From the NCBI GenBank assembly GCA_963677925.2, contig CAXXYH010000003.1:1-64000 (forward strand): a stretch of DNA of 64,000 nt, written 5' to 3'. Below the pieces are notes generated by a model that worked only from the letters and a program-made list of their open reading frames with translations, was not told where the DNA came from and ran no database searches. How positions within the stretch are numbered: position 1 is the first letter of the stretch; each line of letters begins with the position of its first letter. Shown in pieces: positions 1-64,000 of this stretch. The stretch comes from Spirochaetia bacterium (GTDB taxonomy: Bacteria; Spirochaetota; Spirochaetia; UBA9216). The position numbers and the translations under genes are program-made.

Positions 1-2842
1 GTATAATTCCGTTATTTACGACTATGCCCAGCAGCATTACAATACCAATAAGGGACGGCATGCTCAGCGGCTCACCGGTGATGGTGTATATTGCTACTAC
101 GCCGATAAGCAGCATCGGTATCATTATTACAATGATTAGCGGGAGTTTAAGTGATTCAAACTGGCTTACCATAACAGCAAAGACAAGAAGTGCCGCAAAA
201 ATAAGCACCAGCTGCATTCCATCCATGGCATCTGTAAGCATTTCCATCTGACCGCCGGTGGTAAATGATACACCTTCAGGAAGTACTATAGCTTCCCTGG
301 CTAAAGTTTCGATTTCATTCTGGACGAAGTTGGCCTTGGCTCCGGGCTGCAGGCTGCCGGAGAGTGTAATAGTTTTTAGAACGGTCCTCCCTGTAAATTG
401 ATACAGGTCCGACGGTTTTTACAACATCTCCAAAACTTGAAAACGGTATTTTCTGACCGAAACTGTTTGATACAAATATACGGTTAATATCAAATTCTGA
501 ATCACGATCTTCTTCTCTGAGCTGCAGAACTACATCATAGCTTTCTCCATCAAGAGTGATATTTGTCGCGGTCACACCGGCTATCTGTGAACGTATTTCG
601 TATGCTACGGTCTGTGAATTAAGTCCCAGATCAAAGAGTTTTTGAACGATCCAGTTCAAGCTGTATTTCGGGAAGTGCATTTGAATGACTGCTTGTGAAC
701 TCTTTAATTTCAGGGATCTGTTCCTTTACCAGCTGCATCAGTTCTTCACTTACATAAACAAGGTCATCCAGTTTTGTACCTTTTATATTTATTGATACAT
801 CGCTTCCGGTCATCATTCTTGCCTGGTCGGTTGTTGAAAACTGGATAACAGCATCCGGAAACATATCGAATCTGCTTCGGAAGATTTCTCTTATTTCTTC
901 ATCGGTCATGCTTCGTTCTGCCGGATCCGGCAGAGAAATTTCTATTGTTCCGGTATGCGTACCTCCGCTTGAATTGAGTCCGCCGCTTGAACCGGATGAT
1001 ATAACGATGCTTCTCCGTTCACTTTCCGGAATATTCTCAAGAGCAATTTCCTGCCACTGCATCATTACCGCTTCGGTTTGTTCGAGTGCAGTACCTTCAG
1101 GCATATTCACATTCATAATAATAGAAGTTTCACCTGAGTCAGGCATCATTATAAGACCGAGTCTTGGGATTTGAATAACCGAGACGGCAAGAAGTGCAAC
1201 TGAAAAGAAGGATAATTACTGCTTTATGATTTAAGCACCAACCTACAGCTTTCCGATAAGCTTCGGTAAATTTATTCATACCCTTTTCCATGCTGTCATC
1301 CATATATTTTAAAGCACGGCTTTTTACAGGTTTTTCCTCTCTGGTATAAATAGGAAAAACTTTTGAAGCAAGTACGGGAACTAGGAGGATTGAAACAGCA
1401 AGAGATGAAAGAAGGGCTACAACAATTGTAAAAGCCATATCGTCAAACATTATTCCAACTACACCCAGATCACTTTTAAAAATAAGAAGAGGCAGAAATA
1501 CACAAATGGATGTAAGGATTGAGCCGGTGATGGCACCAATAACTTCCTGGGTTCCAAGTTCTGCAGATGACTGCTGAAGCGCTCCTTTCTGTCTGTATCT
1601 GAATATATTTTCAATAACTACTATTGAGCCGTCTACTATCATACCTAAAGCGAGTATAAGTCCGGTAAGTGAAATCATATTGAAGGTTTTACCGGCCAGA
1701 CTCATTGCCCCTATTGTAATCAGCAGACTCACGGGTATTGATATTGCAATAATAATAGTAGGTTTAATTCTGCGGAGAAAAAGTATAAGAACCAGCACTG
1801 CAAAAAGTATACCTATGGCTGCTGAGCTGAGTACCTGGTTAATTACCGAGTTAACCATTATGGAATTATCCTGAAGAACTTTTATACTGTTTCCGTCAGA
1901 AAGAATATTTTCAAGGGAAGAAATTTCATTTTTAACAGCATTAACGACATCTATCATATTTGCATCATCAGTTTTTCTGACAGATATCTGAATGCCTTCC
2001 TGTCCGTCAATTAGCACTATACTTGTCTGGTTTGCAGTCCCCATATGAACATCCGCAATATCCCGTAAAAGTATTTCATAATAAGAGTTTCTTCCTGTTG
2101 CCTTTACACCGACTGTTGTCATTTCGAGTTCTTTTAAAGTACTAATTTCGCCTGATGTCTGTATGATGTAATTCTTGCCGCCTTCGAGCATCTCTCCTGC
2201 ACCCAGTTTCATATTCTGGCTTGCAAGTGCTGCGGAAATCTGTGAGATGCTTAACCCAAGTGAATATAGCCTTTCCTGATAAAAATCCACCTGTACTATT
2301 TCCTCAAGGCCGCCTGTTACTGCTGCTTCAGCAACACCGCTGATACGCTCAAGTCTAGGCTGAACTTCATCTGTTGCTATCTGCAATAGATCTTCAAGCC
2401 GCTGGTCTCCGGTCAGGGCGAGGGTTATCACCGGCTGTGCGTTCGGATCAAAACGGAAAATTGAGGGTGTATTAGAATCTTCAGGCAGACTGTTTGAAAC
2501 CATCGAAAGCTTATCGCGTATATCTGCTGTTGTTTCGGTCATATCGGTATCAAAATCAAGCATCATGACTATCATGCTGTAGTTTTCGTATGAGTAAGAG
2601 GTCATAGAATCAAGACCCGAAACATTGGCCAGCTGAGCTTCTATCGGTCTTGTAACCTTTTCTTCTATCTCTGATGGTGAAGCCATTGGATAGGTTGTTA
2701 CTACAGCCAGAGCCGGCATGTCTATTTCCGGTAAAAGATTGACAGCAAGTCTCCCGATAAGTGTCGCTCCGGCAATTGAAATTACCAGAAAGACAATTAT
2801 CATGGTCATCGGACGGCTTAATATTCGTCTTGAAATTGTCAT
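1..2842 (-). pseudogene. AcrB/AcrD/AcrF-family RND efflux permease, split by three +1 frameshifts (or sequencing errors); runs off the left edge
   Basis: ORFs 1139-2842, 631-1149, 315-680 and an open frame below ~370 encode consecutive RND segments (LALGMIVDGSIVVIENI; VSQFESLKLPLII). Removing one base at ~1203-1206, ~639-643 and ~373-381 joins them. Confidence 0.85.
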
Positions 2843-3756
2843 TTGCTGCTGTCCTTATTGATAATCTTTACACCGCTTCCGGCTGAAAGCAATGCAGCTC
2901 CTTCGGTGACTACAATGTCACCTTCATCAATACCGGAAATAATCTCGACAAACTCATTATCTTCAATTCCTGTTTCTACGATTACCCGCTCTGCTTTTTC
3001 ATCAGATACACGATATACGTAGCTGTATTCATCTCTGGTAAGCACGGCCTTTTCCGGCAGTATTACAGCTGATTTTCTGGTTGAGGTTATCAGTTCAATC
3101 CCGACGAACATACCCGCCTTTATGGGTGTTTTCCCTGTAATTTCTAGTTCTATGCTCAGGGTTCTGCTGGTTGGATTAACAACAGGTGCTATCGAAGTAA
3201 TTATTGCCTGATAATATGTTCCCGGTGAAGCTGTGGTAGAAATATTTGCTTTCTGCCCCTTCTCGACCATGTATATAAATCGTTCGGGAACCTGTGTTTT
3301 TATTATCAGGCTGTCTATATTACCTATGCTGAATAAGGCCATCTGCTGAGATACTGTTGCCCCTGTATCAGCATTTACCGCAGTCACTGTTCCGCTTACC
3401 GGAGCTTCTACCGGGCTTTCGGCATAATTCATTCCCGGTCTTGCCTGATCAACCTTGGCCAGGACCTGTCCTTTTGAAACATAATCACCTGCTTCAATAA
3501 GCAGTGATGTAATTTTACCGGCCACTGATGGATATACGTCTACTGATGATGAAGCTTCAACGTCTCCGCTTAGTATAAGTCTGTTGGATATTGAACCTAT
3601 TTGCGCTTCAGCTGTACGTACATTTATTCTTTTATCAATAACCTGTTCTGTCCCTGCAGTTCTGACTCCTTCCTGCGAGACAGCTGCGGCACCGCATCCT
3701 GAAATGATAATTACTGCAGTTAATACTGCTGCAGTTTTTACATAAAATTGTTTCAT
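2839..3756 (-). CDS. RND efflux periplasmic adaptor (MFP) lipoprotein
   Basis: Lipobox IISGC, lipoyl-like motifs (VEAPVSGTV), sits between TolC and RND genes. Confidence 0.9.
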   Translation of the reverse strand: MKQFYVKTAAVLTAVIIISGCGAAAVSQEGVRTAGTEQVIDKRINVRTAEAQIGSISNRLILSGDVEASSSVDVYPSVAGKITSLLIEAGDYVSKGQVLAKVDQARPGMNYAESPVEAPVSGTVTAVNADTGATVSQQMALFSIGNIDSLIIKTQVPERFIYMVEKGQKANISTTASPGTYYQAIITSIAPVVNPTSRTLSIELEITGKTPIKAGMFVGIELITSTRKSAVILPEKAVLTRDEYSYVYRVSDEKAERVIVETGIEDNEFVEIISGIDEGDIVVTEGAALLSAGSGVKIINKDSSK

Positions 3757-3773
3757 ATCGACTCCCCGTCTTT

Positions 3774-5177
3774 CTATAATTCAGTATTTAAAGCCTGCTC
3801 AAGACTTAAAAAATTGGAAATGTAGCTGTATTTTTCAGACAGCAGATCAAGTTCAGCCTGCAGTAGAGAATTTTCACTTGATTCAAGCTCGAGCAGCTGC
3901 AGTTCTCCTTTTTCATAAGCTTCCCTGCTCATGTCATAATTCTTTTGATTAAGTTCGATTGACTCAGTCAGCACTTCCATATTTTTCCTGCTTGTATTAA
4001 GCGTTCTCACAAGTGAGCGTATTTCCATCTCGGCTGCCGTATATGCCAGTTCTTTCTGATATTCAAGCTGATTCAGAGCGTCTTCAGATGCTTTAATTTT
4101 ATTAGCAGATGCTGAATGCGGAAGCCACTCATCAACCGGTATTGAAAGGGTTACTGAAAATGCTCCGTTATCACCGTACATGTCCTCATTGTCCCAGCTT
4201 TCTGATGCAAAGGGATCTGATATATAAGGACTGTAACTGTAGCCAAGGACAAGCGCCGGTAAATAGGACTGGTTAAAAACTGCCGATTTTGAGTTTTCCA
4301 GCATTTCATAGTTTACTGACAGCTGCTGCAGGTCAATCCTTCCTGTCAGAAATGATTGAATAAGTTTATCGGCATAGAGGTTTTCAGGTACTACTTCTAC
4401 AGTACCGGATAGTTCAAGCGGAATGCTTAAATCAAGACCAAGATCCATTTTAAAAGCCATCAGCAGCTGCTGATAAGCATCTTCCATTTTTGAAAGACTC
4501 GGCCCCATGGATGATAGACCTGAACGGGTGTTTAAAAGATCAAGTTCTGTTATATAACCGTAACTGTACATAAGCTGCATACTCTCAAGCCTGTTTTCTG
4601 TTGTTTGGATATTCTTTTCTAGTACACTGATTTGTTCCTGCAGAAGCAGAAGATTATAAAAATTACGTTTTATTGACTGCCTTGTGGATAGTTCAGCGGA
4701 ATTATATTCAAGCATTGAATTCCGGTAGTCCAGATCCAGCTGTTTTGCTCCGTTAACCATAGCCGGAGAAAGCGCCAGCTGTGCTGAAATTTTACCTACC
4801 AGCGTCCAGGGATCTGCTTCATATTCATAACCCTGCATGAATATATAATCATAAAGTCCATCATCTGCAGAAAAAGAACTGCTGTCAAAGGGATTATTGG
4901 TACCCAGAACTGCAACACCGCTGCCGCTTGCTGCGACATTGCTCCTGCTTAGTGTTGCTGAAGCTGATATATCCGGAATCAAAACATTCCAGGCATCTCT
5001 CTGCTCTCTGCTTTTCTGGGCAGTTTCAATTGTTTTTACTTTAAGATTATAATTATTCTGCAGACCCAGTGTTACAGCATCCTCTACACTCAATAGTAGT
5101 AAGTTACCTGAATTTTCTGCAGAAATATTTGCAGATAAAGATGTTAAAATTATTAGTATGAAAAAAAATCTCTTCAT
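3774..5177 (-). CDS. TolC-family outer membrane efflux protein
   Basis: Signal peptide, two OEP-like repeats (YSYGYITELDLL; YEKGELQLLEL), operon context. Confidence 0.85.
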   Translation of the reverse strand: MKRFFFILIILTSLSANISAENSGNLLLLSVEDAVTLGLQNNYNLKVKTIETAQKSREQRDAWNVLIPDISASATLSRSNVAASGSGVAVLGTNNPFDSSSFSADDGLYDYIFMQGYEYEADPWTLVGKISAQLALSPAMVNGAKQLDLDYRNSMLEYNSAELSTRQSIKRNFYNLLLLQEQISVLEKNIQTTENRLESMQLMYSYGYITELDLLNTRSGLSSMGPSLSKMEDAYQQLLMAFKMDLGLDLSIPLELSGTVEVVPENLYADKLIQSFLTGRIDLQQLSVNYEMLENSKSAVFNQSYLPALVLGYSYSPYISDPFASESWDNEDMYGDNGAFSVTLSIPVDEWLPHSASANKIKASEDALNQLEYQKELAYTAAEMEIRSLVRTLNTSRKNMEVLTESIELNQKNYDMSREAYEKGELQLLELESSENSLLQAELDLLSEKYSYISNFLSLEQALNTEL

Positions 5178-5351
5178 TATTTGCTCCGCTGGTTTGATTA
5201 CAAGGTAAAAATATATGTAAAGGCATGTTAAAGCTATAAATAACGGATTACATAAATATTAACTTTTTGTTTAAGTTTGCAGTTACCGGTTGCTTTAAAA
5301 GGATTTTTAAGTAAATTGTATGTGAAGTTTTTTTATTATGCGGAGTCTTTA

Positions 5352-6542
5352 ATGCTTACCAGATTAAACAAGAAGAATGGCGATGAACTTTCAATCCTGG
5401 GATTCGGCTGTATGCGTTTTCCCATGAAGGGCAACAGTATAGATGAAGAGAAAACTACATCACTTATAAGAACTGCAATTGAAAAGGGAATTAACTACTT
5501 TGACACTGCTTATCCGTATCATGGCGGAAAAAGCGAAGTAATGCTAGGAAAGGCGCTTGAGGGCGGTTACAGAGAAAGAGTAATGATTGCAGATAAGCTG
5601 CCTCATTATCTTGTCGGGAGCCTGGAACGGGCTAAAAAGATTTTTGATACACAGCTTGCAAGACTCAATACTGACTATATCGATTACTATCTTATTCATA
5701 TGCTTTCTGACTGTACCGGTTTTGAACGGCTTGAGAAACTTGGTGTAATGTCCTGGCTTGAAGATTTAAAAAAGAATGGCATAATTAAGAATCTTGGATT
5801 TTCTTTCCACGGCAGTAAAAAAGATTTTGAAGAGCTTGTGAGTGCATATCCATGGGATCTATGCCAGATTCAGTATAATTATCTAGATGAGAATAACCAG
5901 GCTACAAGATCCGGACTGGAACTTGCCCATTCCCTGGGACTGCCTGTTATCATAATGGAGCCCCTTCGGGGAGGACAGCTCGTGAATAATCTGCCTAAAG
6001 AGGTTATTAAGGAGTTCGGGAACTATAAGATTAATAGAAGTCCTGCAGAATGGTCGCTTCGCTGGATATGGAACCATCCTGAAGTAACTCTTATTCTTTC
6101 CGGAATGAATGAGTTCAGCCAGCTTGATGAAAATATTGCGACTGCATCAACGGCTGAGTCAGGTTCTCTAACACCTGAGGAAATGAAGATTTATGACAGG
6201 GTAAAAAAGATTATCCTTGAAAAAACCAAGGTTCCCTGTACAGGCTGCGCATACTGCATGCCCTGTCCTGCAGGTGTTAATATTCCCCAATGTTTTACAG
6301 CCTATAATGATAAGTATTTGCTGGGAGCACGCGGCATCCGATTCAATTATATGATGAATCTCGGAGGAGGCGCAAAGAAACCTGCATTTGCTTCATTGTG
6401 TATTGAATGCGGCAAATGTGAAAAGCATTGTCCCCAGCATATTGAAATTAGAAAGGAACTCAAGAGCGTTAAGAAGGAACTTGAAGGTCCCTTCTTTAAG
6501 CCGGTTGTGGCGATTGCACGAAAGGTGATGAAGGTAGGCTGA
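5352..6542 (+). CDS. Aldo/keto reductase with C-terminal 4Fe-4S dicluster domain
   Basis: LGFGCMRFP, YFDTAYPY, CTGCAYCMPCP and CIECGKCEKHCP motifs. Start moved to ATG 5352 after GGAG. Confidence 0.9.
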   Translation: MLTRLNKKNGDELSILGFGCMRFPMKGNSIDEEKTTSLIRTAIEKGINYFDTAYPYHGGKSEVMLGKALEGGYRERVMIADKLPHYLVGSLERAKKIFDTQLARLNTDYIDYYLIHMLSDCTGFERLEKLGVMSWLEDLKKNGIIKNLGFSFHGSKKDFEELVSAYPWDLCQIQYNYLDENNQATRSGLELAHSLGLPVIIMEPLRGGQLVNNLPKEVIKEFGNYKINRSPAEWSLRWIWNHPEVTLILSGMNEFSQLDENIATASTAESGSLTPEEMKIYDRVKKIILEKTKVPCTGCAYCMPCPAGVNIPQCFTAYNDKYLLGARGIRFNYMMNLGGGAKKPAFASLCIECGKCEKHCPQHIEIRKELKSVKKELEGPFFKPVVAIARKVMKVG

Positions 6543-7689
6543 GCTCCTTATACTTTTGAGTTATAGTCTTCCATGAATCAGTTCCGGGTGTTATCTGACA
6601 GATTTCCTTTAGAACTTTTTCGGGGCCGTCGGATTTTAATATTCCGGCAGCCCTGATTTCTGCAGGATCTTTAAAACAAAGCGCTGCAGCTATTGCCTTG
6701 CAGATTGCGTCTGTTCCTATTCCGTGTTTAATACATAAATTAAGTGCTCCTGTGAGCCTGTCCTCCGGTGAAAGTTTGCGGCTTAAATCACGGCCTACTC
6801 TTGCAACTGTATCGCCAAGCTGTCTGTTGCCGAAACGTGACAGAAGATCATCAATATGTTCAAGCAAATCATTTATGTCCACTTTATGTTCTATGGACAG
6901 GGCTTTTGCAGATGATATCATGGCTTCTTTTACAGTTTTCAGAATCTGTTCATCTTCAACGGCCTGCCAAATGCATGTATAGCCTTTCAAAGCCCCCAGA
7001 TAGGCTGAAGCTGCATGGCCCATATTGTGAATGAATAGTTTTCTCTGAATATAAAAACTGAAAGGGCTGAAGGGCTTCAGATTTTTAATTTCAGGAATAT
7101 CTCCTTTAAATCCATCTTTATCAACTGGAAGCTGAGAATATTCTTCAACACATATCCGAAGTATATTATCTCCCTGCATGTCCGGGGTCATTACAGGAAC
7201 CATCCGCCCTATTGAAGCTTCAACAAAACCAACTTTCTGTTCAGCTTTTTTTATATCAGCATCTTCAAGCTGATCGGAGATAAGTTTTTTAAGATAAAGA
7301 TCTGCATCAATAAGATTCTCACAGATAATAATATTAAGAGGTGTTTCATTTCCGCTGCTCCATCGTCTTTTTAATCCAAGAGCAAGCGGCCTTGCTATAA
7401 AAGGTAAAATATTAACCCCTACTGCCGTGGCCATTATATCAGCTTCCGCAATTGCATCTGCTGCATCCTGCTCATTGCGGCCGTTAACAGCACTTATATT
7501 TTTTACCGTCAGTTCATGAGTTCCGTTGTCAGACACAAATTTTACAGGATAGCTTTTATCTGAATTTATTTTTTCAACCACATCTGAGTTTACATCAATA
7601 AAAACAGTTTCATATCCTGATTCATAAAATAACTGCCCGATAAAGCCGCGGCCTATATTACCTGCCCCGTACATTACTGCTTTTTTCAT
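6496..7689 (-). CDS. Mannitol-1-phosphate 5-dehydrogenase family protein
   Basis: GAGNIGRGFIG Rossmann motif, IICENL, RKLFIHNMGH. Confidence 0.85.
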   Translation of the reverse strand: MKKAVMYGAGNIGRGFIGQLFYESGYETVFIDVNSDVVEKINSDKSYPVKFVSDNGTHELTVKNISAVNGRNEQDAADAIAEADIMATAVGVNILPFIARPLALGLKRRWSSGNETPLNIIICENLIDADLYLKKLISDQLEDADIKKAEQKVGFVEASIGRMVPVMTPDMQGDNILRICVEEYSQLPVDKDGFKGDIPEIKNLKPFSPFSFYIQRKLFIHNMGHAASAYLGALKGYTCIWQAVEDEQILKTVKEAMISSAKALSIEHKVDINDLLEHIDDLLSRFGNRQLGDTVARVGRDLSRKLSPEDRLTGALNLCIKHGIGTDAICKAIAAALCFKDPAEIRAAGILKSDGPEKVLKEICQITPGTDSWKTITQKYKELSLPSSPFVQSPQPA

Positions 7690-7700
7690 TATATAATTCC

Positions 7701-9185
7701 TTAGAAAATCGGCCTGACCGATGGATATATTTTTTTGTAAGTCTGAAATTTCTCTTTATAAATGCTGTTCATATTTTCATCCGGATAAAATACATTTTTC
7801 TTTTTAACAAGATGATTTACAGCTTCTTCGGTACTGCCGTATATTCCCGCAGCAGTTCCGGCAAGGATGGCTACACCAAGTGTTCCGGCTTCTGAGATCT
7901 CAAGCGTAGAAACCTCCCGCCCCATAATGTCTGCCTTGATTTGGAGAAATGTATCCGATTTGGAAAGACCGCCGACAGCGCGCAGTTCGTTCACTCGTAT
8001 TCCTGCGTCATCAAGCCTTTCAACATTTACCATTATCTCATAAGTAATGCCTTCAAGGATTGCACGTAAAATTTCTTCGGGCTTGGTATTGATAGTCAGA
8101 CCGACTATTGCCCCCCTGGAACCGGTATCCATATATGGCGTTGCCGCTCCCGCAAAATGTGGAAGAATAAAAATATTTGACGGAGTCTTTGCTGCAGCGT
8201 CAATAAGATTACCATAGCTTTGATTTGATGAATTGCTGTGAAGTTTACCGAAATAATCGCGGTACCATTTAAGGACACTTCCGCTGGTAAAGGTGAAGGC
8301 ATAGGTTACGTACATGTCTCTAACAACATGAGGAACACAGGCAAAACTGCTTTCGGCTGTTTTTGTAGAAATTACCGGACGATTAAAGGCCGGAGTAATG
8401 CATTCTGTGGACCCCAGTCCGTCTACTGCAAGATCGCTTCGGATAACTCCTGCACCGAGTGCAGCGCACGGCTGGTCATGTCCGCCAGCTACAAGTCTGG
8501 TATTCGTAGGAAGGCCAAGTTCCGAGGTTATTTTTTTTGATATGGAGCCTACTACAGTTCCACTCTGAACAGGTGTTCCGAAAATTTCAGTTTTAACATC
8601 TGCGCAGTTAAGAATATCAGAAGACCATTCTTTATTTATAATATCAAAGGCCTGGGTTCGTCCGCCCAGTGAATAATCCATATGAGGATCTGCACCCAGC
8701 CTGAACAGAATAAAATCGGCAAAGGCCATAAATTTCCAAGTCTGTTTATATGTTTCAGGAAGATGTTTTTTTATCCACATGATTTTACTTATAGAAAACA
8801 TGGAATGTGCCGGAACCCCGGTTATCGCCTGTATTTTTTCATCTCCGAGAGCTGAACTTAGAAATTCAGCTTCCTCCTGTCCGCGCTTATCAATATAAAT
8901 TATTGCATTATGCAGAACCCTGCCGTCATTTCCGACCGGAATAGCTGCTTCTCCGAAAGATGATACACTTACTGCAACTACAGGATCTGAACTGCATCTT
9001 GAAATTGATTCAGAAATAACTGCTTTAACAGATTTCCATACGGTTTCAGGATCAAGTTCTTCAAGGCCGGGGCCGGGATTTATTAAATGATATTCCCGAT
9101 GTGCCTGTCCCAGTACAGCTCCTTCATAATCTACTATTGTAGCTTTGCATCCTGATGTTCCTATATCAAGTCCGAGAAGAGACAT
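7701..9185 (-). CDS. FGGY-family carbohydrate kinase (xylulokinase-like)
   Basis: LGLDIGTSGCK, GGHDQPCAALGAG, AVGGLSKS motifs. Confidence 0.9.
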   Translation of the reverse strand: MSLLGLDIGTSGCKATIVDYEGAVLGQAHREYHLINPGPGLEELDPETVWKSVKAVISESISRCSSDPVVAVSVSSFGEAAIPVGNDGRVLHNAIIYIDKRGQEEAEFLSSALGDEKIQAITGVPAHSMFSISKIMWIKKHLPETYKQTWKFMAFADFILFRLGADPHMDYSLGGRTQAFDIINKEWSSDILNCADVKTEIFGTPVQSGTVVGSISKKITSELGLPTNTRLVAGGHDQPCAALGAGVIRSDLAVDGLGSTECITPAFNRPVISTKTAESSFACVPHVVRDMYVTYAFTFTSGSVLKWYRDYFGKLHSNSSNQSYGNLIDAAAKTPSNIFILPHFAGAATPYMDTGSRGAIVGLTINTKPEEILRAILEGITYEIMVNVERLDDAGIRVNELRAVGGLSKSDTFLQIKADIMGREVSTLEISEAGTLGVAILAGTAAGIYGSTEEAVNHLVKKKNVFYPDENMNSIYKEKFQTYKKIYPSVRPIF

Positions 9186-9199
9186 AATTTACTCCTGTC

Positions 9200-10204
9200 C
9201 TATACATACCAGAGATCAAGATAGCCTCTGACAATTTTTTTCATTTCTTCAAATATGATTTGCTGCCTTGCTTCAGTAGTGAAGAATGCAATCGAAGCCT
9301 TTTCACCATTCCTGCATTTTTCGGTCAGATAACCTTCCTTAATTAGTTCACCAACCATGTCTGAACCGCCGGTTTTTGATGCGTTTTGAACCATTAATTT
9401 TAAAAGTACAGGTGAGGAATCCCGTTCAAGAGCCGTCCAAATATTGACCTTACAGACTCCGTCTTCAATGAGATGAGCTATCTGCTCCCCGTGTACCGAG
9501 GAAGCTCCATGAAGAACTATCCTGGTTCCAATCTTTTCTTTGATTTTTCTTGCGTAATCTCCGTAATATTTCAAGTCTGCACCGCTGGCTCTGTGTTCTG
9601 TACCAAGATTTGCAACTATTAGATCAACTCCGGTTTTGCGAAAAAAATCTTCTGCTTTTTCTGCTGTTGTAAGTTCACTTTTATCCTGCCCCGTTGCGTC
9701 AACAATCTCATCGCAAGCGCCTTCAATAACTATATTACTGCCCTGTGCTTCTACGAACTTTTTTGTAAGAGTTATATTCTGATCAAGCGGGACTTTTGAT
9801 GCATCAAACATTATTGAGGAAAACTGCTTCATATCCCATGAAAGTAAATCTGCATCATCATCAAACTGTGTATGATCAAGATGAACCATTACTCTCAAGT
9901 TTTCATAAGGAGAGCCGGATGACATAAGAACACCCAGATCAGCCATAAAGAGTTTTAAACCTATATCCCAGCGTCTTGTATGAGTATAATAAGCAGACTG
10001 TGTCCGGTGATCATATTGATTTGTGATTGCTACTATTACCGGAATATCCGGTATGGATTTGTCTTTTCCGTACTCGAGTGCGGCCTGAAGAATAGCTTCT
10101 GTTGTCGTAAGATTTTCAGTGCACAGACATGGTATTACCCATCCTTTCTTTTCTGCTTCTTCATAGATACCAAGAACTTCTTTTCTTTCTGTAATTACAG
10201 GCAA
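9200..10204 (-). CDS. Class II fructose/tagatose-bisphosphate aldolase family protein
   Basis: VHLDH, GTEH, VLHGAS, KVNIWT metal-binding motifs. Confidence 0.85.
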   Translation of the reverse strand: MPVITERKEVLGIYEEAEKKGWVIPCLCTENLTTTEAILQAALEYGKDKSIPDIPVIVAITNQYDHRTQSAYYTHTRRWDIGLKLFMADLGVLMSSGSPYENLRVMVHLDHTQFDDDADLLSWDMKQFSSIMFDASKVPLDQNITLTKKFVEAQGSNIVIEGACDEIVDATGQDKSELTTAEKAEDFFRKTGVDLIVANLGTEHRASGADLKYYGDYARKIKEKIGTRIVLHGASSVHGEQIAHLIEDGVCKVNIWTALERDSSPVLLKLMVQNASKTGGSDMVGELIKEGYLTEKCRNGEKASIAFFTTEARQQIIFEEMKKIVRGYLDLWYV

Positions 10205-10223
10205 TTTTTCCTCCAGTTTAAAT

Positions 10224-10257
10224 GACTCTTAAAATGAATCGATTCATTTTAAGAGTC
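10224..10257. promoter_or_regulatory. Perfect 34-bp palindrome, probable LacI-family operator
   Basis: GACTCTTAAAATGAATC|GATTCATTTTAAGAGTC with a central CG. A related site (ATGATATCGATTCATTTT) lies at ~10340-10357 before the LacI gene. Confidence 0.7.
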
Positions 10258-10383
10258 TCTAAAATCGAAATAAGACCTTTTTAATTGTCTTATGCCGATA
10301 AATTATATTTTTTACCCTTATTTAGTATTTTATTATATAATGATATCGATTCATTTTCAAGAATAAACAGAAAAGGATATTAA

Positions 10384-11409
10384 ATGGCGGTTATTAAGGA
10401 TGTAGCCGGTCTAGCCGAAGTCTCCGTAGGTACAGTATCAAAATATCTTAATAATCCAGACTCTCTTAAGGCAAAAACCCGTGAACGTGTAGAACGTGCA
10501 ATTAAGGAACTTCACTACAGCCCCAGCCCGCTTGCGCGGAGCATGAGAACCGGAAAAACAGGACTGATTTCGGTTATTACTCCGAATATAAGCAATCCGT
10601 TTTTTGTAGAAGTTTTTAATTCCATCAGAACCAATGCTGTAAGCAACGGTCTTACAGCTACACTTATGACAATTGAAGATGATTTTAAGGTAATTAAAAA
10701 CTATCTTGATAATATCAGTAAAAATCCTGTTGACGGACTGATTCTCTGCTTTGTCGATCAGGAACAGATGATTGATGAGTATGTGAAAGAGCTGCAGGAT
10801 ACTCTCCCCGTTGTTCTGCTCAGCTGGGATATTGAGATGACAAGGCTGAACCGGGTATGTATCGATGTGTGTGAAGGTATGTACAAAGCTACAGATTACC
10901 TGCTGAAAGCAGGTCACCGAAGAATTGCCTATGCCGGAGGTTACTCTGATAACCGTATTTCCGCTCAGAAGTTTCAAGGCTTTTGCGACGCTCTGAAAGA
11001 GGCGGGATTAGATGCGGATCCGAAGCTGGTCTTTAACGGCCCTCTCAAGATGCAGAACGGATATTATACAGCAAGAAAGATTATGGATATGGAGCAAAGA
11101 CCCGATGCTGTTGTTGCAGAGAATGATAATGTCGGACTGGGCTGCCTTAAATATTTTTCACAGTGTAAACTTGAAATTCCAGATGATATTGCATTAATCG
11201 GCTTCGATAATATCATGCTGTCTGCAATGTATGAACCTGCCCTGTCCACGGTGTCACTGCCTATTTCAGATATGGGTGAAGAAGCTGTAAAATTACTTAG
11301 AGAGATTATTGATAACCCCTCTGTAAAAAACAGACTTACAGTTCTTGGTACGGAACTTGTAATACGCAGTTCAACTGATAAGTCTGCACCTGTTGAGCTT
11401 GATTTCTAA
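10384..11409 (+). CDS. LacI-family transcriptional regulator
   Basis: N-terminal HTH IKDVAGLAEVSVGTVSKYLN plus periplasmic-binding fold; divergent from the sugar operon. Confidence 0.95.
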   Translation: MAVIKDVAGLAEVSVGTVSKYLNNPDSLKAKTRERVERAIKELHYSPSPLARSMRTGKTGLISVITPNISNPFFVEVFNSIRTNAVSNGLTATLMTIEDDFKVIKNYLDNISKNPVDGLILCFVDQEQMIDEYVKELQDTLPVVLLSWDIEMTRLNRVCIDVCEGMYKATDYLLKAGHRRIAYAGGYSDNRISAQKFQGFCDALKEAGLDADPKLVFNGPLKMQNGYYTARKIMDMEQRPDAVVAENDNVGLGCLKYFSQCKLEIPDDIALIGFDNIMLSAMYEPALSTVSLPISDMGEEAVKLLREIIDNPSVKNRLTVLGTELVIRSSTDKSAPVELDF

Positions 11410-11777
11410 TTCAGGTTCTGAATAAACTGAATTTTTACGCCATCTGGATCTTTTGCATAGAAGAATTTTATAAAGGGTGAAGGCTGATATGGGCCGTCAA
11501 TTTCAGTAATTCCATTCTTTTTAAGTTCTTCAATTTTATTTTCAAGATTTTCAACTGTAAATCCAATTGATATATCGCTGCCGTGAACCGGATTTGGATT
11601 CTTCGAATTCTGAATCAGTTCAACCTCTGTATATCCACCTTCAAAGCCTAGAAATGCAAGTCGGGTTCCCGGCATGGGTTCAGACTGTCTGTTAATTTTC
11701 AAACCGGTCATATCCTGATAAAATGCAAGAGATTTCTCCATATTTTTTACAATAATTGTAACCCAGCTGAATGCCAT
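11406..11777 (-). CDS. VOC/glyoxalase family protein
   Basis: VKNMEKSLAFY and FFYAKDPDGVKIQF motifs. Confidence 0.85.
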   Translation of the reverse strand: MAFSWVTIIVKNMEKSLAFYQDMTGLKINRQSEPMPGTRLAFLGFEGGYTEVELIQNSKNPNPVHGSDISIGFTVENLENKIEELKKNGITEIDGPYQPSPFIKFFYAKDPDGVKIQFIQNLN

Positions 11778-11851
11778 ATTTTACTCCTGTACAATACTGA
11801 TAGAGTTTTATGCAAAACTTTCTTAGTTTTGAAATTGCCTCATATAGTTAA

Positions 11852-12910
11852 TTATAACCGACAATTTGATTTTTCAAAATCAAGAAGCCATTGTTTTCTC
11901 TCAAGTCCGCCTGCATAACCGGTGAGGCTTCCGTCACTTCCGATAACCCTGTGGCATGGGATAATTATTGCAATACGATTATTTCCATTTGCGGTAGCCA
12001 CAGCCCTGACCGCTTTTTCCCTTCCTATGGATGCCGCCTGTTTAAGATATGAAGTTGTTTCTCCATATGGAATTTTTTTCAGGCTGTTCCATACAAGCTG
12101 CTGAAATTCTGTTCCAGGGGTAACAAGTAAAACAGTAAACTGTTTTCGCGTTCCTTCAAAATACTCTTTAAGTTCTTTTTCAAGCTGTTTAATATGATCA
12201 TTTACACCTGCAATAATAACAGCATTCAGTTTTTTTTGTATATCCCTGAATTCTGTTTCCAGGGCTCTTCTGTTTGTAAATTCAAGGAGACAAATTCCTT
12301 CATCCGTGGCACAGGTAAACATGGGCCCAATAGGAGTTGTCAGGCGATGTATTAGAATGATATTTTTTCCGTTGGTTTTAGCAGGTGAATTCCCAAATAA
12401 TTTTTTATATGTATATCCAAAACCGTTAAGGGATTCATATCCAGATTCAAAGGCTATATCAGTAACATTTTTTCCTTTCTGAAGTTCTTCAAACGCTGTG
12501 TTTATTCTGTACATTCTCTGAAAAGACTGAAATGTAATGCCATAGTTATCCTGAAACCATCGTCTTAGAAAACTGGGACTGAAACCAAGCGTTTTCATTT
12601 CATAATCATTGTATTTCTGCTTCGGATTATCAGTGATAAGTTTTACAGCTTCTTTTACTTCATCAGGAGCTTCCTGAGAATTTTCGGTGGGACGGCATAT
12701 CCTGCATGGACGAAACCCTTCTATCAGAGCTTCTTTGAAATCAGAAAAAAATACAACATTTTCTATTCTGGGTTTTCTGGCTCTGCAGGTAGAAATACAG
12801 AATATAGAAGTAGTTTTTACACATGCATAAAATACTCCCTGATAATCTTCATTGCGCTCAACAAGAGCTTCGTAGTATTCATTAATTTTATCAGCATTTG
12901 TAATCTTCAT
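11852..12910 (-). CDS. ada: Bifunctional Ada regulator / O6-methylguanine-DNA methyltransferase
   Basis: Ada Zn site (FCISTCRAR; FRPCRIC), AraC HTH, IIPCHRV active site. Start 12910 follows GGAG. Confidence 0.9.
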   Translation of the reverse strand: MKITNADKINEYYEALVERNEDYQGVFYACVKTTSIFCISTCRARKPRIENVVFFSDFKEALIEGFRPCRICRPTENSQEAPDEVKEAVKLITDNPKQKYNDYEMKTLGFSPSFLRRWFQDNYGITFQSFQRMYRINTAFEELQKGKNVTDIAFESGYESLNGFGYTYKKLFGNSPAKTNGKNIILIHRLTTPIGPMFTCATDEGICLLEFTNRRALETEFRDIQKKLNAVIIAGVNDHIKQLEKELKEYFEGTRKQFTVLLVTPGTEFQQLVWNSLKKIPYGETTSYLKQAASIGREKAVRAVATANGNNRIAIIIPCHRVIGSDGSLTGYAGGLERKQWLLDFEKSNCRL

Positions 12911-13001
12911 TAGAAGCTCCATCTCAAGTAAGGATATATTCAATATGCTTTAACTTTATTAATTGAGCAACCAAAAATTTAACAGGTAATTCCTGAATAA
13001 T

Positions 13002-13787
13002 CTATTTTAACTTCTTTACTCGCTTTTCAATTATTTTCAAGAGTTTATTATAGGACGGAGGCGGTCCGGTATTGATTGCTTTTTTATCAACATATAAAGC
13101 ATCCATGATTCCCCAATCAAGAAAGACTTTACGGTCCGAGGTATTTATTCGCCTGAAAATTACTTTTTCTCCAGCTTTTTCTGCCGCACGCTTTGCTCTC
13201 TCATAAACAAGGTTTTGTGCAGGACACCATCCGTTTATGAAGGCTGTAACAGTTACTTTGTCTTTTTCAGTTTCAGGTTTACGTGCAGGCCGAATCCAGC
13301 ATGGTTTCATGGCATCTTCAGAAAAAGGTTTCCATAGAAGTTCCTGAATACCAATTTTATCAACTTTTTTGTATCCATGCTTTTTAAACCATGAAGCCTT
13401 CATCCAGAAAGGCAGTGATATACCCCAGGTAACAAGACCCTTTGCTCCGAGAGCTTTTACATCTTCTTCGGCAGCCTTCAGCAATGCTTTACCCATTCCA
13501 CTTTTCTGAAAATTACCCCGGCCCTGTTTATATCCATGAACCCAGATACAATTGACAAAATAAAGGTCAGAACCTGATGCTGCAGATTCTTCAATAGGCA
13601 AATATTGGATCATACCTCCTGTATTTCCTTTTTCATCCTCTGATAGTTTGACTCTAAGCCCTTTTGATTTATTTGCAGCATACCAGAGTTCTTTATGATT
13701 ACCGGCCTCCTTTATTTCATCAGACCAGTCCTCAAGGCACATGCAGTACAGCTTTTCTTTTTCAGGAGTCAGATCTTTAATTTTCAT
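13002..13787 (-). CDS. GNAT-family acetyltransferase (YoaP-like) with thioredoxin-like C-terminus
   Basis: NCIWV, QKSGMGKALL acetyl-CoA motif, GWCP. Start follows GGAGG. Confidence 0.75.
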   Translation of the reverse strand: MKIKDLTPEKEKLYCMCLEDWSDEIKEAGNHKELWYAANKSKGLRVKLSEDEKGNTGGMIQYLPIEESAASGSDLYFVNCIWVHGYKQGRGNFQKSGMGKALLKAAEEDVKALGAKGLVTWGISLPFWMKASWFKKHGYKKVDKIGIQELLWKPFSEDAMKPCWIRPARKPETEKDKVTVTAFINGWCPAQNLVYERAKRAAEKAGEKVIFRRINTSDRKVFLDWGIMDALYVDKKAINTGPPPSYNKLLKIIEKRVKKLK

Positions 13788-14334
13788 TTTCATCCTCCAT
13801 ATCATTAAGAATAGCAAAATGCAGATGGTCTTCCCATCTATTATTGATTTTTAAATATTTACGGCTTAACCCCTCATCAGTAAATCCAAGCCTTTTTACA
13901 AGTTTTATAGAATCCGTGTTTCGGGGCATGATGTTAGCTTCGATTCTATGAAGCCGAAGTTCTGAAAATGCAATTTCAATAGTCTTTTCAACAGCCTCGG
14001 ACATTTTACCTTTTTTTATCTCATCTACGTCGAGTTTGTATCCAAGAAAGCAAGACTGAAAAACACCTCTGACAATATTGGATAAACTGACTGTCCCTAT
14101 TATGTTAGAGTCGTTTTTATTACTGATAAATAAGGTAAGATAGGATTTGCTCTTTATTCCATCCTGCTGTTCTTTGCAAAACTTATTTGCAGAGTCAATT
14201 GTGAAATATGAATCTGTGCGTGCAGGTTCCCATTCTCTCAGGAACTCCCGGTTTCTTATAAGATATTCAAGATAATCCTTGCCGCATGAATCATCGGGAT
14301 ATTTTAAAACAAGACGCTCAGTTTCATAATGCAT
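13777..14334 (-). CDS. RimJ/RimL-family GNAT acetyltransferase
   Basis: ETERL, FLGYKL, LHRIEANIMPRN, WEDH motifs. Confidence 0.9.
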   Translation of the reverse strand: MHYETERLVLKYPDDSCGKDYLEYLIRNREFLREWEPARTDSYFTIDSANKFCKEQQDGIKSKSYLTLFISNKNDSNIIGTVSLSNIVRGVFQSCFLGYKLDVDEIKKGKMSEAVEKTIEIAFSELRLHRIEANIMPRNTDSIKLVKRLGFTDEGLSRKYLKINNRWEDHLHFAILNDMEDENEN

Positions 14335-14347
14335 TTGTTCCCACCGT

Positions 14348-14734
14348 TTAATTTAATTCAGTGAACAGCTCATGTATATTGCCGTCCGGATCTTTAAAGA
14401 AGGCAGTGCGCTGGTTCCATGGCATATTTGAAGGGCCCTGTACCGCTACAGCACCTTTTGAGATGATTTTTTTATACGAGGCATCCAGATCCTCTACTGA
14501 TTCACAGGGGAAAGCCAGTTCCAAAATCTGTCCAATGGGTTTTTCTTTGAATTCAGCAGAAGTACCGTGCATTACAGACCTTTTGCAAACGGCAAATCTG
14601 CAGCCTTCATTATGGAATTCTACATAATCGCCAAGATCATTAATAATTTCGAAGTCAAGAACCGTCGAATAAAAAGTTTTCATCTCTTCGATATTATCAG
14701 TCCATATTGTAACAAGATTAATTATTGTTTTCAT
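14348..14734 (-). CDS. VOC/glyoxalase family protein
   Basis: PWNQRTAFFKDPDGNIHEL motif. Confidence 0.85.
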   Translation of the reverse strand: MKTIINLVTIWTDNIEEMKTFYSTVLDFEIINDLGDYVEFHNEGCRFAVCKRSVMHGTSAEFKEKPIGQILELAFPCESVEDLDASYKKIISKGAVAVQGPSNMPWNQRTAFFKDPDGNIHELFTELN

Positions 14735-14811
14735 AATGGTACTCCTTTGCTGTATTCAAAATTAAATAATCCAGACTATATAATAATATATTTTATACTG
14801 AAAATGCCTTC

Positions 14812-15252
14812 TTAGTACTCATATCTTGGACAGTCATCAAGATGAAAGTCACCTGAACCTTCCCAGTAACTTGTATCATCAGTTGCAGAATCTATAAACC
14901 AGACAGCAACCCAGTCTCCGGCTTCAGCATATACTTCTGTTCTTTCATTATCTTCACTGTCAAATCCAACATCGGTGGTGAACTCCATATAAATATCAGA
15001 GGATCCTGCAGGAATATTATATACTTTCCATGAATATCCGTCATATTCCAGCGTATCTACAGGATTTGCGTAAATGTTTGTTCCGGAACCTGAATTAGCC
15101 CCGGGAGAAAGGATTTTAATAGTGTAGAGTTCATGCTCAGATCTAGTTTCATCAGTTATATAAAGTTTAGCTCCAAAAATTCCGAATAAATCACAGCTGC
15201 TGATAAAGAAAGTAAATAACGGAATTAAAAGTATAAATCCAATTTTTTTCAT
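14812..15252 (-). CDS. Hypothetical lipoprotein
   Basis: Signal peptide with FISSC lipobox, acidic mature region. Confidence 0.7.
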   Translation of the reverse strand: MKKIGFILLIPLFTFFISSCDLFGIFGAKLYITDETRSEHELYTIKILSPGANSGSGTNIYANPVDTLEYDGYSWKVYNIPAGSSDIYMEFTTDVGFDSEDNERTEVYAEAGDWVAVWFIDSATDDTSYWEGSGDFHLDDCPRYEY

Positions 15253-15315
15253 AGTTTTTCTCCAATTTATTTATTATTTTTTTTTTAATCTCTGTATTAG
15301 AACATAATAATATTA

Positions 15316-15951
15316 TTATGTTTTTAATTGATATAATTTGTTGATATCCGGTTTTAAAACCGGTTCACCATGACTGAATAAAGCAATTTCAATTTCATAA
15401 TTAAGAAGTTTCTGTCCATCTTTCAGTGTCTGCTGAGTATCGTGGTTATAGTGTTCAGGTATACCTATACACAACCCCTGTCCTTCAATATCCTTAATAA
15501 CATCTCCGAAAAACATTATTTTTTTGTCTCTCTGGTATAAAGCAATGCTTCCCGGAGTATGCCCGCTGACGTTGATCACTTCAAGACCGCCAATCAAATC
15601 AATAAAGTCTCCATCTTTTAATTCAACATCAATTTTATCCCTGCAGCATCCGCAGCTGCAGAGGACACTTGTTATTGAATCGACATCATTTTCGTGAGCC
15701 TCAAGGACTGCAGCTGAGAGCAGCATAAGTTTTTTAAGTCCGCCAACATGATCGGGGTGATAATGCGATAGAATAATTCTCGATAGTCTGCCGGGTTCAA
15801 AACCGTTTTCTTTAAGTTCTTTTATAAGATAATCAGTACCGTTTTCCATTCCGGTATCAATCAAGGAATAGTTTTCCTTATCACCTATAACAAAAACATT
15901 GGCTACGCCGACATTTTTTATAATGTATAAGCCTTCTATTATTTTTTCCAA
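15316..15951 (-). CDS. MBL-fold metallo-hydrolase
   Basis: SHYHPDHVGG, GHTPGS, GD and SHG motifs. Confidence 0.9.
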   Translation of the reverse strand: MEKIIEGLYIIKNVGVANVFVIGDKENYSLIDTGMENGTDYLIKELKENGFEPGRLSRIILSHYHPDHVGGLKKLMLLSAAVLEAHENDVDSITSVLCSCGCCRDKIDVELKDGDFIDLIGGLEVINVSGHTPGSIALYQRDKKIMFFGDVIKDIEGQGLCIGIPEHYNHDTQQTLKDGQKLLNYEIEIALFSHGEPVLKPDINKLYQLKT

Positions 15952-16074
15952 TTTTTATTCCTGTTTAATCAATTTTAACAATATTATAGCATATCTGAAT
16001 ATAAAATTTGATTTTTATATAAAAGTGATATATATATAACATATAGATGCATATATTTAACAAAGGAGCAGTTT

Positions 16075-16464
16075 ATGAAAAAAAATTCTATGTTGATTAT
16101 TGTTGGATTTATTATGTCAGTGATTGCCCTGGCAGGTTATTTTAAACATGAAAACTTTCAGATAACCGCCGTAATTTCTGTAATAATCTTTCTCGTAATA
16201 ATATTCTCAATTTTCCTTGCACTGAAAAAAAATGAGAGACTTCAGAGGGTACAAAAAGATGAACTTACAAATCTTATTTCACTCAAAAGTTTTAGAAACG
16301 CATTTTTTTCAGTTTTTATTCTTATGTATATCGTAAATATTGCTTCCAATTTCAATTTAATGAATTTGAAGGTTGACGCATTCATTATTTATATCTATGC
16401 AGTCAGTTTGATAACCTTCTTTACTTCCCGAATCATCTACAATAAAAGGCTTTCAGCCGAATGA
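16075..16464 (+). CDS. Small membrane protein (DUF2178-like)
   Basis: Four hydrophobic segments, KDE motif, coupled to an XRE gene. Confidence 0.6.
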
Positions 16465-16670
16465 GAACAAGAATCAAGGAATTCAGAGCCAGGTATGACC
16501 TTACTCAGGAACAGCTTGGAGTTCTTGTGAATGCCAGAAGGGAAACCATAAGTTTTATAGAGAAAGGAAATTACAATCCTTCAATTAAACTGGCTCATCG
16601 AATAGCAAAAAATCTGAATTCTTCTATTGATGAATTATTCATTTTCGACGATGATGAGGACGATGATTAA
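16461..16670 (+). CDS. XRE-family HTH regulator
   Basis: LTQEQLG...[15 protein letters not shown]. Confidence 0.9.
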
Positions 16671-17124
16671 CGAGCGTATTTATACATTTGCCGCTACTGC
16701 AGCGGGCGGCTGCCTTGCCTTAATGGTATTGATTAATGGTATATTAAGCCGTTATACCAATCCGTTCTTCAGTTCCTTAATTGTGCATGTCGCCGGCCTG
16801 GCAGGCAGTTTTATTCTCTGGCTTATAATAAACAGTCATCGAAAAGGCATACTATTTTCAAAGGAAGCTCCTCTCTGGGCATATACCGGCGGTGTAGCAG
16901 GCTCTCTGACTGTTGTGATTTCGAATATTGTAGTTAATTCGCCTCTAGGACTTGCCGGCAGCTTAAGCTGTCTTATTCTGGGACAGACCTCAGCGGCGCT
17001 TTTATTTGATTATACAGGATTCATAGTAGAAACAAGACGTACTCCTGGAGTACGAGACATTATAAGGCTGCTATGTATTTTGACAGGAGCTCTTTTAATT
17101 ATTAATTCAAGGGGAAACGCATGA
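16663..17124 (+). CDS. DMT-family transporter (YdcZ-like)
   Basis: Five TM segments, [10 protein letters not shown] motif; paired with the next gene. Confidence 0.8.
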
Positions 17125-17546
17125 TAATCCCCTATATTCTTCTTGCCTTATTCAGCGGAATGGTCGGAATTCTTGCAAGATCAATAAACGCAAAACTTGG
17201 CAGTCTGATAAATCCTGCCGGAGCATCACTGTGGAACCATCTTACTGGTTCTGTTGTTATGGCTGTAATCGTGGCGGTTATGAACAGTTATGCATTTAAA
17301 TATGCCGAGATTCCATATTATGCCTATTTAGGAGGTTTTATCGGAGCCTTATACGTTACTATTTCAAATTTTGTCGTACCTAAAATAGGAGCCGCCAAGG
17401 CAACCGTTATGATGATAGGCGGTCAGGTATTTACTGCTGCAATTATTGATTATTTTAGAGGAGTTATAAAACACCCTCTTATGGCAGTTGCAGGAACAGC
17501 CCTGATCATTATTGGAGTTTATATCGGCGAAAAAAATAAAACCTAA
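17121..17546 (+). CDS. DMT-family transporter (YdcZ-like)
   Basis: PYYAYLGGFIGA and GGQVFTAAIID motifs. Confidence 0.85.
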   Translation: MIIPYILLALFSGMVGILARSINAKLGSLINPAGASLWNHLTGSVVMAVIVAVMNSYAFKYAEIPYYAYLGGFIGALYVTISNFVVPKIGAAKATVMMIGGQVFTAAIIDYFRGVIKHPLMAVAGTALIIIGVYIGEKNKT

Positions 17547-17562
17547 GATGTCTTTAATAAGT

Positions 17563-18162
17563 TTATAATTTATCTGAAACCATTTTAATCAGTATTTTTT
17601 CAACTTCTTCAAGCCACCTGGTACGCTGTTTTTCATCACTGTCAGCTATTATCCTGAACATTTTTCGAAGACAGTCAGTTATTCCGCAAAAACCGAAGGT
17701 ACATTTTATCCACTCATTCTCCAGCGGATCTCCGAAATAATCATTTTCTCTGTCTTCAGGTGTATTTGAAGTGTTAAAAACTATGCCGTATTTACCTTTC
17801 AGTTTCTCAATAGGCAGGCCTCCGCCTGAACCGTCCTCCGGCATATCATAGGCATGAGGCGGCCTGAAAACGCGATCTATATAACCTTTAAGCATTGCCG
17901 GAGGCTGACCCCACCAGTTCGGATGAATAAACACAAGATAATCAGATTCAACCAGTTCTTCAGAAAATTTATTTACAAGAGGATCCTCCGATTTGTTCCA
18001 GCCTAGTTCATTAACCGTGAGAATAGGATTAAAATTTTCTGAATAAAGATCATGAGCAAAGGTGATAATACCCTGCTCATTCAAAGTTTTAACTGCTCTA
18101 TTAAAAATAGCATGATTAAAACTTTTATTATAAGGATGCGCGAGTATAACACTTGCTTTCAT
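17563..18162 (-). CDS. Flavodoxin-like NAD(P)H-dependent oxidoreductase
   Basis: AHPYNKSFN and PNWWGQPPAMLKGYIDRVF motifs. Confidence 0.9.
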   Translation of the reverse strand: MKASVILAHPYNKSFNHAIFNRAVKTLNEQGIITFAHDLYSENFNPILTVNELGWNKSEDPLVNKFSEELVESDYLVFIHPNWWGQPPAMLKGYIDRVFRPPHAYDMPEDGSGGGLPIEKLKGKYGIVFNTSNTPEDRENDYFGDPLENEWIKCTFGFCGITDCLRKMFRIIADSDEKQRTRWLEEVEKILIKMVSDKL

Positions 18163-18290
18163 TTTTCATCTCCATTAACAGTCAATCGCATTACAAGCAT
18201 ATCATTGATATATTCTTCTTTAAATCCTAAATCCAAATAAGTTTTATAAACAATTTTGATAAATCATGTCCTCGTTGTTCTTTTTCAATT

Positions 18291-18971
18291 CTATACATGG
18301 TTGTTTCCATTGCTTAGCTGAAGGTTCGGATTTACGAGGGTAATTTCTATTCTTTCCCTCCCCTTACCTATGTTATTCCTTTTAAGCCTGACTTGACCAA
18401 TTTCACCGGTAGTCCGGAGATGAGTTCCCCCGCAATTAACACATGCAAATCCTTCAATCTCCCAGCACCGTATTTCATTTTTCTCATCTGTGAAATAACT
18501 GCGGATATTATGATTTTCAATTATAAGCTTTTCAAGATCAGGCCTAATTTTATCAATAGCCTCGGTGATATTTCCATTCCATTCAAAATCAAGTCTTGCT
18601 TTAGCAGGGTTAATATGTGCACCTGTTTTATATGGTTTATTATAATTCCGGTAAACGAGTTCAAGAACAAGTTCGGCGGCAAAATGCAGCCTCATTAGCC
18701 TGTATCTTCTGGGCCAGTCAATATGCATTTTAATTTTCTGTCCCTCAAACATTTCATATTCGGGATTTATTGAATAGATTATTTCCTTATTTTCGATTCT
18801 TGAATCAATAACTGAATTTCCGCCTATAGTTGCATAATCAGATTCCTGACCGCCGGAAAAAGAGAAAATGATGGTCTTATCCAGTATAATTTCATTTTTA
18901 TCAAGATAAGTAATTACTGCATCAAGCTTTTGTAAATATGGATCCTGCCAGAACACTTTTTCAACACTCAT
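18291..18971 (-). CDS. AlaX-type alanyl-tRNA editing protein
   Basis: GGQESD, RLMRLHFAAE, CGGTH motifs. Confidence 0.85.
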   Translation of the reverse strand: MSVEKVFWQDPYLQKLDAVITYLDKNEIILDKTIIFSFSGGQESDYATIGGNSVIDSRIENKEIIYSINPEYEMFEGQKIKMHIDWPRRYRLMRLHFAAELVLELVYRNYNKPYKTGAHINPAKARLDFEWNGNITEAIDKIRPDLEKLIIENHNIRSYFTDEKNEIRCWEIEGFACVNCGGTHLRTTGEIGQVRLKRNNIGKGRERIEITLVNPNLQLSNGNNHV

Positions 18972-19005
18972 AGGTTGATTATAGCATAACCGGCAGGAAT
19001 TACAG

Positions 19006-19653
19006 CTATTCTACTATTATTTCAATCACTAAAGATGGAATCCAAATACTTGAAAAACCGTCTGAATATAAATATTGGGTTTCGGCTGCTCCATATGAGT
19101 CCGCATCGGCTAATTGTGCAGAATCCCAGTCGGCAATATCATTCCCGTCATTCCATACAGGTGCTGAAGAAACAGCTGAATCAGTGCATGAGAATACTTC
19201 TTCTATGCTGTCAGCTTCGTTAAATGCAACTATTAAATAGTAAGTGCCGGGAGTTGAAGGAGCTGTCTCGTGTACATCAATAGAATATGTGTTAGTACCA
19301 TTTTCAATATTCAGCTGCTCAAGCCAGTATGCAGATTCATTACCATCCCAGGTATTAGTTACACCAAGCGGTACGTTGGCACTACTTTCAAATCCGTTAA
19401 GGGTTTCAATCATAATTGTCCCCATAAAATATGTATCTGTTGAAACAGTAAATGATCTATCTTCTGGGGTAATAGTTGTACCGTTCAACTCTCCGCTGAT
19501 AAAGGAAATTTTACTTGATAAATCCGGTGCCTCGGATACAGACGGGTTTGATTTATCCCATGCAAGCTCCAGTGATGAAAATGGATCACATGAAGCAATA
19601 ATGAATGAACCGGATAATATTGAAAAAAGCAGCAGTTGTCTCAATTTAGTCAT
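19006..19653 (-). CDS. Hypothetical lipoprotein
   Basis: Lipobox IIASC, acidic Ser/Thr-rich mature region. Confidence 0.7.
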   Translation of the reverse strand: MTKLRQLLLFSILSGSFIIASCDPFSSLELAWDKSNPSVSEAPDLSSKISFISGELNGTTITPEDRSFTVSTDTYFMGTIMIETLNGFESSANVPLGVTNTWDGNESAYWLEQLNIENGTNTYSIDVHETAPSTPGTYYLIVAFNEADSIEEVFSCTDSAVSSAPVWNDGNDIADWDSAQLADADSYGAAETQYLYSDGFSSIWIPSLVIEIIVE

Positions 19654-19780
19654 AGTATTTCTTCTATATACATAAACAATTATGAACTTTTCTTACCAAG
19701 TAATAAGATAACTCTGATTGAACAAATTATCACGAAAAAAGGAGGAAATATTATCATTTTGCTAATATTAGAAATACGGT

Positions 19781-20317
19781 CTAAATCCTGATAATGCCTC
19801 TGAAACCGCGTGAACTATAATAGGACTCTGCACCGTTATGATAGATAAAAACGGTACCGTATCTATAATCTGCGAATATTGCCCCGCCCAGTTTTCTGAT
19901 AGAATCAGGGGTCTTTATCCAGCTTGAAGTATTCTGATCGAAAGGTTCCAACGCCTGCAGGTTTCTGTATTGTTCTTCGTCAAGCAGTTCAATTCCAATC
20001 TCAGCTGCAGTATCAAGAACATTACCTACCGGTTTATGCTCTTTTCTGGATTCAAGGGCTTCAGAGTCATAACACAGGCTTCTTCTTTCTTTAGGGCTTT
20101 CAGCTGAACAGTCGCAAAAAATTATTCTGCCCTTATCAGCTTCCTGTCCAATTACATCAGGTTCACCGCCGCTTTGCTCCATCTTAAGCAGCACACTGAA
20201 AAGTGTACTGTTTTCATTCAGACGGCTGTAAACATGATCCCAGTCAATATCTGTATGTCTGCCGCGGTTTTCCTCAAAACGTTTTTGAAGGATTTTTAGA
20301 AGCTCATCTTTATCCAA
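19781..20317 (-). CDS. DUF4256-family protein
   Basis: GGEPDV, RRSLCYD, YHNGAESYYSSRGFRG. Confidence 0.8.
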   Translation of the reverse strand: MDKDELLKILQKRFEENRGRHTDIDWDHVYSRLNENSTLFSVLLKMEQSGGEPDVIGQEADKGRIIFCDCSAESPKERRSLCYDSEALESRKEHKPVGNVLDTAAEIGIELLDEEQYRNLQALEPFDQNTSSWIKTPDSIRKLGGAIFADYRYGTVFIYHNGAESYYSSRGFRGIIRI

Positions 20318-20332
20318 TTAAAAGCCCCCTTT

Positions 20333-21496
20333 TCATAATATAATGGTCGTAAGTAAAGTATAATCATCGTTTATTACAGAAGGAAACATTTGTTTTTCGA
20401 TATCTGAAATTATTTCTTTATGATTATGTACCGAGAATCTCTTATTAAGAAATATATCTTTAAAATTAATCTCAGTGAAATTTTCTGAATCTGAACCTGA
20501 TGGAAAAATTCCGTCGGTACATAGCACAAGAATATCATCTTTATATATTTTTTCAGTTACTTCTGCATATATCTCATCCGGATTTATACCCAAAGCCAGA
20601 CCGTCATGTTTTATTGATTTTATACTGTTATCTCTTATTAAATAAACAGGCGGCTGTCCGGCGTTGGCAGTTGTTATGGTCATTTTCTTAAAATCCAAAA
20701 GAACCGCACTGAAAGTTAGAAACATGTAATCAAATCCGTCAAGAAACTCGGTTATCCGTTTATTAAGCCAGGAGATTAAAGATGAAGGAGTAATATCATC
20801 AATGCTGTTTGTCCGGATATAATCAGGATAGATAATAGATTTTAAAGCTGCTGTTAGAAATGAACTCTGAACTCCATGACCGGAAACGTCACCTGACAGA
20901 ATCAGCATTTTATTTTCGGATAATTTTATAATATCGTAATAATCACCGCTTATCCCCGACTGGCTGTTAGGCATAAAGGTTACATTAACGGAACATCTGT
21001 CTTTTAAGGGGTTTTCTGCATTCATTATAGTTTTCTGCAGGTTAGAAGCTACCTGCAGGTCGGATAAGAGTTCATTTTTCATTTGAATATTTTCCTGAAC
21101 AATAGAATAATAGTTTACTGCGTTGGTTATTTCATTCTGGAGATCTTTATTATCCCATGGCTTCGCTCTATAGGCAAAGACTCCGGTGTTGATTATATCC
21201 TGCATGTCTTCCATACTTGAATGTCCAGACAGTATTATTACCGGAAGGTCCGGTGAATTCTTTTTTAACACCTTGGCAAGTTCATTTCCCTTCAATACAG
21301 GCATCTGCTGATCTGTGACAATAGTTTTAATTTCATTTTTATGATCTTTAAATATATTAACAGCATCAACGACTGTATTGGCAAAAAGCGCCTTCATCTC
21401 GTTTGCTGAAAGCCATCGCTGCATGCTTCTCATCAATGATTTCAGCACATTCTCATCATCATCTATGAATAAAACATAATTAGTCTTTGTCATCAT
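20333..21496 (-). CDS. Response regulator with PP2C/SpoIIE phosphatase output
   Basis: REC domain (FIDDD, TDQQMP, KPW) plus SGDYYD, GDVSGHG, CTDG. Confidence 0.9.
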   Translation of the reverse strand: MMTKTNYVLFIDDDENVLKSLMRSMQRWLSANEMKALFANTVVDAVNIFKDHKNEIKTIVTDQQMPVLKGNELAKVLKKNSPDLPVIILSGHSSMEDMQDIINTGVFAYRAKPWDNKDLQNEITNAVNYYSIVQENIQMKNELLSDLQVASNLQKTIMNAENPLKDRCSVNVTFMPNSQSGISGDYYDIIKLSENKMLILSGDVSGHGVQSSFLTAALKSIIYPDYIRTNSIDDITPSSLISWLNKRITEFLDGFDYMFLTFSAVLLDFKKMTITTANAGQPPVYLIRDNSIKSIKHDGLALGINPDEIYAEVTEKIYKDDILVLCTDGIFPSGSDSENFTEINFKDIFLNKRFSVHNHKEIISDIEKQMFPSVINDDYTLLTTIIL

Positions 21497-21513
21497 CCGC
21501 CTCCCTGACAGGC

Positions 21514-21960
21514 CTAATCTTCAATATCAATTTCAATCAGCCCCTGTGCATCTCTTAATTCATTATTATTTTTCAGGTGAAGTTCTTCTGATAGAATGAA
21601 AGCTTCATTTATTACAGATGAAACTTTTTCTTTAGTCCACGGTTTAAAAAGAAAACTGTATATATCTTTATTCTTTACGGCTTCTTTAATTACTTCACTG
21701 TTTGCGTATCCGGACAGCATAATTCTGACAACATCCGGATATTTTTCCTTTGTTATTTTAATCAGATCAATACCGTTCATTCCCGGCATTCTCTCATCTG
21801 TTATGAGCACGTTAACATCGTTCAGCTCAAGCAGGTGCAGAGCATCCTTCGCATTATTGGCAGTAAGCAGTTTAAAATCCGCATTTCTGAACTGCCTTAA
21901 AATTGTCTTAATAATAGGTATCTCATCATCTACAAAAAGCAGTGTTCTCTCATTCATCAT
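21514..21960 (-). CDS. Single-domain response regulator
   Basis: FVDDE, TDERMPGMNG, KPW. Confidence 0.9.
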   Translation of the reverse strand: MMNERTLLFVDDEIPIIKTILRQFRNADFKLLTANNAKDALHLLELNDVNVLITDERMPGMNGIDLIKITKEKYPDVVRIMLSGYANSEVIKEAVKNKDIYSFLFKPWTKEKVSSVINEAFILSEELHLKNNNELRDAQGLIEIDIED

Positions 21961-23827
21961 TTTTACTCCTCACATTAGGTAATTTAATAACAAAACTTGT
22001 ACCTTCTCCAACTTTGCTTTCAACATCTATTGTACCGTTGTGATCTTCGATAATGCCGAGCGAGATGGATAATCCAAGGCCTGTTCCTTTTCCGATATCC
22101 TTTGTTGTAAAAAAAGGTTCAAATAGTTTTGAAATATTTTCCGCCGGTATTCCGCTGCCTGTATCTTTTATCTTTATGGTTACCCAATCATCATCAGCAG
22201 AGGTGCTGACAAAAATTTTACCATGCTCCGATATTGCGTTTCCTGCATTAATGAGAATGTTAATGAACACCTGCGTAAGGCGGTCTTCCATGCAGTCTAT
22301 TACAGGGACTTTTTTAAGGTCAGTAATTATTTCACAGTTATATTTAAGTTCATTACGTGTAAGTTTCAGTGCTGTTTCAAGGGCATCATTAATATTTCCG
22401 GGTTTAGGTACATGATTTTCAGTTCTGGCAAAATTTTTGAGCCCCTGTACAATGTCCTTGATTTTTTCAGTTCCCGAAATTGATTCCTCTACAAGGTCGT
22501 TTATATCTGACATGATAAACTGTGTGTCCTGATTCCCGATGATATTTTTTACTTCATCAAGTGATTCGTTCAGCATTTTGCTGTCTTCAGATTGCCGCGC
22601 ATAAACTGCTTTTTCAATAGAACTGTACATTGATTTAAAAACATCAAGATATTCCTGAAGTGTTGTAAGATTATTATAGACATATCCTGTCGGATTATTT
22701 ATTTCGTGAGCAACACCTGCGGCAAGATGGCCGATAGATGCCATTTTTTCACTTGTTACCAGCTGCTCCTGTGTGCTTTTAATTTCCTCCCATGCTGTTG
22801 TAAGGCTCTTATTGGTCCATTCAAGCTGGCTTCTTCTTCTTTCAAGTGACTGATGCATTTTTATAAATGTTTCTGAAAGATACGTTATTTCACCGGCAAC
22901 TCTTGGTATTCTTGAAAGCTGTGTCCGCTTTCCCTCACTTATCTCAGAAATTTCTTTTGCAAGAATTTTAATAGGCCGGGACATTGTTATTGATGAAATT
23001 ATCGTGATAAGCAGGGTTGATATAATGCCTGTTAATATTGCCAGATAAAGCAATTTAGCACCTATTTCAGCCGAGATATTATTTCTTATCCTGTTTGAAG
23101 TATGCATCTCAATTTTAACAGGTGCAAATTCAAGTTCCAGAGAATTTACAGTGTCGTCATTTAAAAAATCACCTGATTCAATTATAAGTTCATTGTTAAT
23201 ATAAAATTTAAAACTGTGTTCAGGAGCCTGAACTGCCAGGTAATGTTTTACAGAATCATAAAATACCCTGAATTCAACCGCAAAAAGAATATACCCGTAT
23301 GAATATAAATCCTGTTCCTGTATTTTAACAAAGAATACGATTTGATGATTATCTGAGCTGATAAAAAATCCTCTGTTCTCGTCGTGCAAAGTCAATAAAG
23401 CATCATTTAAACTTTTGGTCAGTTCTGTATTTACACGGGCTTCTGATGAGGCAACGATAAGGCCTTCATTTGAAATCATATAATAAGTACCGTATATATC
23501 GCCGTTGTTAAAGGTTTTCCATTTTTCTGTTAAAAGTTCATCGGCATTCTCCGGATCTTCAAAAACGTTTTTAAAAATTAAATCCTGAGTATCATACTTC
23601 AAATCTCTGCTGTATTCATCAAGGTGACTTTCAATAATCTCTGATATTATAAGAAGTCTGTTCTGTTCATCAGCGTCTATATGGCGTCCCATGATCTGGT
23701 TAATATTAATCATAAAAACTGTCATCAATCCGGCTACAAGAAAGCCTACAATTATAAGATTCATCAGCCCCATCCGGAAAGGAATACTTCTGTTAAAAAA
23801 ACTTATAAAATTATTATTGTCTTTCAT
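21950..23827 (-). CDS. NtrB-like membrane sensor histidine kinase with HAMP domain
   Basis: AHEINNP H-box, N/G1/F/G2 boxes, two TM segments. Start 23827 follows AAGGAGG. Confidence 0.9.
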   Translation of the reverse strand: MKDNNNFISFFNRSIPFRMGLMNLIIVGFLVAGLMTVFMININQIMGRHIDADEQNRLLIISEIIESHLDEYSRDLKYDTQDLIFKNVFEDPENADELLTEKWKTFNNGDIYGTYYMISNEGLIVASSEARVNTELTKSLNDALLTLHDENRGFFISSDNHQIVFFVKIQEQDLYSYGYILFAVEFRVFYDSVKHYLAVQAPEHSFKFYINNELIIESGDFLNDDTVNSLELEFAPVKIEMHTSNRIRNNISAEIGAKLLYLAILTGIISTLLITIISSITMSRPIKILAKEISEISEGKRTQLSRIPRVAGEITYLSETFIKMHQSLERRRSQLEWTNKSLTTAWEEIKSTQEQLVTSEKMASIGHLAAGVAHEINNPTGYVYNNLTTLQEYLDVFKSMYSSIEKAVYARQSEDSKMLNESLDEVKNIIGNQDTQFIMSDINDLVEESISGTEKIKDIVQGLKNFARTENHVPKPGNINDALETALKLTRNELKYNCEIITDLKKVPVIDCMEDRLTQVFINILINAGNAISEHGKIFVSTSADDDWVTIKIKDTGSGIPAENISKLFEPFFTTKDIGKGTGLGLSISLGIIEDHNGTIDVESKVGEGTSFVIKLPNVRSKNDE

Positions 23828-23858
23828 GTTATCCTCCTTCCGAATGGGGTGCAGCGGT

Positions 23859-24797
23859 CTAACCGGCCATTGCTTCAGCACTTTTACCCTTCTCTCTTAT
23901 CCGTCTGTAAGCAGCTTTAAGCTGTGCAGATACAACACTGAATGTGAGACCGAAGTACATAAAGAACATTAAAAATCCAAGAACCGGATGTTCAAGATAT
24001 CTGCGTATGTTTGATTTACGGTATATAACTGGTCTGAAAAAATACCATCGCTTAAGCATTTCCATAAATCCGTTGGATTCCAGTCTTGCTGTAGATTCCA
24101 TTGCGGTAAAGTATCCCTTTTTTTTACTGAAAATATTTTTCCATGTTACCTGTTTTTCATCGTGGGTAACCTGTGTCTGCTGTGCCCTTCTTACAATTCC
24201 GCCCTGTTTTATGTACCGGATGGTCGGCTGAATTTCTTCAAAGGCAGTCTGCCGGGAATTAAGGCCGCCGCTTTGCTTATAAGCTCCGGTTCTCCAGAAA
24301 CGGGCTGCTTCTATTGAGTTTTTATCAAGGTCCGGGCCGGCATCGTTTAATACAGTTCTTTCAAATATTTTAACCCGGGTCCATATATTATTAAAATCAG
24401 ATACAGGTTTTTCCGGAACAACCAGAGCTCCGCAATCCGGTTCCTGCTCGAATTTCCTGACGCATGTTTCAATGCAATTTTTTTCCAGAGTCATATCACT
24501 ATCTATAAATAATATGTATTCCGGCTCATATTTCAATGCCTGTTCAATAGATGCTAATCTTGCAATACCTCTTTCACCATGGGGAAGTCTTAAGATTTCA
24601 ACTTCACTCGTAATATTCCCGGCTGTTCTGTCTGCACTGAGATAAAGATCCAGATTTTCCAAAGTATTGTCTGTAGAGCCGTCGTCAGAAATTACGACTT
24701 TGATGTCACTATAAGTCTGCTTTATTATACTGTCCAGACATGAAACTGCATGGTCCGGATTGTTATATGTTGAAAACACTACTGCTACACAACCCAT
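23859..24797 (-). CDS. Glycosyltransferase family 2
   Basis: DDGSTD, FIDSD motif, C-terminal TM. Confidence 0.85.
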   Translation of the reverse strand: MGCVAVVFSTYNNPDHAVSCLDSIIKQTYSDIKVVISDDGSTDNTLENLDLYLSADRTAGNITSEVEILRLPHGERGIARLASIEQALKYEPEYILFIDSDMTLEKNCIETCVRKFEQEPDCGALVVPEKPVSDFNNIWTRVKIFERTVLNDAGPDLDKNSIEAARFWRTGAYKQSGGLNSRQTAFEEIQPTIRYIKQGGIVRRAQQTQVTHDEKQVTWKNIFSKKKGYFTAMESTARLESNGFMEMLKRWYFFRPVIYRKSNIRRYLEHPVLGFLMFFMYFGLTFSVVSAQLKAAYRRIREKGKSAEAMAG

Positions 24798-25972
24798 TTC
24801 AGTCCTCCTTTTGAATATGTGAGAGTATTAAGAAATTCTGTAAATAATTGTCCTGTTTTTTTCCAGTCGAGTCTGAAGGCATACGAATAAGCTTTGATCT
24901 GCATGTTACGGTAATCAATGTCGTTACTGCAGGCTTTAAAACACTTGGATGCAAGCTCTTGCGTACTCCGATCACTGCACATATAACCGGCATTTCCGTA
25001 ATCTACAGCATCCCTTGTCCCTGGAGCATCAAAAACTATACTGGGAGTACCCACTGCAGCAGCCTCGCTTATAATCAAGCCCCAGCCTTCCCTGACAGAA
25101 GGAAAGATAAGAGCTTTAGCCCTGCTCATCAATTCGAGCTTTTTCTCTTCTGAAACGAAGCCCCAGATAACAACATCCGGATTTTCATCCCTTGGTCCGA
25201 TACTCAGACCGATTTTACTGCAGAGAGGCAGAAGAACCTTTTTCACATATTCATTATCAGGCTTACCCACGAGCCAAAGAACAGCATCTCTATGCTGTTT
25301 CTTAACCTCTGAAAAGGCGATAATAGCCTTGTTTATTCCCTTATAGCGGCTGTATCTGCCCACATAGATAAACGCAGGCCCTTCATCCTTTTTTTCCCAT
25401 TTATCTGCCTCCCAGGGAGTAAACGACAAACCCTCAGGCAGAATGCTTATCTTTTCCTTATTAAACCCTATTCGTATAAGTTCAGCTGCAGTTGAATTAG
25501 AAACTGTTATAGTCCGGTCATACCTGTGCAGCCGAAGCATTGGCGATTCAAGCAGATAACCTGCAAGGCTGAATGGAAAACTCATTTGCTGAAACCAGAT
25601 TTCCCTTGTCTGCTGATGAATAAAAAACAGTCTTTTTTCTTTTTCAACCCAGAAAGGAGTAAAGAACTGATGGGTATTTGACTGGTCAACCACATAATCA
25701 ATATTCTGTTTATTATAGTTATAGAATTCTTTTGCTTTGCCTATTACGTTTAATAGGGAACCTTCTCTTATATAGAGGATACCGTCAATAAACTCATAAT
25801 CTGAAAGACCATCAACACCGCATGAAAAATGTATGAAACGGTATTTATCATGGTCAGCATTTTTAAGCATTTCATGTGTATAAACTTCGGCTCCTCCGGC
25901 CTTAGGAGATTTTATATCCCTCCAGGAAAGGAAAAGCACTGTAACTCTGTTTTCACTGTAAATTTCTTTCAT
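24785..25972 (-). CDS. Glycosyltransferase family 4
   Basis: WRDIKSPKAGGAE, YVGR...KG, EGWGLIISEA. Confidence 0.9.
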   Translation of the reverse strand: MKEIYSENRVTVLFLSWRDIKSPKAGGAEVYTHEMLKNADHDKYRFIHFSCGVDGLSDYEFIDGILYIREGSLLNVIGKAKEFYNYNKQNIDYVVDQSNTHQFFTPFWVEKEKRLFFIHQQTREIWFQQMSFPFSLAGYLLESPMLRLHRYDRTITVSNSTAAELIRIGFNKEKISILPEGLSFTPWEADKWEKKDEGPAFIYVGRYSRYKGINKAIIAFSEVKKQHRDAVLWLVGKPDNEYVKKVLLPLCSKIGLSIGPRDENPDVVIWGFVSEEKKLELMSRAKALIFPSVREGWGLIISEAAAVGTPSIVFDAPGTRDAVDYGNAGYMCSDRSTQELASKCFKACSNDIDYRNMQIKAYSYAFRLDWKKTGQLFTEFLNTLTYSKGGLKWVV

Positions 25973-26000
25973 CGTATCCTCCTCAATGCAGTATGATTAT

Positions 26001-26017
26001 TGCAATAATGATGCCAA
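26001..26017 (-). promoter_or_regulatory. Sigma54 (-24/-12) promoter of the GT4-GT2-HK-RR-RR operon
   Basis: Minus strand TTGGCATCATTATTGCA, with exact GG-N10-GC spacing. Confidence 0.8.
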
Positions 26018-26055
26018 GTGCCGGTAACCGGGCAGAATGACAAAATATCAGCCTA

Positions 26056-26105
26056 TGTGCAAAGATTGTACAGTTACAAAATTTGCACCTGTGCAGAAAA
26101 TGTAA
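26056..26105. promoter_or_regulatory. Three putative enhancer (UAS) boxes, GTGCA-N5-TGTA
   Basis: 26056-70, 26074-88 (reverse) and 26090-105; near-identical copies at 31317-31361. Confidence 0.6.
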
Positions 26106-26117
26106 TAGCATTCAGGT

Positions 26118-27545
26118 ATGGATACAGGAGTATATAAGCCATTGATGCTCATTGCGGATGATGATGATCTTTATCTGTCATCTCTTTTAAGGGCAATACG
26201 GAGTAATGAAATCATTGATCATATTAGACTTGATTCAGCAGCCGGAGGTCCTGAGGCTGTCAGAATGATAGAACAGAAAAAATACGATATCATTCTGACA
26301 GATCTTCATATGCCAGAAGTTCCCGGAGATCTGGTAGCCGAAGCAGCTCTTGAAGAAAATCCGGAGATTTTCATTCTTATAATGACAGGCTATTCAGATC
26401 TGAAAAGTGCGGTAGATCTTATTAAAAAGGGAATTTATGACTACATACCAAAACCCTTTAATACATCAGAGCTTATATTAAAAATCAGAAGAATAATTCT
26501 TCAGATAAAACAGAAAAATGAATTGGAAGATTTAAAGAATGAACTCAACAGAAGGAATCAGTATGACTCGTCAATAGTTTATTCTGATCCAAAAATGGGT
26601 AAATTATTAAAAACGGCTTCAGGAATCGCCGACACCGATTTTCCTGTATTAATAATGGGTGAAAGCGGTACCGGAAAAGAGCTTATAGCAGATCTTATAC
26701 ATAAGTACAGTCCCCGCTCAAACGGCCCGTTCATAAAGATAAACTGCGCCGGTCTTGTATCCAGTCTTCTTGAAAGTGAACTTTTCGGGCATGAAAAGGG
26801 GGCTTTTACCGGGGCTTTGCGGGAAAAACCGGGTAAATTTGAACTTGCCGACCATGGAACACTGTTTCTGGACGAAATCGGAGATATGGAAATGTCAATT
26901 CAGGCAAAATTCCTCCGGCTGCTTCAGCAGGGTGAATTTCAGCGTGTCGGAGGCACCCGGACTCTTAAAAGTGATGTTAGAATTCTTGCCGCAACAAATA
27001 AAAATCTTAAAAAACAGATAGAGGCAGGAGAATTCAGGGAGGATTTGTACTACAGACTGAATACAATAGAGATTGATATTCCGCCGCTTAGAGAGAGAAC
27101 ATCTGACATACCTCTGCTTGTAATGCATTTTCTTGATGCTCTTGGAGAACACTACAACAGACCGTCTGCAGGTGTCTCTAAAGAAGCTATTAAGGTTCTT
27201 TCTGCTTACAGCTACCCCGGGAATATACGTGAACTTGAGAACATTATTTCGCATGCATATGCTCTTGCCCGTGAAGATGAGATTACTATAGAGGATTTAC
27301 CGCCTCAAATTTCCAGAAGCATGCCTAAAGGGAGTGAATCCTCAGCAGAAACACCTGAAAATGATATTGTCAGAATTCATGACAACCTTCTCCGCCCTCT
27401 TGATATTCAGGTTTCCGAACTTGAAAAACAGGCCATTACAGAAGCATTAAAACAAACCGGAAACAACAGAATTCAGGCGGCGAAAATTCTTAACATATCA
27501 AGAAGACAATTTTATTATAAACTTGAAAAATATGATATCTCCTGA
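26118..27545 (+). CDS. NtrC-family sigma54-dependent response regulator
   Basis: REC domain, [20 protein letters not shown], Fis-type HTH. Confidence 0.95.
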
Positions 27546-27547
27546 TG

Positions 27548-27564
27548 TTGGCATAATAAATGCA
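27548..27564 (+). promoter_or_regulatory. Probable sigma54 promoter of the GT2-RR pair
   Basis: TTGGCATAATAAATGCA, GG-N10-GC. Confidence 0.6.
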
Positions 27565-27595
27565 TTCTATTCATATCAAACCGAATCAGGAGGAT

Positions 27596-28732
27596 ATGAT
27601 GAAAAAAGAATACGTAATTATTATGCAGCAGAAAGATTCCGCAATGGATCTTTCTATTGTTAAAGATTTTTATACAAATATTAACTTCAATGAAAATATA
27701 GACGCTGAAATCTTTTCAAGGGGTGTCGGAATTATTGATTACCGGGATCAGGAAGATATACTGGAGGCTGCTAGGAATCTCCGTGAGAAAAATAAGTCGC
27801 TGCCACTTCTGATTCTTCGTGAATTCGGGGCAAGAGACAGCAGTCCGCTGCTTGGCGTTCTGCCTGGCTCCGGGCAGGCCAGAGTGCTTTACTATAAATC
27901 GAGTGAACAGCAGCAGCTTCTCGCAGCAGTTCAGGCAATGCTTCATCCTGAGTATCCATCCAAACGAACAGACATCGCAGTAATTCTTCCGGTTTATAAT
28001 GAAGAATCAAGATTCAAACACGTAGTTAATTTTACCCATAAGGTAAAGGAACTTATTGAAGATTCATTTCTTAATTTGAGTATTTTCTTTATAAACGACG
28101 GAAGTACAGACAAGACGGATATTCTTGTTCATGAACTTACATCAGAGAGCATCGATGATCTGCCTCTTATTCAGAGACAGCAATTCCTAGGTCAGCGTCA
28201 GCTTACAAATAATACAAGGAAAGCCGGAACTTACATTGAAGCAATATCAAAAATTCAGGCGGATATTCTTGTTTTTGCTGATGCCGATGATTCGTTTTCA
28301 GTAGAGGATATAGCAAGGTTTATAAATATAATTCAGGACGGCTATTACGATATGGTGGTTGGAACAAAGGATCTTACAGCGGAAAACCGTTCTATGGTGC
28401 GCAGAATGATGAGTTTCGCCAAAAGAATACTGACAAAGAATCTGCTTCCTGAAGGTGTATATGATTCTCAAACCGGACTGAAGGCTTTTAATGCCCTTGC
28501 AGCCAGGTATATTATAGGAAACCTTCATCAGGCTACCGAACTGGCAATAGATCTTGAAATGCTGTTTCTGGCAAAAAAGATGCGGTTCAGAGTCCTTCAG
28601 AAACCTGTCTACTGTCTTGACCGTGAAGGCTCACATGTAAATATAGTAAGTGATTCAATAGCTTTTATAAAGAATATAGTAAAGATACCCAGAATGAACA
28701 GAAATATAGTTTTTGAAGAGGTGCAGATATGA
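27596..28732 (+). CDS. GT2 (polyprenyl-phosphate glycosyltransferase-like) with N-terminal receiver-like domain
   Basis: ILPVYNEE, NDGSTD, ADADDS, DSQTGLKAF. Start 27596 follows AGGAGG. Confidence 0.8.
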   Translation: MMKKEYVIIMQQKDSAMDLSIVKDFYTNINFNENIDAEIFSRGVGIIDYRDQEDILEAARNLREKNKSLPLLILREFGARDSSPLLGVLPGSGQARVLYYKSSEQQQLLAAVQAMLHPEYPSKRTDIAVILPVYNEESRFKHVVNFTHKVKELIEDSFLNLSIFFINDGSTDKTDILVHELTSESIDDLPLIQRQQFLGQRQLTNNTRKAGTYIEAISKIQADILVFADADDSFSVEDIARFINIIQDGYYDMVVGTKDLTAENRSMVRRMMSFAKRILTKNLLPEGVYDSQTGLKAFNALAARYIIGNLHQATELAIDLEMLFLAKKMRFRVLQKPVYCLDREGSHVNIVSDSIAFIKNIVKIPRMNRNIVFEEVQI

Positions 28733-29370
28733 ACGCAACAATACTTTTTGTAGATGATGAAAAAGCCGTTCTTGACGGTATTAAAAGAAGACTTTCCGGT
28801 ACACCATATTCCCTGCTTTTTGCAAACAGCGGAAAGGAAGCCCTTGGAATACTTGAAACAGTTAAGGTGGATGTTATTGTAGCAGATCTTGTTATGCCCG
28901 GGATAAGCGGTCTTCAGCTTCTTGAAGAAGTTGCCGCATCATACCCGCTGACGGTAAGAATAATCCTGTCAGGTTTTACTGAGGTTCCGTCAATTCTAAA
29001 CGCCCTTAACTCTAATCTGATATTCAGATTCCTTACAAAGCCGTGGCGCATAGATGATGATGGTCTTAATGTGCTCAAGGAAGCTGTAAAACAGGCTGAG
29101 ATGAACCGTAGTGCTGAGAACAAGGCTTTCCAGGTTCCGCTTGAAATCCTGCTGAAACTTTTTGATCAGCATAATGTTCAGTATGTAGTCGGAAATCAGG
29201 CAGGCGTTGTAGAATTCAGCAGTATTGAAAATATGATGGGAAAAACTGTAATTTACAGTGACAGCTCACATAAGCTGACAGTTTCAGGAGCAGACGGTTT
29301 GTCCCAGGGTTCAGAAGTTACTGAAATATTTTCAAGCCTTACCGGGCAGACCGCATACGTAACTTATTGA
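28729..29370 (+). CDS. Response regulator with unrecognised C-terminal extension
   Basis: FVDDE, ADLVMPG, KPW. Confidence 0.85.
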   Translation: MNATILFVDDEKAVLDGIKRRLSGTPYSLLFANSGKEALGILETVKVDVIVADLVMPGISGLQLLEEVAASYPLTVRIILSGFTEVPSILNALNSNLIFRFLTKPWRIDDDGLNVLKEAVKQAEMNRSAENKAFQVPLEILLKLFDQHNVQYVVGNQAGVVEFSSIENMMGKTVIYSDSSHKLTVSGADGLSQGSEVTEIFSSLTGQTAYVTY

Positions 29371-30586
29371 ATCTGATAAGGGCGTATATTATAAGAACTG
29401 ACGCAGCAGCACCGAACAGAATCATTTCTGTGAAAAGAACATCATAGATTGCTGAAGAAAACCGGATGAGACCGATAGGAAGAATAACAGCAAGAAGGGA
29501 CAGAAAAATAAGATAGTAGCTGTCCCTGATTGCAATAAATGTGGTAACCAGATAAAAAATCAGAAGCAGGAGGCTGTAGGCCGCAGCTGCCACAACAAAA
29601 TAATTTCCGGCTTCGGCATAATTACTTCCGAATAACGGGACTACAGTCCAGGGGAGAATCCACTTAAAACCGGCAAGAGAAACTGTTAGAAGACAGGCAA
29701 GTAAAGCAAGCTGCTTCAGCCATGTTTTAATAAAAACAGAATAATCAGAAGCTGCACGGTTAAGGCCGGGCGTCAGAAGGGCAAAAAGACTGAATCCTGC
29801 AAAGAATATCAGCTGACTGTAGCGCAGCACAACGGCGAAAATACCGGAGTTCTCAGGCAGCCTGTTATTAACAATAAGCATATCCAGCGCAGTTAAATAG
29901 TATAAAAATATATTACCTGCAATAACAAAAGCGATTTTTCTGAAAGTAAAAGGTACCGATTTTTTTTCTTCTGAGAACATCTTCCAGCTCCGCAATAGTC
30001 TGCGGTACTGCGGCCTGGCTGCTATGAGGGTATGTATAAAGGATACCAGCATTCCGGCGAGGAGGCAGAAAATAACTTTTTCCAGATTCAAACTTGCCCG
30101 TAGAAATAAAACCAGAAGCAGAATTTTAGTAAGTACTTCCAGATAAAAGCTAATATTTAGTCTTAAAAACTGTTCCCTGGCCTGAAAAATTCCTCTTCCT
30201 ATACTGAGAGCTACATTAAGTATAAAAATTCCAAGAACCATCAGCAGCGGTCTAAAACTAATTCTTAAAAACGTTTCGATTCTTGAATGGAAAATCAGAA
30301 CTATAATCAAAACGGCCGTTATGTATATAAACGCATTGAAAGCTACGCTGTGCATTTCTCTTCTTATCTTCTTATCCTGAACCAGTGATCTTCCAATATA
30401 TGACTGGAAGGAAATACCAATTACAAAGAGAATGGATGCGAAGGACATAAGCGCATTGAATCTGCCGTAATCGCTTCCGCTTGAAGCTCTGCTGACTGCA
30501 ATATGGAAAAGGTAATTGAAACCGTTAAGACCGATATCAAATATCAGAAATAGTGCTTTTTCACGGTTTTTACTGAGAGGTTTCAT
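29339..30586 (-). CDS. Wzx/MATE-like oligosaccharide flippase
   Basis: About 12 TM segments, NYLFHIAVSR...DYGRF, glycosyltransferase context. Confidence 0.75.
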   Translation of the reverse strand: MKPLSKNREKALFLIFDIGLNGFNYLFHIAVSRASSGSDYGRFNALMSFASILFVIGISFQSYIGRSLVQDKKIRREMHSVAFNAFIYITAVLIIVLIFHSRIETFLRISFRPLLMVLGIFILNVALSIGRGIFQAREQFLRLNISFYLEVLTKILLLVLFLRASLNLEKVIFCLLAGMLVSFIHTLIAARPQYRRLLRSWKMFSEEKKSVPFTFRKIAFVIAGNIFLYYLTALDMLIVNNRLPENSGIFAVVLRYSQLIFFAGFSLFALLTPGLNRAASDYSVFIKTWLKQLALLACLLTVSLAGFKWILPWTVVPLFGSNYAEAGNYFVVAAAAYSLLLLIFYLVTTFIAIRDSYYLIFLSLLAVILPIGLIRFSSAIYDVLFTEMILFGAAASVLIIYALIRFNKLRMRSAR

Positions 30587-31265
30587 AAAGCCCCTTCAAC
30601 GGCAGTTTAATAATTCCCTTCACTCTTTCTGATTCAAATAGTATATCAAGACGCCCTTTTGAATGATCGTTAATAAGATAACCGGCTGTAATATATGAAC
30701 TGCTTCTTTGATAATCTGCAGTCCAGAGCTTTGCTGAATCTGATTCAGCCTCTATCCAGAAGAATACATTCTCATTATCAAAATTTATTCCGGCATAGAG
30801 TTTTTGCTGTCCTGATAACGTTTCCTCTTTAGAACACTCTGAAACAAGAATTTCCACTACACAGCATAATGATAGAATCAATGAAAAAGGACTGCACCAG
30901 ACAGAAATTCCTCCGCCTTCCTTATCGTATTCAAGGATAAATTTGTATTTCCATAGATTTCTTGTAACATAAAGAGCTGATTCAAATACTTCATCAGCAG
31001 GGAAATCCTGAAATGGACGATAAAAATCAGATGATAATAGTGAAAGTCCTTTGATTATTCTGTTCATAGTACGGTTTCCGGTTAGTGAATCCTTAACTGC
31101 ATCCTTAATTTCGTCTTTATCCATATCGTCCTGTTCAATTTCATGTTCAATATACTCAAGATTGTCATGAATAAACTGAATTGGTGAATTAAGTTCATGT
31201 ATAATTCCCGGTAAAAGTTTGATAATAAGTCTCTCTGAATACTCAATATTTTCTTTAAGATCCAA
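30570..31265 (-). CDS. Degenerate histidine-kinase-like protein (H-box present, ATPase boxes lost)
   Basis: GIIHELNSPIQFIHDNL; no recognisable N, DxGxG or G2 boxes. Confidence 0.65.
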   Translation of the reverse strand: MDLKENIEYSERLIIKLLPGIIHELNSPIQFIHDNLEYIEHEIEQDDMDKDEIKDAVKDSLTGNRTMNRIIKGLSLLSSDFYRPFQDFPADEVFESALYVTRNLWKYKFILEYDKEGGGISVWCSPFSLILSLCCVVEILVSECSKEETLSGQQKLYAGINFDNENVFFWIEAESDSAKLWTADYQRSSSYITAGYLINDHSKGRLDILFESERVKGIIKLPLKGLYETSQ

Positions 31266-31316
31266 TCTAATCTCCCTGCTAAATTATCATGCGCAGATTA
31301 TTCAAAGTCAATTTTC

Positions 31317-31361
31317 TTACAAAATTTGCACAATTAGCAATTTAGCTACATTTTCTGCACA
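31317..31361. promoter_or_regulatory. Two putative enhancer (UAS) boxes
   Basis: TTACAAAATTTGCAC is identical to 26074-88; TACATTTTCTGCACA is the reverse complement of 26090-104. Confidence 0.6.
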
Positions 31362-31413
31362 TAAATTTGCTCAAAATCATGCCTAGGCAGCCTGAAATCT
31401 ATATTTTTAGCGA

Positions 31414-31430
31414 TTGGCATGTTTGTTGCA
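31414..31430 (+). promoter_or_regulatory. Sigma54 promoter of the LruC-domain gene
   Basis: TTGGCATGTTTGTTGCA. Confidence 0.8.
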
Positions 31431-31467
31431 CATATTACATAGAAATTTCTTGTTGAAGGGAGAAAAT

Positions 31468-33465
31468 ATGAAAAACATAATAATTATGATACTGACAGTA
31501 TTTTTTATATTCGGATGTACCGCAGGATTCATTCCTGAAGATATATCAGATGATACTGCCGATATTTCAACAGCCGCGGCAGACGGCGGTTCAGACGGAG
31601 CCCCATTATCTGACGAGGATTTCAATTACAGCACCTCAAAATGGATTTTAGTTACAATTCTAACCGATTATCCTGAGGTTCCTTTTGACGTTTATGATGA
31701 TAAGGGTAAAATGCTTATATCAGCGAAAACAGGCTCCGACGGCAGTCTTAATTTGAGTATTACCGCAGCAGAAACAACTGAAACCCTTTTTATTAAAACT
31801 GATTACATTGGAATGCCCGGTGAAATTGAGGCGGAGCTTGAAAATGATGCAGTAAATATTGATTTAAGACATTCATCACAGGGGACTGCCAGAGCTTTCA
31901 GTTCAAGAGCTCTTACAGTCGCACCGCTGTATCAGTCAATAAGCGGTCTTCCTTCATATAAAATACTCGGAAGCTGGTCTTCCAACGGCAAGCCCCTGTA
32001 TCTGGACAGTAGAAAGAGTATTTCAGCTGAACTTCTCGCTGCTCTTAACGAAGCTGTCCCGGAATATCAGCCTGTCCCGGAGTACAGACCTCAATACCTG
32101 ATGGATACTGTTGATACAGATCTTCATATGACTGAGAGCGGTGAAGTTTTTGTCACCTTTATTCATGAAGGTGCGGGATATAAAAATGCATTAGGTTTCT
32201 ATACATACAATACGGCTGACGGACCACCTGAATCTGTTCCTGATGAAGATATTACAATAATTTTTCCTAACGTGAGCTACTACTACGGCGGAGGAGAGCT
32301 GGTAAGTGGTGATACTGTTAAAATCGGTACTTTTGACGCCGGTACATCAATCGGCTGGACGCTTATTTCCAATGCTTACAGCACGCGTTTTTACGGAGTT
32401 ACATCAGGTTTGAATACATTCTACTCTGAAAGCAGTCTTAATCCTGATGCCTCTCCCTATCAGCAGCACATAATTCAGCTTGATCTGAACGGTGAGATTG
32501 TTCTGGGCATTGAAGACCTGGTAAGACCCGGCGGAGATAATGATTTTAATGACGCTATCTTTACTGTAAGTTCCAATCCTGTAACGGCCATCAGCAGATC
32601 CGGCCTTGTTACAGATACAACCGTTCATTATACAGCTCCTGAAGAACCTGCAGATACACTTACTCTGAAGGACGCTCCCCTGTATACAGTTACCGGTTAT
32701 CAGTTTTTCCCCGGCATGGATGAATACGGCACACTTGCCTATGAGGACCTGTGGCCATGGAAGGGCGATTATGATTTCAACGACCTGGTCCTTGATTATA
32801 ATGTTATTGAAGCCCTTGATGCAGATAACAAAATAGTTCAGATACAGCTTAGTCTCAAAATAGTGGGAATTATTGCAAGTATGCATAACGGATTCGGAGT
32901 ACAGCTAGGTGTTGCTCCCGAGCTTGTTGCATCAGTAAGCGGAGCTCTATATACAAAGGGCGACATTTACGTTGCTGATAACGGAACAGAATTACGACAG
33001 CAGAAGGCAGTAATTATAGTTTTTGAGGATGCCCAGGAGCATTATAATGCGGCTTCACCGGATGATTCAGAACTTATAGAGGTTTCAATAAACTTCGTAA
33101 GAGGCGTAACAAGATCTGAACTCGGCTTTGCGCCCTATAATCCCTTTATCATCAGTAACGGTGAGCGTGGAAGAGAGGTACATCTTCCCGGATACCAGCC
33201 TACAAGTCTGGTTCATATTCCATACTTCGGTAGTGAGGATGATGACAGCGTCATCGGTACAACCTTTGTCTACAAGACAACCAATGATCTCCCCTGGGCA
33301 CTGCACCTTCCTGAGCCCTTTGCCTATCCCTATGACAGCATAAAAATTTATGATGCTTACAATCTTTTTCAGACCTGGGTTGACAGCAACGGCTTCAGTT
33401 ATTCGGACTGGTACATGGATAAACCCGATTACAGGAATTTAACCAGAATTATGCGTATTCCTTAA
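31468..33465 (+). CDS. LruC/DUF4842-domain surface lipoprotein (with DUF4114-like central domain)
   Basis: Lipobox FIFGC; HEGAGYKNALG, GIEDL..DNDFNDAIF, YEDLWPWKGDYDFNDLV, PYNPFI, EVHLP. Start 31468 because the upstream TTG lies inside the promoter. Confidence 0.85.
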   Translation: MKNIIIMILTVFFIFGCTAGFIPEDISDDTADISTAAADGGSDGAPLSDEDFNYSTSKWILVTILTDYPEVPFDVYDDKGKMLISAKTGSDGSLNLSITAAETTETLFIKTDYIGMPGEIEAELENDAVNIDLRHSSQGTARAFSSRALTVAPLYQSISGLPSYKILGSWSSNGKPLYLDSRKSISAELLAALNEAVPEYQPVPEYRPQYLMDTVDTDLHMTESGEVFVTFIHEGAGYKNALGFYTYNTADGPPESVPDEDITIIFPNVSYYYGGGELVSGDTVKIGTFDAGTSIGWTLISNAYSTRFYGVTSGLNTFYSESSLNPDASPYQQHIIQLDLNGEIVLGIEDLVRPGGDNDFNDAIFTVSSNPVTAISRSGLVTDTTVHYTAPEEPADTLTLKDAPLYTVTGYQFFPGMDEYGTLAYEDLWPWKGDYDFNDLVLDYNVIEALDADNKIVQIQLSLKIVGIIASMHNGFGVQLGVAPELVASVSGALYTKGDIYVADNGTELRQQKAVIIVFEDAQEHYNAASPDDSELIEVSINFVRGVTRSELGFAPYNPFIISNGERGREVHLPGYQPTSLVHIPYFGSEDDDSVIGTTFVYKTTNDLPWALHLPEPFAYPYDSIKIYDAYNLFQTWVDSNGFSYSDWYMDKPDYRNLTRIMRIP

Positions 33466-33482
33466 TACTTAGTTAAAAGAAT

Positions 33483-33514
33483 AAAAACGGCTGTCTCATG
33501 ACGGTCGTTTTTTT
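33483..33514. terminator. Bidirectional intrinsic terminator between convergent genes
   Basis: A5-CGGCTGTC-TCAT-GACGGTCG-T7. Confidence 0.65.
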
Positions 33515-36500
33515 ATGCCCGATGAAATTAAATGTTTTATTCTGCGAATTAGGGGCAGAGGATGTTTCAGAATGCGGAAACCAATAAACAGAAAAATCAA
33601 CGCAGCGGGTATTCCTGCCAGACCTCTAAAATACATAGCTTTAAACATGACTCCAAGATCAGGAATTTCATCCTGATCACCTATGACATGACCCTGTGTC
33701 AATCCGTTGATAATAACTGGGTCTGCATTACCCCGTACCCAAAGCGGCGAAGGTGATTTAAAGCTGTTTATAACTGACTTTCCTGACACCGGAGTCGAAG
33801 GAGTTTTTGCTTCTACTACTGCAAGTGCATCAAGAAGTGCAAATTCTGAAACAGCATAAAACCCAAGGTCTTGAACGTTCAGAAGTCCTCTATCAAATTT
33901 ACTGCCCCTCGCCCACCATTGAATGACAGCATATACGGCCTTCTCCGGTGCTATGGTAAGATGCTCATATTTATTATCACGGCTCTTGTAGCTCTCTTCA
34001 ACCTCCGGAATATAGTCAGTTGATATTATACGCTTCTCTTCATTCAAATACAGTATTTTGCTGTGACGTTTATCCAGATGCTCTGAACCAGCTGTATAAC
34101 CAAGATAGTATTCTTTTCCTGGAGAGACTCTAAGTAAACTGCTTGAAACAATATACCAGTCGCAGGAACAGGTAGCTTCAGCCTCTGCACTAAAATCAAT
34201 CTGATTTCCCCCTGACCTGCGTACATTAAGACTTAAATCATCATAACTTATTTTTTCACATTCGCTGCAGTCAATTTCCTGCTGCGGTGGAAGGTAGGCC
34301 GGCAGTTTTATTTCTGCAGGACTGAATTTACGCAGGCTGTTTACTGAAAGAAGGTTTTCGGCATCAGAACTGAACTCAATCTTAATATTATAAGTTCCAG
34401 CCGGCAGTCTTAAATCACCGGTTTTAAATTTTCCTAAAGACGGAAATTCATCAGGCAGGTCAATTATTTTCCGTTTATATTCAGCCCTTGGATCCTCATC
34501 AGTATTTTCAATAATAATACCGTCGGAATCCTCATCATTGCTGAAAGTTACCGGAAAGGAAACAGGCTGAAAATAATCGCTTGTTAAATCCAGTGGAATT
34601 ACAGAGAGAGTCATTCCCGGGGCTGTATATTTATAACCCCCGAATAATTCAATGTGATATATACTGCTTTCTGGAATAATGACCCTTCGCGTCGCTTCTC
34701 CTGAGCGTGATCTTATAGCGTTACCTCTGCTCAATACAGGAGCTCTTCTGCTGCTTTGAATTTCGCCATTAAAATCAAAATCAGATTCCGCTTCATATCC
34801 TATAACGGTCGTTGACCGGTGAAGTGCGGCATCTGCGGCAGCCATAAATCTTCCTGTTTCATTTTCCGGCACCGCCGCAATAAGGTTGATTCCCTGAAAA
34901 CCTTCATGGTTTGTAATTGTAAACTTTTCCCCTTTTACGAGATTGAATGTTCCAAGCTCGGTCCAGACAAAACCTGATTTTGAAATGCTTTGTGTTTTAA
35001 TTTCTGTTTGTTTCTCAGCCGTATCGAATAAGAGAGTTCCTCCGGAGGGTGAGTGAAAATTTCTCATAAAAAACCTGTAACGGCCTGAGTCTTTATTAAA
35101 AGGAACTGAAAAACTGTTGGGAATGCTGAAATCTGAAAGATCTTCAAGCTCAAGGTCATGTATCCACCAGTGTATTCTCTGCTCAGCTCTCTGACGGCTG
35201 AGAATGTCTATTCTGCATTCAGCAGTTTCGGGCGGTGTCACAAATTCTGTATAAAACTCCAGACTGTCGTAATTAGTGAACTCTCCGGGAGCAACAGCAT
35301 AGGAAATACCCAGTTCATTTTGATTCTTATCATAAAACCTCAATTTCAAATGAAGCTGGTTGGCACCACGGCCTGAGACAAGAACTGAAAAACGGTAGGG
35401 AGTTTTCTCATGCATCTGAATCATACCTGACTTTGCAACCTGCCAGAGCTTTCCCTGATCACTTTGGGCAATAATTCCCCGTATAAGAGGAAACACATTG
35501 CCTTCAGAAATAGGATTCGCGGCAATCTCAAAACTTTCCGGGTTATCTGCCTTAAAAAACAGATCCATCCTCAGCATAGTGTTGAAATCAAGTACTATCG
35601 CCCCGTTTAATGCAGGCCATCTGTAGTTTGGAGGGACAAGGCTTGCAGGAGAATATGTCATTGCAAGATTGGATGAGAAATCAAATTCATATCCGAAATC
35701 ATATATTCCGAGTGATTCAAGCTGCCAAAGCCAGTCGCCTGTATGAGCAGCAGTCTGAGACCATCCCAGCAGAGGATTTCCGGTTTTCAGTTCCAGAGCA
35801 GGATACAGGTACTGATCTGCGGGCAGTGTATTCAGCCAGACCTGTTCAGGCTGCTTTGTAAAAAGATAAGCTTCGGATGCCTTCAGATTGAGCGATTCTT
35901 CATGCGTTGATAAGGTTGTGTAAAAAACAGATGAGGCCTCCCCCGTTATTCCAAGTCTTGCTAATAGAGATTCGCTTGCAATACCTTCAGTATTAATAAC
36001 AGGTGTATCTACACGCTTAAGGGTATCGCTTCCCGTAAATCGGTAGACGGTAAAAATGGAATTTTCATAAATCTTTGCGGCATTTCTCTGCATATCAAGC
36101 ATCTGAAGATTAAACTGCTGTCTGTCTTCCTGTCCTGTAAACTGATTCTGATAAACCAGGGTATCAATTCCAAGCACAGGCAGAAAACCCGCATTTGAAT
36201 TGGAAAGTCCAAGGTCTAGATCATGCTGAAGGTATGAAAGATGATAGCCGATAGACGGCAGATTTCCCTCATGATGAAAAAAGGTATCCCGCTCCATCTG
36301 GTATATTGTGTAGTCGCCTGTTGCTTTTTCCAGAATATCGGGCCGGCCTGCAGTATTCCAGAAATAAGTTGCCACGCCAGTAGACGGCTGAGTCATATTA
36401 TCAGCAACCGGAAATATCAGAACTCTGCTTGAGCCATTTGAGGCAAGATACCTGTTTACCAGGCTGTACTCTTCAGGAACAATTACGGGTTTATAATATC

Positions 36501-37887
36501 CCGACAGGTATCGATCGTAATAAGGGGCCAGATAGAGAAATACGGCAGCTAAATAGATTCCTATGGCAATACTTATCCTTCCATGAGTCAGAAAGGTCCG
36601 GTTTAACCAGTGAAATCCGAATATAATAAACAGGGAATATCCAAGTGCTGTCAGGCCTGAAAGTTTATTCGGATCACGGAACATACTTCCTATTACCGGG
36701 GTTTTTGTAACAAGGGTTACAAAAAGGGAATCTATATACTTATAATAAGTACCTGTTGAAAGAATTAAAAACAGTACTGTTAAGACCGTAAAAAATAATA
36801 GAATCGGATATCTTCCGGCTGAGGATAGAAAGCCTGTGATAATCAGTATGATAATAAAGATTACAGAAATGTTAAACGATAAAGGCAGAGCCGAAAGATC
36901 AAACATCGGCCACCAGTAACCGGTTAAGGCAAGGCTGTTTGCGGCATTCGCGTTTCTGCTGAACATCATTAAAGTATCATTTACATTAATATTATGCTGA
37001 GATCCCTGCGTTCCCTTCAGTATACCCATGACATATACTGAAAGCCAGTGAAAAGATAATAGTGAAAGAAAAAAGACGAGAACTATAGCTTTTACAAAAA
37101 AATTGGCAATTATCGAGCGTTCATAAAGGACTCCTTCCCTTCTGTGCGCTGCCAGGGTTTTTACAAGCAAAGCAGCCCACAGCCCTGCATACATAATGAT
37201 GGTATAGAAAAAATAGTGTATTGCGGCTGAAAGTGTTGAGATGACAAGTGCGGCAAGAAAGATATCAAAAAGATTTCTGCTGTACATCCTCTGACGTGAT
37301 ACTCTGTAATTTTTTATCAGCTGACTTTGAAATTTGGGGTCGAAAATATTAAAAAATAGAAGCAAAGCCAACGGCAGAAGACTGTATCCGCATAGAAGAT
37401 ATAAATGCTGTATCCTGGTGATAAACCATGGATTTGCAGCATAAAAGAGTGCACCAAGTGATACGAAAAAGACGGAGGCAAAAGAAAATCTGCTACCTAA
37501 ATATACAGAAGTAATTCTTTTTCCGAAAAGATACATTGAAAAGGCACTGATGATAACCAGAAGAATTATATATGTTTTGATAAAAACAGCGCCGCTGAAG
37601 CCGAAAACAGCAGACAACAGCCAGGGCCAGAAGGTGTATAATAGACGGGGCAGATTCAGCTGTGTTGAAGTATTCCAGCGTTCATTCCATATACCGGTAA
37701 GCTCCTCGAGATATCTCTTACTGTCGCCTGGAAAATCAAGATCACTGAAGATTATATGCCCTTCTGAAAGAATCGGAGAATATATACCTAATAAGACTAA
37801 AAAAAGCAGCAGTAAGGCTATGGCGTCATAACGGTAGGGAAAAAGAAGTTGATTTAGTTTCCAGAAATTACTTTGCCGTTTTATCAT
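33496..37887 (-). CDS. Large membrane protein: GT-C (AftD/YfhO-like) N-terminus, carbohydrate-binding-like periplasmic domains, C-terminal anchor
   Basis: About 12-13 TM segments in the first ~460 aa, FSDLDFP loop, YAANPW, MFRDPNK, long beta-rich C-terminus. Confidence 0.6.
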   Translation of the reverse strand: MIKRQSNFWKLNQLLFPYRYDAIALLLLFLVLLGIYSPILSEGHIIFSDLDFPGDSKRYLEELTGIWNERWNTSTQLNLPRLLYTFWPWLLSAVFGFSGAVFIKTYIILLVIISAFSMYLFGKRITSVYLGSRFSFASVFFVSLGALFYAANPWFITRIQHLYLLCGYSLLPLALLLFFNIFDPKFQSQLIKNYRVSRQRMYSRNLFDIFLAALVISTLSAAIHYFFYTIIMYAGLWAALLVKTLAAHRREGVLYERSIIANFFVKAIVLVFFLSLLSFHWLSVYVMGILKGTQGSQHNINVNDTLMMFSRNANAANSLALTGYWWPMFDLSALPLSFNISVIFIIILIITGFLSSAGRYPILLFFTVLTVLFLILSTGTYYKYIDSLFVTLVTKTPVIGSMFRDPNKLSGLTALGYSLFIIFGFHWLNRTFLTHGRISIAIGIYLAAVFLYLAPYYDRYLSGYYKPVIVPEEYSLVNRYLASNGSSRVLIFPVADNMTQPSTGVATYFWNTAGRPDILEKATGDYTIYQMERDTFFHHEGNLPSIGYHLSYLQHDLDLGLSNSNAGFLPVLGIDTLVYQNQFTGQEDRQQFNLQMLDMQRNAAKIYENSIFTVYRFTGSDTLKRVDTPVINTEGIASESLLARLGITGEASSVFYTTLSTHEESLNLKASEAYLFTKQPEQVWLNTLPADQYLYPALELKTGNPLLGWSQTAAHTGDWLWQLESLGIYDFGYEFDFSSNLAMTYSPASLVPPNYRWPALNGAIVLDFNTMLRMDLFFKADNPESFEIAANPISEGNVFPLIRGIIAQSDQGKLWQVAKSGMIQMHEKTPYRFSVLVSGRGANQLHLKLRFYDKNQNELGISYAVAPGEFTNYDSLEFYTEFVTPPETAECRIDILSRQRAEQRIHWWIHDLELEDLSDFSIPNSFSVPFNKDSGRYRFFMRNFHSPSGGTLLFDTAEKQTEIKTQSISKSGFVWTELGTFNLVKGEKFTITNHEGFQGINLIAAVPENETGRFMAAADAALHRSTTVIGYEAESDFDFNGEIQSSRRAPVLSRGNAIRSRSGEATRRVIIPESSIYHIELFGGYKYTAPGMTLSVIPLDLTSDYFQPVSFPVTFSNDEDSDGIIIENTDEDPRAEYKRKIIDLPDEFPSLGKFKTGDLRLPAGTYNIKIEFSSDAENLLSVNSLRKFSPAEIKLPAYLPPQQEIDCSECEKISYDDLSLNVRRSGGNQIDFSAEAEATCSCDWYIVSSSLLRVSPGKEYYLGYTAGSEHLDKRHSKILYLNEEKRIISTDYIPEVEESYKSRDNKYEHLTIAPEKAVYAVIQWWARGSKFDRGLLNVQDLGFYAVSEFALLDALAVVEAKTPSTPVSGKSVINSFKSPSPLWVRGNADPVIINGLTQGHVIGDQDEIPDLGVMFKAMYFRGLAGIPAALIFLFIGFRILKHPLPLIRRIKHLISSGIKKRPS

Positions 37888-39037
37888 TTTTTACCCGGGG
37901 CTTCCTCCTGACTGTCTTTTTCACTGCGGATTTTTTTCTGCTTAAACGTCCGGAATCTTTTTTACCCTGAGGTGACTTTTCCTGTATTACCTCTAGATCG
38001 TTATAAAGATAGTTAATATCATTTCTGATTTCATCAAGAACAGGCAGATTTTTCCTTACCCGCTCTATAGATTTGAGCAGTCTTCTGAAAAACAGCATAT
38101 CACCGGTATACCTGTCGGAAACGAGTAGATTCTCACCGAACTCTGCTACTGATTTGTTTAAATACCAGGCTGTAACAAAAGCACCTGCCGAAACAAGTAA
38201 AAATGCAAGAATCATCAGGTTCAGAAAACCAGACCGTTGCACAAAGGCCAGACTCTGGTCCTGAATTACTGAAAAATAAATTCGTTCCGGAAAAATACGT
38301 ATGGAAGTATAAGATATCCGCATTGATTCGAATGTCTCTGTATTCGAATATCCGTCAATCATCTTTTCTGTAATCTGATTAAGAAGCGTTATATAAGGAT
38401 TTTCAGGGAATTTTGAATCATATAAAACATGGTAGTTTCTATTTAAAAGCTGTATTCTGATATTTTCAAATTCAAGCAGATACGCACTGTAAAAGGGCAT
38501 TTTCATTATTATTGCCGCATATCTGTATGGGCTTTCCCCATCCAAAACATTATTTATCAGGAACAGTACCGGTATAAAATCTCCTCCATCCAATATAAAA
38601 CGATATGAAAAATAATCAGAAAAAATTTCATTTTGCAATGATGAACGGATTTCACCTTGAATCTCAGATTCCTCTAGTCTGCCGTTATCAGACATTCCTC
38701 CGGTAAAGGAATAGTCATCATCATATAAACTTATCTGCTGAATATAATTACCCTTATAATTTAAGTGTTCATAGAAAGACTCGGGATTCATTCCGTCCTC
38801 TGTAAAATTAAGGTAGGCATACCTGCTGAAATCATTAAAGTAGTTTTCACCTGTGCGGCTTAGCGAATCACGTATGGTTTCAAGTTCTGTATCCTGATTC
38901 TGTATATGCAGGCCGGTAATACGGGTAAAAGCGGCAAAGATTAAAATTGCAAAGGGAATTAGAATAGCTGCAATTACAACAAAGTAAAGCTTCCTGGAAA
39001 TTGTCAGTGTAATTCCTTTAAGAATTTTTATATTCAT
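37868..39037 (-). CDS. Two-TM membrane protein with Cache-like extracytoplasmic domain and no clear output domain
   Basis: TM - ~230-aa periplasmic region - TM - short basic tail. Confidence 0.5.
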   Translation of the reverse strand: MNIKILKGITLTISRKLYFVVIAAILIPFAILIFAAFTRITGLHIQNQDTELETIRDSLSRTGENYFNDFSRYAYLNFTEDGMNPESFYEHLNYKGNYIQQISLYDDDYSFTGGMSDNGRLEESEIQGEIRSSLQNEIFSDYFSYRFILDGGDFIPVLFLINNVLDGESPYRYAAIIMKMPFYSAYLLEFENIRIQLLNRNYHVLYDSKFPENPYITLLNQITEKMIDGYSNTETFESMRISYTSIRIFPERIYFSVIQDQSLAFVQRSGFLNLMILAFLLVSAGAFVTAWYLNKSVAEFGENLLVSDRYTGDMLFFRRLLKSIERVRKNLPVLDEIRNDINYLYNDLEVIQEKSPQGKKDSGRLSRKKSAVKKTVRRKPRVKNDKTAK

Positions 39038-39113
39038 GAAATAATTATATTCTACTGAAAGAAATTGTCAAAATCATGAAAATTCTATTTCTAAAAACTT
39101 TGATTTTGAAGGC

Positions 39114-40361
39114 ATGAAAAACTATGCTGAATATATGAAAGCTGCTGGAAAAATCATAATAATATTTATAGTATCTGTCATATCAGCAGAATCTCTGTAT
39201 GCAGATGACCCTGTATTTCTGATGCCGGTGGAATTGGTTACGGAGGTATATGACAAGGTTGATGAAGAACCAAATAATCAGCAGCTTGGCGGAGTCCTTC
39301 TGAGTGTAAAACCCCAGATAATCTGGAAACTTGATAATGCGCTGCTTCTTTTATCATTACAGATTTACGGATATCTTGGTGAAACTACTTCAGAGATTCC
39401 TGAGGAGGCTGCCGATCCTGTTCTTTCATACTCAGGAAGTTTTAGCAGTCAGGATCTTATCGGTATAGCTCTAAAGCCCGACAGCTTTTATCAGTCAACT
39501 ATCAGAGATTCTGATTTATATTTCAAAGTCGGAAAGTATACTACTGAAATACCATTTCTTTACGGTGGTGATCTGGTTTCAGGCCAGTTTGAATTTGGAA
39601 TCAGAAAAACTGATAAATACCGCATATACACAAGTTCTATCTTCTATAACTGGTTTACAACAGATATATTTGAACAGCCGGATCAGAAAATAATACAGCT
39701 GCTTGCCATGAATCTGTGGTTTGGGGAGCAAAACATTAGTCTGTATTATCCCTTCCTTATAAACAATGCATTTCTTGAACAGTATCATTTTCCATCGGTT
39801 CAGTGGATTTTCAGCGGAGAAAAGATTAGAAATGATGTATTCGGCGGATTCAGCTACCATAAAAATCTTGAAGGAGAATCAGGATATTCATGGGCGGTCC
39901 GTGAGGAAGCCGGAATAAGATATGGTGAAGCATGGAGAACCAGTATAATGTACAGCTTTCTGAGTGCTTCTGATACAGTTACAAATAATTATGCTTTCAC
40001 ATCGGTAGATGCACAGACTCCGTATTTAAGTTACGGACATCATTTTGATTATATTTATGAAGTTATCGGAAATATCTACGGTCTGCATTCTGCTGGTATT
40101 CATCAGGCGTTTTCAAAAGAAGATCTGAGCTGGTGGCTGGAATCAGCTGTATTTTTCACAGCCCTTCCTTCTGATTCAGCTTCTAAATTTGCCGGAGTAG
40201 CCCTTCGGGGAGACATGAAGCTTTTTAACCTGTGGAATTCCGGAAGTATATTGGAAATATACGGAGCAGTTCTTTTTCCCGGATCTTTCTCACAGAGAAA
40301 TCTGGATAAAACTTACAATCCGGGGTATCAATTATTAATAAAACTGCAGCAGAATTTTTAA
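39114..40361 (+). CDS. Putative outer-membrane beta-barrel (alginate-export-like)
   Basis: Signal peptide, amphipathic strands, terminal YQLLIKLQQNF. Confidence 0.55.
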   Translation: MKNYAEYMKAAGKIIIIFIVSVISAESLYADDPVFLMPVELVTEVYDKVDEEPNNQQLGGVLLSVKPQIIWKLDNALLLLSLQIYGYLGETTSEIPEEAADPVLSYSGSFSSQDLIGIALKPDSFYQSTIRDSDLYFKVGKYTTEIPFLYGGDLVSGQFEFGIRKTDKYRIYTSSIFYNWFTTDIFEQPDQKIIQLLAMNLWFGEQNISLYYPFLINNAFLEQYHFPSVQWIFSGEKIRNDVFGGFSYHKNLEGESGYSWAVREEAGIRYGEAWRTSIMYSFLSASDTVTNNYAFTSVDAQTPYLSYGHHFDYIYEVIGNIYGLHSAGIHQAFSKEDLSWWLESAVFFTALPSDSASKFAGVALRGDMKLFNLWNSGSILEIYGAVLFPGSFSQRNLDKTYNPGYQLLIKLQQNF

Positions 40362-40843
40362 GAGTTTTCTATCTCCCGAAATTTCGGCAAAAACATCCCC
40401 ACTTTTCTTCTGTACTCTCTATACTCTTCTTCAAAATGCATAATAAGATTTTTTTCTTCCCTCGGGTTTCCATGAATAAAAAATGCAGAAGTACAGACAG
40501 AAATATACTTGAATACAATCCTGTAAAGGCTACATACCAACCGGTGAATGTCAGCATAAGACCCAGATTTACAGAATGCCGGATGGATATAGCTGTAAAG
40601 TCCGTTATTGATAATATTGTTCGGAATCTCTCAGAAGCCGTTAAGATCAGTTTTTACAAGCTGAATACTTCCTGCCAGCATTAGTAAAATCCCGAATAAG
40701 CAAAAAATACCTCTTAGGATAGCAAAGCCTGCTCTGAATAGAAAACTTCCTTTCATTTTAATAAAGGTTAAATACATTATTAAAAACGATATGGAAGCAA
40801 TAAAAATAAAAATCTGCAGTCTAATAAGTTCAGCTAAATACAT
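40358..40843 (-). pseudogene. Isoprenylcysteine-methyltransferase/PEMT-like membrane protein, disrupted
   Basis: ATG 40843 with AAGGAG; in-frame stop at 40631-33 followed by NGLYSYIHP; EEKNLIMHFEEEYREYRRKV lies in another frame. Confidence 0.6.
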
Positions 40844-40922
40844 ACAGATTGTTCTCCTTAAATACGGAAAACTATATACTATCAGATTACTTCTTAAAAA
40901 GATTAAAGTCAAATCTGCCTTA

Positions 40923-42407
40923 TCAGGGTTTGGCTAACATCAAAATATTTTTGTCATCTGTATTTACTATTTCCCATATCTCATTCGTTGTATTATTCAA
41001 AAAAGTATCATCATGACTTACAAGAATAATAGCACAGTCAATTTCACTGAGCGTACTTTCTAACTTTTCAATTGTACCAAGATCCATATGATTTGTAGGT
41101 TCATCCATTATCAGTAATTTTGGAGAATAAAGAAAACCTTCTGATAATAAGAGTTTCCGCAGTTCACCGGGACTTGGTGTGTTTGTATTTAATATTCTGT
41201 GTGGATCCGACCCCAGTCTGTCGAGTGATGCAAATACTTTACCTTTATCAGTTCTATTCAAATGGTCTATCCTTTTGGTAATTATATCAGCTTCACCCAT
41301 AGATATTTCCTGGGGAATATATAAAGTACGGGAATTGGTATTCATTTTAATAAGATATTTAATAAAACTAGATTTACCGGTTCCATTAGCACCTTTAATT
41401 CCAATATTGGTTCCAGGAGATATCTCAATTTCCGGAAATACTAGTTTTCGCTTCCCAATATTCAATATTCCGGAATTCAGCCTGATAATGTAATCTGACC
41501 TTGCTTCTTCGGATGTATTATACAGCTTTAGCTCCCTCTTTATTTTTACATCCGCCTCAGAAAGCTTTTTCTTTTCGTGAGCAATTCTATTTTGCATAAT
41601 GGAATACATCTTAGCCTGTACAGCATCCTTTCCAGTAAGACGGCCCAGATCAATCTTTGCTTTTGCATCGTGATCTTTGTTATCAAGTCTTCTTTTCGAA
41701 CTGTCTGATTCTGCTTTTGCAGTCAGTCTCTTTTTATTATCTGCAGCAGTTTCCAGTTTTTTTATAGTTCTTCCAAGCTTATTTTTCAGTCGAACAGCCT
41801 CTTTATACTCTCTTTCTTCTTCAATTTTTCCTGAAGAATAAGTCCCTTTCCGCAGAGTGACATTCGGAGGATTAATAAACAGACACTGGAAAGGCAGCTG
41901 TTCCAGTAAAGCTCTGTCATGGCTTACTAATAATCCAGTACCTTTAAACAGTTTTAAAGAATTAATAATCATTTCCCTGCTATTTTTATCAAGATGATTA
42001 GTCGGTTCATCTGTAAGAAGAATGTCGGGCTCTTGAAATAATGCACAGGCAATTTGAAACCTGATTCTTTCTCCATAACTCAGTGTGGGCCATCTGTCCG
42101 GCCAGTCATATTCAATATTAAGAATTCCTCTAAGCCGCATGGAAACACCGGTAAAATCATATAGAAAATCCTGTGAATTTTCAGGCGGATTTTCCGAATG
42201 CTGTGAGCAGTAAGAGACAAGACCATGTGTTGAAATTCCGCCACTCCACGGTTTTAGTTCTCCTTTAATTAGACGAAGAAGTGTTGTTTTACCGCAGCCG
42301 TTATTCCCGACAATTGCAGTCCATCCTTCCGAGAACTGAATATTTAGATTATTGAAAATTTGAGTTGAATATCCGAATGTTAGATTATTTATAATTATAC
42401 CGGTCAC
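40923..42407 (-). CDS. ABC-F family ATPase (tandem ABC domains, no TM)
   Basis: GNNGCGKT/LSYGE/DEPTNHLD and GANGTGKS/SPGE/DEPTNHMD; GTG start follows AGGAGG. Confidence 0.9.
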   Translation of the reverse strand: MTGIIINNLTFGYSTQIFNNLNIQFSEGWTAIVGNNGCGKTTLLRLIKGELKPWSGGISTHGLVSYCSQHSENPPENSQDFLYDFTGVSMRLRGILNIEYDWPDRWPTLSYGERIRFQIACALFQEPDILLTDEPTNHLDKNSREMIINSLKLFKGTGLLVSHDRALLEQLPFQCLFINPPNVTLRKGTYSSGKIEEEREYKEAVRLKNKLGRTIKKLETAADNKKRLTAKAESDSSKRRLDNKDHDAKAKIDLGRLTGKDAVQAKMYSIMQNRIAHEKKKLSEADVKIKRELKLYNTSEEARSDYIIRLNSGILNIGKRKLVFPEIEISPGTNIGIKGANGTGKSSFIKYLIKMNTNSRTLYIPQEISMGEADIITKRIDHLNRTDKGKVFASLDRLGSDPHRILNTNTPSPGELRKLLLSEGFLYSPKLLIMDEPTNHMDLGTIEKLESTLSEIDCAIILVSHDDTFLNNTTNEIWEIVNTDDKNILMLAKP

Positions 42408-42616
42408 AGCTTCCTCCTGAAGTGTAACCGGGCTTTTCTTATAACAAAAAAAGTTACAACAGAGAGCCCGGGGAAAAGCAGTGCAGACAACCACAATAAT
42501 GAACCTGAAGAGTTCTGATATAGTATTTTGTGATGATCTGCCTTAGAGCCTCATGTCCCTTTGTACTCCTGTTAAATAAGTAATTTTATGTTAACGATGA
42601 AGTTAAATAATGTCAA
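42408..42616 (-). promoter_or_regulatory. Sigma70 promoter and structured leader with a 3-codon uORF upstream of ABC-F
   Basis: TTGACA-17-TAACAT (42616-42588), uORF ATG AGG CTC TAA (42554-42543), long hairpin 42428-42471. Confidence 0.5.
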
Positions 42617-42631
42617 CGCTTAACTTTTCTT

Positions 42632-43702
42632 TTATAAACCTAAAGAACTAATCCAACGGTTAATCTCATGAAGAAGCTCTACTGAAACTGTATCATCAAT
42701 ATCAGAATAATCCTGATATCCTTTAGTAGGCTGAAGCATATGGTTCAAATTAGGAAACTCTATTATTGAATTTTTATCATTCCAGTTCCTGCTTAAGGCT
42801 AATTTTGTATATTTAAGGTTTTCTTCCGGCGGCACCTGAATGTCATACTGTCCTATAACGGCAAGTACGGGCATTTTGAGTTTTTCTATATAATCAGAAG
42901 GATTATTCAAAAATATATATCTGTACCATGGTAAAGTAATTTTTGTGGAAAGATTATAACGGTCAGCCAGGTTATAAATTTCAGTATCTTTGAAATATGA
43001 ATCATATAGTTTTTCAACTTTAAATCTGGACTCATTACGGTTACTGTAATTATCAACAAGTTCATTATATTCCCTGTGAAAACTCATCAGCATCTCTTTC
43101 TCATCATCCGGAGTCCCTGCAATTTCGTAGGATAAGACTGCCGCATTCAGGCTTACATCCCTTAACGGCAGAGCAGGAGTTCCAAGTAGAATTACGAATG
43201 AAATATCAGGGTCTTCAGCTGCCGCCATTGCGCTTACTATTCCCCCCTCAGAATGACCGATAAATCCGATATTACAATTACGAGTCTCTTTATAACTTCT
43301 TAAAAAACTAAGCGCAGCGCTCAGATCCCGTGCAAAATCTGCGGTTGTGTTCTGGTAAAACAACTCAGGATCTGAGTTATATTCACGATCATTAAGCCTG
43401 AGAACTGCAGTACCGTTTTCTGCAAGGAAATCAGCAATAACGGCAAAAGGTTTATGATAATTCCATTCCGCATCATAGTTATGCGGGCCGGAACCGCTTA
43501 CCAAAACTACTACCGGAAAGGAGTTCCTGTTATTGGGTATGCTTAAAATACCTTCCAAAAATACATCATCATCTTCGTTATAAATAGTAACAAATTGATT
43601 TTCATAATTAAAAGGCGGTTCCGGGTTTTGCGGTCTTGAAACGGTTTGACAGGAAGTTAGTACAACTAAAAATATTATAAGAACTTTGATTTTTATATTC
43701 AT
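42632..43702 (-). CDS. Alpha/beta hydrolase lipoprotein
   Basis: VLTSC lipobox, SGSGP, GHSEGG, DIQV, LNH. Confidence 0.85.
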   Translation of the reverse strand: MNIKIKVLIIFLVVLTSCQTVSRPQNPEPPFNYENQFVTIYNEDDDVFLEGILSIPNNRNSFPVVVLVSGSGPHNYDAEWNYHKPFAVIADFLAENGTAVLRLNDREYNSDPELFYQNTTADFARDLSAALSFLRSYKETRNCNIGFIGHSEGGIVSAMAAAEDPDISFVILLGTPALPLRDVSLNAAVLSYEIAGTPDDEKEMLMSFHREYNELVDNYSNRNESRFKVEKLYDSYFKDTEIYNLADRYNLSTKITLPWYRYIFLNNPSDYIEKLKMPVLAVIGQYDIQVPPEENLKYTKLALSRNWNDKNSIIEFPNLNHMLQPTKGYQDYSDIDDTVSVELLHEINRWISSLGL

Positions 43703-43797
43703 GACAATTACTATTATATTAAATATTTTTAATATTTGTACATAGATTTGAATTACACGGTATTTTTTCATAAAGTTAGTATGTATGCAGGAATTTA

Positions 43798-45042
43798 ATG
43801 AATTTTAATACATTTTTTAGACGTATTATAGGATTATTTGCCGCGGAAGATGAGCTGCTTATGGGCCGTGAAATAAAAGAATGGCGTCAGGAAGTCTGTG
43901 ATACAGTATTCAAATTTTTCGCAATACTTGCATTTTTCACTTATATTCCCAGTGTCTATCTATCAATTAAGGAGCATTATTATCTTATTGCTTTTGCTGA
44001 TACTCTGTTTTATTTATCATTTTTGATATTGGCAAGAATAAAGAATTTGAATTACAAAATTAAAAACTCGATTGGACTTGCCATATTCTTTTTTCTTGGC
44101 TTAGTAGTTCTTATAGTTCTCGGTCCTCTGGGTGCCGGTGAAATATGGATGTTTTCAACAACTATTCTTGCCGCTTTTTTATTGGGGAATAAGGGCGCTA
44201 TAGCCTCATTTTTGATATACACTATTACCAATATCACAGTCTGGATTCTACTGGATTCTGGAAACCTGGACTGGGAAAGTAAATTTAATATACTTCCAGA
44301 CGCCTGGCTTGTAAAAAGTCTAAATTATATTCTGCTGAATATGAGTATTGTTGTTTCTAATGCATTATTTTTAAAAGGTTTTCAGAATCTGATCAAAAGA
44401 ATTGTTCAAACTAGAAATGCAAGTATGATCGGTCTGGCTAAACTTGCAGAATACAGAGATAATGACACCGGACAGCACCTTATACGTTTACAGAACTATA
44501 TAGAGCTCCTGACGGATGATCTGAGAATATCAGGTAAATACCACGGCTATATAACAAAGGAGTACATAAGAGATCTCAAAAATTCAATTATTCTTCATGA
44601 TATTGGAAAAGTAGGAATTCAGGATTCCATATTATTGAAACCAGACAAACTCGATAAGGAAGAATATGATATTATTAAAAGTCATCCTGTAATTGGAGGA
44701 GCTGTTATCTCAGCTATAGAGAAAAATATCTCCGGTCAATCCTTATACAGCCTAGGTAAGGAGATAGCCTTATATCATCATGAAAGGTGGGATGGTTTGG
44801 GGTATCCAGAAGGTTTGAAAGGCGACAGGATACCCTTATCAGCACGAATAACAGCGCTGGTTGATGTTTATGATGCCCTTGTTTCAGAACGTCCCTATAA
44901 AAAAGCCTTCAAACATGAAGATGCAGTTGAACTCATTAGTGAGCAGCGTGGTAAGCAGTTTGATCCGGATATAGTGGACAGCTTCATGAACGTATCTGAA
45001 CAGATATTCAGAATCTCCATTTCGCATTCAGATACTGAGTAA
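43798..45042 (+). CDS. Membrane-anchored HD-GYP phosphodiesterase
   Basis: LHDIGK, HHERWDGLGYP, DVYDAL..RPYK; TM N-terminus. Confidence 0.9.
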   Translation: MNFNTFFRRIIGLFAAEDELLMGREIKEWRQEVCDTVFKFFAILAFFTYIPSVYLSIKEHYYLIAFADTLFYLSFLILARIKNLNYKIKNSIGLAIFFFLGLVVLIVLGPLGAGEIWMFSTTILAAFLLGNKGAIASFLIYTITNITVWILLDSGNLDWESKFNILPDAWLVKSLNYILLNMSIVVSNALFLKGFQNLIKRIVQTRNASMIGLAKLAEYRDNDTGQHLIRLQNYIELLTDDLRISGKYHGYITKEYIRDLKNSIILHDIGKVGIQDSILLKPDKLDKEEYDIIKSHPVIGGAVISAIEKNISGQSLYSLGKEIALYHHERWDGLGYPEGLKGDRIPLSARITALVDVYDALVSERPYKKAFKHEDAVELISEQRGKQFDPDIVDSFMNVSEQIFRISISHSDTE

Positions 45043-45053
45043 TCTCGGGATAA

Positions 45054-46136
45054 TTATATCAGCTGTGATGCAAGCTTTTCAGCAGCTTCTTTAAGTTCCT
45101 CGCCTTTTTCGAGTCCGCTTATAAATTTTGATGGAATACCGCTTAGTCCTACCTGTGCCCCTGTAAGTGCACCGGTTAGAATTGCGCGGGCCTGATTCTG
45201 GCCTCCGCCGTTGACTGCATTCAATACTGCCGATTCAAAATCATTTCTAAATCGAGCTGAAAGATAATAAACTGCCGGAATTTGATGATATATAGCACAG
45301 GGCATTCCGTAAACTATAGAAACTTTCCATGCAGGTTCAATTTTAATATCCGGATCAGCCGCAGCCTCAGCCATATATGATGGCGTAAGCAGTGCATCAG
45401 GTGAGGCAAACCTGCCTGCTCTTGGCATTTCAGTATCGCCTGCTTTCGGGGGTTCAAGATCTTCATTTGTTACAGAATGAAAAGGTAGTTCACCAGTGTG
45501 AACTAGTTTCATGAGTCTTCCTGATATTTGCTTATCTAATGGATACCCCTGAACAAGCTGACCAAGAATTGCTGCATATGCAACCGTTATCGATACGATG
45601 GTGTCGTCAGTTTGAGTCAGCAATGTATTTCCGGATACAAATTCGGCCAGTTTTGAAGGTTTAAGTGCGTATCTTACAGCGATAGGTATTGTTCTTTCTA
45701 TAGCTTCGGTAGTATCGGCATTCCCCCCTGTTTGTCCCCAGGGTAATTTTCTTAAAGTTCTTTTTTTCCAGGCTTCACGTATTGACTGGCTTGTATAATT
45801 ACCCGGACCGCTTATTGGAGTTCCATCAATAAGGGGAAAGAAATCATTATCCATTCTTCTGCAGAAATCTACTTCGCTGTATCCTCCGTGTTCTATTAAA
45901 GAATTAAGAGTCAAATTAAGCAGATATCCTGCCTGTGACAGCGAACCGGCTTTTAATCCGTCATGATATCGACCCGGCATAGGATCTGTGTAATAATCAA
46001 TCCATTCGCCGTAATCTATTCTTTGTTTTTCTATATTGTAATACCAGTGCGGTCCAAGAGCGAGTGCATCTCCGATAAATGCCCCTAAAACAGCACCTGC
46101 AGCCCGATCTTTAATCTTTTTATCTAAATCAGCCAT
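45054..46136 (-). CDS. ADP-ribosylglycohydrolase family protein
   Basis: GAFIGDALA, AVNGGG..ARAILTGALTGAQVG. Confidence 0.8.
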   Translation of the reverse strand: MADLDKKIKDRAAGAVLGAFIGDALALGPHWYYNIEKQRIDYGEWIDYYTDPMPGRYHDGLKAGSLSQAGYLLNLTLNSLIEHGGYSEVDFCRRMDNDFFPLIDGTPISGPGNYTSQSIREAWKKRTLRKLPWGQTGGNADTTEAIERTIPIAVRYALKPSKLAEFVSGNTLLTQTDDTIVSITVAYAAILGQLVQGYPLDKQISGRLMKLVHTGELPFHSVTNEDLEPPKAGDTEMPRAGRFASPDALLTPSYMAEAAADPDIKIEPAWKVSIVYGMPCAIYHQIPAVYYLSARFRNDFESAVLNAVNGGGQNQARAILTGALTGAQVGLSGIPSKFISGLEKGEELKEAAEKLASQLI

Positions 46137-46280
46137 AGTTAACTCCTCAAACTTATCTAAATTTAATAAAAAATTTACTGAAAATCAAAAAGGATTGTAT
46201 TCGATTACATAGCATTTTAAGATTTCATTTCATATAATTAATTATTACAGTTTTAAACGGTATTTAACGGAGCCGTCTGA

Positions 46281-47570
46281 TTGAAAGAAAAAGTTGACAT
46301 CAAGACATTCAGAACAGGAATCATATTAGCCTATCTCTTTTACGGTGCTTTCGGATTTATTGATTATATGCTAATGCCTGTTCATTTCAAAACCGGGTTT
46401 TATATTAGGTTTTTAATGGTGTATCCGGTAATAACTGCAGGATTTATTATTTCAAATTTCAGAAATTCTGAGAAATATCTAAAATTACTGGCTCTTTTAC
46501 TGCTTATCACCGGTCAGGCTGGTATTCTTATTATGATTTCAGTCTCTTCTGCAGAAGAGCCTGCATACTATCATTACTACGTTGGGTTGATACTAATGAT
46601 TTTAGCCTGCGAATTTATCTTTAGATTAAATTTATTAACAACATTGCTTTACTTTCTTCTTTCAGAGTTTGCATATATTTTTGTTGCATTTTATTTTCAA
46701 AGAATAGCTGAAAATACTGATTTTTATAAAGATATTCACTGGTTCTGGGGAAATCTGATGTTCATGACATCAGCTGGAATTATATCAATAATGGGGACTG
46801 GCAGAATTCAGAAGAACGCCAAAGAAATACGTGAGAAAGCTCAAGTCCTTATTTCGGCAAAACTTGAGGCAGAAGAGGCTAATAAAATTAAGTCTGCATT
46901 TTTACATAATATCAGCCATGAAATTCGCACCCCTTTAAACGGAATTATTGGATATTCAAGGCTTATTGCAGATACCGCAGATGTAGAAAATGATAAATTG
47001 CAGACATATTGTGAAATTGTTAACTATAGCAGTTCACAGCTTATTGATATTGTTGACAGCATTATATATATGTCTGAAATTGAGACAGGAAAATCGGAAC
47101 TTAATATTGAACCGGTATGTTTGATAAGTCTTTCTGCTGAGCTAAAGAAACATTTTAAATTTCCGACTGAGCATAAATCGCTGATATTAAATATAAATAC
47201 AAATCTTAACGCAAAAAACCAAATGATAAATACAGATGAACAGCGTTTAAAGATTGTTCTTAACGATCTAGTAGGTAATGCTGTGAAATTTACTGAAAAA
47301 GGTTCAATTACATTAAATATTGATTATAATGATTCAGAGTATGTAATTAGTGTCAGTGATACCGGAATCGGTATAGAACAGAAATATTTTTATAAAATAT
47401 TTGAGCCGTTCTATCAGGTAGAAAGCGGTTATGAAAGAAGCTACAGGGGAAATGGTCTCGGGCTTGCTGTTGCAAAGTCCTTTACCGAACTGCTTGGGGG
47501 AAAAATAACTATTGAAAGTACTCCTGGTAAAGGTTCTGTTTTTACTTTAAAACTGCCCGATTTAAAATAG
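46281..47570 (+). CDS. Membrane sensor histidine kinase
   Basis: [27 protein letters not shown]. Confidence 0.9.
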
Positions 47571-47651
47571 TGAAATCAGCATTCATACTGGATAGTCAGG
47601 GAAGAATTGGATATGCTGGAATTCTTACAACGACTGAAAATGAAGGCAGAG

Positions 47652-48467
47652 TTAAAAAAAATCAGGAGCTTTTTTTCTTTTTAGCATGAAAAAAAGAAGA
47701 ATCCCAAAAAGCGAAAGAATTATTCCAAGTGCGTTAAACCATACAGGCTGATGCAGTGTTTCAGAAGTTGGAATGTAACCGTTTATACTGACTCCGATTA
47801 TATCGATGAGCAGGACAGGAAGAAAATTTACAGCAGCATGTAAAATGATACCCGGCAGTACAGAACCTGAGAGTATAAATAAATATCCGAAAATACAGCC
47901 ATAAATAAAGGCTCCCGGGAACTGCAGCGGATTAAGATGGAATAAACCGAAGAGAAATGCTGACCAGAATATTGCTTTTGGTGAAGATATTGTTCTATTT
48001 AATCTTTCAAGGATTAGTCCACGGAAAATCAGTTCTTCAGTAAGGGGGGCGACAATACATAAGGTCAGAATTTCAACCAGGATATCAAAAAAGCTGCCAT
48101 TGGTACTTATTAAATTTTCAAGTAGAAATATTTCATGTAGAGGAAGAACAGTTCTTAAAATATTATCAAATTCAGATACTAAAATAGATATTCCTAGAAT
48201 CAGTAGTAACCCTGGGAAAAGATATATGGTCCGGAAGCGTTTGATTGAGTAAAAATTAAAAAGATCGGCTCCGTCTCTGCTTGCAAGATAATATATATAG
48301 CTGCCGAAAACTATGATATTTACAAAACCTGCAATTAAAGTGATATTCAGATTTTTGTTTATCAGCATTGCCGCTGCCGTAATAAACAGTCCGCCTAAAA
48401 ACTGAAGAACTGAAAGAATAATGAGAATTACAATCGCTTTTTTTAAACCAAAATAATTATCTTCCAT
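47652..48467 (-). CDS. CPBP/CAAX (Abi) intramembrane protease
   Basis: EELIFRG, FGLFH, HAAVN. Confidence 0.9.
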   Translation of the reverse strand: MEDNYFGLKKAIVILIILSVLQFLGGLFITAAAMLINKNLNITLIAGFVNIIVFGSYIYYLASRDGADLFNFYSIKRFRTIYLFPGLLLILGISILVSEFDNILRTVLPLHEIFLLENLISTNGSFFDILVEILTLCIVAPLTEELIFRGLILERLNRTISSPKAIFWSAFLFGLFHLNPLQFPGAFIYGCIFGYLFILSGSVLPGIILHAAVNFLPVLLIDIIGVSINGYIPTSETLHQPVWFNALGIILSLFGILLFFMLKRKKAPDFF

Positions 48468-48512
48468 GCTTTTTTATACTGACAAATATTATAATAATTT
48501 GGTTTAACATCT

Positions 48513-48974
48513 TCATCCTCTGGTTAGATTGAGCTGATTTCCCAGAGTTTTAGCGGCTTTATCCATTCTGGCGCCTATAGCTACACCAATAGCTAATCCA
48601 ATAGGAAGGCCAAGACCTATAAAGGCCATGTTATTCAATGATAAACCGAGAGCTGCACCTATTGGTACACCAAAAGCTGCCATTCCCATGGCCATCCATT
48701 TATTTTGATAATGATTTTTAGTTACCAGTTTTAGTTCTTTTTCAAGAGTGTTGAGTACATTCTCCTGGGTACTGTTTAATAGTTTCAAAAGTTTTTTTGG
48801 TTCGCCATCAAATGAATTTATTGAATCTATCATATTATTAAAAGTTTCAATCATTTTATCAGGTATATTTCTGTTTCTAATTTCATTAAACAAGTTAACA
48901 AGACTTACCAAGCGAACCTGAATTTTCTGATTTTCATAATCGCTATGGTTTAATTCAATTTTTTTGATTCTCAT
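48513..48974 (-). CDS. Hypothetical membrane protein
   Basis: C-terminal Gly-rich hydrophobic hairpin. Confidence 0.6.
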   Translation of the reverse strand: MRIKKIELNHSDYENQKIQVRLVSLVNLFNEIRNRNIPDKMIETFNNMIDSINSFDGEPKKLLKLLNSTQENVLNTLEKELKLVTKNHYQNKWMAMGMAAFGVPIGAALGLSLNNMAFIGLGLPIGLAIGVAIGARMDKAAKTLGNQLNLTRG

Positions 48975-49086
48975 ATAGAAAATTTCTCCATATATCAGAT
49001 GCTGAAATATTTTATCATAAAAAATTTAAAAAGCAAGAATATCAGTTTCAGATTTATTTAGAACTGTAGAAATACTGAGGAATCGG

Positions 49087-49446
49087 TCAGTCAAAAAAAT
49101 GTAGAAGAGGATCATCATCTTCATCATCCTCCGGTAAAGGTTTAGATGTTATAAAAATAACATCTTTTTCTATTTTCAGCCCATATCTTTTTAATCTGGA
49201 AGCATCATGATTGAGGCATTCTCCAGTCACCAGATTAAATTTCCATCCATGTCGCGGACAGGTCGCGACATCTCCTGATATTTTTCCTGTTGTTATATCT
49301 GCGCCCTGGTGTTTACAGCCAACTTCGATTGCGTAAAACTCAGAATCCGCTTCTTTTATAATTGCTACTTTTTTACTCAATATAGTGAGACTTTTTATTC
49401 TATTATTTTTAAAATCATTAATATTTGCTGCTTTTATATAATTCAA
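49087..49446 (-). CDS. Rieske 2Fe-2S ferredoxin
   Basis: CKHQG and CPRHGWKF. Confidence 0.9.
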   Translation of the reverse strand: MNYIKAANINDFKNNRIKSLTILSKKVAIIKEADSEFYAIEVGCKHQGADITTGKISGDVATCPRHGWKFNLVTGECLNHDASRLKRYGLKIEKDVIFITSKPLPEDDEDDDPLLHFFD

Positions 49447-49489
49447 TCTCTTTACCCTTCCCTGTATTATAGCATATTGTTTAATATAA

Positions 49490-49881
49490 GCAGGTTATTT
49501 TTCGTTGCTCCGACGATTATCGACCTGGAACAGGCTCAAAACATTTTTAACAACATTCAAAACGACTTCATCACCCAATTCCTGATTAACCTGGGCGAAT
49601 ACGGCGCTGCAATCGCATTGATTTTCTTCGGCATGCATTCTATTCTCAACGGCATCCTGATACTGAAAACAGAACGATTGCCCAATTTTGTAAGCCTCGC
49701 ATTCATTATAGGCGGTGCTGGGTTGCGGAGCTTTTTCTACCGTCTCCTTGGTTTTTCGCTGTTTATGATTGTAGCACTTCCCGGTCTGATTGCGGTGTCC
49801 ATAATCAGCTTTTGGCTGGTGTTCAAGGGCGCTCCGAATAGTTCAGACCATTATCCATTGTCTTCAATGCTTCTAAAATAA
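49490..49881 (+). pseudogene. 5'-truncated DUF4386-like membrane protein fragment
   Basis: IALIFFGMHSILNGILILKTERLP...WLVFKG; no plausible start or RBS; higher GC than its flanks. Confidence 0.4.
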
Positions 49882-50731
49882 TATCTCTTAATTCATCATT
49901 ATATTTTGGTTTTTTTTCAAAAATATAAATATTCTTTATATTCTTCATGCCAAAGAGCAAAGTGAAATATAAAGAACGCAGAAATGTAATGATATTTAGC
50001 CATACTGTTGAATATTCTTGATTATCTGCAATATCTGTCCAGTGCTTTTCATCAAATATTAGGGTTAGGTTATGTATCCAGCGTTCATAATCAGAGATAT
50101 TTAGCAGTCCTCTATACATCATAATAATTACAATGCGGGCAAGTCTATTATCTTCATTATTTATAAAATACAAATTGTTGTATTTATGAAATTGAGAAGC
50201 AATAAGATTTAGCATTTCAAGATGATCATCTTTTGTTGAATAACGATGGAATGCGAGATCCCGTAATAGATCAGCTGTATGTGATATTGCATGAGCCCAA
50301 CCCTTTCCGGAGATATATCCTCTAAAATCATTTTCTTCTTTTGCATAGTGTATTGATTTTTCATACCATGAAATGTATTCATTATATGGCAAAAATGAAG
50401 TTCGATTATTCAAAAATAAAAGCTCATCTTGTGTGATAATAAGAGAAATAATGAGCACTGAAAAAGTTCTCAAAAAGATTGAATCAGATTCTTTCCTATC
50501 AAATTTATAAGAAATATTATCAATCAAACGATTTCCTATCTCTAATAGCTTTTTTCCAGATAAAACATTTGATTCAATTAATTCCCAAAGTAAATCTAAA
50601 CAGCCTTCTCTGATCAGACTATCTGTATTACCTAAATTTGATTCTATCTGTAATAATATACTCTGAAAATCTGATTCATTAATAAGTTCTATGCCTGTGC
50701 TTGTATACTTTTGTAATTCTAAATTATCCAA
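49823..50731 (-). CDS. DUF2785-family protein
   Basis: IFLRTFSVL, DFRGY..KGWAHAISHTAD, EDNRLA. Confidence 0.8.
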   Translation of the reverse strand: MDNLELQKYTSTGIELINESDFQSILLQIESNLGNTDSLIREGCLDLLWELIESNVLSGKKLLEIGNRLIDNISYKFDRKESDSIFLRTFSVLIISLIITQDELLFLNNRTSFLPYNEYISWYEKSIHYAKEENDFRGYISGKGWAHAISHTADLLRDLAFHRYSTKDDHLEMLNLIASQFHKYNNLYFINNEDNRLARIVIIMMYRGLLNISDYERWIHNLTLIFDEKHWTDIADNQEYSTVWLNIITFLRSLYFTLLFGMKNIKNIYIFEKKPKYNDELRDIILEALKTMDNGLNYSERP

Positions 50732-50925
50732 TAATTAAACCTCTTTCACATTTTTTATTTTATTAAATAAGCCCATCATTATAATATCTCCATACACTTA
50801 CAAGTTTGTAAGCTTCATTCTTTATTGTAAATTCAAATTCTTGGAACATTTCAAATCTCTTAATATAAATAATTTCCCTAATAATTACAGGTTACTTTTA
50901 ACTCTTACTTTCTAAAAATTTTCAA

Positions 50926-51543
50926 TTACCATTTATTAAACAAAATATGTTTGTCTATATCTAATTTCTTCTGTGGAATTTCTTTAATTTCACTTTTTTT
51001 ATACCCAATTGGTATTATTGAAGCTACTTCAAAGTTATCTGGAATGCCTAATATATTTTTTACAGCTCCTGTATTTTTTGGAATGAATGTTACACCAAAA
51101 ATATTTTTTTCAGTCAATGAAAGTAATAAATTTTCAATTGCACACCAAATAGAAGCAAATCCATTAATATCATAAACTCTTACAGCTTCTTTAATATTTG
51201 TTTTTGGTTTATATACTGCAACAATTGATAAAGGAGCTTCAAGAATCATTCTTTTTTGTTTTGGAATTGCATCAAAATACATTTTTCTTGCAATTGGATC
51301 ATGATCTTTAAACGATACTTTCATTTCTTCTGTTATTCTTTCATACATTTCTTCTGTTTGAGTAAGTTTGACCTTTTGTTTTTCATCATCAATTATTAGA
51401 AAGTACCATTTTTTTAAATGATCATATGTTGGTGCCATAAAAGCATTTTTGATTGCATCTTTTACTTCATCAATATCTAATGCTTGATCTGAGAAATCTC
51501 TTATTGTTCGTCTGTTTATGATTACCTGTTTAAAATCCATCAT
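50926..51543 (-). CDS. Nitroreductase family protein
   Basis: RRTIRDF, AP..W.F, AIENLLL, IPIGY. Confidence 0.85.
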   Translation of the reverse strand: MMDFKQVIINRRTIRDFSDQALDIDEVKDAIKNAFMAPTYDHLKKWYFLIIDDEKQKVKLTQTEEMYERITEEMKVSFKDHDPIARKMYFDAIPKQKRMILEAPLSIVAVYKPKTNIKEAVRVYDINGFASIWCAIENLLLSLTEKNIFGVTFIPKNTGAVKNILGIPDNFEVASIIPIGYKKSEIKEIPQKKLDIDKHILFNKW

Positions 51544-51613
51544 AGTTCCCCAATTATTTTAAAGACTATCAGTTTTACTTGTTTTCTCGTCTTATTTATT
51601 TTACTATTTTTTT

Positions 51614-51734
51614 GCAGCCTGACGGTTGCAGTCTTCGATGCATGGCGCAGTTCTGGAACGCAGTATGAACAGCCTGGAGTGTCTCTGCCAGAACTGTAAC
51701 AAAGGTGTTGACGACTCTAAATCTCTTGTTATCA
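51614..51734. repeat. attC-like repeat 1 (left end eroded)
   Basis: CAGTTCTGG...CCAGAACTG...AAATCTCTTGTTAT present; AAC core missing. Confidence 0.8.
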
Positions 51735-51773
51735 AGAGCTTTTCTCTTAATATCTTATTTCTCTTTCTTAATT

Positions 51774-52220
51774 TCACGATTTCTCTTTTTCCCATTCCAT
51801 TATGTATTCTGATTCTTCAGTATCATTATCAATTATATCTGAAATTATTTTAAATCCATTGTTTTTATAAAAATTTATACTTTTCAAATTCTTTTTATAT
51901 ACTTTCAATTGTATTCTATCTCGTATTTCTTTTACGTAATTTATTAATTCACTACCAATTCCTAAACCTTGCATTTCTGTTTTTATAAAGATTGCTGCGA
52001 GATATTCATCTATCATTGAAATAAATCCCATAAGCGTATTTTCATTTTTAGCAACGTAAGTTTCTGAAATTGGAATATATTTTTCTTTCATTAACGATTT
52101 ATTCTCTTTCCAATAATTATCCGTAATGAAATCATGTGCTTTTATTGATACCTCATACCAGATTTCAATTATTTCATCTAAATCATTATCACTTAATTTT
52201 TGTATTCTTATATTTTTCAA
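51774..52220 (-). CDS. GNAT acetyltransferase (cassette)
   Basis: AHDFI...W, QGLGIGSELI, NLKSINFY. Confidence 0.9.
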   Translation of the reverse strand: MKNIRIQKLSDNDLDEIIEIWYEVSIKAHDFITDNYWKENKSLMKEKYIPISETYVAKNENTLMGFISMIDEYLAAIFIKTEMQGLGIGSELINYVKEIRDRIQLKVYKKNLKSINFYKNNGFKIISDIIDNDTEESEYIMEWEKEKS

Positions 52221-52345
52221 ACTATTCCCTCATGCAGTCTTTTTCATTTAAGAAGTCTCTATTCGCCGCCCTAATGCTCGCTTCCATCTGAATATCTAAC
52301 ATTGATATTTACATATATATAATATTTAAATCAAAAAATTTAGCT

Positions 52346-52483
52346 ATATAACGACGATTTGAGTAGCGAAACCGGCCAAGTCTTCGAGGCTTGGCACAGT
52401 TCTGGAACGTAGCGCGATCAGCGCGGAGTGTCACCGCCAGAACTGTGACAAAGATTTTGACTACTACAAAATTCTAGTTATCT
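52346..52483. repeat. attC-like repeat 2 (138 bp)
   Basis: ATATAAC-GACGATTTGAGTAG...CTACTACAAAATTCTA-GTTATCT. Confidence 0.9.
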
Positions 52484-52581
52484 GCTGTTGTAAATAATAA
52501 TTAATGGAGTATATAGATCAGCATACCTCCATATTTTATTCTTAATAATATTAATATAATATTTAAATAAAACTTAAACTC

Positions 52582-53229
52582 CTACCTTTCTATTTCTATA
52601 AGTTCAAAGATTTCTACTGGATTTTGTTTAAATTCAACTTTTATTGAATCTACAGAACGTCTAATAAAATATTTCTCCAATTCTTTTTCTACATATTCTG
52701 ATATTAAAATTTGAGTTTGGTACATCATATTAGATTGAGATAATCTATAACTTAAATTAACTGCATCACCTAAGACACTAAAGAATAATCTTGATTCAGT
52801 CCCTATGTTTCCAACACTTACAAAACCGCTATTGATTCCTATGACAATTGGAATAACTAAATCTTCATTATTAATTTCATCTTGTCCTTTTTTAATTTCT
52901 ATTGCAGTAATACATGCATCATCATAGTGATTTCCTCCATTTAATCCAAAAACTGCCATTATAGTATCACCTGATAGATTTATAATTTCTCCATTATTTT
53001 TTTCTATTATTTCAAAAGTATTTTTTATATAAGTATTCAAGGCATGTGTTAGACTAAACGGATTTAAATTTTCAGAAAGAAAATCCATCGATAAAACATC
53101 AACAACCAATATGGTTAAATTTTCATCGTTAAAACCTATATTACATATAGACTTTTCACCTTTTTGTATTTGATTATAAATATAATTACCAACAAATTTT
53201 TTGAATGATTCTGTTTTTTTCTTAAACAC
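52582..53229 (-). CDS. Stand-alone class III nucleotide cyclase (cassette)
   Basis: VVD, SGDTIMAVFG, GINSG..VGNIG, VLGDAVNLSYRL. Confidence 0.8.
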   Translation of the reverse strand: MFKKKTESFKKFVGNYIYNQIQKGEKSICNIGFNDENLTILVVDVLSMDFLSENLNPFSLTHALNTYIKNTFEIIEKNNGEIINLSGDTIMAVFGLNGGNHYDDACITAIEIKKGQDEINNEDLVIPIVIGINSGFVSVGNIGTESRLFFSVLGDAVNLSYRLSQSNMMYQTQILISEYVEKELEKYFIRRSVDSIKVEFKQNPVEIFELIEIER

Positions 53230-53390
53230 AACATTAACTCCTATATTTAACTTCTATATATAAACATTTAAAACAATTTGTACTCTTTCAACATTATTTG
53301 TCTGCAATAAGTAATTATAGAATTTCTATAATATTCTATTACATATTAAACCAAATATAATAGTTCTTAAATTTTTATCACTCTTCGTGC

Positions 53391-53419
53391 ATATAACTAC
53401 TCCAAATCTCTTGTTAAAT
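53391..53419. repeat. Collapsed attC-like repeat (29 bp, internal deletion)
   Basis: ATATAAC joined directly to TACTCCAAATCTCTT-GTTAAAT. Confidence 0.8.
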
Positions 53420-53500
53420 GCTTACACCCAACTTACCCAAATCATAAAATAAAAATTTGGCGCAGCCCGATGAGTTTATAGCGACGAGCAAATAACTCCT

Positions 53501-54133
53501 GTTATAGGCAGTAAGCGCCTCTTTGATTACATTTAGAGAGGCACGGATGCCGAACGGAAAGCTTTCTTCTTAATTTTTCTTCTCAACAACATTTGTAATC
53601 GACAAGTCTGAATTGATTCTGCTCTCAGAAATAATTCCAATTAAATCTTCTTCTCTCCACCATTTCTTCATATCCTCTTCACCAAAATCAGAACTAACTG
53701 ATTTCGATTTATGTCGTAGTAATGTCTCTTTAAAAGATAAATCATAATAATATGCAAATATTTCAGAGTCAAATTCTTCAATTGCTGTTTTAAATAATCT
53801 AAGATAATAATCGGAGTATAAAATTCCTTCCAAAATTACAAATTCCGAATTCCTCTTCCCATATTTAATTAATTCCTCTAAAAGCGGAATTGCCTCATTT
53901 TCAATTCTATCATGGACCCACAACATCTCTCTTCTAACATAATCCTGAGAAACAAGCATTGTATTACGGCCGAATTTTCGTTGTAAAGATTTAGCTAGTG
54001 AAGTTTTCCCACTTCCTGAATTACCTCTAATTATTATCAACTTTGACATCTACTTTATACATTCCTCTTAGAATCCGACACGGATGGCGGATTTCCTTCT
54101 TCTCGAAAAAACTTGGCGCTTATTGCCTATAAC
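53501..54133. repeat. 19-bp inverted repeat pair with GTT/AAC cores bounding a nested cassette
   Basis: GTTATAGGCAGTAAGCGCC (53501-19) and GGCGCTTATTGCCTATAAC (54115-33), one mismatch. Confidence 0.8.
53570..54049 (-). CDS. P-loop (AAA/kinase) family protein (cassette)
   Basis: IIRGNSGSGKT, SQDYVRR, ILEGI. Confidence 0.85.
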   Translation of the reverse strand: MSKLIIIRGNSGSGKTSLAKSLQRKFGRNTMLVSQDYVRREMLWVHDRIENEAIPLLEELIKYGKRNSEFVILEGILYSDYYLRLFKTAIEEFDSEIFAYYYDLSFKETLLRHKSKSVSSDFGEEDMKKWWREEDLIGIISESRINSDLSITNVVEKKN

Positions 54134-54215
54134 GTCCCGGGAATATAAGACGTTTTTATTTTTCTCATTGATTCTAACACACCCGAGGGTATCCCGAAAC
54201 TGAAAAATCCCGTGT

Positions 54216-54351
54216 ATTTAACGATGATTTGAGCTGCCTGGTGGCGCGAATCTTCGAGCGCATTGACATGATTCTGGAGTGCGGCGATCAGTCGAACGTC
54301 TCTGCAAGAATCATGACAATAACCATGACTGCTCCAATTTTCATGTTATAC
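54216..54351. repeat. attC-like repeat 3 (136 bp, divergent variant)
   Basis: ATTTAAC...CATGATTCT/AGAATCATG stem...GTTATAC. Confidence 0.85.
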
Positions 54352-54460
54352 GGAAATTAGAGCTTTATTTTTTTGCGGTATATATCAAAAAAGCGGTTTA
54401 ACTATGTATTTACTCTACTTAAAAATTTGCTGGAGCATTCTTTGAATTTTAATTTCTAAA

Positions 54461-54715
54461 TCAATAATGAAATCTACAAGATATAATCTTAATTATTTCA
54501 TCATCTACCTCATATACAATTCTATGTTCTTGATCTATTCTCCTGGACCAACAACCCTGCAATTGATATTTTAGAGGTTCAGGTTTTCCAATTCCTTCGA
54601 AAGGGTCCCTTGTTATTTCTTTAATTAATTCATTAATTCTTCTTAAATTCTTTTTGTCATTTTTTTGCCAATACAAGTAATCATCCCATGATTCGGGAGT
54701 AAATAGTATATTCAT
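54461..54715 (-). CDS. yoeB: Txe/YoeB toxin
   Basis: WDDYLYWQ, GIGKPEPLK, WSRRIDQEHRIVY, CRFHY. Confidence 0.95.
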   Translation of the reverse strand: MNILFTPESWDDYLYWQKNDKKNLRRINELIKEITRDPFEGIGKPEPLKYQLQGCWSRRIDQEHRIVYEVDDEIIKIISCRFHY

Positions 54716-54966
54716 TCTTCGATTAATTCTTTTCTAAGTGTATTACCGGATCGGGCTGAATGTAATGATTTCATGAGATGTTCAGCATTTTTTTCAGATG
54801 ATAATAAGTATTGTGTTTCTGTAAGACTATTGTAGTCATCAAGAGAAATCATAACCAAATTCTCATTATTCTTGCGAGTTATAATCAAAGGTTCATGATC
54901 TTGGTAAACTTGTTCCATTCGAGCCTTTAAATTTCTTCTTAAATCGGTATAATTTATCGCATTCAT
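54712..54966 (-). CDS. yefM: Phd/YefM antitoxin
   Basis: YTDLRRNL, PLIITR, MISLDDYNSLTETQYLL. Confidence 0.95.
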   Translation of the reverse strand: MNAINYTDLRRNLKARMEQVYQDHEPLIITRKNNENLVMISLDDYNSLTETQYLLSSEKNAEHLMKSLHSARSGNTLRKELIEE

Positions 54967-54967
54967 A

Positions 54968-55001
54968 TGTACAATATAACGTACCTATTTGTGTACGTCA
55001 A
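54968..55001 (-). promoter_or_regulatory. TA promoter with GTAC operator repeats; transcript probably leaderless
   Basis: TTGACG-17-TATATT; TGTACA/CGTACC/TGTACG; only 6 nt between the -10 and the ATG, and no SD. Confidence 0.65.
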
Positions 55002-55099
55002 TCTATTTCTATTGATTTTCACAAAGTCTAGAATTAGCAACTTTTGAAACAATTATTACGGGATATCTTAAGATATATATTTATCCATATCAAAATTCC

Positions 55100-55238
55100 G
55101 TATAACGACCAGTTCAGCAGCTTAGCGGCGTGTGTTTTCACACGCATTGGCGAGGTTCTGGAGTGTAGCGCATCAGCGCGAAACGTCTCAGCCAGAACTG
55201 TGACAATAGCCAGGACAGTTCCAAAACCCTTGTTAAAT
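55100..55238. repeat. attC-like repeat 4 (139 bp)
   Basis: GTATAAC...GCGTGTG-TTTT-CACACGC...GTTAAAT. Confidence 0.85.
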
Positions 55239-55390
55239 GCTATTACCCATATAATCCTAAATTAACAAAAATATATATAACGAAGAATAGAGTATAATTA
55301 ACGAAACATATCATCATAGAACGCAGATTTAATTGGACTTCCAAGACCCTCCAAAAGCTAAATCCGGATTACCATCTATATTTAAAATTT

Positions 55391-56392
55391 TCATCTCCAT
55401 TTTTCATTTTTTAGTTTTGCTGCTAATTCTTGAGAGTTTTTACAATCTATTGCAATATCCCAAAAATATCTTTTAGATTGCTGCATACCACCGCTTGATA
55501 TTTTAAAAAAAGATGTCTCAAATGGTTTCTCCAATAAAAAAACCTGTAAATCCACGGTTTTATTTTCTTCTACTCTCCAATCCCATTTTCGTATCATATT
55601 TTTTGCTTCTATAATCAATATTTCATCTTCAACGTTCACATTTTTCCATTTTATTCTTCCATCACTAATTTCTTTTTCAATAACTACTAAAGCTTTAATT
55701 TCGAAAATTTGATTTATTGATTTATTTAAATACGGCCCGAAGTATTTAGCTCTTCTATGACTATATGCACCACCTGTATCTGGACACATATAAACATTTT
55801 CATCAATCTCTTCATAAGTTCCTGTACAATTTACAACATCTAGCAAATATTTCCACTTTGGTAACAGATCATTTCGTTCTAAATATGTCTTGAATTCATC
55901 CAATAGATTTTGTAAATCTAAAGTATTACATGCTCCTTCCAATGCTCCCACAAAGTCTTCAAAACTAAGTGGTTGGATTATTATATTTTCTGATTTGGCA
56001 GATTGTATTGCTTCATGAAATCTAATCTCTATATTTTGATCTTCAAAATTAGATAATAATATTAGTATTTTTATTTCAGATTTATTATCAAAGCTTGTAA
56101 TGTGTCTTCGAATTTGTTCTTCATAAAACCAATCACTTAATTTTGTTTCAAAGAAAATTGAAAAAGATCGTTGTGTGATTGCTAAATCCGGAATACTTTT
56201 TCTTTGTTTAGTTTGTTGTTGAAATCTGGTTCCTACTATTAAATTTATTTCGTTTGGTAAAATTGTTGTTAAAATCTCCTCAAAATTTTTTGGACTGTTT
56301 TCATAAATCGTCTTCATCATTAAACCACAATAATTAGTTAAACTATTTTCTCTTTGATGATAATCTGAAAAAATCGATATTTCTCTACTCAT
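55391..56392 (-). CDS. Hypothetical protein with PD-(D/E)XK-like nuclease motif (cassette)
   Basis: ENSLT, IPDLAI...FFETKL, EQIRRH. Confidence 0.6.
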   Translation of the reverse strand: MSREISIFSDYHQRENSLTNYCGLMMKTIYENSPKNFEEILTTILPNEINLIVGTRFQQQTKQRKSIPDLAITQRSFSIFFETKLSDWFYEEQIRRHITSFDNKSEIKILILLSNFEDQNIEIRFHEAIQSAKSENIIIQPLSFEDFVGALEGACNTLDLQNLLDEFKTYLERNDLLPKWKYLLDVVNCTGTYEEIDENVYMCPDTGGAYSHRRAKYFGPYLNKSINQIFEIKALVVIEKEISDGRIKWKNVNVEDEILIIEAKNMIRKWDWRVEENKTVDLQVFLLEKPFETSFFKISSGGMQQSKRYFWDIAIDCKNSQELAAKLKNEKWR

Positions 56393-56575
56393 TTTTATTT
56401 CCTATTTCTATAAAACTATGTTGTTTATTTGTACCATTTTCCTTTTTTATCAATTGACCAAAGGTTAAGAATCTCCATCTTTATGAGCTAAATTAAGCTA
56501 ATGTTCCAAGTTTATCAATTTTTATTGTAACACCACTTACTCTTGCTTCCCTATTGAAAATGAAAATTTCTTGAC

Positions 56576-56712
56576 ATTTAACGACGATTTGAGTAGCGAA
56601 ACCGGCCGAGTCTTCGAGGCTTGGCGCAGTTCTGGAACGCAGCGCGATCAGCGCGAAACGTCTCAGCCAGAACCTTGATAATAGCCAAGACAGTTGCAAC
56701 CGTTTGTTCTAC
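56576..56712. repeat. attC-like repeat 5 (137 bp, chimeric arms)
   Basis: Left half matches repeats 7/8; right half resembles repeat 4. Confidence 0.85.
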
Positions 56713-56721
56713 AGACTTATA

Positions 56722-56982
56722 TTATTGATAATGTGTCCACATTCTTAATATTTTTACAATCTGTTCGTCATAAAGAACTTGGTATACAAGTCTATGCTGG
56801 ATATTTATACGTCTTGAATAAGCGCCAGTTAAATCTCCAATTAATTTTTCATATGGGGGTGGATTTTGAAATGGATCTATTTTAATTATCTCTAATAATT
56901 CTTGAGTTTTTCTTTTAAGATTACTTTCTGAAAGTTTTTTTGCATCTTTTTTAGCTTGCTTAGTATAGAGTAATCGATACAT
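56722..56982 (-). CDS. Txe/YoeB-family toxin
   Basis: PFQNPPPYEKL.GDL.GAYSRRINIQHRLVY, MWTHY. Confidence 0.95.
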   Translation of the reverse strand: MYRLLYTKQAKKDAKKLSESNLKRKTQELLEIIKIDPFQNPPPYEKLIGDLTGAYSRRINIQHRLVYQVLYDEQIVKILRMWTHYQ

Positions 56983-57225
56983 TTACCAATCCAGATTTTC
57001 TTCTAAATCATTAATTGGTGTATTCAATCCATCAACTATTGATTCTCTCATTCCAGGAATAGACATTAAATAAAGTGTTTCTTCTATACTCTTCCAATCA
57101 TCTTCTCCGATTAAAACCGCAGAGCTGTTTTTTCCGGTTATATGAATAGGCTCATGTGATAAATTGACTGATTCAACAATTCTGTAAAGGTCTTTTCTAG
57201 CATTAGTGATGTTTATAGAACTCAT
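56983..57225 (-). CDS. Phd/YefM-family antitoxin
   Basis: TNARKDLY, ETLYLMSIPGMRESI. Confidence 0.95.
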   Translation of the reverse strand: MSSINITNARKDLYRIVESVNLSHEPIHITGKNSSAVLIGEDDWKSIEETLYLMSIPGMRESIVDGLNTPINDLEENLDW

Positions 57226-57254
57226 AGATCCTCCGTACGTTAAAACGCACGTAT

Positions 57255-57283
57255 AATATACTATATAAATCTATTATTGTCTA
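57255..57283 (-). promoter_or_regulatory. Promoter of the second TA cassette
   Basis: TAGACA-17-TATATT, followed by CGTGCG/CGTACG repeats and GGAGG. Confidence 0.6.
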
Positions 57284-57412
57284 TTTAAAAATTATAGCTA
57301 AAAACCAAACCTAAACTGGAGGTTTATCCACCCAGAGTCTGGCTTCCAGTGGTCCGTTAACCTTAATTACCCATAATTTTTTGATTGTTGTTGTAAGAAA
57401 CTAATTTGTTCT

Positions 57413-57548
57413 GTAGAACGACGATTTGAGTAGCAAAATTGATCGGCGTCTTCGCCGAATTGGCGCGATTCTGGAGTGAGCGATCAGCGAGCGTCTTTAG
57501 CCAGAATCGTGACAATAAATTTTGACTACTCCAAATCTCTTGTTATAT
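57413..57548. repeat. attC-like repeat 6 (136 bp)
   Basis: GTAGAAC...TCGGCG-TCTT-CGCCGA...GTTATAT; overlaps the stop codon of the next gene. Confidence 0.9.
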
Positions 57549-59003
57549 GGATTTTTTTAAAATCACTGTTTTATCCAATTCATCCTCGATAAATCTATTT
57601 TCGAAACATTCAAACTCTTGCATAATTTGCATAAATTCAATTCCTTTAACATGCCCCTCACTATATTGCCTTTCAATTTTTTCTATTATTATTTTTTCAA
57701 ATAATTCTTGATCATTGTTAAGTATCTGTATCAAAATCTCAAATTCTTCTATATTAATCATAAATGCATTATGAAAATTACAATCATCATCATTCGAGAT
57801 CTTCTCTAATCTCTCTTTTATTACTCCGTCAGCTAAAAAAATATCATCAAAATATAGAACCAGCTTAATTATCTCTATTTCTTTATCTAAAGTTTGCTCA
57901 GTTCTAGATAATTGCTTGACAGCTTTTATATATTCTTTAAAAACGTAATCTATTTTTTCAAGATCAAAAATTATATCTTTTTCTGATATGTTAAACATCT
58001 TAAATTTTTGTTCAATTAATAATATATATTTCTGTGAATTAACTATCAAATCAGCTCGTTTCTGCTTTTTATCTTCTTTTAATCTTTCAAATTTAATATT
58101 AAATTTCTTTAGGATTTTATCAACATATTTTTCAAAGCGCATCCCTAAGTGTTGATTGATTTCTTTACCATAACTCTTTTTATATTTTTCTCGTGTATAC
58201 CAATATATAAACCCCAAACATTTATTAGCATATATAAATGAATTTAGAATCTTATATTCATCTTTACCAATTTCTATAATAGGAGTTACAAACATTTGCT
58301 TTTGATTTAAAGTTGATTTCCTAAAACAACTATAATCTGTAGCAAACTTCCTTATAATATCATGAAGTAAACTACTATTTTTTCCATATAGCAGGAACTG
58401 TTTATCTAATGCAATTGGGAATTTAATAATTGTTCCTCTTTGAGCCATTATCATTAACACAAAAGATGCAAGAACGACATTGCTAAATTCAACCTTAAAT
58501 TCATCTTCGATTATCGATTGGAGATTCACATTATCATTATAATTATCAGTTAACAATAAATTGAATCTTACAAACTTATTTATCATTCGGTACCCTTCTT
58601 GATACCAAAATGTTTTCTGCATTAAACCAAATAGGATATAGAAAAACATACTTTCATCATCAAACTGTTTACTTTCTCTATCTTTTTTAGATATTTCATC
58701 ATCGAAACCAAGAAATAATCCATATAAATTCATGAATTCATGTTCTGTAATTTTACGTGTTGATAATTCATTAGTATATTTTATTGCATAATATGAAATA
58801 TCCGCTAAATTCCAAGGAGTCAGGAAAGACGACCCCTTTTTAATTAGAATATTACTTTCACTTGATGTTTTCTCAAAAAGATGAAATCGGACTACTGGTT
58901 CATCATTCATCCATAATTTCATTGATAATGATGAAGAAATTTCCAAAATACTACTTAGTTTATAGTTTTTTATTTCTCTAATAAATCTGTAATTCTCAAA
59001 CAA
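57543..59003 (-). CDS. Hypothetical protein with C-terminal NERD/PD-(D/E)XK-like motif (cassette)
   Basis: GMRFEKYV...RADLIV...LLIEQK...KAVKQL; TAA lies inside the repeat core. Confidence 0.6.
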   Translation of the reverse strand: MFENYRFIREIKNYKLSSILEISSSLSMKLWMNDEPVVRFHLFEKTSSESNILIKKGSSFLTPWNLADISYYAIKYTNELSTRKITEHEFMNLYGLFLGFDDEISKKDRESKQFDDESMFFYILFGLMQKTFWYQEGYRMINKFVRFNLLLTDNYNDNVNLQSIIEDEFKVEFSNVVLASFVLMIMAQRGTIIKFPIALDKQFLLYGKNSSLLHDIIRKFATDYSCFRKSTLNQKQMFVTPIIEIGKDEYKILNSFIYANKCLGFIYWYTREKYKKSYGKEINQHLGMRFEKYVDKILKKFNIKFERLKEDKKQKRADLIVNSQKYILLIEQKFKMFNISEKDIIFDLEKIDYVFKEYIKAVKQLSRTEQTLDKEIEIIKLVLYFDDIFLADGVIKERLEKISNDDDCNFHNAFMINIEEFEILIQILNNDQELFEKIIIEKIERQYSEGHVKGIEFMQIMQEFECFENRFIEDELDKTVILKKSI

Positions 59004-59027
59004 CTATTTTTTCCTATTCTTAATTCC

Positions 59028-59166
59028 ATATAACGACGATTTGAGTAGCGAAACCGGCCGAGTCTTCGAGGCTTGGCGCAGTTCTGGAACGTAGCGCGAT
59101 CAGCGCGGAGTGTCTTTAGCCAGAACTGTGACAAAGGTTTTGACTACTCCAAATCTCTTGTTATAT
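59028..59166. repeat. attC-like repeat 7 (139 bp)
   Basis: Consensus copy, nearly identical to repeat 8. Confidence 0.95.
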
Positions 59167-60330
59167 GGATTTATTCTCTTTCTCTAATTCATGCTCCTCT
59201 AAATTAGATATCTTAAAAATAATATAAGTATATAGGACAAAGAATACATACCTAATTACAAACAGTATTATGAACCTTATAAGATTATTACTTATAATCA
59301 TCAATATATTTGTACTATCCAAAGTTATTGATCTCAGAAAATAGTCAATTACAACATTGACTCCTAAAAAGATAATATTATATTTTAAGAGACTGGATAA
59401 ATTCCTTACTATGAAATCGATTGTATTTAATAAAGCTATTTTTAATTTTTCATTATAAATACTGATTCTAATTAATAATACCGGAACTAAGAAACCAAAC
59501 ACTATTTTTATAAAAGAAATTAATGTTATATATTTATTAAACAAATCTTTATCTATATAAAACCCTACAGAGAATATAAAACTAGTTAGTACAATTATAA
59601 AGAATATTGAGATATTGTTTTCAATACTAAAAGTGATTATCTCTTTATTATCACATTTTATATCCTTAAAATAGTTTATCAGACAAGTAAATACGTATCT
59701 ATAAAATATTGAAGCTATATAAGATATCAAAATAGTTTGCAAAATCATTATTACTTTTTCAATATTGCGTATTTCAAAATTATCATAAAAAATAGCTAAT
59801 AATATTAATAACAATACAAGTGCAGCAAATACCGTATAAATAATATATATTTCTTTTATTTTACTTCTTTTTATTCCTTTTCCTACTCTTATTATATATA
59901 TAAATAAGGCTATTATCATTATAAACATAATTGTATTGTAAAAATTAAATAGGGAAATAGTACTATATAAATATTTACCAAGGTTTTGGTAAAGAAAAAT
60001 TATAATATTTTTTAAATCTAACAAATCGTTTGCACTTTTAAATATTAACCCATTATCACCTTTATAATATTTTACATAATTCATTAGATTTGGAATCTGA
60101 ATAGCTTCAATCACTATCTTAGTAACAACAGGGATAATAAAAAATAAGATCCAATTTTTAGACATGCTATTCTTACAAAGATCAATTATATTTCTTCTAT
60201 CTAAAATATTCTTATCTTCAATATTTCTATTATTATCATTCTTTATTCTCATTAGAATTATAAAACATAATACAGCTATGAAAGATGTGATTAATAGATC
60301 GTAGTTTATCTCCATTTTCATTGCTCCCAT
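59161..60330 (-). CDS. Hypothetical polytopic membrane protein (cassette)
   Basis: Long, very AT-rich ORF with ~9 TM segments; TAA lies inside the repeat core. Confidence 0.7.
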   Translation of the reverse strand: MGAMKMEINYDLLITSFIAVLCFIILMRIKNDNNRNIEDKNILDRRNIIDLCKNSMSKNWILFFIIPVVTKIVIEAIQIPNLMNYVKYYKGDNGLIFKSANDLLDLKNIIIFLYQNLGKYLYSTISLFNFYNTIMFIMIIALFIYIIRVGKGIKRSKIKEIYIIYTVFAALVLLLILLAIFYDNFEIRNIEKVIMILQTILISYIASIFYRYVFTCLINYFKDIKCDNKEIITFSIENNISIFFIIVLTSFIFSVGFYIDKDLFNKYITLISFIKIVFGFLVPVLLIRISIYNEKLKIALLNTIDFIVRNLSSLLKYNIIFLGVNVVIDYFLRSITLDSTNILMIISNNLIRFIILFVIRYVFFVLYTYIIFKISNLEEHELEKENKSI

Positions 60331-60374
60331 ATTATCATATTCATACTAAATTTAGTAATATCTCTCAGAATTCC

Positions 60375-60513
60375 ATATAACGACGATTTGAGTAGCGAAA
60401 CCGGCCGAGTCTTCGAGGCTTGGCGCAGTTCTGGAACGCAGCGCGATTAGCGCAGAGTGTCTTTAGCCAGAACTGTGACAAAGGTTTTGACTACTCCAAA
60501 TCTCTTGTTATGT
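60375..60513. repeat. attC-like repeat 8 (139 bp)
   Basis: ATATAAC...GTTATGT. Confidence 0.95.
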
Positions 60514-60586
60514 TGTATTTTGTTTTTCTATTCTTTTTATATTTTCATTATTTTGTTCCAAGGTTCTTATTTTTCATAATTAAAAT

Positions 60587-61387
60587 TTATAAATCTATAA
60601 TATCCATTTTATATTCTACTGTGCTAGGAATAGCTTTATAGTAATCAATCTGACAATTTTTTTCTTTAAATACATTTTTTATCAAATCGATATTATCAAT
60701 TTTTGTTTTATCTCCAAATATTATTCCACATAATTTTCTCGGATTGTAAGTAATTTTCTGCTTTGAATTTGAAAACTTATCATAGATAACCGCACGCCAC
60801 TCTTGCTCATATTTCCAATTTTCATGTTTAGTATATAAATATTTTGCCATATCTTCTATATTTCGATTTAATATATTGTTTTGTACAGGCATTGTTTCAG
60901 AATAATTGATTTTTTTTATAAATATAAATCCAGGAGGAACAAGGTTAGTATGTCTCCCATTAAAATTGTGTCCTTTGAATTTAATTCCATATAAATCATT
61001 ATAATTATTTAACTCTATCTTTATACATATTCCGGAATGATTTTCTGCATAATGACTCCACATCAATGTATTATGTGGATTTTCTGTTAGAGACAATACG
61101 CTTATAGTATCATTTGCTTTTTCTATATTATTCTTATTGAATTTATCATCTAAAAGTTTGGGATTGTTCAAATACTTTATATATTCATAATATTTATTAT
61201 TAGTAGGTTTTAATTTTGTACTCCTAATATAATCTCTTTTTTCTTCATCAGTACCTTTAATATAGTAACGAATTTTACAATCGAATGGATCATTGAGTTG
61301 ACTTGGTTTAGCAAAATATAAATAACTATTTTTTAAAGAATCTAAGGTATTTTCATTAATATTATAAAATTTATATATATATTTCAT
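60587..61387 (-). CDS. DUF2971-domain protein (first cassette)
   Basis: LNDPFDC, LMWSHYAENHSGICI, KHENWKYEQEWR. Confidence 0.85.
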   Translation of the reverse strand: MKYIYKFYNINENTLDSLKNSYLYFAKPSQLNDPFDCKIRYYIKGTDEEKRDYIRSTKLKPTNNKYYEYIKYLNNPKLLDDKFNKNNIEKANDTISVLSLTENPHNTLMWSHYAENHSGICIKIELNNYNDLYGIKFKGHNFNGRHTNLVPPGFIFIKKINYSETMPVQNNILNRNIEDMAKYLYTKHENWKYEQEWRAVIYDKFSNSKQKITYNPRKLCGIIFGDKTKIDNIDLIKNVFKEKNCQIDYYKAIPSTVEYKMDIIDL

Positions 61388-61536
61388 TTTCTAAATATTC
61401 CTTCTCCAATTCTTTTTTTAAATCGGAACTCAACATATTAAACAACTGCAGTTCAGTTTGGCCTTCTTATTTGATTCTGCTTGGAAACTAATCTATTAGA
61501 AAATTGTATATCCAGATAGTAAACTATTCCCTATAT

Positions 61537-61553
61537 CAACATAACGACGATTT
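61537..61553. other. Array-terminal half site (attI-like site or truncated attC)
   Basis: CAACATAAC-GACGATTT: core plus 8 nt of the repeat arm, complementary to GTTATGTTG at 60507. Confidence 0.7.
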
Positions 61554-61701
61554 AAACGCAGCCCATGGAAGAAGTTGTTGAAAAAGTAGGGTAAACCCTT
61601 ACCCAATAACACTTTACTCCTCTGTAAGGTTCTATCTAATACTAAACCAAAATGGCCGTGTATGCAGCTATGATAGCATTTCGGCCGCATAAGGAGTTTT
61701 T

Positions 61702-62856
61702 ATGCGTTACAGAGAACCTTTTACACTCTATCTCAGGAAGTTACCCTCGGGTAAGAAGATTTGGTATTATCAAACATACGATATGAACAACAAACGGACA
61801 AGCGCCTTTTCTACAGGTAAGAAATCTAAAACTGCAGCAAAAGCTTATTGTTTTGATTTACTGAAAAAAGATTTATTGATTCCGGTAAGACTGAGCAAAA
61901 TCACTTTTAAAAAATATTCTGAAAACTGGTGGCTATGGGATAAATGTGAATACTTGAATTATCTCAAAAAGAGAAAGACGATTTCAAGATCATATGCGAA
62001 GACCGCCCGGGTTATGCTTGGCAAGCATATACTACCGTATTTTGGAAAGCTGCAGTTGAGAGAAATAAGGTCATACGATATTGAGAAATGGCTGGATACA
62101 TTTGCTGTTAAGGGTCTGGCGAATGCAACGGCAAATCTCGGATTGGCTTTTTTGAAGATCATGTTCAAGGAAGCTGTAAGACGTGAGATTATATTTGAGG
62201 ATTCTTCAAGCTCAATCATGCCGCTTAAAACGGAAGCGGTAGTTCGCGGGGTCCTCTCCCAGGATGAAGTCTCAAAGCTTTTTAATCCTGAGAATAAAAA
62301 ACAAATATGGTCAAATGATATTTATTATTACGCAAATTTGTTGTCAGCCTGCACGGGCATGAGGCTTGGTGAAATACTCGCGGTTCGTGGGGAAGTACTG
62401 AAAGATAATTATATCATCGTTGACAAGCAGTATACTAAGAGCTTCGGGCTAACGGATACGAAGACTCATCATTCGAGAAAGGTAATAATTCCAGAAACAT
62501 TGATGGCCGAGGTTCTGAATTACTCGGAACAAAATAACGGCGGATATATATTTTCAATAGACGGCGGGAAGCAGCCGGTTTATCCGGACACTATGCGCCG
62601 AGCATTATTTAAAGCACTTGGGAATATTGGAATTGATGATGAACAAAGACGTGAACGAAACATATGCTTTCACAGTTGGAGGCATTACCTGAACACTACC
62701 CTAAGAAGCAACAACATCACCGACGGCAAGCTCAGAGCGCTGGTCGGACATTCATCTTCCAGGATGACCGAACACTACACCCATTTTGATACTGAGGATT
62801 TCAAGGACATTCAGGAGATCCAGAACAAGATAATAAACTTTAAAAAAGTAGTATGA
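61702..62856 (+). CDS. Tyrosine recombinase/integrase (phage-integrase architecture, not IntI)
   Basis: TGMRLGE (R), TKT (K), HSWRH, VGH...HY; N-terminal arm- and SAM-like domains; AAGGAG RBS. Confidence 0.95.
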   Translation: MRYREPFTLYLRKLPSGKKIWYYQTYDMNNKRTSAFSTGKKSKTAAKAYCFDLLKKDLLIPVRLSKITFKKYSENWWLWDKCEYLNYLKKRKTISRSYAKTARVMLGKHILPYFGKLQLREIRSYDIEKWLDTFAVKGLANATANLGLAFLKIMFKEAVRREIIFEDSSSSIMPLKTEAVVRGVLSQDEVSKLFNPENKKQIWSNDIYYYANLLSACTGMRLGEILAVRGEVLKDNYIIVDKQYTKSFGLTDTKTHHSRKVIIPETLMAEVLNYSEQNNGGYIFSIDGGKQPVYPDTMRRALFKALGNIGIDDEQRRERNICFHSWRHYLNTTLRSNNITDGKLRALVGHSSSRMTEHYTHFDTEDFKDIQEIQNKIINFKKVV

Positions 62857-62864
62857 GTCAATTC

Positions 62865-62902
62865 GAAACTGGTAAATAGCAAAGTCTACCAGTTTCATTT
62901 TT
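62865..62902 (+). terminator. Intrinsic terminator-like hairpin after the recombinase
   Basis: GAAACTGGTA-N12-TACCAGTTTC-ATTTTT. Confidence 0.6.
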
Positions 62903-63128
62903 CAAAAATCTGGAATAATTTTCTAAAACAGTTTCAAGGTCTTGGTATTTCTGTAAATTTCATGTTAGGATTAAAAGTGTAAAATCTGCTGCAAATCCTC
63001 AGCCAATACCAAGAAGCAAAAACTACAAACAGCGTTTACAGTACCGAACATGAGACTCGAGTTAATAGTATTCAATGCACAAAGCTATGTAGCTATAGCA
63101 TTCATAATATATTCCCAGGAGAAAAACT

Positions 63129-63473
63129 ATGAAACCAGTCCAATGCTGTCTCTAGCAAAAAGAAGAATTCACGAAGGAGGACCTTCAACTTGAAAACATA
63201 CATACCTATGAAGATAATGATCACTTTAAACATAAGCTGAAAAGATGCCGGGAATGCGGTCAACTGTATTTCTATGAGTTTTATGAGGAAATAGACTGGG
63301 AAAACGGCAACGACCCCAGTTATATTACATATATTCCGGTTAAAACAAAAGAAGAAGCAGATTCCGTGGCCGGGTTATCTCCAATGGAACTGTTATCCCA
63401 CTTCCCGCAGATTAGAGATGACTTCCCAAGTGATGCTGATAAACCAAGAATAAGCTGGAGAGGTCGTGATTAG
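63129..63473 (+). pseudogene. 114-codon ORF with CxxC motif, interrupted by an in-frame TAG at codon 9
   Basis: AGGAG RBS; MKPVQCCL*QKEEF...KRCRECGQLYFYEFYEEIDW...; absent from the ORF track. Confidence 0.7.
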
Positions 63474-64000
63474 AGATACTGCCTGTAATTATCAATACAG
63501 CTTTTTAGACGCTGACCGAGATATTCATGGAAAGCAGCAAGCTTTTCATAAATCAACTCTGCTTCCTGAAGATAGCTCAATTTTTCTTCAGGGGACCAAT
63601 GTGGGGGCGGTTCCTGTAAATTTGTAATACGGTCGCAAAGCTTTACCATTGCTGCAGATTTTCCAATAGACATTATACGTTCAAGAGAATCTTCCATCTG
63701 TTCAGTTTTTGATAAACCGCTTTTTTGTTTCTTGGTCAATGCTTTAACAGCAGCAGTTACCTCTGGACCGAACTCCTTTAAAAGTTCTTTTTCTGAAGTA
63801 TCGGTATCTTCGATGGTATCATGCAATAGAGCTGCCTGGATAACAACATCAGGGTTATCAGGAGCTTCTTTAAACATCGCCAGTCCTGCTTCTGCGGCAA
63901 CATTGCTGAGATGAACCACATAGGAGTAATTTTTACCCGGTACTTTCTGTTCTTTTTCTTCATGCTTTGCAGCGGCAAAATCAATTGCTTTTTGGTAACT
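63470..64000 (-). CDS. HD-domain small alarmone hydrolase (Mesh1/SpoT-like), 5' end outside the window
   Basis: AIDFAAAKH, YVVHL..VA, AALLHDTIEDT, VKLCDRITNL. Confidence 0.85.
   Translation of the reverse strand, partial: SYQKAIDFAAAKHEEKEQKVPGKNYSYVVHLSNVAAEAGLAMFKEAPDNPDVVIQAALLHDTIEDTDTSEKELLKEFGPEVTAAVKALTKKQKSGLSKTEQMEDSLERIMSIGKSAAMVKLCDRITNLQEPPPHWSPEEKLSYLQEAELIYEKLAAFHEYLGQRLKSCIDNYRQYL

Follow-up and report, generated by a model that had tools for sequence, protein, structure and literature searches.

The window analysed here, a stretch of 64,000 nucleotides from a Spirochaetia bacterium, harbors between positions 20333 and 40361 a group of 14 open reading frames, each of which (14/14) was verified at its coordinates. 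Family searches backed the labels that a first-pass annotation had given to ten of the 14 products, while an eleventh, the 1463-aa GT-C-like protein, was backed by its fold. Genes and regulatory features are arranged as follows:

20333..21496, minus strand: g01, receiver fused to a PP2C/SpoIIE phosphatase (PF00072 2e-16, PF07228 9e-27)
21514..21960, minus strand: g02, single-domain receiver (PF00072 4e-19)
21950..23881, minus strand: g03, membrane histidine kinase, 643 aa (HATPase_c 3e-26)
23859..24797, minus strand: g04 (GT2a), membrane-anchored GT2 of the glycan-extending type (PF00535 8e-21)
24785..25972, minus strand: g05, GT4 glycosyltransferase, first gene of its operon (PF00534 3e-26)
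26001..26016, minus strand: predicted sigma-54 -24/-12 promoter, TGGCATCATTATTGCA, located 29 nt ahead of the start codon of GT4
26057..26088, no strand assigned: candidate activator-binding site, inverted pair GTGCAAA...TTTGCAC including the 13-mer ACAAAATTTGCAC
26118..27545, plus strand: g06, NtrC-type sigma-54 enhancer-binding protein, REC-AAA+-HTH_8 (PF00158 7e-70, PF00072, PF02954)
27560..28732, plus strand: g07 (GT2b), soluble GT2, candidate polyprenyl-phosphate sugar synthase (PF00535 4e-15)
28729..29370, plus strand: g08, receiver protein extended C-terminally by ~90 aa (PF00072 5e-18)
29339..30586, minus strand: g09, candidate multi-TM flippase of Wzx/MOP type with 12-13 hydrophobic segments (sub-threshold match to Polysacc_synt, E 2e-4)
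30570..31265, minus strand: g10, protein of 231 aa whose motif HELNSP resembles an H-box (NCBIfam kinase matches at E 0.007)
31319..31331, plus strand: the 13-mer ACAAAATTTGCAC for the second time, 84 nt ahead of the sigma-54 site of LruC
31415..31430, plus strand: predicted sigma-54 -24/-12 promoter, TGGCATGTTTGTTGCA, located 38 nt ahead of ATG 31469 (LruC)
31469..33465, plus strand: g11, LruC-domain lipoprotein, DUF4114 + DUF4842 (TIGR04456 5e-65, PF16130 2e-46, PF13448 4e-23)
33496..37887, minus strand: g12, AftD-like GT-C glycosyltransferase, 1463 aa (AF2 models, Foldseek, VIA)
37868..39037, minus strand: g13, bitopic membrane protein (hydrophobic segments 19-37 and 264-293)
39114..40361, plus strand: g14, secreted 415-aa protein ending in Phe (N-terminal hydrophobic segment)

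Regulatory elements and lineage-specific genes

The two putative promoters and their common upstream site are evident in the sequence itself. Exact matches to TGGCAY-N5-TTGCA occurred twice in the 64 kb (0.11 expected), in front of the GT4 operon and of the LruC gene. The 13-mer is present exactly two times in the 5.04-Mb genome, both within this locus and one upstream of each promoter. Moreover, the genome contains rpoN, and the activator g06 exhibits the GAFTGA motif at residue 228. Together, these features support the sigma-54 control that had been proposed for the locus, as predicted for the GT4 operon and lruC; sites of this kind were found at only two of five transcription units and not at the GT-C/g13 unit. 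In a Spirochaetaceae locus (L051), a near-identical sigma-54 site lies ahead of the GT4 gene, and a full-length g06 homologue is encoded (44% identity over 98% of its length). The most probable start codon of LruC is ATG 31469 (MKNIIIMILTVFFIFGC, a lipobox-like signal) rather than TTG 31414, the promoter falling between these two codons.

Family searches also bore out the kinase, the NtrC-type activator, the LruC protein and three receivers, one of them with a PP2C domain. The latter protein, g01, carries the DD/D/K receiver residues and is encoded by the last gene of the sigma-54-driven GT4 operon; in g02 both the acceptor Asp and the Lys are present. The kinase g03 has hydrophobic segments at residues 42-60 and 269-298 and matched the histidine kinase subfamily NF038348 at 1e-77, below the cut-off of that model. 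The start of g08 overlaps the GT2b stop.

Three labels were not confirmed. For g10, taken to be a pseudo-kinase on first inspection, there was neither a recognisable ATPase domain nor a Pfam match, and hhalign gave a probability of 5% against kinase DHp regions; two homologues only, 70% and 61% identical, were identified. Pfam searches disclosed no family for g13, the supposed orphan sensor with its two hydrophobic segments. The end of its gene shares 20 nt with the beginning of the GT-C gene, and in L047, L051, L078 and L091 the gene immediately preceding the GT-C encodes a homologue with 22-25% identity. Apart from its N-terminal hydrophobic segment and C-terminal Phe, g14 provided only a language-model lead to a beta-barrel: its ESM Atlas matches were hypothetical proteins of Spirochaetota and one Alginate_exp cluster at 0.97. 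The g14 family comprises just nine representatives among 1.84 billion proteins, and its profile matched nothing in Pfam or among PDB sequences; an outer-membrane barrel is possible. Neither g10 nor g14 has homologues in the 72 related loci described below.

Glycosyltransferases, flippase and the giant GT-C protein

The GT4 and both GT2 enzymes were recovered by family searches as well. Within the GT4 sequence, the WRD..P..GG.E motif and E-x7-E were found. GT2a possesses a single hydrophobic segment at the C-terminus (272-290), and its best PDB sequence matches were chondroitin synthase, GalT1 and SpsA. A natural GT2a-GT-C fusion exists in one relative (P0095), in which residues 3-273 are 46% identical to GT2a and are followed by the GT-C module. 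Since it is GT2a, not GT2b, that is fused to the GT-C, GT2a could supply the donor. GT2b has a receiver-like N-terminal extension of ~130 aa and disclosed no hydrophobic segment in a scan. Its best PDB sequence match was ArnC, and its best NCBIfam matches, all far below the cut-offs, were PpgS (3e-11), Dol-P-hexose transferase (2e-9), ArnC (4e-9) and AglJ (4e-8), which agrees with the resemblance to polyprenyl-phosphate sugar synthases noticed for one GT2 at the outset. Further weak NCBIfam matches connected GT2a with AglG and the GT4 with Agl16. The flippase label of g09 held weakly, by its multi-TM character and the sub-threshold match given above; the homologue in L052 matched Polysacc_synt at 1.4e-5. 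As already stated in the first-pass annotation for Wzy, Wzc and synthase-type polymerases, Pfam and NCBIfam searches detected neither these two proteins nor an initiating phosphoglycosyl transferase (PGT) or a multi-TM synthase in the locus.

The GT-C character of g12, suggested initially from its sequence, was confirmed by structural modelling. AF2 models of residues 1-700 (pLDDT 85.2, pTM 0.88) and 611-1463 (pLDDT 83.9) predict with confidence a GT-C fold and an AftD-like architecture, in which a GT-C module (~1-620) is followed by four or more CBM-like jelly rolls (~690-1360) and a pair of C-terminal helices (~1416-1457). Foldseek matches at E <= 0.001 were GT-C enzymes without exception, the best being AftD (6w98; E 1.8e-9, TMq 0.54), and the top 20 VIA rows consisted of GT-C-type membrane proteins throughout. 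VIA aligned g12 with AglB (Z 22.0, 448 aa, rmsd 4.7), STT3B (Z 21.6), AftD (Z 20.7, 516 aa, rmsd 4.1) and PglB (Z 19.1). The jelly rolls resembled CBM35, CBM22, CBM36, CBM6 and CBM4 (Z 9.5-12.3), values of 10-12 being evidence of the modelled fold and not of sugar binding. There are 100 full-length homologues of g12. Asp49, located directly past TM1 in the motif GHI-FSD, is near-invariant. The protein matched no Pfam or NCBIfam model, not even PF11847 (GT-C_AftD) at E <= 10, and its family profile found no match among PDB sequences.

The AftD report (10.1101/2019.12.22.885152) describes proteins averaging about 1381 aa that have a TM region at either terminus as well as three CBMs and a beta-sandwich, and mentions homologues only from Actinobacteria. 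AftD (PDB 6W98) and g12 thus share, besides similar size, the N-terminal GT-C module, a soluble alpha/beta domain, CBM-type beta-sandwiches and a C-terminal anchor. However, identity in the structural alignments was only 12-13%, g12 has approximately two C-terminal helices where AftD, with 16 TM helices in total, has more, and its family belongs mostly to Bacillota. Furthermore, the neighbors of g12 point to mannose and not to decaprenyl-phospho-arabinose, and an ACP partner is not indicated.

Distribution of the cassette

Co-occurrence was studied in 72 species loci, making 73 sources together with the window, and separately in 19 metagenome loci. By ORF clustering, the 73 sources contained the GT-C gene in 69 cases, GT2a in 63, GT2b in 61, GT4 in 60, the flippase in 58, the receiver protein in 53, a ManC-like GDP-mannose enzyme in 46 and PMI in 16. 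Tblastn on the 72 loci gave similar figures (GT2a 63, GT4 62, flippase 59, GT2b 55, RR213 51), and the metagenome loci repeated the same gene order. The majority of the 72 loci contain the core genes as a group, so their arrangement is not due to chance. The conserved unit consists of GT-C, GT2a, GT4, GT2b, flippase and receiver protein, often with ManC. No PGT, Wzy or synthase cluster recurred across the 72 loci and the window. The GT-C fold is present and the genes co-occur elsewhere, as anticipated, and the cluster is undescribed in so far as searches of the literature, Pfam and NCBIfam revealed neither a described pathway nor a curated family for the GT-C protein.

The hosts, monoderm as well as diderm, are mostly Gram-positive Bacillota, which lack LruC, and otherwise members of Fusobacteriota, Thermotogota, Spirochaetota, Bdellovibrionota and candidate phyla; one copy resides on a Cetobacterium plasmid. 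The cassette was absent from all of 300 further genomes belonging to the phylum of the window. Within the window, ManC and PMI genes are lacking in the vicinity of the locus, the best ManC-like match of the genome being far off on another contig. LruC accompanied the cassette in two of 72 species loci and in none of the 19 metagenome loci and therefore cannot be its general acceptor or anchor, a role that had been considered for it. Conservation of kinase, RR-PP2C and activator alongside the cassette was limited to the spirochaete clade.

Possible products of the cassette

In actinobacterial lipomannan and lipoarabinomannan synthesis, the GT4 enzymes PimA/B prime a glycolipid, the GT2 Ppm1 makes polyprenyl-phosphate mannose, and GT-C enzymes (Mpt/Emb/Aft) elongate outside the membrane. 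The cassette gene set and its ManC association (46/73) fit this division of labour, but no component was placed in these families by its sequence, one giant GT-C stands in place of several, and the hosts are not Actinobacteria.

Multi-component systems such as GtrA/B/C and CsbB-GtcA-YfhO likewise pair a polyprenyl-phosphate-type GT2 and a flippase with a GT-C. Modelled on these and on the GT136 ribofuranose system, GT2b would make a polyprenyl-phosphate sugar, the MOP protein would flip it, and the GT-C would attach individual side-chain sugars to an envelope polymer of separate origin, with GT4 and GT2a as accessory enzymes. PpgS and ArnC as best GT2b matches are in line with this, and the same logic is found in the Citrobacter O-antigen system ORF15-MATE-ORF12, for which a CBM-bearing GT-C and a flippase of the MATE/MOP family are described (PMC11127046). 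We nevertheless regard such a decoration as rather unlikely. Conservation of GT4 and GT2a equals that of the trio (60/73 and 63/73), GT2a is even joined to the GT-C in P0095, and a pre-existing common acceptor is improbable given the plasmid copy and hosts with unrelated envelopes, from Bacillota to candidate phyla. Moreover, the cassette adds to the three components two conserved cytoplasmic glycosyltransferases, a dedicated receiver and often ManC, and its GT-C of ~1460 aa bears four or more modules of the beta-sandwich type.

The membrane module and first soluble domain of g12 match the GT66 oligosaccharyltransferases AglB, STT3 and PglB as strongly as AftD (Z 19-22), which still allows a protein acceptor. 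The haloarchaeal Agl pathway assembles a short glycan on polyprenyl monophosphate via AglJ/AglG/AglR/AglB, and its upstream GT2 and GT4 enzymes and MOP flippase resemble the cassette, the support for this likeness being limited to the weak NCBIfam matches. GT2b, GT2a and GT4 might accordingly build such a glycan which, after flipping, the GT-C would transfer en bloc to proteins, here perhaps to the co-regulated LruC, the sole DUF4842 protein of the genome (single copy), whose gene has both a sigma-54 site and the 13-mer in common with the glycosyltransferase operon. Against this, g12 contains no WWDxG (its WW motifs are limited to YWWPMFD, HWWIHD and QWWARG) and does not match the STT3 Pfam model, oligosaccharyltransferases lack a large CBM-like array, the modules of g12 point to a glycan acceptor, and LruC is rare beside the cassette. 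Protein glycosylation therefore appears quite improbable. That glycosyltransferases, regulators and membrane proteins are unrelated neighbors forming no single system would fit the isolated g10 and g14 and the limited conservation of kinase, RR-PP2C and activator. This reading is contradicted by five to six genes recurring jointly in most loci across phyla, by the natural fusion and by the genome-unique 13-mer common to two operons, and we give it hardly any credence.

We consider it probable that the locus represents, in a spirochaete, an uncharacterised surface-glycan cassette that is widespread, has spread horizontally and acts at the outer face of the cytoplasmic membrane. The diversity of monoderm and diderm hosts, the plasmid copy and the lack of a recurring PGT, Wzy or synthase argue for a self-contained system, probably a polyprenyl-phosphate-dependent pathway whose product contains mannose. 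Of the two alternatives proposed initially, a lipid-linked glycan or protein glycosylation, a glycan is favoured by the CBM-like modules and the mannose-activation genes of the relatives, the product being most likely a mannose-containing exopolysaccharide or lipoglycan. Sugar, acceptor and product are inferred for every member of the cassette.

According to this surface-glycan model, GT2b, an ArnC/PpgS/AglJ-like GT2, would load a sugar onto polyprenyl phosphate; the GDP-mannose genes of relatives make mannose the probable one. A lipid-linked primer or unit would be lengthened in the cytoplasm by GT4 together with the membrane-anchored GT2a, and the Wzx-like MOP protein would flip this material across the membrane. 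There, g12 may carry out extracytoplasmic transfer or polymerisation, gripping the growing glycan by its CBM-like modules, while the dedicated receiver protein presumably gates the activity of the cassette. The cassette is not special to the Spirochaetia bacterium or to LruC. LruC, the sigma-54 activator, g13 and g14 are lineage-specific additions: in this organism the NtrC-type activator, its kinase and the receivers would drive two sigma-54 promoters with one common upstream site, and the LruC lipoprotein, g13 and g14 would be the diderm-specific parts.

Gene content of the locus and fold of the GT-C protein

ORF calling revealed 14 ORFs arranged in five transcription units between positions 20333 and 40361 of the window. 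Pfam and NCBIfam gave no family match for g10, g12, g13 and g14.

Proteins of the locus and their assignment by Pfam and NCBIfam
g01: receiver with PP2C/SpoIIE domain
g02: single receiver
g03: histidine kinase, 643 aa
g04 (GT2a): GT2 glycosyltransferase with one C-terminal hydrophobic segment
g05: GT4 glycosyltransferase, motif WRD..P..GG.E present
g06: NtrC-type sigma-54 activator (PF00158, 7e-70), GAFTGA at residue 228
g07 (GT2b): second GT2 glycosyltransferase
g08: receiver protein, 213 aa
g09 (flippase): membrane protein with 12-13 hydrophobic segments, weak Polysacc_synt match
g10: 231 aa, no family
g11: LruC-domain protein (TIGR04456, 5e-65)
g12 (GT-C): 33496-37887 (-), 1463 aa, no family
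g13: 389 aa, no family
g14: 415 aa, no family

The GT4 motif quoted in the first-pass annotation was seen in the g05 sequence, the NtrC-type activator was verified by PF00158 and the GAFTGA motif of g06, and the LruC domain of g11 scored 220.1 bits against a curated cut-off of 36. In all four receivers of the locus the DD, acceptor-Asp and Lys residues are kept. In agreement with the earlier statement that no Wzy/Wzc or synthase-type polymerase is recognizable, an initiating phosphoglycosyl transferase, Wzy, a co-polymerase and a multi-TM synthase were absent from the 14 proteins according to Pfam and NCBIfam, and none of the four was met among the annotated recurrent gene clusters of 72 related loci. 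The sole component of the Wzx/Wzy-dependent pathway present at the locus is a Wzx-like protein.

A search of 5.8 billion proteins yielded 100 full-length relatives of g12 (25-53% identity), nearly all of which are labelled 'hypothetical protein'. Apart from a single protein of 1825 aa, which has an additional GT2, none of them contains a Pfam domain. g12 itself matched neither PF11847, the AftD family, nor any other Pfam family at E <= 0.01 or at E <= 10, and its family profile disclosed nothing meaningful among PDB sequences. A lead was obtained from the ESM Atlas, where 24% of the members of a neighbouring cluster carry PF11847.

For structure prediction g12 was folded as two overlapping pieces (residues 1-700 and 611-1463). 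With the model of residues 1-700, built with an alignment of 34 relatives (pLDDT 85.2, pTM 0.88), Foldseek against the PDB ranked AftD first (6w98, E 1.8e-9, TMq 0.54), followed by STT3, AftA, PglB, AglB, DPY19, Pmt and ArnT; all 12 matches at E <= 0.001 are GT-C enzymes. VIA, a fold search independent of Foldseek, gave the highest Z values for AglB (22.0), STT3B (21.6) and AftD (20.7; 516 residues, rmsd 4.1), and then for Pmt4 (19.7), PglB (19.1) and AftA (18.4). Including ALG12, DPY19, ArnT and AftB, these enzymes span Z 15-22, and the best 20 matches were all GT-C-type proteins. The model of residues 611-1463 (pLDDT 83.9) contains beta-sandwiches matching CBM35, CBM22, CBM36, CBM6 and CBM4 with Z 9.5-12.3 over 114-140 residues, followed by two membrane helices at the C-terminus. 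Thus, the GT-C-like character ascribed earlier to the 1463-aa protein was confirmed on the predicted model, in which a multi-helix membrane module is followed by an extracytoplasmic domain, and g12 is predicted to belong to the GT-C superfamily at the fold level. The relationship is visible by fold only; judged by its sequence, g12 is not a member of the AftD or the OST family.

Giant GT-C enzymes of the AftD type have been known from the cell wall of Actinobacteria. In the passages of 10.1101/2019.12.22.885152 that describe AftD, its N-terminal and C-terminal TM regions enclose a soluble GT-C domain followed by three CBMs plus a beta-sandwich, a plan shared by the g12 model with its N-terminal TM part, long periplasmic region with CBM-like modules and C-terminal TM part. 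AftD stands for arabinofuranosyl transfer from decaprenyl-phospho-arabinose and for a bound ACP, whereas the neighbours of g12 in its relatives are mannose-activation genes.

GT-C enzymes usually carry the catalytic acid just after the first helix. At this place, directly after the first helix (2-35) of the g12 model, resides Asp49 in the motif GHI-FSD, a candidate for this acid, which is kept in 90% or more of 35 sequences. WWDxG, the defining motif of oligosaccharyltransferases (GT66: STT3/PglB/AglB), was not found in g12, whose only WW motifs are YWWPMFD (325), HWWIHD (907) and QWWARG (1324), nor did the STT3 model of Pfam match.

GT2b matched the NCBIfam models of PpgS (3e-11), ArnC (4e-9), AglJ (4e-8) and Dol-P-hexose transferase, all far below the curated cut-offs, and ArnC was also its best PDB sequence match (6e-4). 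By sequence, its nearest characterised relatives are enzymes that make polyprenyl-phosphate sugars, while the nearest relatives of GT2a in a PDB sequence search extend glycans. The N-terminal 130 aa of GT2b (27560-27950) form a conserved extension, found in most relatives of the GT2b alignment, with a receiver-like sequence pattern and without an acidic pocket.

The conserved cassette and its distribution

By scanning one genome per species, 72 loci with a GT-C gene were obtained. The window proteins were compared with them by tblastn, several of the loci being short, truncated contigs, and all ORFs of the 72 loci and the window (73 sources) were subjected to unsupervised clustering.

Recurrence of the genes (tblastn match in the 72 loci; ORF cluster in the 73 sources)
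GT-C: cluster 69/73
GT2a: tblastn 63/72; cluster 63/73
GT4: tblastn 62/72; cluster 60/73
flippase: tblastn 59/72; cluster 58/73
GT2b: tblastn 55/72; cluster 61/73
g08-like receiver: tblastn 51/72; cluster 53/73
LruC protein: tblastn 2/72
g13: tblastn 2/72
g10: tblastn 0/72
g14: tblastn 0/72

The same gene pattern was met in 19 metagenome loci, and one relative (P0095) is a natural GT2a-GT-C fusion with 46% identity in the GT2a part. A ManC-like nucleotidyltransferase/mannose-6-P isomerase was detected in 46 loci and a type I phosphomannose isomerase in 16, both lacking in the window; also missing there are the recurrent kinase-like genes (28 loci), hybrid kinases (12) and Hpt proteins (12). 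Because of the tblastn counts, the ORF clusters, the metagenome loci and the fusion, we define the conserved unit as GT-C, GT2a, GT4, GT2b, flippase and receiver, often accompanied by GDP-mannose genes and His-Asp signalling. The conservation of the cluster was thereby corroborated, as its core genes recur together in most of the 72 loci and in the metagenome loci. In the receiver alignment Glu takes the place of the phospho-acceptor Asp in two Exiguobacterium loci (L029, L035), and Asn does so in a Salimicrobium locus (L026), with the Lys kept; by sequence, these may be phosphorylation-independent pseudo-receivers.

Among the 72 loci most carriers are Paenibacillus, Exiguobacterium, Clostridium and other Bacillota. 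The others comprise Fusobacteriaceae, a Kosmotogaceae MAG, a Spirochaetaceae MAG, Bdellovibrionales and MAGs of Myxococcota, Margulisiibacteriota and Gracilibacteria. A full copy (GT-C, GT2a, GT4, flippase, kinase fragment and GT2b) is located on the 189.7-kb plasmid p1 of Cetobacterium sp. SF1 (L042), which we take as direct evidence that the cassette is a mobile unit. The GT-C gene occurs once in the genome of the window and was missing from all 300 further genomes (126 genera) sampled from the same phylum. Inside a quick ML tree dominated by Bacillota, the GT-C protein of the window grouped with the homologue P0002 at a support of 100 and with the Spirochaetaceae MAG at 97, a join flagged as one of long branches.

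Predicted sigma-54 control and lineage-specific genes

The motif TGGCAY-N5-TTGCA occurs exactly twice in the 64 kb, where 0.11 sites were expected:
26001-26016 (-): sigma-54 site, 29 nt upstream of the GT4 start codon
31415-31430 (+): sigma-54 site, 38 nt upstream of ATG 31469 of the LruC gene

Since ATG 31469 opens a lipoprotein-like signal, MKNIIIMILTVFFIFGC, the TTG at 31414 is in all likelihood not the true start of the LruC gene. Both promoters are preceded by one and the same 13-mer, ACAAAATTTGCAC, which is confined to these two places in the 5.04-Mb genome and at the GT4 promoter pairs inversely with GTGCAAA. The genome harbors a single rpoN gene (G000:C4:471744-472220) and about 21 strong sigma-54 activator genes. 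GT2b and g08 follow directly downstream of the activator gene. No TGGCAY-N5-TTGCA site belongs to the GT-C/g13 unit, the g10/flippase unit or g14, and a further motif at 27549-27564 (two mismatches) was rejected, as it overlaps the GT2b start codon. In the Spirochaetaceae locus L051 the GT4 ORF is preceded, at a distance of approximately 93 nt, by an exact and almost identical site, TGGCATCATAATTGCA; the Bdellovibrionales locus L052 did not disclose a convincing one. The GAFTGA activator, the -24/-12 elements and rpoN expected of a sigma-54 regulon are all encoded. The sigma-54 control assumed earlier was thus upheld by two exact sites, a common 13-mer, rpoN and the activator, and the spirochaete copy of the cassette appears to be a clean small sigma-54 regulon, whose two putative promoters have a common, genome-unique upstream site.

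A DUF4256 gene (19781-20317, minus strand), outside the conserved cassette, follows the gene of the receiver-PP2C protein after a gap of 15 nt; possibly it is transcribed together with the sigma-54 operon. Just outside the locus, genes of a MASE11-HD-GYP-type protein (43798-45042, plus strand) and a histidine kinase (46281-47570, plus strand) showed no sign of membership.

The LruC protein is the sole DUF4842 protein of the genome and, to judge from its promoter, is probably co-regulated with the glycosyltransferase operon. The copies of the cassette that have an LruC gene are the spirochaete and Bdellovibrionales ones, and the locus places an LruC-domain lipoprotein in a functional context for the first time; in diderms the protein may bind, anchor or export the product. 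Full-length tblastn matches of the activator were confined to L051 among the 72 loci, where a g13 homologue is also present. The g13 gene shares 20 nt with the start of the GT-C gene, and in four related loci it is likewise encoded ahead of GT-C. The idea that g13 and g10 are the parts of a split kinase, corresponding to a 577-aa kinase-like gene before the Paenibacillus GT-C gene, was dropped after pairwise BLASTP yielded nothing significant. In g10 the H-box-like motif HELNSP is kept and the ATPase signature is missing. Its label as a pseudo-kinase was not confirmed, as hhalign against kinase DHp/CA alignments returned a probability of 5% and a PDB sequence search nothing relevant; a Spo0B-like phosphotransfer role is speculation.

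The g14 family has nine representatives among 1.84 billion proteins. An ESM Atlas feature match to Alginate_exp (0.97) agreed with the beta-barrel proposed earlier but found no other support: none of eight family members matched PF13372 or another Pfam family, and the family profile matched no PDB sequence, leaving the label unconfirmed. A first metagenome scan with the g14 alignment detected no relative. A g14 homologue (P0104) and a GT-C homologue (P0003) each stem from a contig of 13469 bp, which suggests that they are linked. Between receiver and flippase of L052, a Bdellovibrionales MAG, a 605-aa protein without family is encoded (4767-6584, plus strand) with weak TPR matches (E 0.008-0.012) in its first half; by analogy with synthase-dependent systems it might be a TPR-plus-barrel export protein.

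Elsewhere in the window, an AcrB-type RND pump gene (631-2842, minus strand) is split into at least two ORFs, 1139-2842 corresponding to profile positions 4-534 and 631-1149 to 553-724 of 1021; for its last third the search returned no ORF of 130 aa or more. It may be a frameshifted pseudogene beside intact MFP and OEP genes. From about 50000 to 62900 extends a low-GC island (25-33% versus about 36-42% elsewhere in the window) with several ORFs without families and a phage-type integrase gene (61702-62856) at its end. There, a 16-mer, TGTCACAGTTCTGGCT, is exactly repeated at 55190, 59118 and 60465, with a near copy at 57499. ORFs of the minus strand start 115-135 nt downstream of at least two of the copies, those at 59118 and 60465.

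Proposed pathway and alternative products

What the analysis shows is confined to folds, gene co-occurrence, one gene fusion and cis elements; all four steps of the following route, the simplest scheme, are inferred. GT2b would charge polyprenyl phosphate, lipid-linked material would be built or primed by GT4 and GT2a in the cytoplasm, the MOP protein would flip it, and GT-C would transfer or polymerise it outside the membrane, where the CBM-like array would hold the chain. The association with ManC and phosphomannose isomerase suggests mannose as the sugar. Functional parallels to the locus exist in multi-component transmembrane glycosylation systems and in the division of labour between GT4, Ppm1 and GT-C of Actinobacteria; in structure its key enzyme resembles AftD.

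Such a three-component system could also decorate an existing envelope polymer, in line with the co-occurrence of the MOP-like protein (weak Polysacc_synt), GT-C and GT2b in most loci. However, the envelopes of the hosts are unrelated and all four glycosyltransferases are equally conserved, and for these reasons a self-contained polymer, an exopolysaccharide or a lipoglycan, is favoured over decoration. A protein as acceptor of the GT-C transfer would agree with the fold matches to oligosaccharyltransferases, which are as good as those to AftD, but is less likely because of the CBM-like array and the rarity of LruC in the loci. Of the lipid-linked glycan or protein glycosylation envisaged in the first-pass annotation, with LruC modified or serving as an anchor, the glycan gained support from the array and the protein acceptor lost ground.

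Neither Pfam nor NCBIfam holds a curated model for the GT-C family, and no paper describing the family or the cassette was found in the open-access full texts searched; the view of an undescribed system stood, as no described pathway was matched in these sources. We tentatively put forward, as a rather doubtful possibility, a further unnamed route of bacterial surface-polysaccharide assembly: lipid-linked units would be built on polyprenyl monophosphate without a phosphoglycosyl transferase and flipped by the MOP protein, and one giant AftD-like GT-C, holding the chain via its CBM array, would polymerise them on the outer side of the membrane, the whole being receiver-gated and moving between phyla, also on plasmids. 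If true, a GT-C polymerase would do the work for which other pathways use Wzy, a synthase or an ABC transporter.

The locus is widespread, uncharacterised and testable. It comprises a GT-C family with the AftD fold and domain plan, outside the existing sequence models, in a conserved cassette of six to seven genes. Dozens of Bacillota species carry this cassette, and its presence is patchy in Fusobacteriota, Thermotogota, Spirochaetota, Bdellovibrionota and candidate phyla. As several carriers (Paenibacillus, Exiguobacterium, Clostridium) are easily grown soil or industrial bacteria, the product is directly testable; it is possibly a mannan-like exopolysaccharide or lipoglycan, which may be relevant to biofilms and glycoengineering.

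Follow-up and report, generated by a model that had tools for sequence, protein, structure and literature searches.

Chromosomal integrons are already known among the Spirochaetes, as the available text of two publications documents (Cury et al. 2016, PMC4889954; Ghaly et al. 2021, PMC8352920), and in the first of these, 29 domain-less recombinases are recorded close to attC sites in genomes with an IntI elsewhere in the replicon. The attC sites are in turn targeted by IS1111-attC insertion sequences and group IIC-attC introns, according to the available text of a further source (PMC3001079). Our literature searches found no description of integrase islands using an integron attC as their attachment site.

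The window (the whole 64,000-nt stretch analysed here, from the start of contig C3 of a Spirochaetia bacterium; GCA_963677925.2, CAXXYH010000003.1:1-64000) contains a cassette array beside a tyrosine recombinase of 384 aa. We consider, with a probability of roughly 0.85, that this locus is a large sedentary integron with a true IntI, split by an integrase island that inserted in the L'-R' arm of one attC. This reading draws on what we observed: the array is continuous, it has a true IntI, a direct repeat flanks the island, excising the island in silico restores an attC, and other genomes show the same junction. The integron-like locus extends over C3:51612-129458, and its window segment (51612-61553) is the distal ~10 kb of one ~78-kb sedentary chromosomal integron, not an orphan array. 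Judged from its sequence, the 384-aa recombinase serves as integrase to an integrative island of 21,932 bp (C3:61542-83485).

The window holds eight co-oriented attC repeats of 133–139 nt, recovered by both repeat search and an nhmmer profile, in agreement with the AAC...GTT inverted repeats that the initial annotation had placed between the cassettes. They have AAC...GTT ends and are predicted to fold into long imperfect hairpins; the copy at ~59026–59166, folded as the + strand, reaches −31.2 kcal/mol (z −5.74), with none of 200 shuffles as good, and the z-score is −5.74 for the bottom strand vs −3.36 for the top strand. The R''-L'' arm is the longer by 2 nt. Using the T1 profile, an nhmmer model built from the eight window copies, we found 42 matches in the 5.04-Mb genome (38 on contig C3, four on contig C4 and none elsewhere), and 28 of these 42 attCs contain TAACGACG. 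The 38 C3 copies (~139 nt) form the cluster of hairpin-folding imperfect inverted repeats after cassettes that is expected of an integron, spanning C3:51612–126780 in a single orientation with a sole large gap in the profile matches, from 60512 to 83471. The two attCs nearest the recombinase (60375 and 59028) are 98% alike, as had been noted from the outset; the accompanying claim of distal erosion did not hold, since near-consensus copies (at least 147 bits) are spread without a gradient over the whole 75 kb, starting at 59028, 60375, 83471, 87359, 93082, 95098, 96330, 116465, 117774, 120955 and 126643.

The cassette ORFs in the window all lie on the minus strand, as do the attCs, and comprise nine units, or eight if the AAA-kinase and cyclase genes, with only a remnant between them, are counted as one; the eight minus-strand cassettes first annotated were thus correct in strand and, in number, only with that merger. 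The distal end of the array is adjoined by a nitroreductase gene (50926-51543; Pfam) and marked by the last attC (51612–51733; nhmmer and sequence), a T1 site without its L'-R' arm (profile positions 17–138 only). With increasing coordinates there follow a GNAT acetyltransferase (51774–52220, 148 aa; PF13508/PF00583), a T1 attC (52346–52483, 142.9 bits) and a PycC-like class III nucleotidyl cyclase (52582–53229, 215 aa; PF00211, PADLOC PycC 1.3e-14). The remnant boundary beyond it (53391–53509; repeat search and T2 profile) consists of the 38-nt R''-L'' arm of a T1 attC (53391–53428) and the left half of a T2 attC (53455–53509), and borders a P-loop kinase-like protein (53570–54049, 159 aa; PF13671). 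Next are a T1 attC (54216–54351, 105.4 bits, also supported by its fold), a cassette (54461–54966) with a YefM/Phd antitoxin (54712-54966; PF02604) and a YoeB toxin (54461-54715; PF06769), a T1 attC (55100–55238, 119 bits), a 333-aa protein without a Pfam or PADLOC family match (55391–56392) and a T1 attC (56576–56708, 133.3 bits). A second toxin-antitoxin cassette (56722–57225; Pfam) encodes a Phd/YefM antitoxin (56983-57225) and a YoeB/ParE-like toxin (56722-56982), and is followed by a T1 attC (57413–57548, 112.1 bits) and a 486-aa protein (57543–59003), likewise unmatched in Pfam and PADLOC. The remaining units are a near-consensus T1 attC (59028–59166, 152.5 bits, with fold), a 389-aa protein (59161–60330), hydrophobic by eye and with no family match in Pfam or PADLOC, a further near-consensus T1 attC (60375–60512, 147.7 bits) and a 266-aa DUF2971 protein (60587–61387; PF11185) belonging to the PADLOC candidate defence family PDC-S31 (1.1e-45).

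The integron integrase lies on the same contig and was found by the genome-wide search for a true intI that the initial annotation had recommended. Encoded on the + strand at C3:128199–129458, divergent from the cassettes and at the head of the array, it passes the IntI-specific model TIGR02249 with 382.5 bits (cut-off 265), aligning to positions 5–315 of 315 in one unbroken stretch that includes the extra segment. A GTTAGGT-type box at ~C3:127,512, 70 nt upstream of the first cassette ORF, is a candidate attI; together with intI, it is situated ~66 kb to the right of the window segment. From this head, minus-strand cassettes, each ending in a ~139-nt attC, run leftwards to 51612.

The recombinase in the window (61702–62856, + strand; PF00589, TIGR02249 and alignment) is intact, 384 aa long and divergent from the cassettes, as originally described, and matches PF00589 with 53.9 bits. 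On TIGR02249 it scores 44 bits against the cut-off of 265, it is 26% identical to the IntI of its own genome over 221 columns, and in our tree it sits on a branch 4.4 changes per column from the IntI/Xer group, which upholds the earlier statement that it is not an IntI. The IntI insertion is missing from it, as had also been stated; the pairwise alignment is gapped at the IntI extra segment, where the IntI residues ALSSKYTNASKSWIWFWVFP near patch III sit opposite the gap. Scored against solved relatives, its family profile does best on Tn1549 Int (74.8 bits) and lambda Int (60.9 bits) and reaches 25 bits on VchIntIA. An N-terminal arm-binding-like domain, part of the same description, was not detected by Pfam in the 384-aa protein, and PF24624 (Int_N) matched in only seven of 47 aligned homologues.

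The 12-bp sequence TAACGACGATTT stands as a direct repeat at the two ends of the island, at 61542–61553 (+ strand), the attL core equal to the L'-R' arm of the split attC, and at C3:83474–83485, outside the window. The half site ATAACGACGATTT (61541–61553) had been recognised before; its last base lies 148 nt before the ATG at 61702, rather than the 157 bp then given. In-silico removal of the island joins its flanks into a full-length attC (148.5 bits, profile positions 4–139), the reciprocal attP junction made in silico has no attC profile match, and the left junction of the island does not fold (z −0.08). The stretch from 61542 to C3:83485 therefore shows what defines an integrative island, namely a terminal integrase, direct repeats at both ends and a target restored by removal. 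The left arm (61554–61701, + strand), comprising the attL arm and the int upstream region, is kept in four aligned island copies and contains the 13-nt sequence TATGATAGCATTT (61669–61681), of which the right arm has a second copy at C3:83339; this repeat and three GGAATT motifs in the right arm are candidate arm sites. Within the island lie genes for an HD-domain protein (63470–64000, minus strand, running on to C3:64015; PF13328) and an HTH_17 excisionase-like (Xis-like) protein (C3:64220-64471), and a cargo including an AEP-TOTE primase-helicase (TOTE-like system), a 1517-aa ATPase and type I restriction-modification genes (hsdR, hsdS and hsdM, with PDC-M59A/B). DNA searches of five related genomes for an empty site found neither flanking cassette beside an intact attC, with one flank matched in none of the five and the other only over a 62-nt stretch.

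The island probably entered here when its attP recombined, conservatively and site-specifically, with the L'-R' arm of one attC as double-stranded DNA; TAACGACGATTT would be the shared core, and the event would have left 12 nt of that attC on the left side of the island and the remainder on the right. A mismatch in a related island places the crossover within TAACGACG, and hence overlapping the GTT box where IntI cuts. The likely catalyst on double-stranded DNA is the integrase that the island encodes, joined in excision by the HTH_17 Xis-like protein, and attC arms are probably its preferred target.

We inspected 19 homologue loci, all in genomes that are relatives, so that the counts are not independent trials. 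The initial annotation had asked whether close homologues in other genomes also abut arrays of this repeat: eight of the 19 loci have an attC-arm junction, in each case with the arm of the host's own attC and a different flanking cassette, while ten have no recognisable attC arm (G009, four of G133/G152, G232, G354, two of G287 and L036) and the G005 island adjoins the opposite end of an attC-like repeat. Either the attC target is not a property of the whole family, or the attCs of those other hosts were not recognised. The eight attC-arm loci fall in two supported clades (99/99 and 99/98), and three of their islands sit within arrays ending at an IntI. In G007, where the integrase is 85% identical and 52 attCs end at an IntI of 392 bits, the one gap in the array (4448012 to 4477446) begins with the integrase homologue, and this island has both arms conserved with different cargo and flanking cassettes. 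Two further island copies, with the same junction and different flanks, are present in G004. A second island family (integrases 46–49% identical), read at its left junctions only, abuts TAACATCC, the arm of the attCs of its own host lineage, at four loci (G071, G312, G287:C117 and G044); the G312 island lies inside an array, 24 kb from IntI, and the candidate right junction in G071 is a 17-nt repeat 36.6 kb away that runs into only half an attC-like sequence. At the sequence level, the attC-arm junctions at eight of the 19 homologue loci identify a family of islands with lambda/Tn1549-type integrases whose attachment site is an integron attC. They suggest that whole islands of this kind have specialised on attC sites, with a core that tracks the attC of the host lineage.

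A different catalyst could be envisaged for the same junction, in that IntI joined a folded attC to a secondary GTT site on a circular island, making the island a giant pseudo-cassette. IntI is able to use secondary sites, and the crossover region overlaps the R' box (…CGTCG|TTA…), the place of IntI cleavage. However, the identity between the partners reaches 9 nt onto the non-exchanged side of G|TT, which lambda-type integrases need (identical overlap) and IntI does not, and the core varies with the host attC arm in the second island lineage (TAACATCC). The island is also without an attC hairpin of its own, and its ends are conserved arms of ~135–150 nt with repeated motifs, accompanied by an integrase and a Xis-like gene. 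We regard insertion by IntI as improbable.

Slightly less probable again is an island with no preference for attC, whether through one old, inherited insertion or through a coincidental 12-bp match to an AT-rich core. That the carrier genomes are relatives, and that ten of the 19 loci are without an attC arm, would accord with this, but the four junctions of family f1 have four different left-flank cassettes, two of them in one genome, and as the left cassette is not exchangeable by IntI once its upstream attC is split, these junctions represent separate insertions. The second clade behaves alike with a different, host-matched core. Furthermore, attCs occupy ~6 kb of the 5.04 Mb (42 × ~139 nt), so repeated chance landings at the same position of the repeat would be very unlikely.

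The initial annotation had itself offered cassette capture by the 384-aa recombinase, as the array's own non-IntI integrase acting at the 61542 site, and this we consider the least credible explanation: although the geometry resembles intI-attI-array and the attCs nearest the recombinase are so alike, near-identical attCs occur all along an array that runs past the island to a true IntI, the supposed site is 12 nt of an attC arm whose remainder lies 21.9 kb away and is restored by in-silico excision, and in other genomes the recombinase is accompanied by island arms that are conserved and by non-cassette cargo that varies. Its other proposal, an orphan array (CALIN) struck at its end by an unrelated integrase element, was right about the hit; the array is no orphan, and the element is not unrelated, given that its core is an attC arm and that related islands are placed likewise elsewhere.

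A second array is present on contig C4, where a conserved 357-aa IntI/Xer-like recombinase lacks the ~40-aa IntI insertion and keeps an IntI-like C-terminus. A 24-kb cassette array with mainly T2 attCs begins 64–68 nt past the stop codon of this recombinase, at a G|TT junction; in the sister species, 31 kb of cassettes, most of them different, lie between the same pair of conserved flanks. In all five genomes examined, a T2 array comes after the ortholog of the 357-aa recombinase, and the site types are split by platform, T1 with IntI and T2 with the insertion-less enzyme. We tentatively raise the possibility, itself rather doubtful, that this enzyme and not IntI inserts T2 cassettes, in which case the cassette capture without the IntI insertion that the initial annotation had envisaged would hold for this genome, though at a different locus. 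If true, three tyrosine recombinases in this Spirochaetia genome, including that of the attC-targeting islands, would work on one attC pool. An array beside an insertion-less IntI relative also bears on the origin of integron integrases from Xer-like enzymes.

An attC cluster next to a non-IntI tyrosine recombinase mimics a new gene-capture system, where our reading is of a normal integron cut in two by an attC-targeting island. Distance-based attC clustering would report a CALIN plus a complete integron for this one interrupted locus, and island insertion may be a route by which arrays are split into CALINs. Targeting attC would give the island many equivalent, harmless targets, and the island brings multi-gene defence systems, too big for cassettes, into the integron. 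As it lies between intact attCs, IntI could in principle, and speculatively, move the island together with neighbouring cassettes.

In comparison with known systems, the locus resembles sedentary chromosomal integrons of the Vibrio superintegron type in its IntI, which carries the specific insertion and is oriented divergently from the array, its candidate attI, and its dozens of co-oriented, mostly single-gene cassettes, each with a lineage-specific attC hairpin and including toxin-antitoxin, acetyltransferase and defence-like genes. It differs in its long attCs (~139 nt), whose 2R box has no clear RYYYAAC, in a second attC type (T2) nested with T1 at some boundaries, and in the interruption by a 22-kb non-cassette island. 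CALIN calls rest on an attC clustering rule of 4 kb. With eight attCs and the nearest 4 kb free of IntI, the window segment by itself would be classed as a CALIN beside a tyrosine recombinase, yet it fits the definition of at least two attCs with no IntI nearby only operationally, the nearest IntI being 66 kb off across a 23-kb gap. Unlike a CALIN (cluster of attC sites lacking an integron integrase; Cury et al. 2016), the segment is physically part of a complete integron, from the rest of which only the island separates it, and the recombinase is linked to it by target site, not by chance.

Like the IS1111-attC elements and group IIC-attC introns, as the available text on them portrays these (PMC3001079), the island is a selfish element for which attC, conserved and present in many copies, offers a safe place to land, in one orientation. 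Those elements measure 1–2 kb and move by a DDE-type transposase or a retrohoming ribozyme, whereas the islands here are 22–28 kb, with a tyrosine integrase, attL/attR arms and defence cargo. The island also resembles the integrative islands and prophages that have lambda or Tn1549-type integrases: its integrase combines a PF00589 catalytic domain and SAM-like core-binding domains, a direct repeat borders it, repeated motifs occur in its conserved arms, and an excisionase-like HTH_17 gene is adjacent. The target differs: in place of a tRNA gene or a unique gene end, it is a repeat present in dozens of copies, which is itself the substrate of another recombinase.

The cassettes at 51.6–61.6 kb of the window are nine gene units on the minus strand lying between copies of a 133–139-nt repeat, of which we found eight in a single orientation, together with a 38-nt remnant, by repeat finding and profile searching. 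These units encode a DUF2971 protein, a 389-aa hydrophobic protein, a 486-aa protein, a toxin–antitoxin pair (Phd/YoeB-like), a 333-aa protein, a YefM/YoeB pair, a kinase-like P-loop protein, a PycC-like cyclase (52582–53229; PADLOC 1.3e-14), and a GNAT acetyltransferase. The cyclase stands alone, with no effector gene in its cassette, and the boundary adjoining it is the degraded one. Each repeat starts with ATAAC and finishes with GTTAT, the arm adjoining each ORF stop is 2 bases longer than its partner arm, and the repeats fold into long, imperfect hairpins, by far more stably than shuffled sequence does. In the copy at 59026–59166, the + strand (the bottom strand relative to the genes) folds at -31.2 kcal/mol (z -5.74) and the top strand at -23.7 kcal/mol (z -3.36). 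Integron attC sites have this same anatomy.

The genome (G000; 5.04 Mb in four contigs) was searched with an attC profile built from eight of its own sites, which returned 42 copies of this main type (T1): 38 on C3, the contig to which the window belongs, 4 on a second contig (C4), and none elsewhere. The 38 C3 sites span 51612 to 126780, are co-oriented, and are spaced 0.5–3.9 kb apart except for one gap from 60512 to 83471. A search with the integron integrase model TIGR02249 gave a single match above its cut-off (C3:128526–129455, 382.9 bits), and the corresponding ORF (C3:128199–129458) aligns in a single stretch to model positions 5–315 of 315 with 382.5 bits. This is the true IntI that the initial annotation had proposed looking for in this genome. 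It lies on the + strand with its cassettes on the - strand, a divergent arrangement as in classical integrons, and a GTTAGGT box is present upstream of the first cassette. Since the attCs run on across C3 to this divergent IntI, the array in the window makes up the last 10 kb, distal to the integrase, of a sedentary chromosomal integron of ~78 kb, rather than an orphan array, or one that ends at the neighboring recombinase, as had been supposed. The near-identity of the two repeats beside that recombinase had also been read as marking the end at which cassettes enter; near-consensus attCs are present along the entire C3 array, and the likeness of these two copies is therefore uninformative on the entry point. 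The last attC of the array (51612–51733, in the stretch 51560–51733) lacks its L'-R' arm, matches profile positions 17–138 only, and abuts a nitroreductase gene, so this truncated site forms the distal end of the integron. In kind, the C3 array is already known, as chromosomal integrons with lineage-specific attCs are on record for Spirochaetes (PMC4889954, PMC8352920).

The 384-aa tyrosine recombinase (61702–62856) is intact, is encoded on the opposite strand from the cassettes, and begins 148 nt beyond a half site at which only the 13-nt outer arm of an attC, ATAACGACGATTT, is present (61541–61553); the 141 nt around this half site show no folding (z -0.08). The suggestion that this enzyme is not an IntI was borne out by model scoring and a small tree. 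It matched PF00589 with 53.9 bits and TIGR02249 with 44 bits, against a cut-off of 265, and its alignment with the IntI of the same genome (26% identity over 221 aligned columns) has gaps at the IntI extra segment. Among solved structures, a profile of 47 homologues scored best with Tn1549 Int (74.8 bits) and lambda Int (60.9 bits), compared with 25 bits for VchIntIA, and in the tree these integrases are separated from the IntI/Xer group by a branch of 4.4 changes per column. Cury et al. (PMC4889954) describe tyrosine recombinases near attC sites without the IntI domain, 29 of them in genomes with an IntI elsewhere in the replicon; their analysis "strongly suggests" a conclusion on recombinases lacking the intI_Cterm domain, which we take to be that such enzymes are not integron integrases. 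The 384-aa recombinase belongs to this class. Its position, divergent from the cassettes and next to an attC arm, would suit an enzyme that itself runs the cassette array, and we regard this as less likely given the true IntI at the other end of the same array and the splitting of the attC to which the half site belongs.

The single gap among the C3 attCs coincides with an island that begins with this recombinase and splits one attC. A core, TAACGACGATTT, occurs at 61542–61553 and again at C3:83474–83485, with 21,932 bp between the cores, and the attC runs on as usual to the right of the second core. Joining the island flanks in silico produced a full-length attC scoring 148.5 bits, equal to the best intact copies, and no match was found when the joined island ends were scanned with the same profile. 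Because its upstream attC is split, the cassette on the left flank is no longer excisable by IntI. Two other accounts of the junction were dropped: the truncated site at 51612 and the half site at 61542 are not halves of one site, as the partner of the latter lies at 83474, and a tRNA gene as target was excluded, there being none in the 64-kb window.

Besides the integrase, the island encodes an HD-domain protein, an HTH_17 protein of excisionase/AlpA type, an AEP-TOTE primase-helicase and a 1517-aa ATPase that both adjoin a type I restriction-modification operon (C3:72413–80079), a metallophosphoesterase, and proteins of 189 aa and 160 aa. Two genes sit between hsdR and hsdS, one for a Fic/DOC protein and one for a protein of 360 aa, and they match the PADLOC candidate pair PDC-M59B (1.1e-36) and PDC-M59A (6.9e-105), respectively. 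Both arms of the island carry TATGATAGCATTT ~120 nt from the core and the right arm carries the motif GGAATT three times, which we consider candidate arm-type sites. A non-coding patch of 0.6 kb (C3:82100–82700; locus L010:1100–1700) has 50–60% G+C amid ~30% surroundings and occurs four times among 11 family genomes, in only the three that carry the island. RNAalifold placed 132 pairs across the four copies, 17 with compensatory changes, making the patch a candidate large structured RNA; an Rfam scan of it was negative both at the gathering threshold and with E relaxed to 1.

The same junction recurs in related genomes, with the caveats that all compared genomes are kin and that the attCs of other lineages were recognized by eye and with the profile made from G000. 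The source names attached to homologous proteins put the lineage in the Spirochaetia. In G007, a single-contig genome from another genus of this family, 52 attCs run from 4417886 to 4524339 and end at an IntI of 392.3 bits, with a single gap (4448012 to 4477446) that opens with an integrase 85% identical to the one in the window. Its left junction reads ACA-TAACGACGATTT-GAACGCAGCCC and its right junction GCGGTT-TAACGACGTTTT-GAGTAGCG, and the A/T mismatch within this repeat locates the exchange inside TAACGACG. The two islands have in common the integrase, the Xis region, a 1.8-kb block, the GC-rich patch, and ~135 nt of the right arm, whereas their cargo differs and the flanking cassettes are unrelated. 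Two more copies of the island, with integrases of 74% and 82% identity (the latter with a stop codon), are present in a further genome (G004) at the same junction with different left flanks. As a left-flank cassette beside a split attC is closed to excision by IntI, these differing left flanks point to separate insertions and not one inherited event. Matches to the IntI of G004 came as two fragments that overlap (210.8 and 155.4 bits), a pattern suggestive of a frameshifted gene. In a second family, whose integrases are 46–49% identical, TAACATCC adjoins the island at four loci; these eight bases open the attC arms of that lineage itself, judging from several attC-like hairpins nearby. In one of these genomes (G312), 24 kb separate the island from an IntI scoring 381.7 bits, and attC-like repeats flank the island on either side.

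The initial annotation had asked whether homologues also abut arrays: 8 of the 19 homologue loci inspected have the attC-arm junction, one (G005, with an integrase 61% identical to that of the window) lies against an attC-like repeat at its opposite end, and no such junction was recognized in the other 10, among them G009 (integrase likewise 61% identical). In a tree of homologues, the positive loci group in two clades with good support, and no positive locus is in a third clade. Empty sites were sought with the flanking cassette DNA in five related genomes; the left flank matched in none, and the right flank gave only a 62-nt match in one. Scanning genome contigs for the junction pattern TAACGACGATTTRAACGCAGC returned three stretches in two Spirochaetia MAG records and no new junction, a looser pattern in metagenome contigs returned one chance match in a GC-rich ABC-transporter-like gene, and neither scan contained a free attP junction. 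A search for related loci with the integrase alone found one partial locus, with no attC upstream.

A lambda-type reaction is the best-supported explanation for the entry of the island. The island integrase would pair a double-stranded attP, whose core would be a copy of the L'-R' arm of the host attC, with that arm of a chromosomal attC; strands would be exchanged inside TAACGACG, and the HTH_17 protein may direct excision. The direct repeat, the restored site, the conserved arms, and the recurrence with independent flanks are directly observed, and we infer the enzymology of integration and excision from sequence. A less likely alternative is that IntI put the island in at a secondary site: the exchange region does overlap the box at which IntI cleaves, while the island brings its own intact integrase, and its joined ends contain no match to the attC profile. 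Chance insertion of an island with no preference for attCs, as the 10 loci without the junction might be taken to indicate, is also less likely given the differing left flanks and the second family with its own host-matched core.

The four T1 copies on C4 each sit in the apex of a second attC type (T2; C4:1142519–1142854 and three similar sites), forming composites of ~340 nt in the order T2 left half, A/T-rich stem, T1, T2 right half. Composite remnants also occur in the window (53391–53509 and 54137–54215), where a T2 left half adjoins the T1 remnant at 53391–53428 and a T2 right end, recognized by eye, follows T1 at 54216–54351; the latter accounts for an inverted repeat of 20 nt that encloses the kinase cassette (53503–53522 and 54117–54136). 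T2 is a ~105-nt attC-like repeat (TAACAGGGGCTATGTG...CACATAACCCCGGGACGTTAT), and it accounts for 5 matches (one full-length) beside the 38 T1 sites in the C3 integron, compared to none beside the 52 T1 sites in that of G007.

The T2 sites belong to a second cassette platform outside the window (C4:1138043–1163452; loci L013 and L087), comprising a recombinase and an array. This 357-aa recombinase (C4:1138043–1139116) has SAM_4 and PF00589 domains, like IntI, with which it shares 30% identity over 332 columns; gaps total 42 columns, the largest (31 aa) falling at the IntI extra segment. Its C-terminal end reads ...YTHV...SPLDGL, and it scores 194 bits with TIGR02249, as two segments between which model positions 181–234 are left unmatched, and 232.5 bits with NF040815. 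Nine of 10 other family genomes have a single copy of the gene. It is 96% identical between G000 and the sister species G001, and homology between the two ends 64–68 nt past its stop codon, at ...TTCTGAG/TT (a G/TT junction), to return after 24.3 kb in G000 and 31.4 kb in G001. These intervals hold 22 and 36 T2 copies, respectively, and their cassettes are mostly different, the few in common having changed order; T2 repeats follow the orthologous gene in all five genomes examined. Many T2 cassettes open with the same ~70-nt leader after G/TT (...GCAAT..CCCGACAAGAGGAAGACGCCCGGACCTCCGGCCGACGGGCGAAGAG, including a GC hairpin; for example, L013:4184–4247, which is C4:1139184–1139247, L013:5880–5940, and L013:7840–7901), a common 5' module of otherwise unrelated cassettes. 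IntI or pieces of it were found in every searched genome with the 357-aa enzyme gene except G003 and G023; G009, in which the 357-aa enzyme gene was not found, is a third exception to IntI co-occurrence. Given this co-occurrence, the two enzymes are not separable by distribution, and the C4 array may be served either by the insertion-less enzyme or by IntI.

A literature search, with most subscription journals and supplements outside its coverage, turned up no earlier account of islands that are borne by a tyrosine integrase and have attC sites as their target. Known users of attCs as targets are IS1111-attC elements and group IIC-attC introns (PMC3001079), relative to which the integrase-borne island is a new variant.
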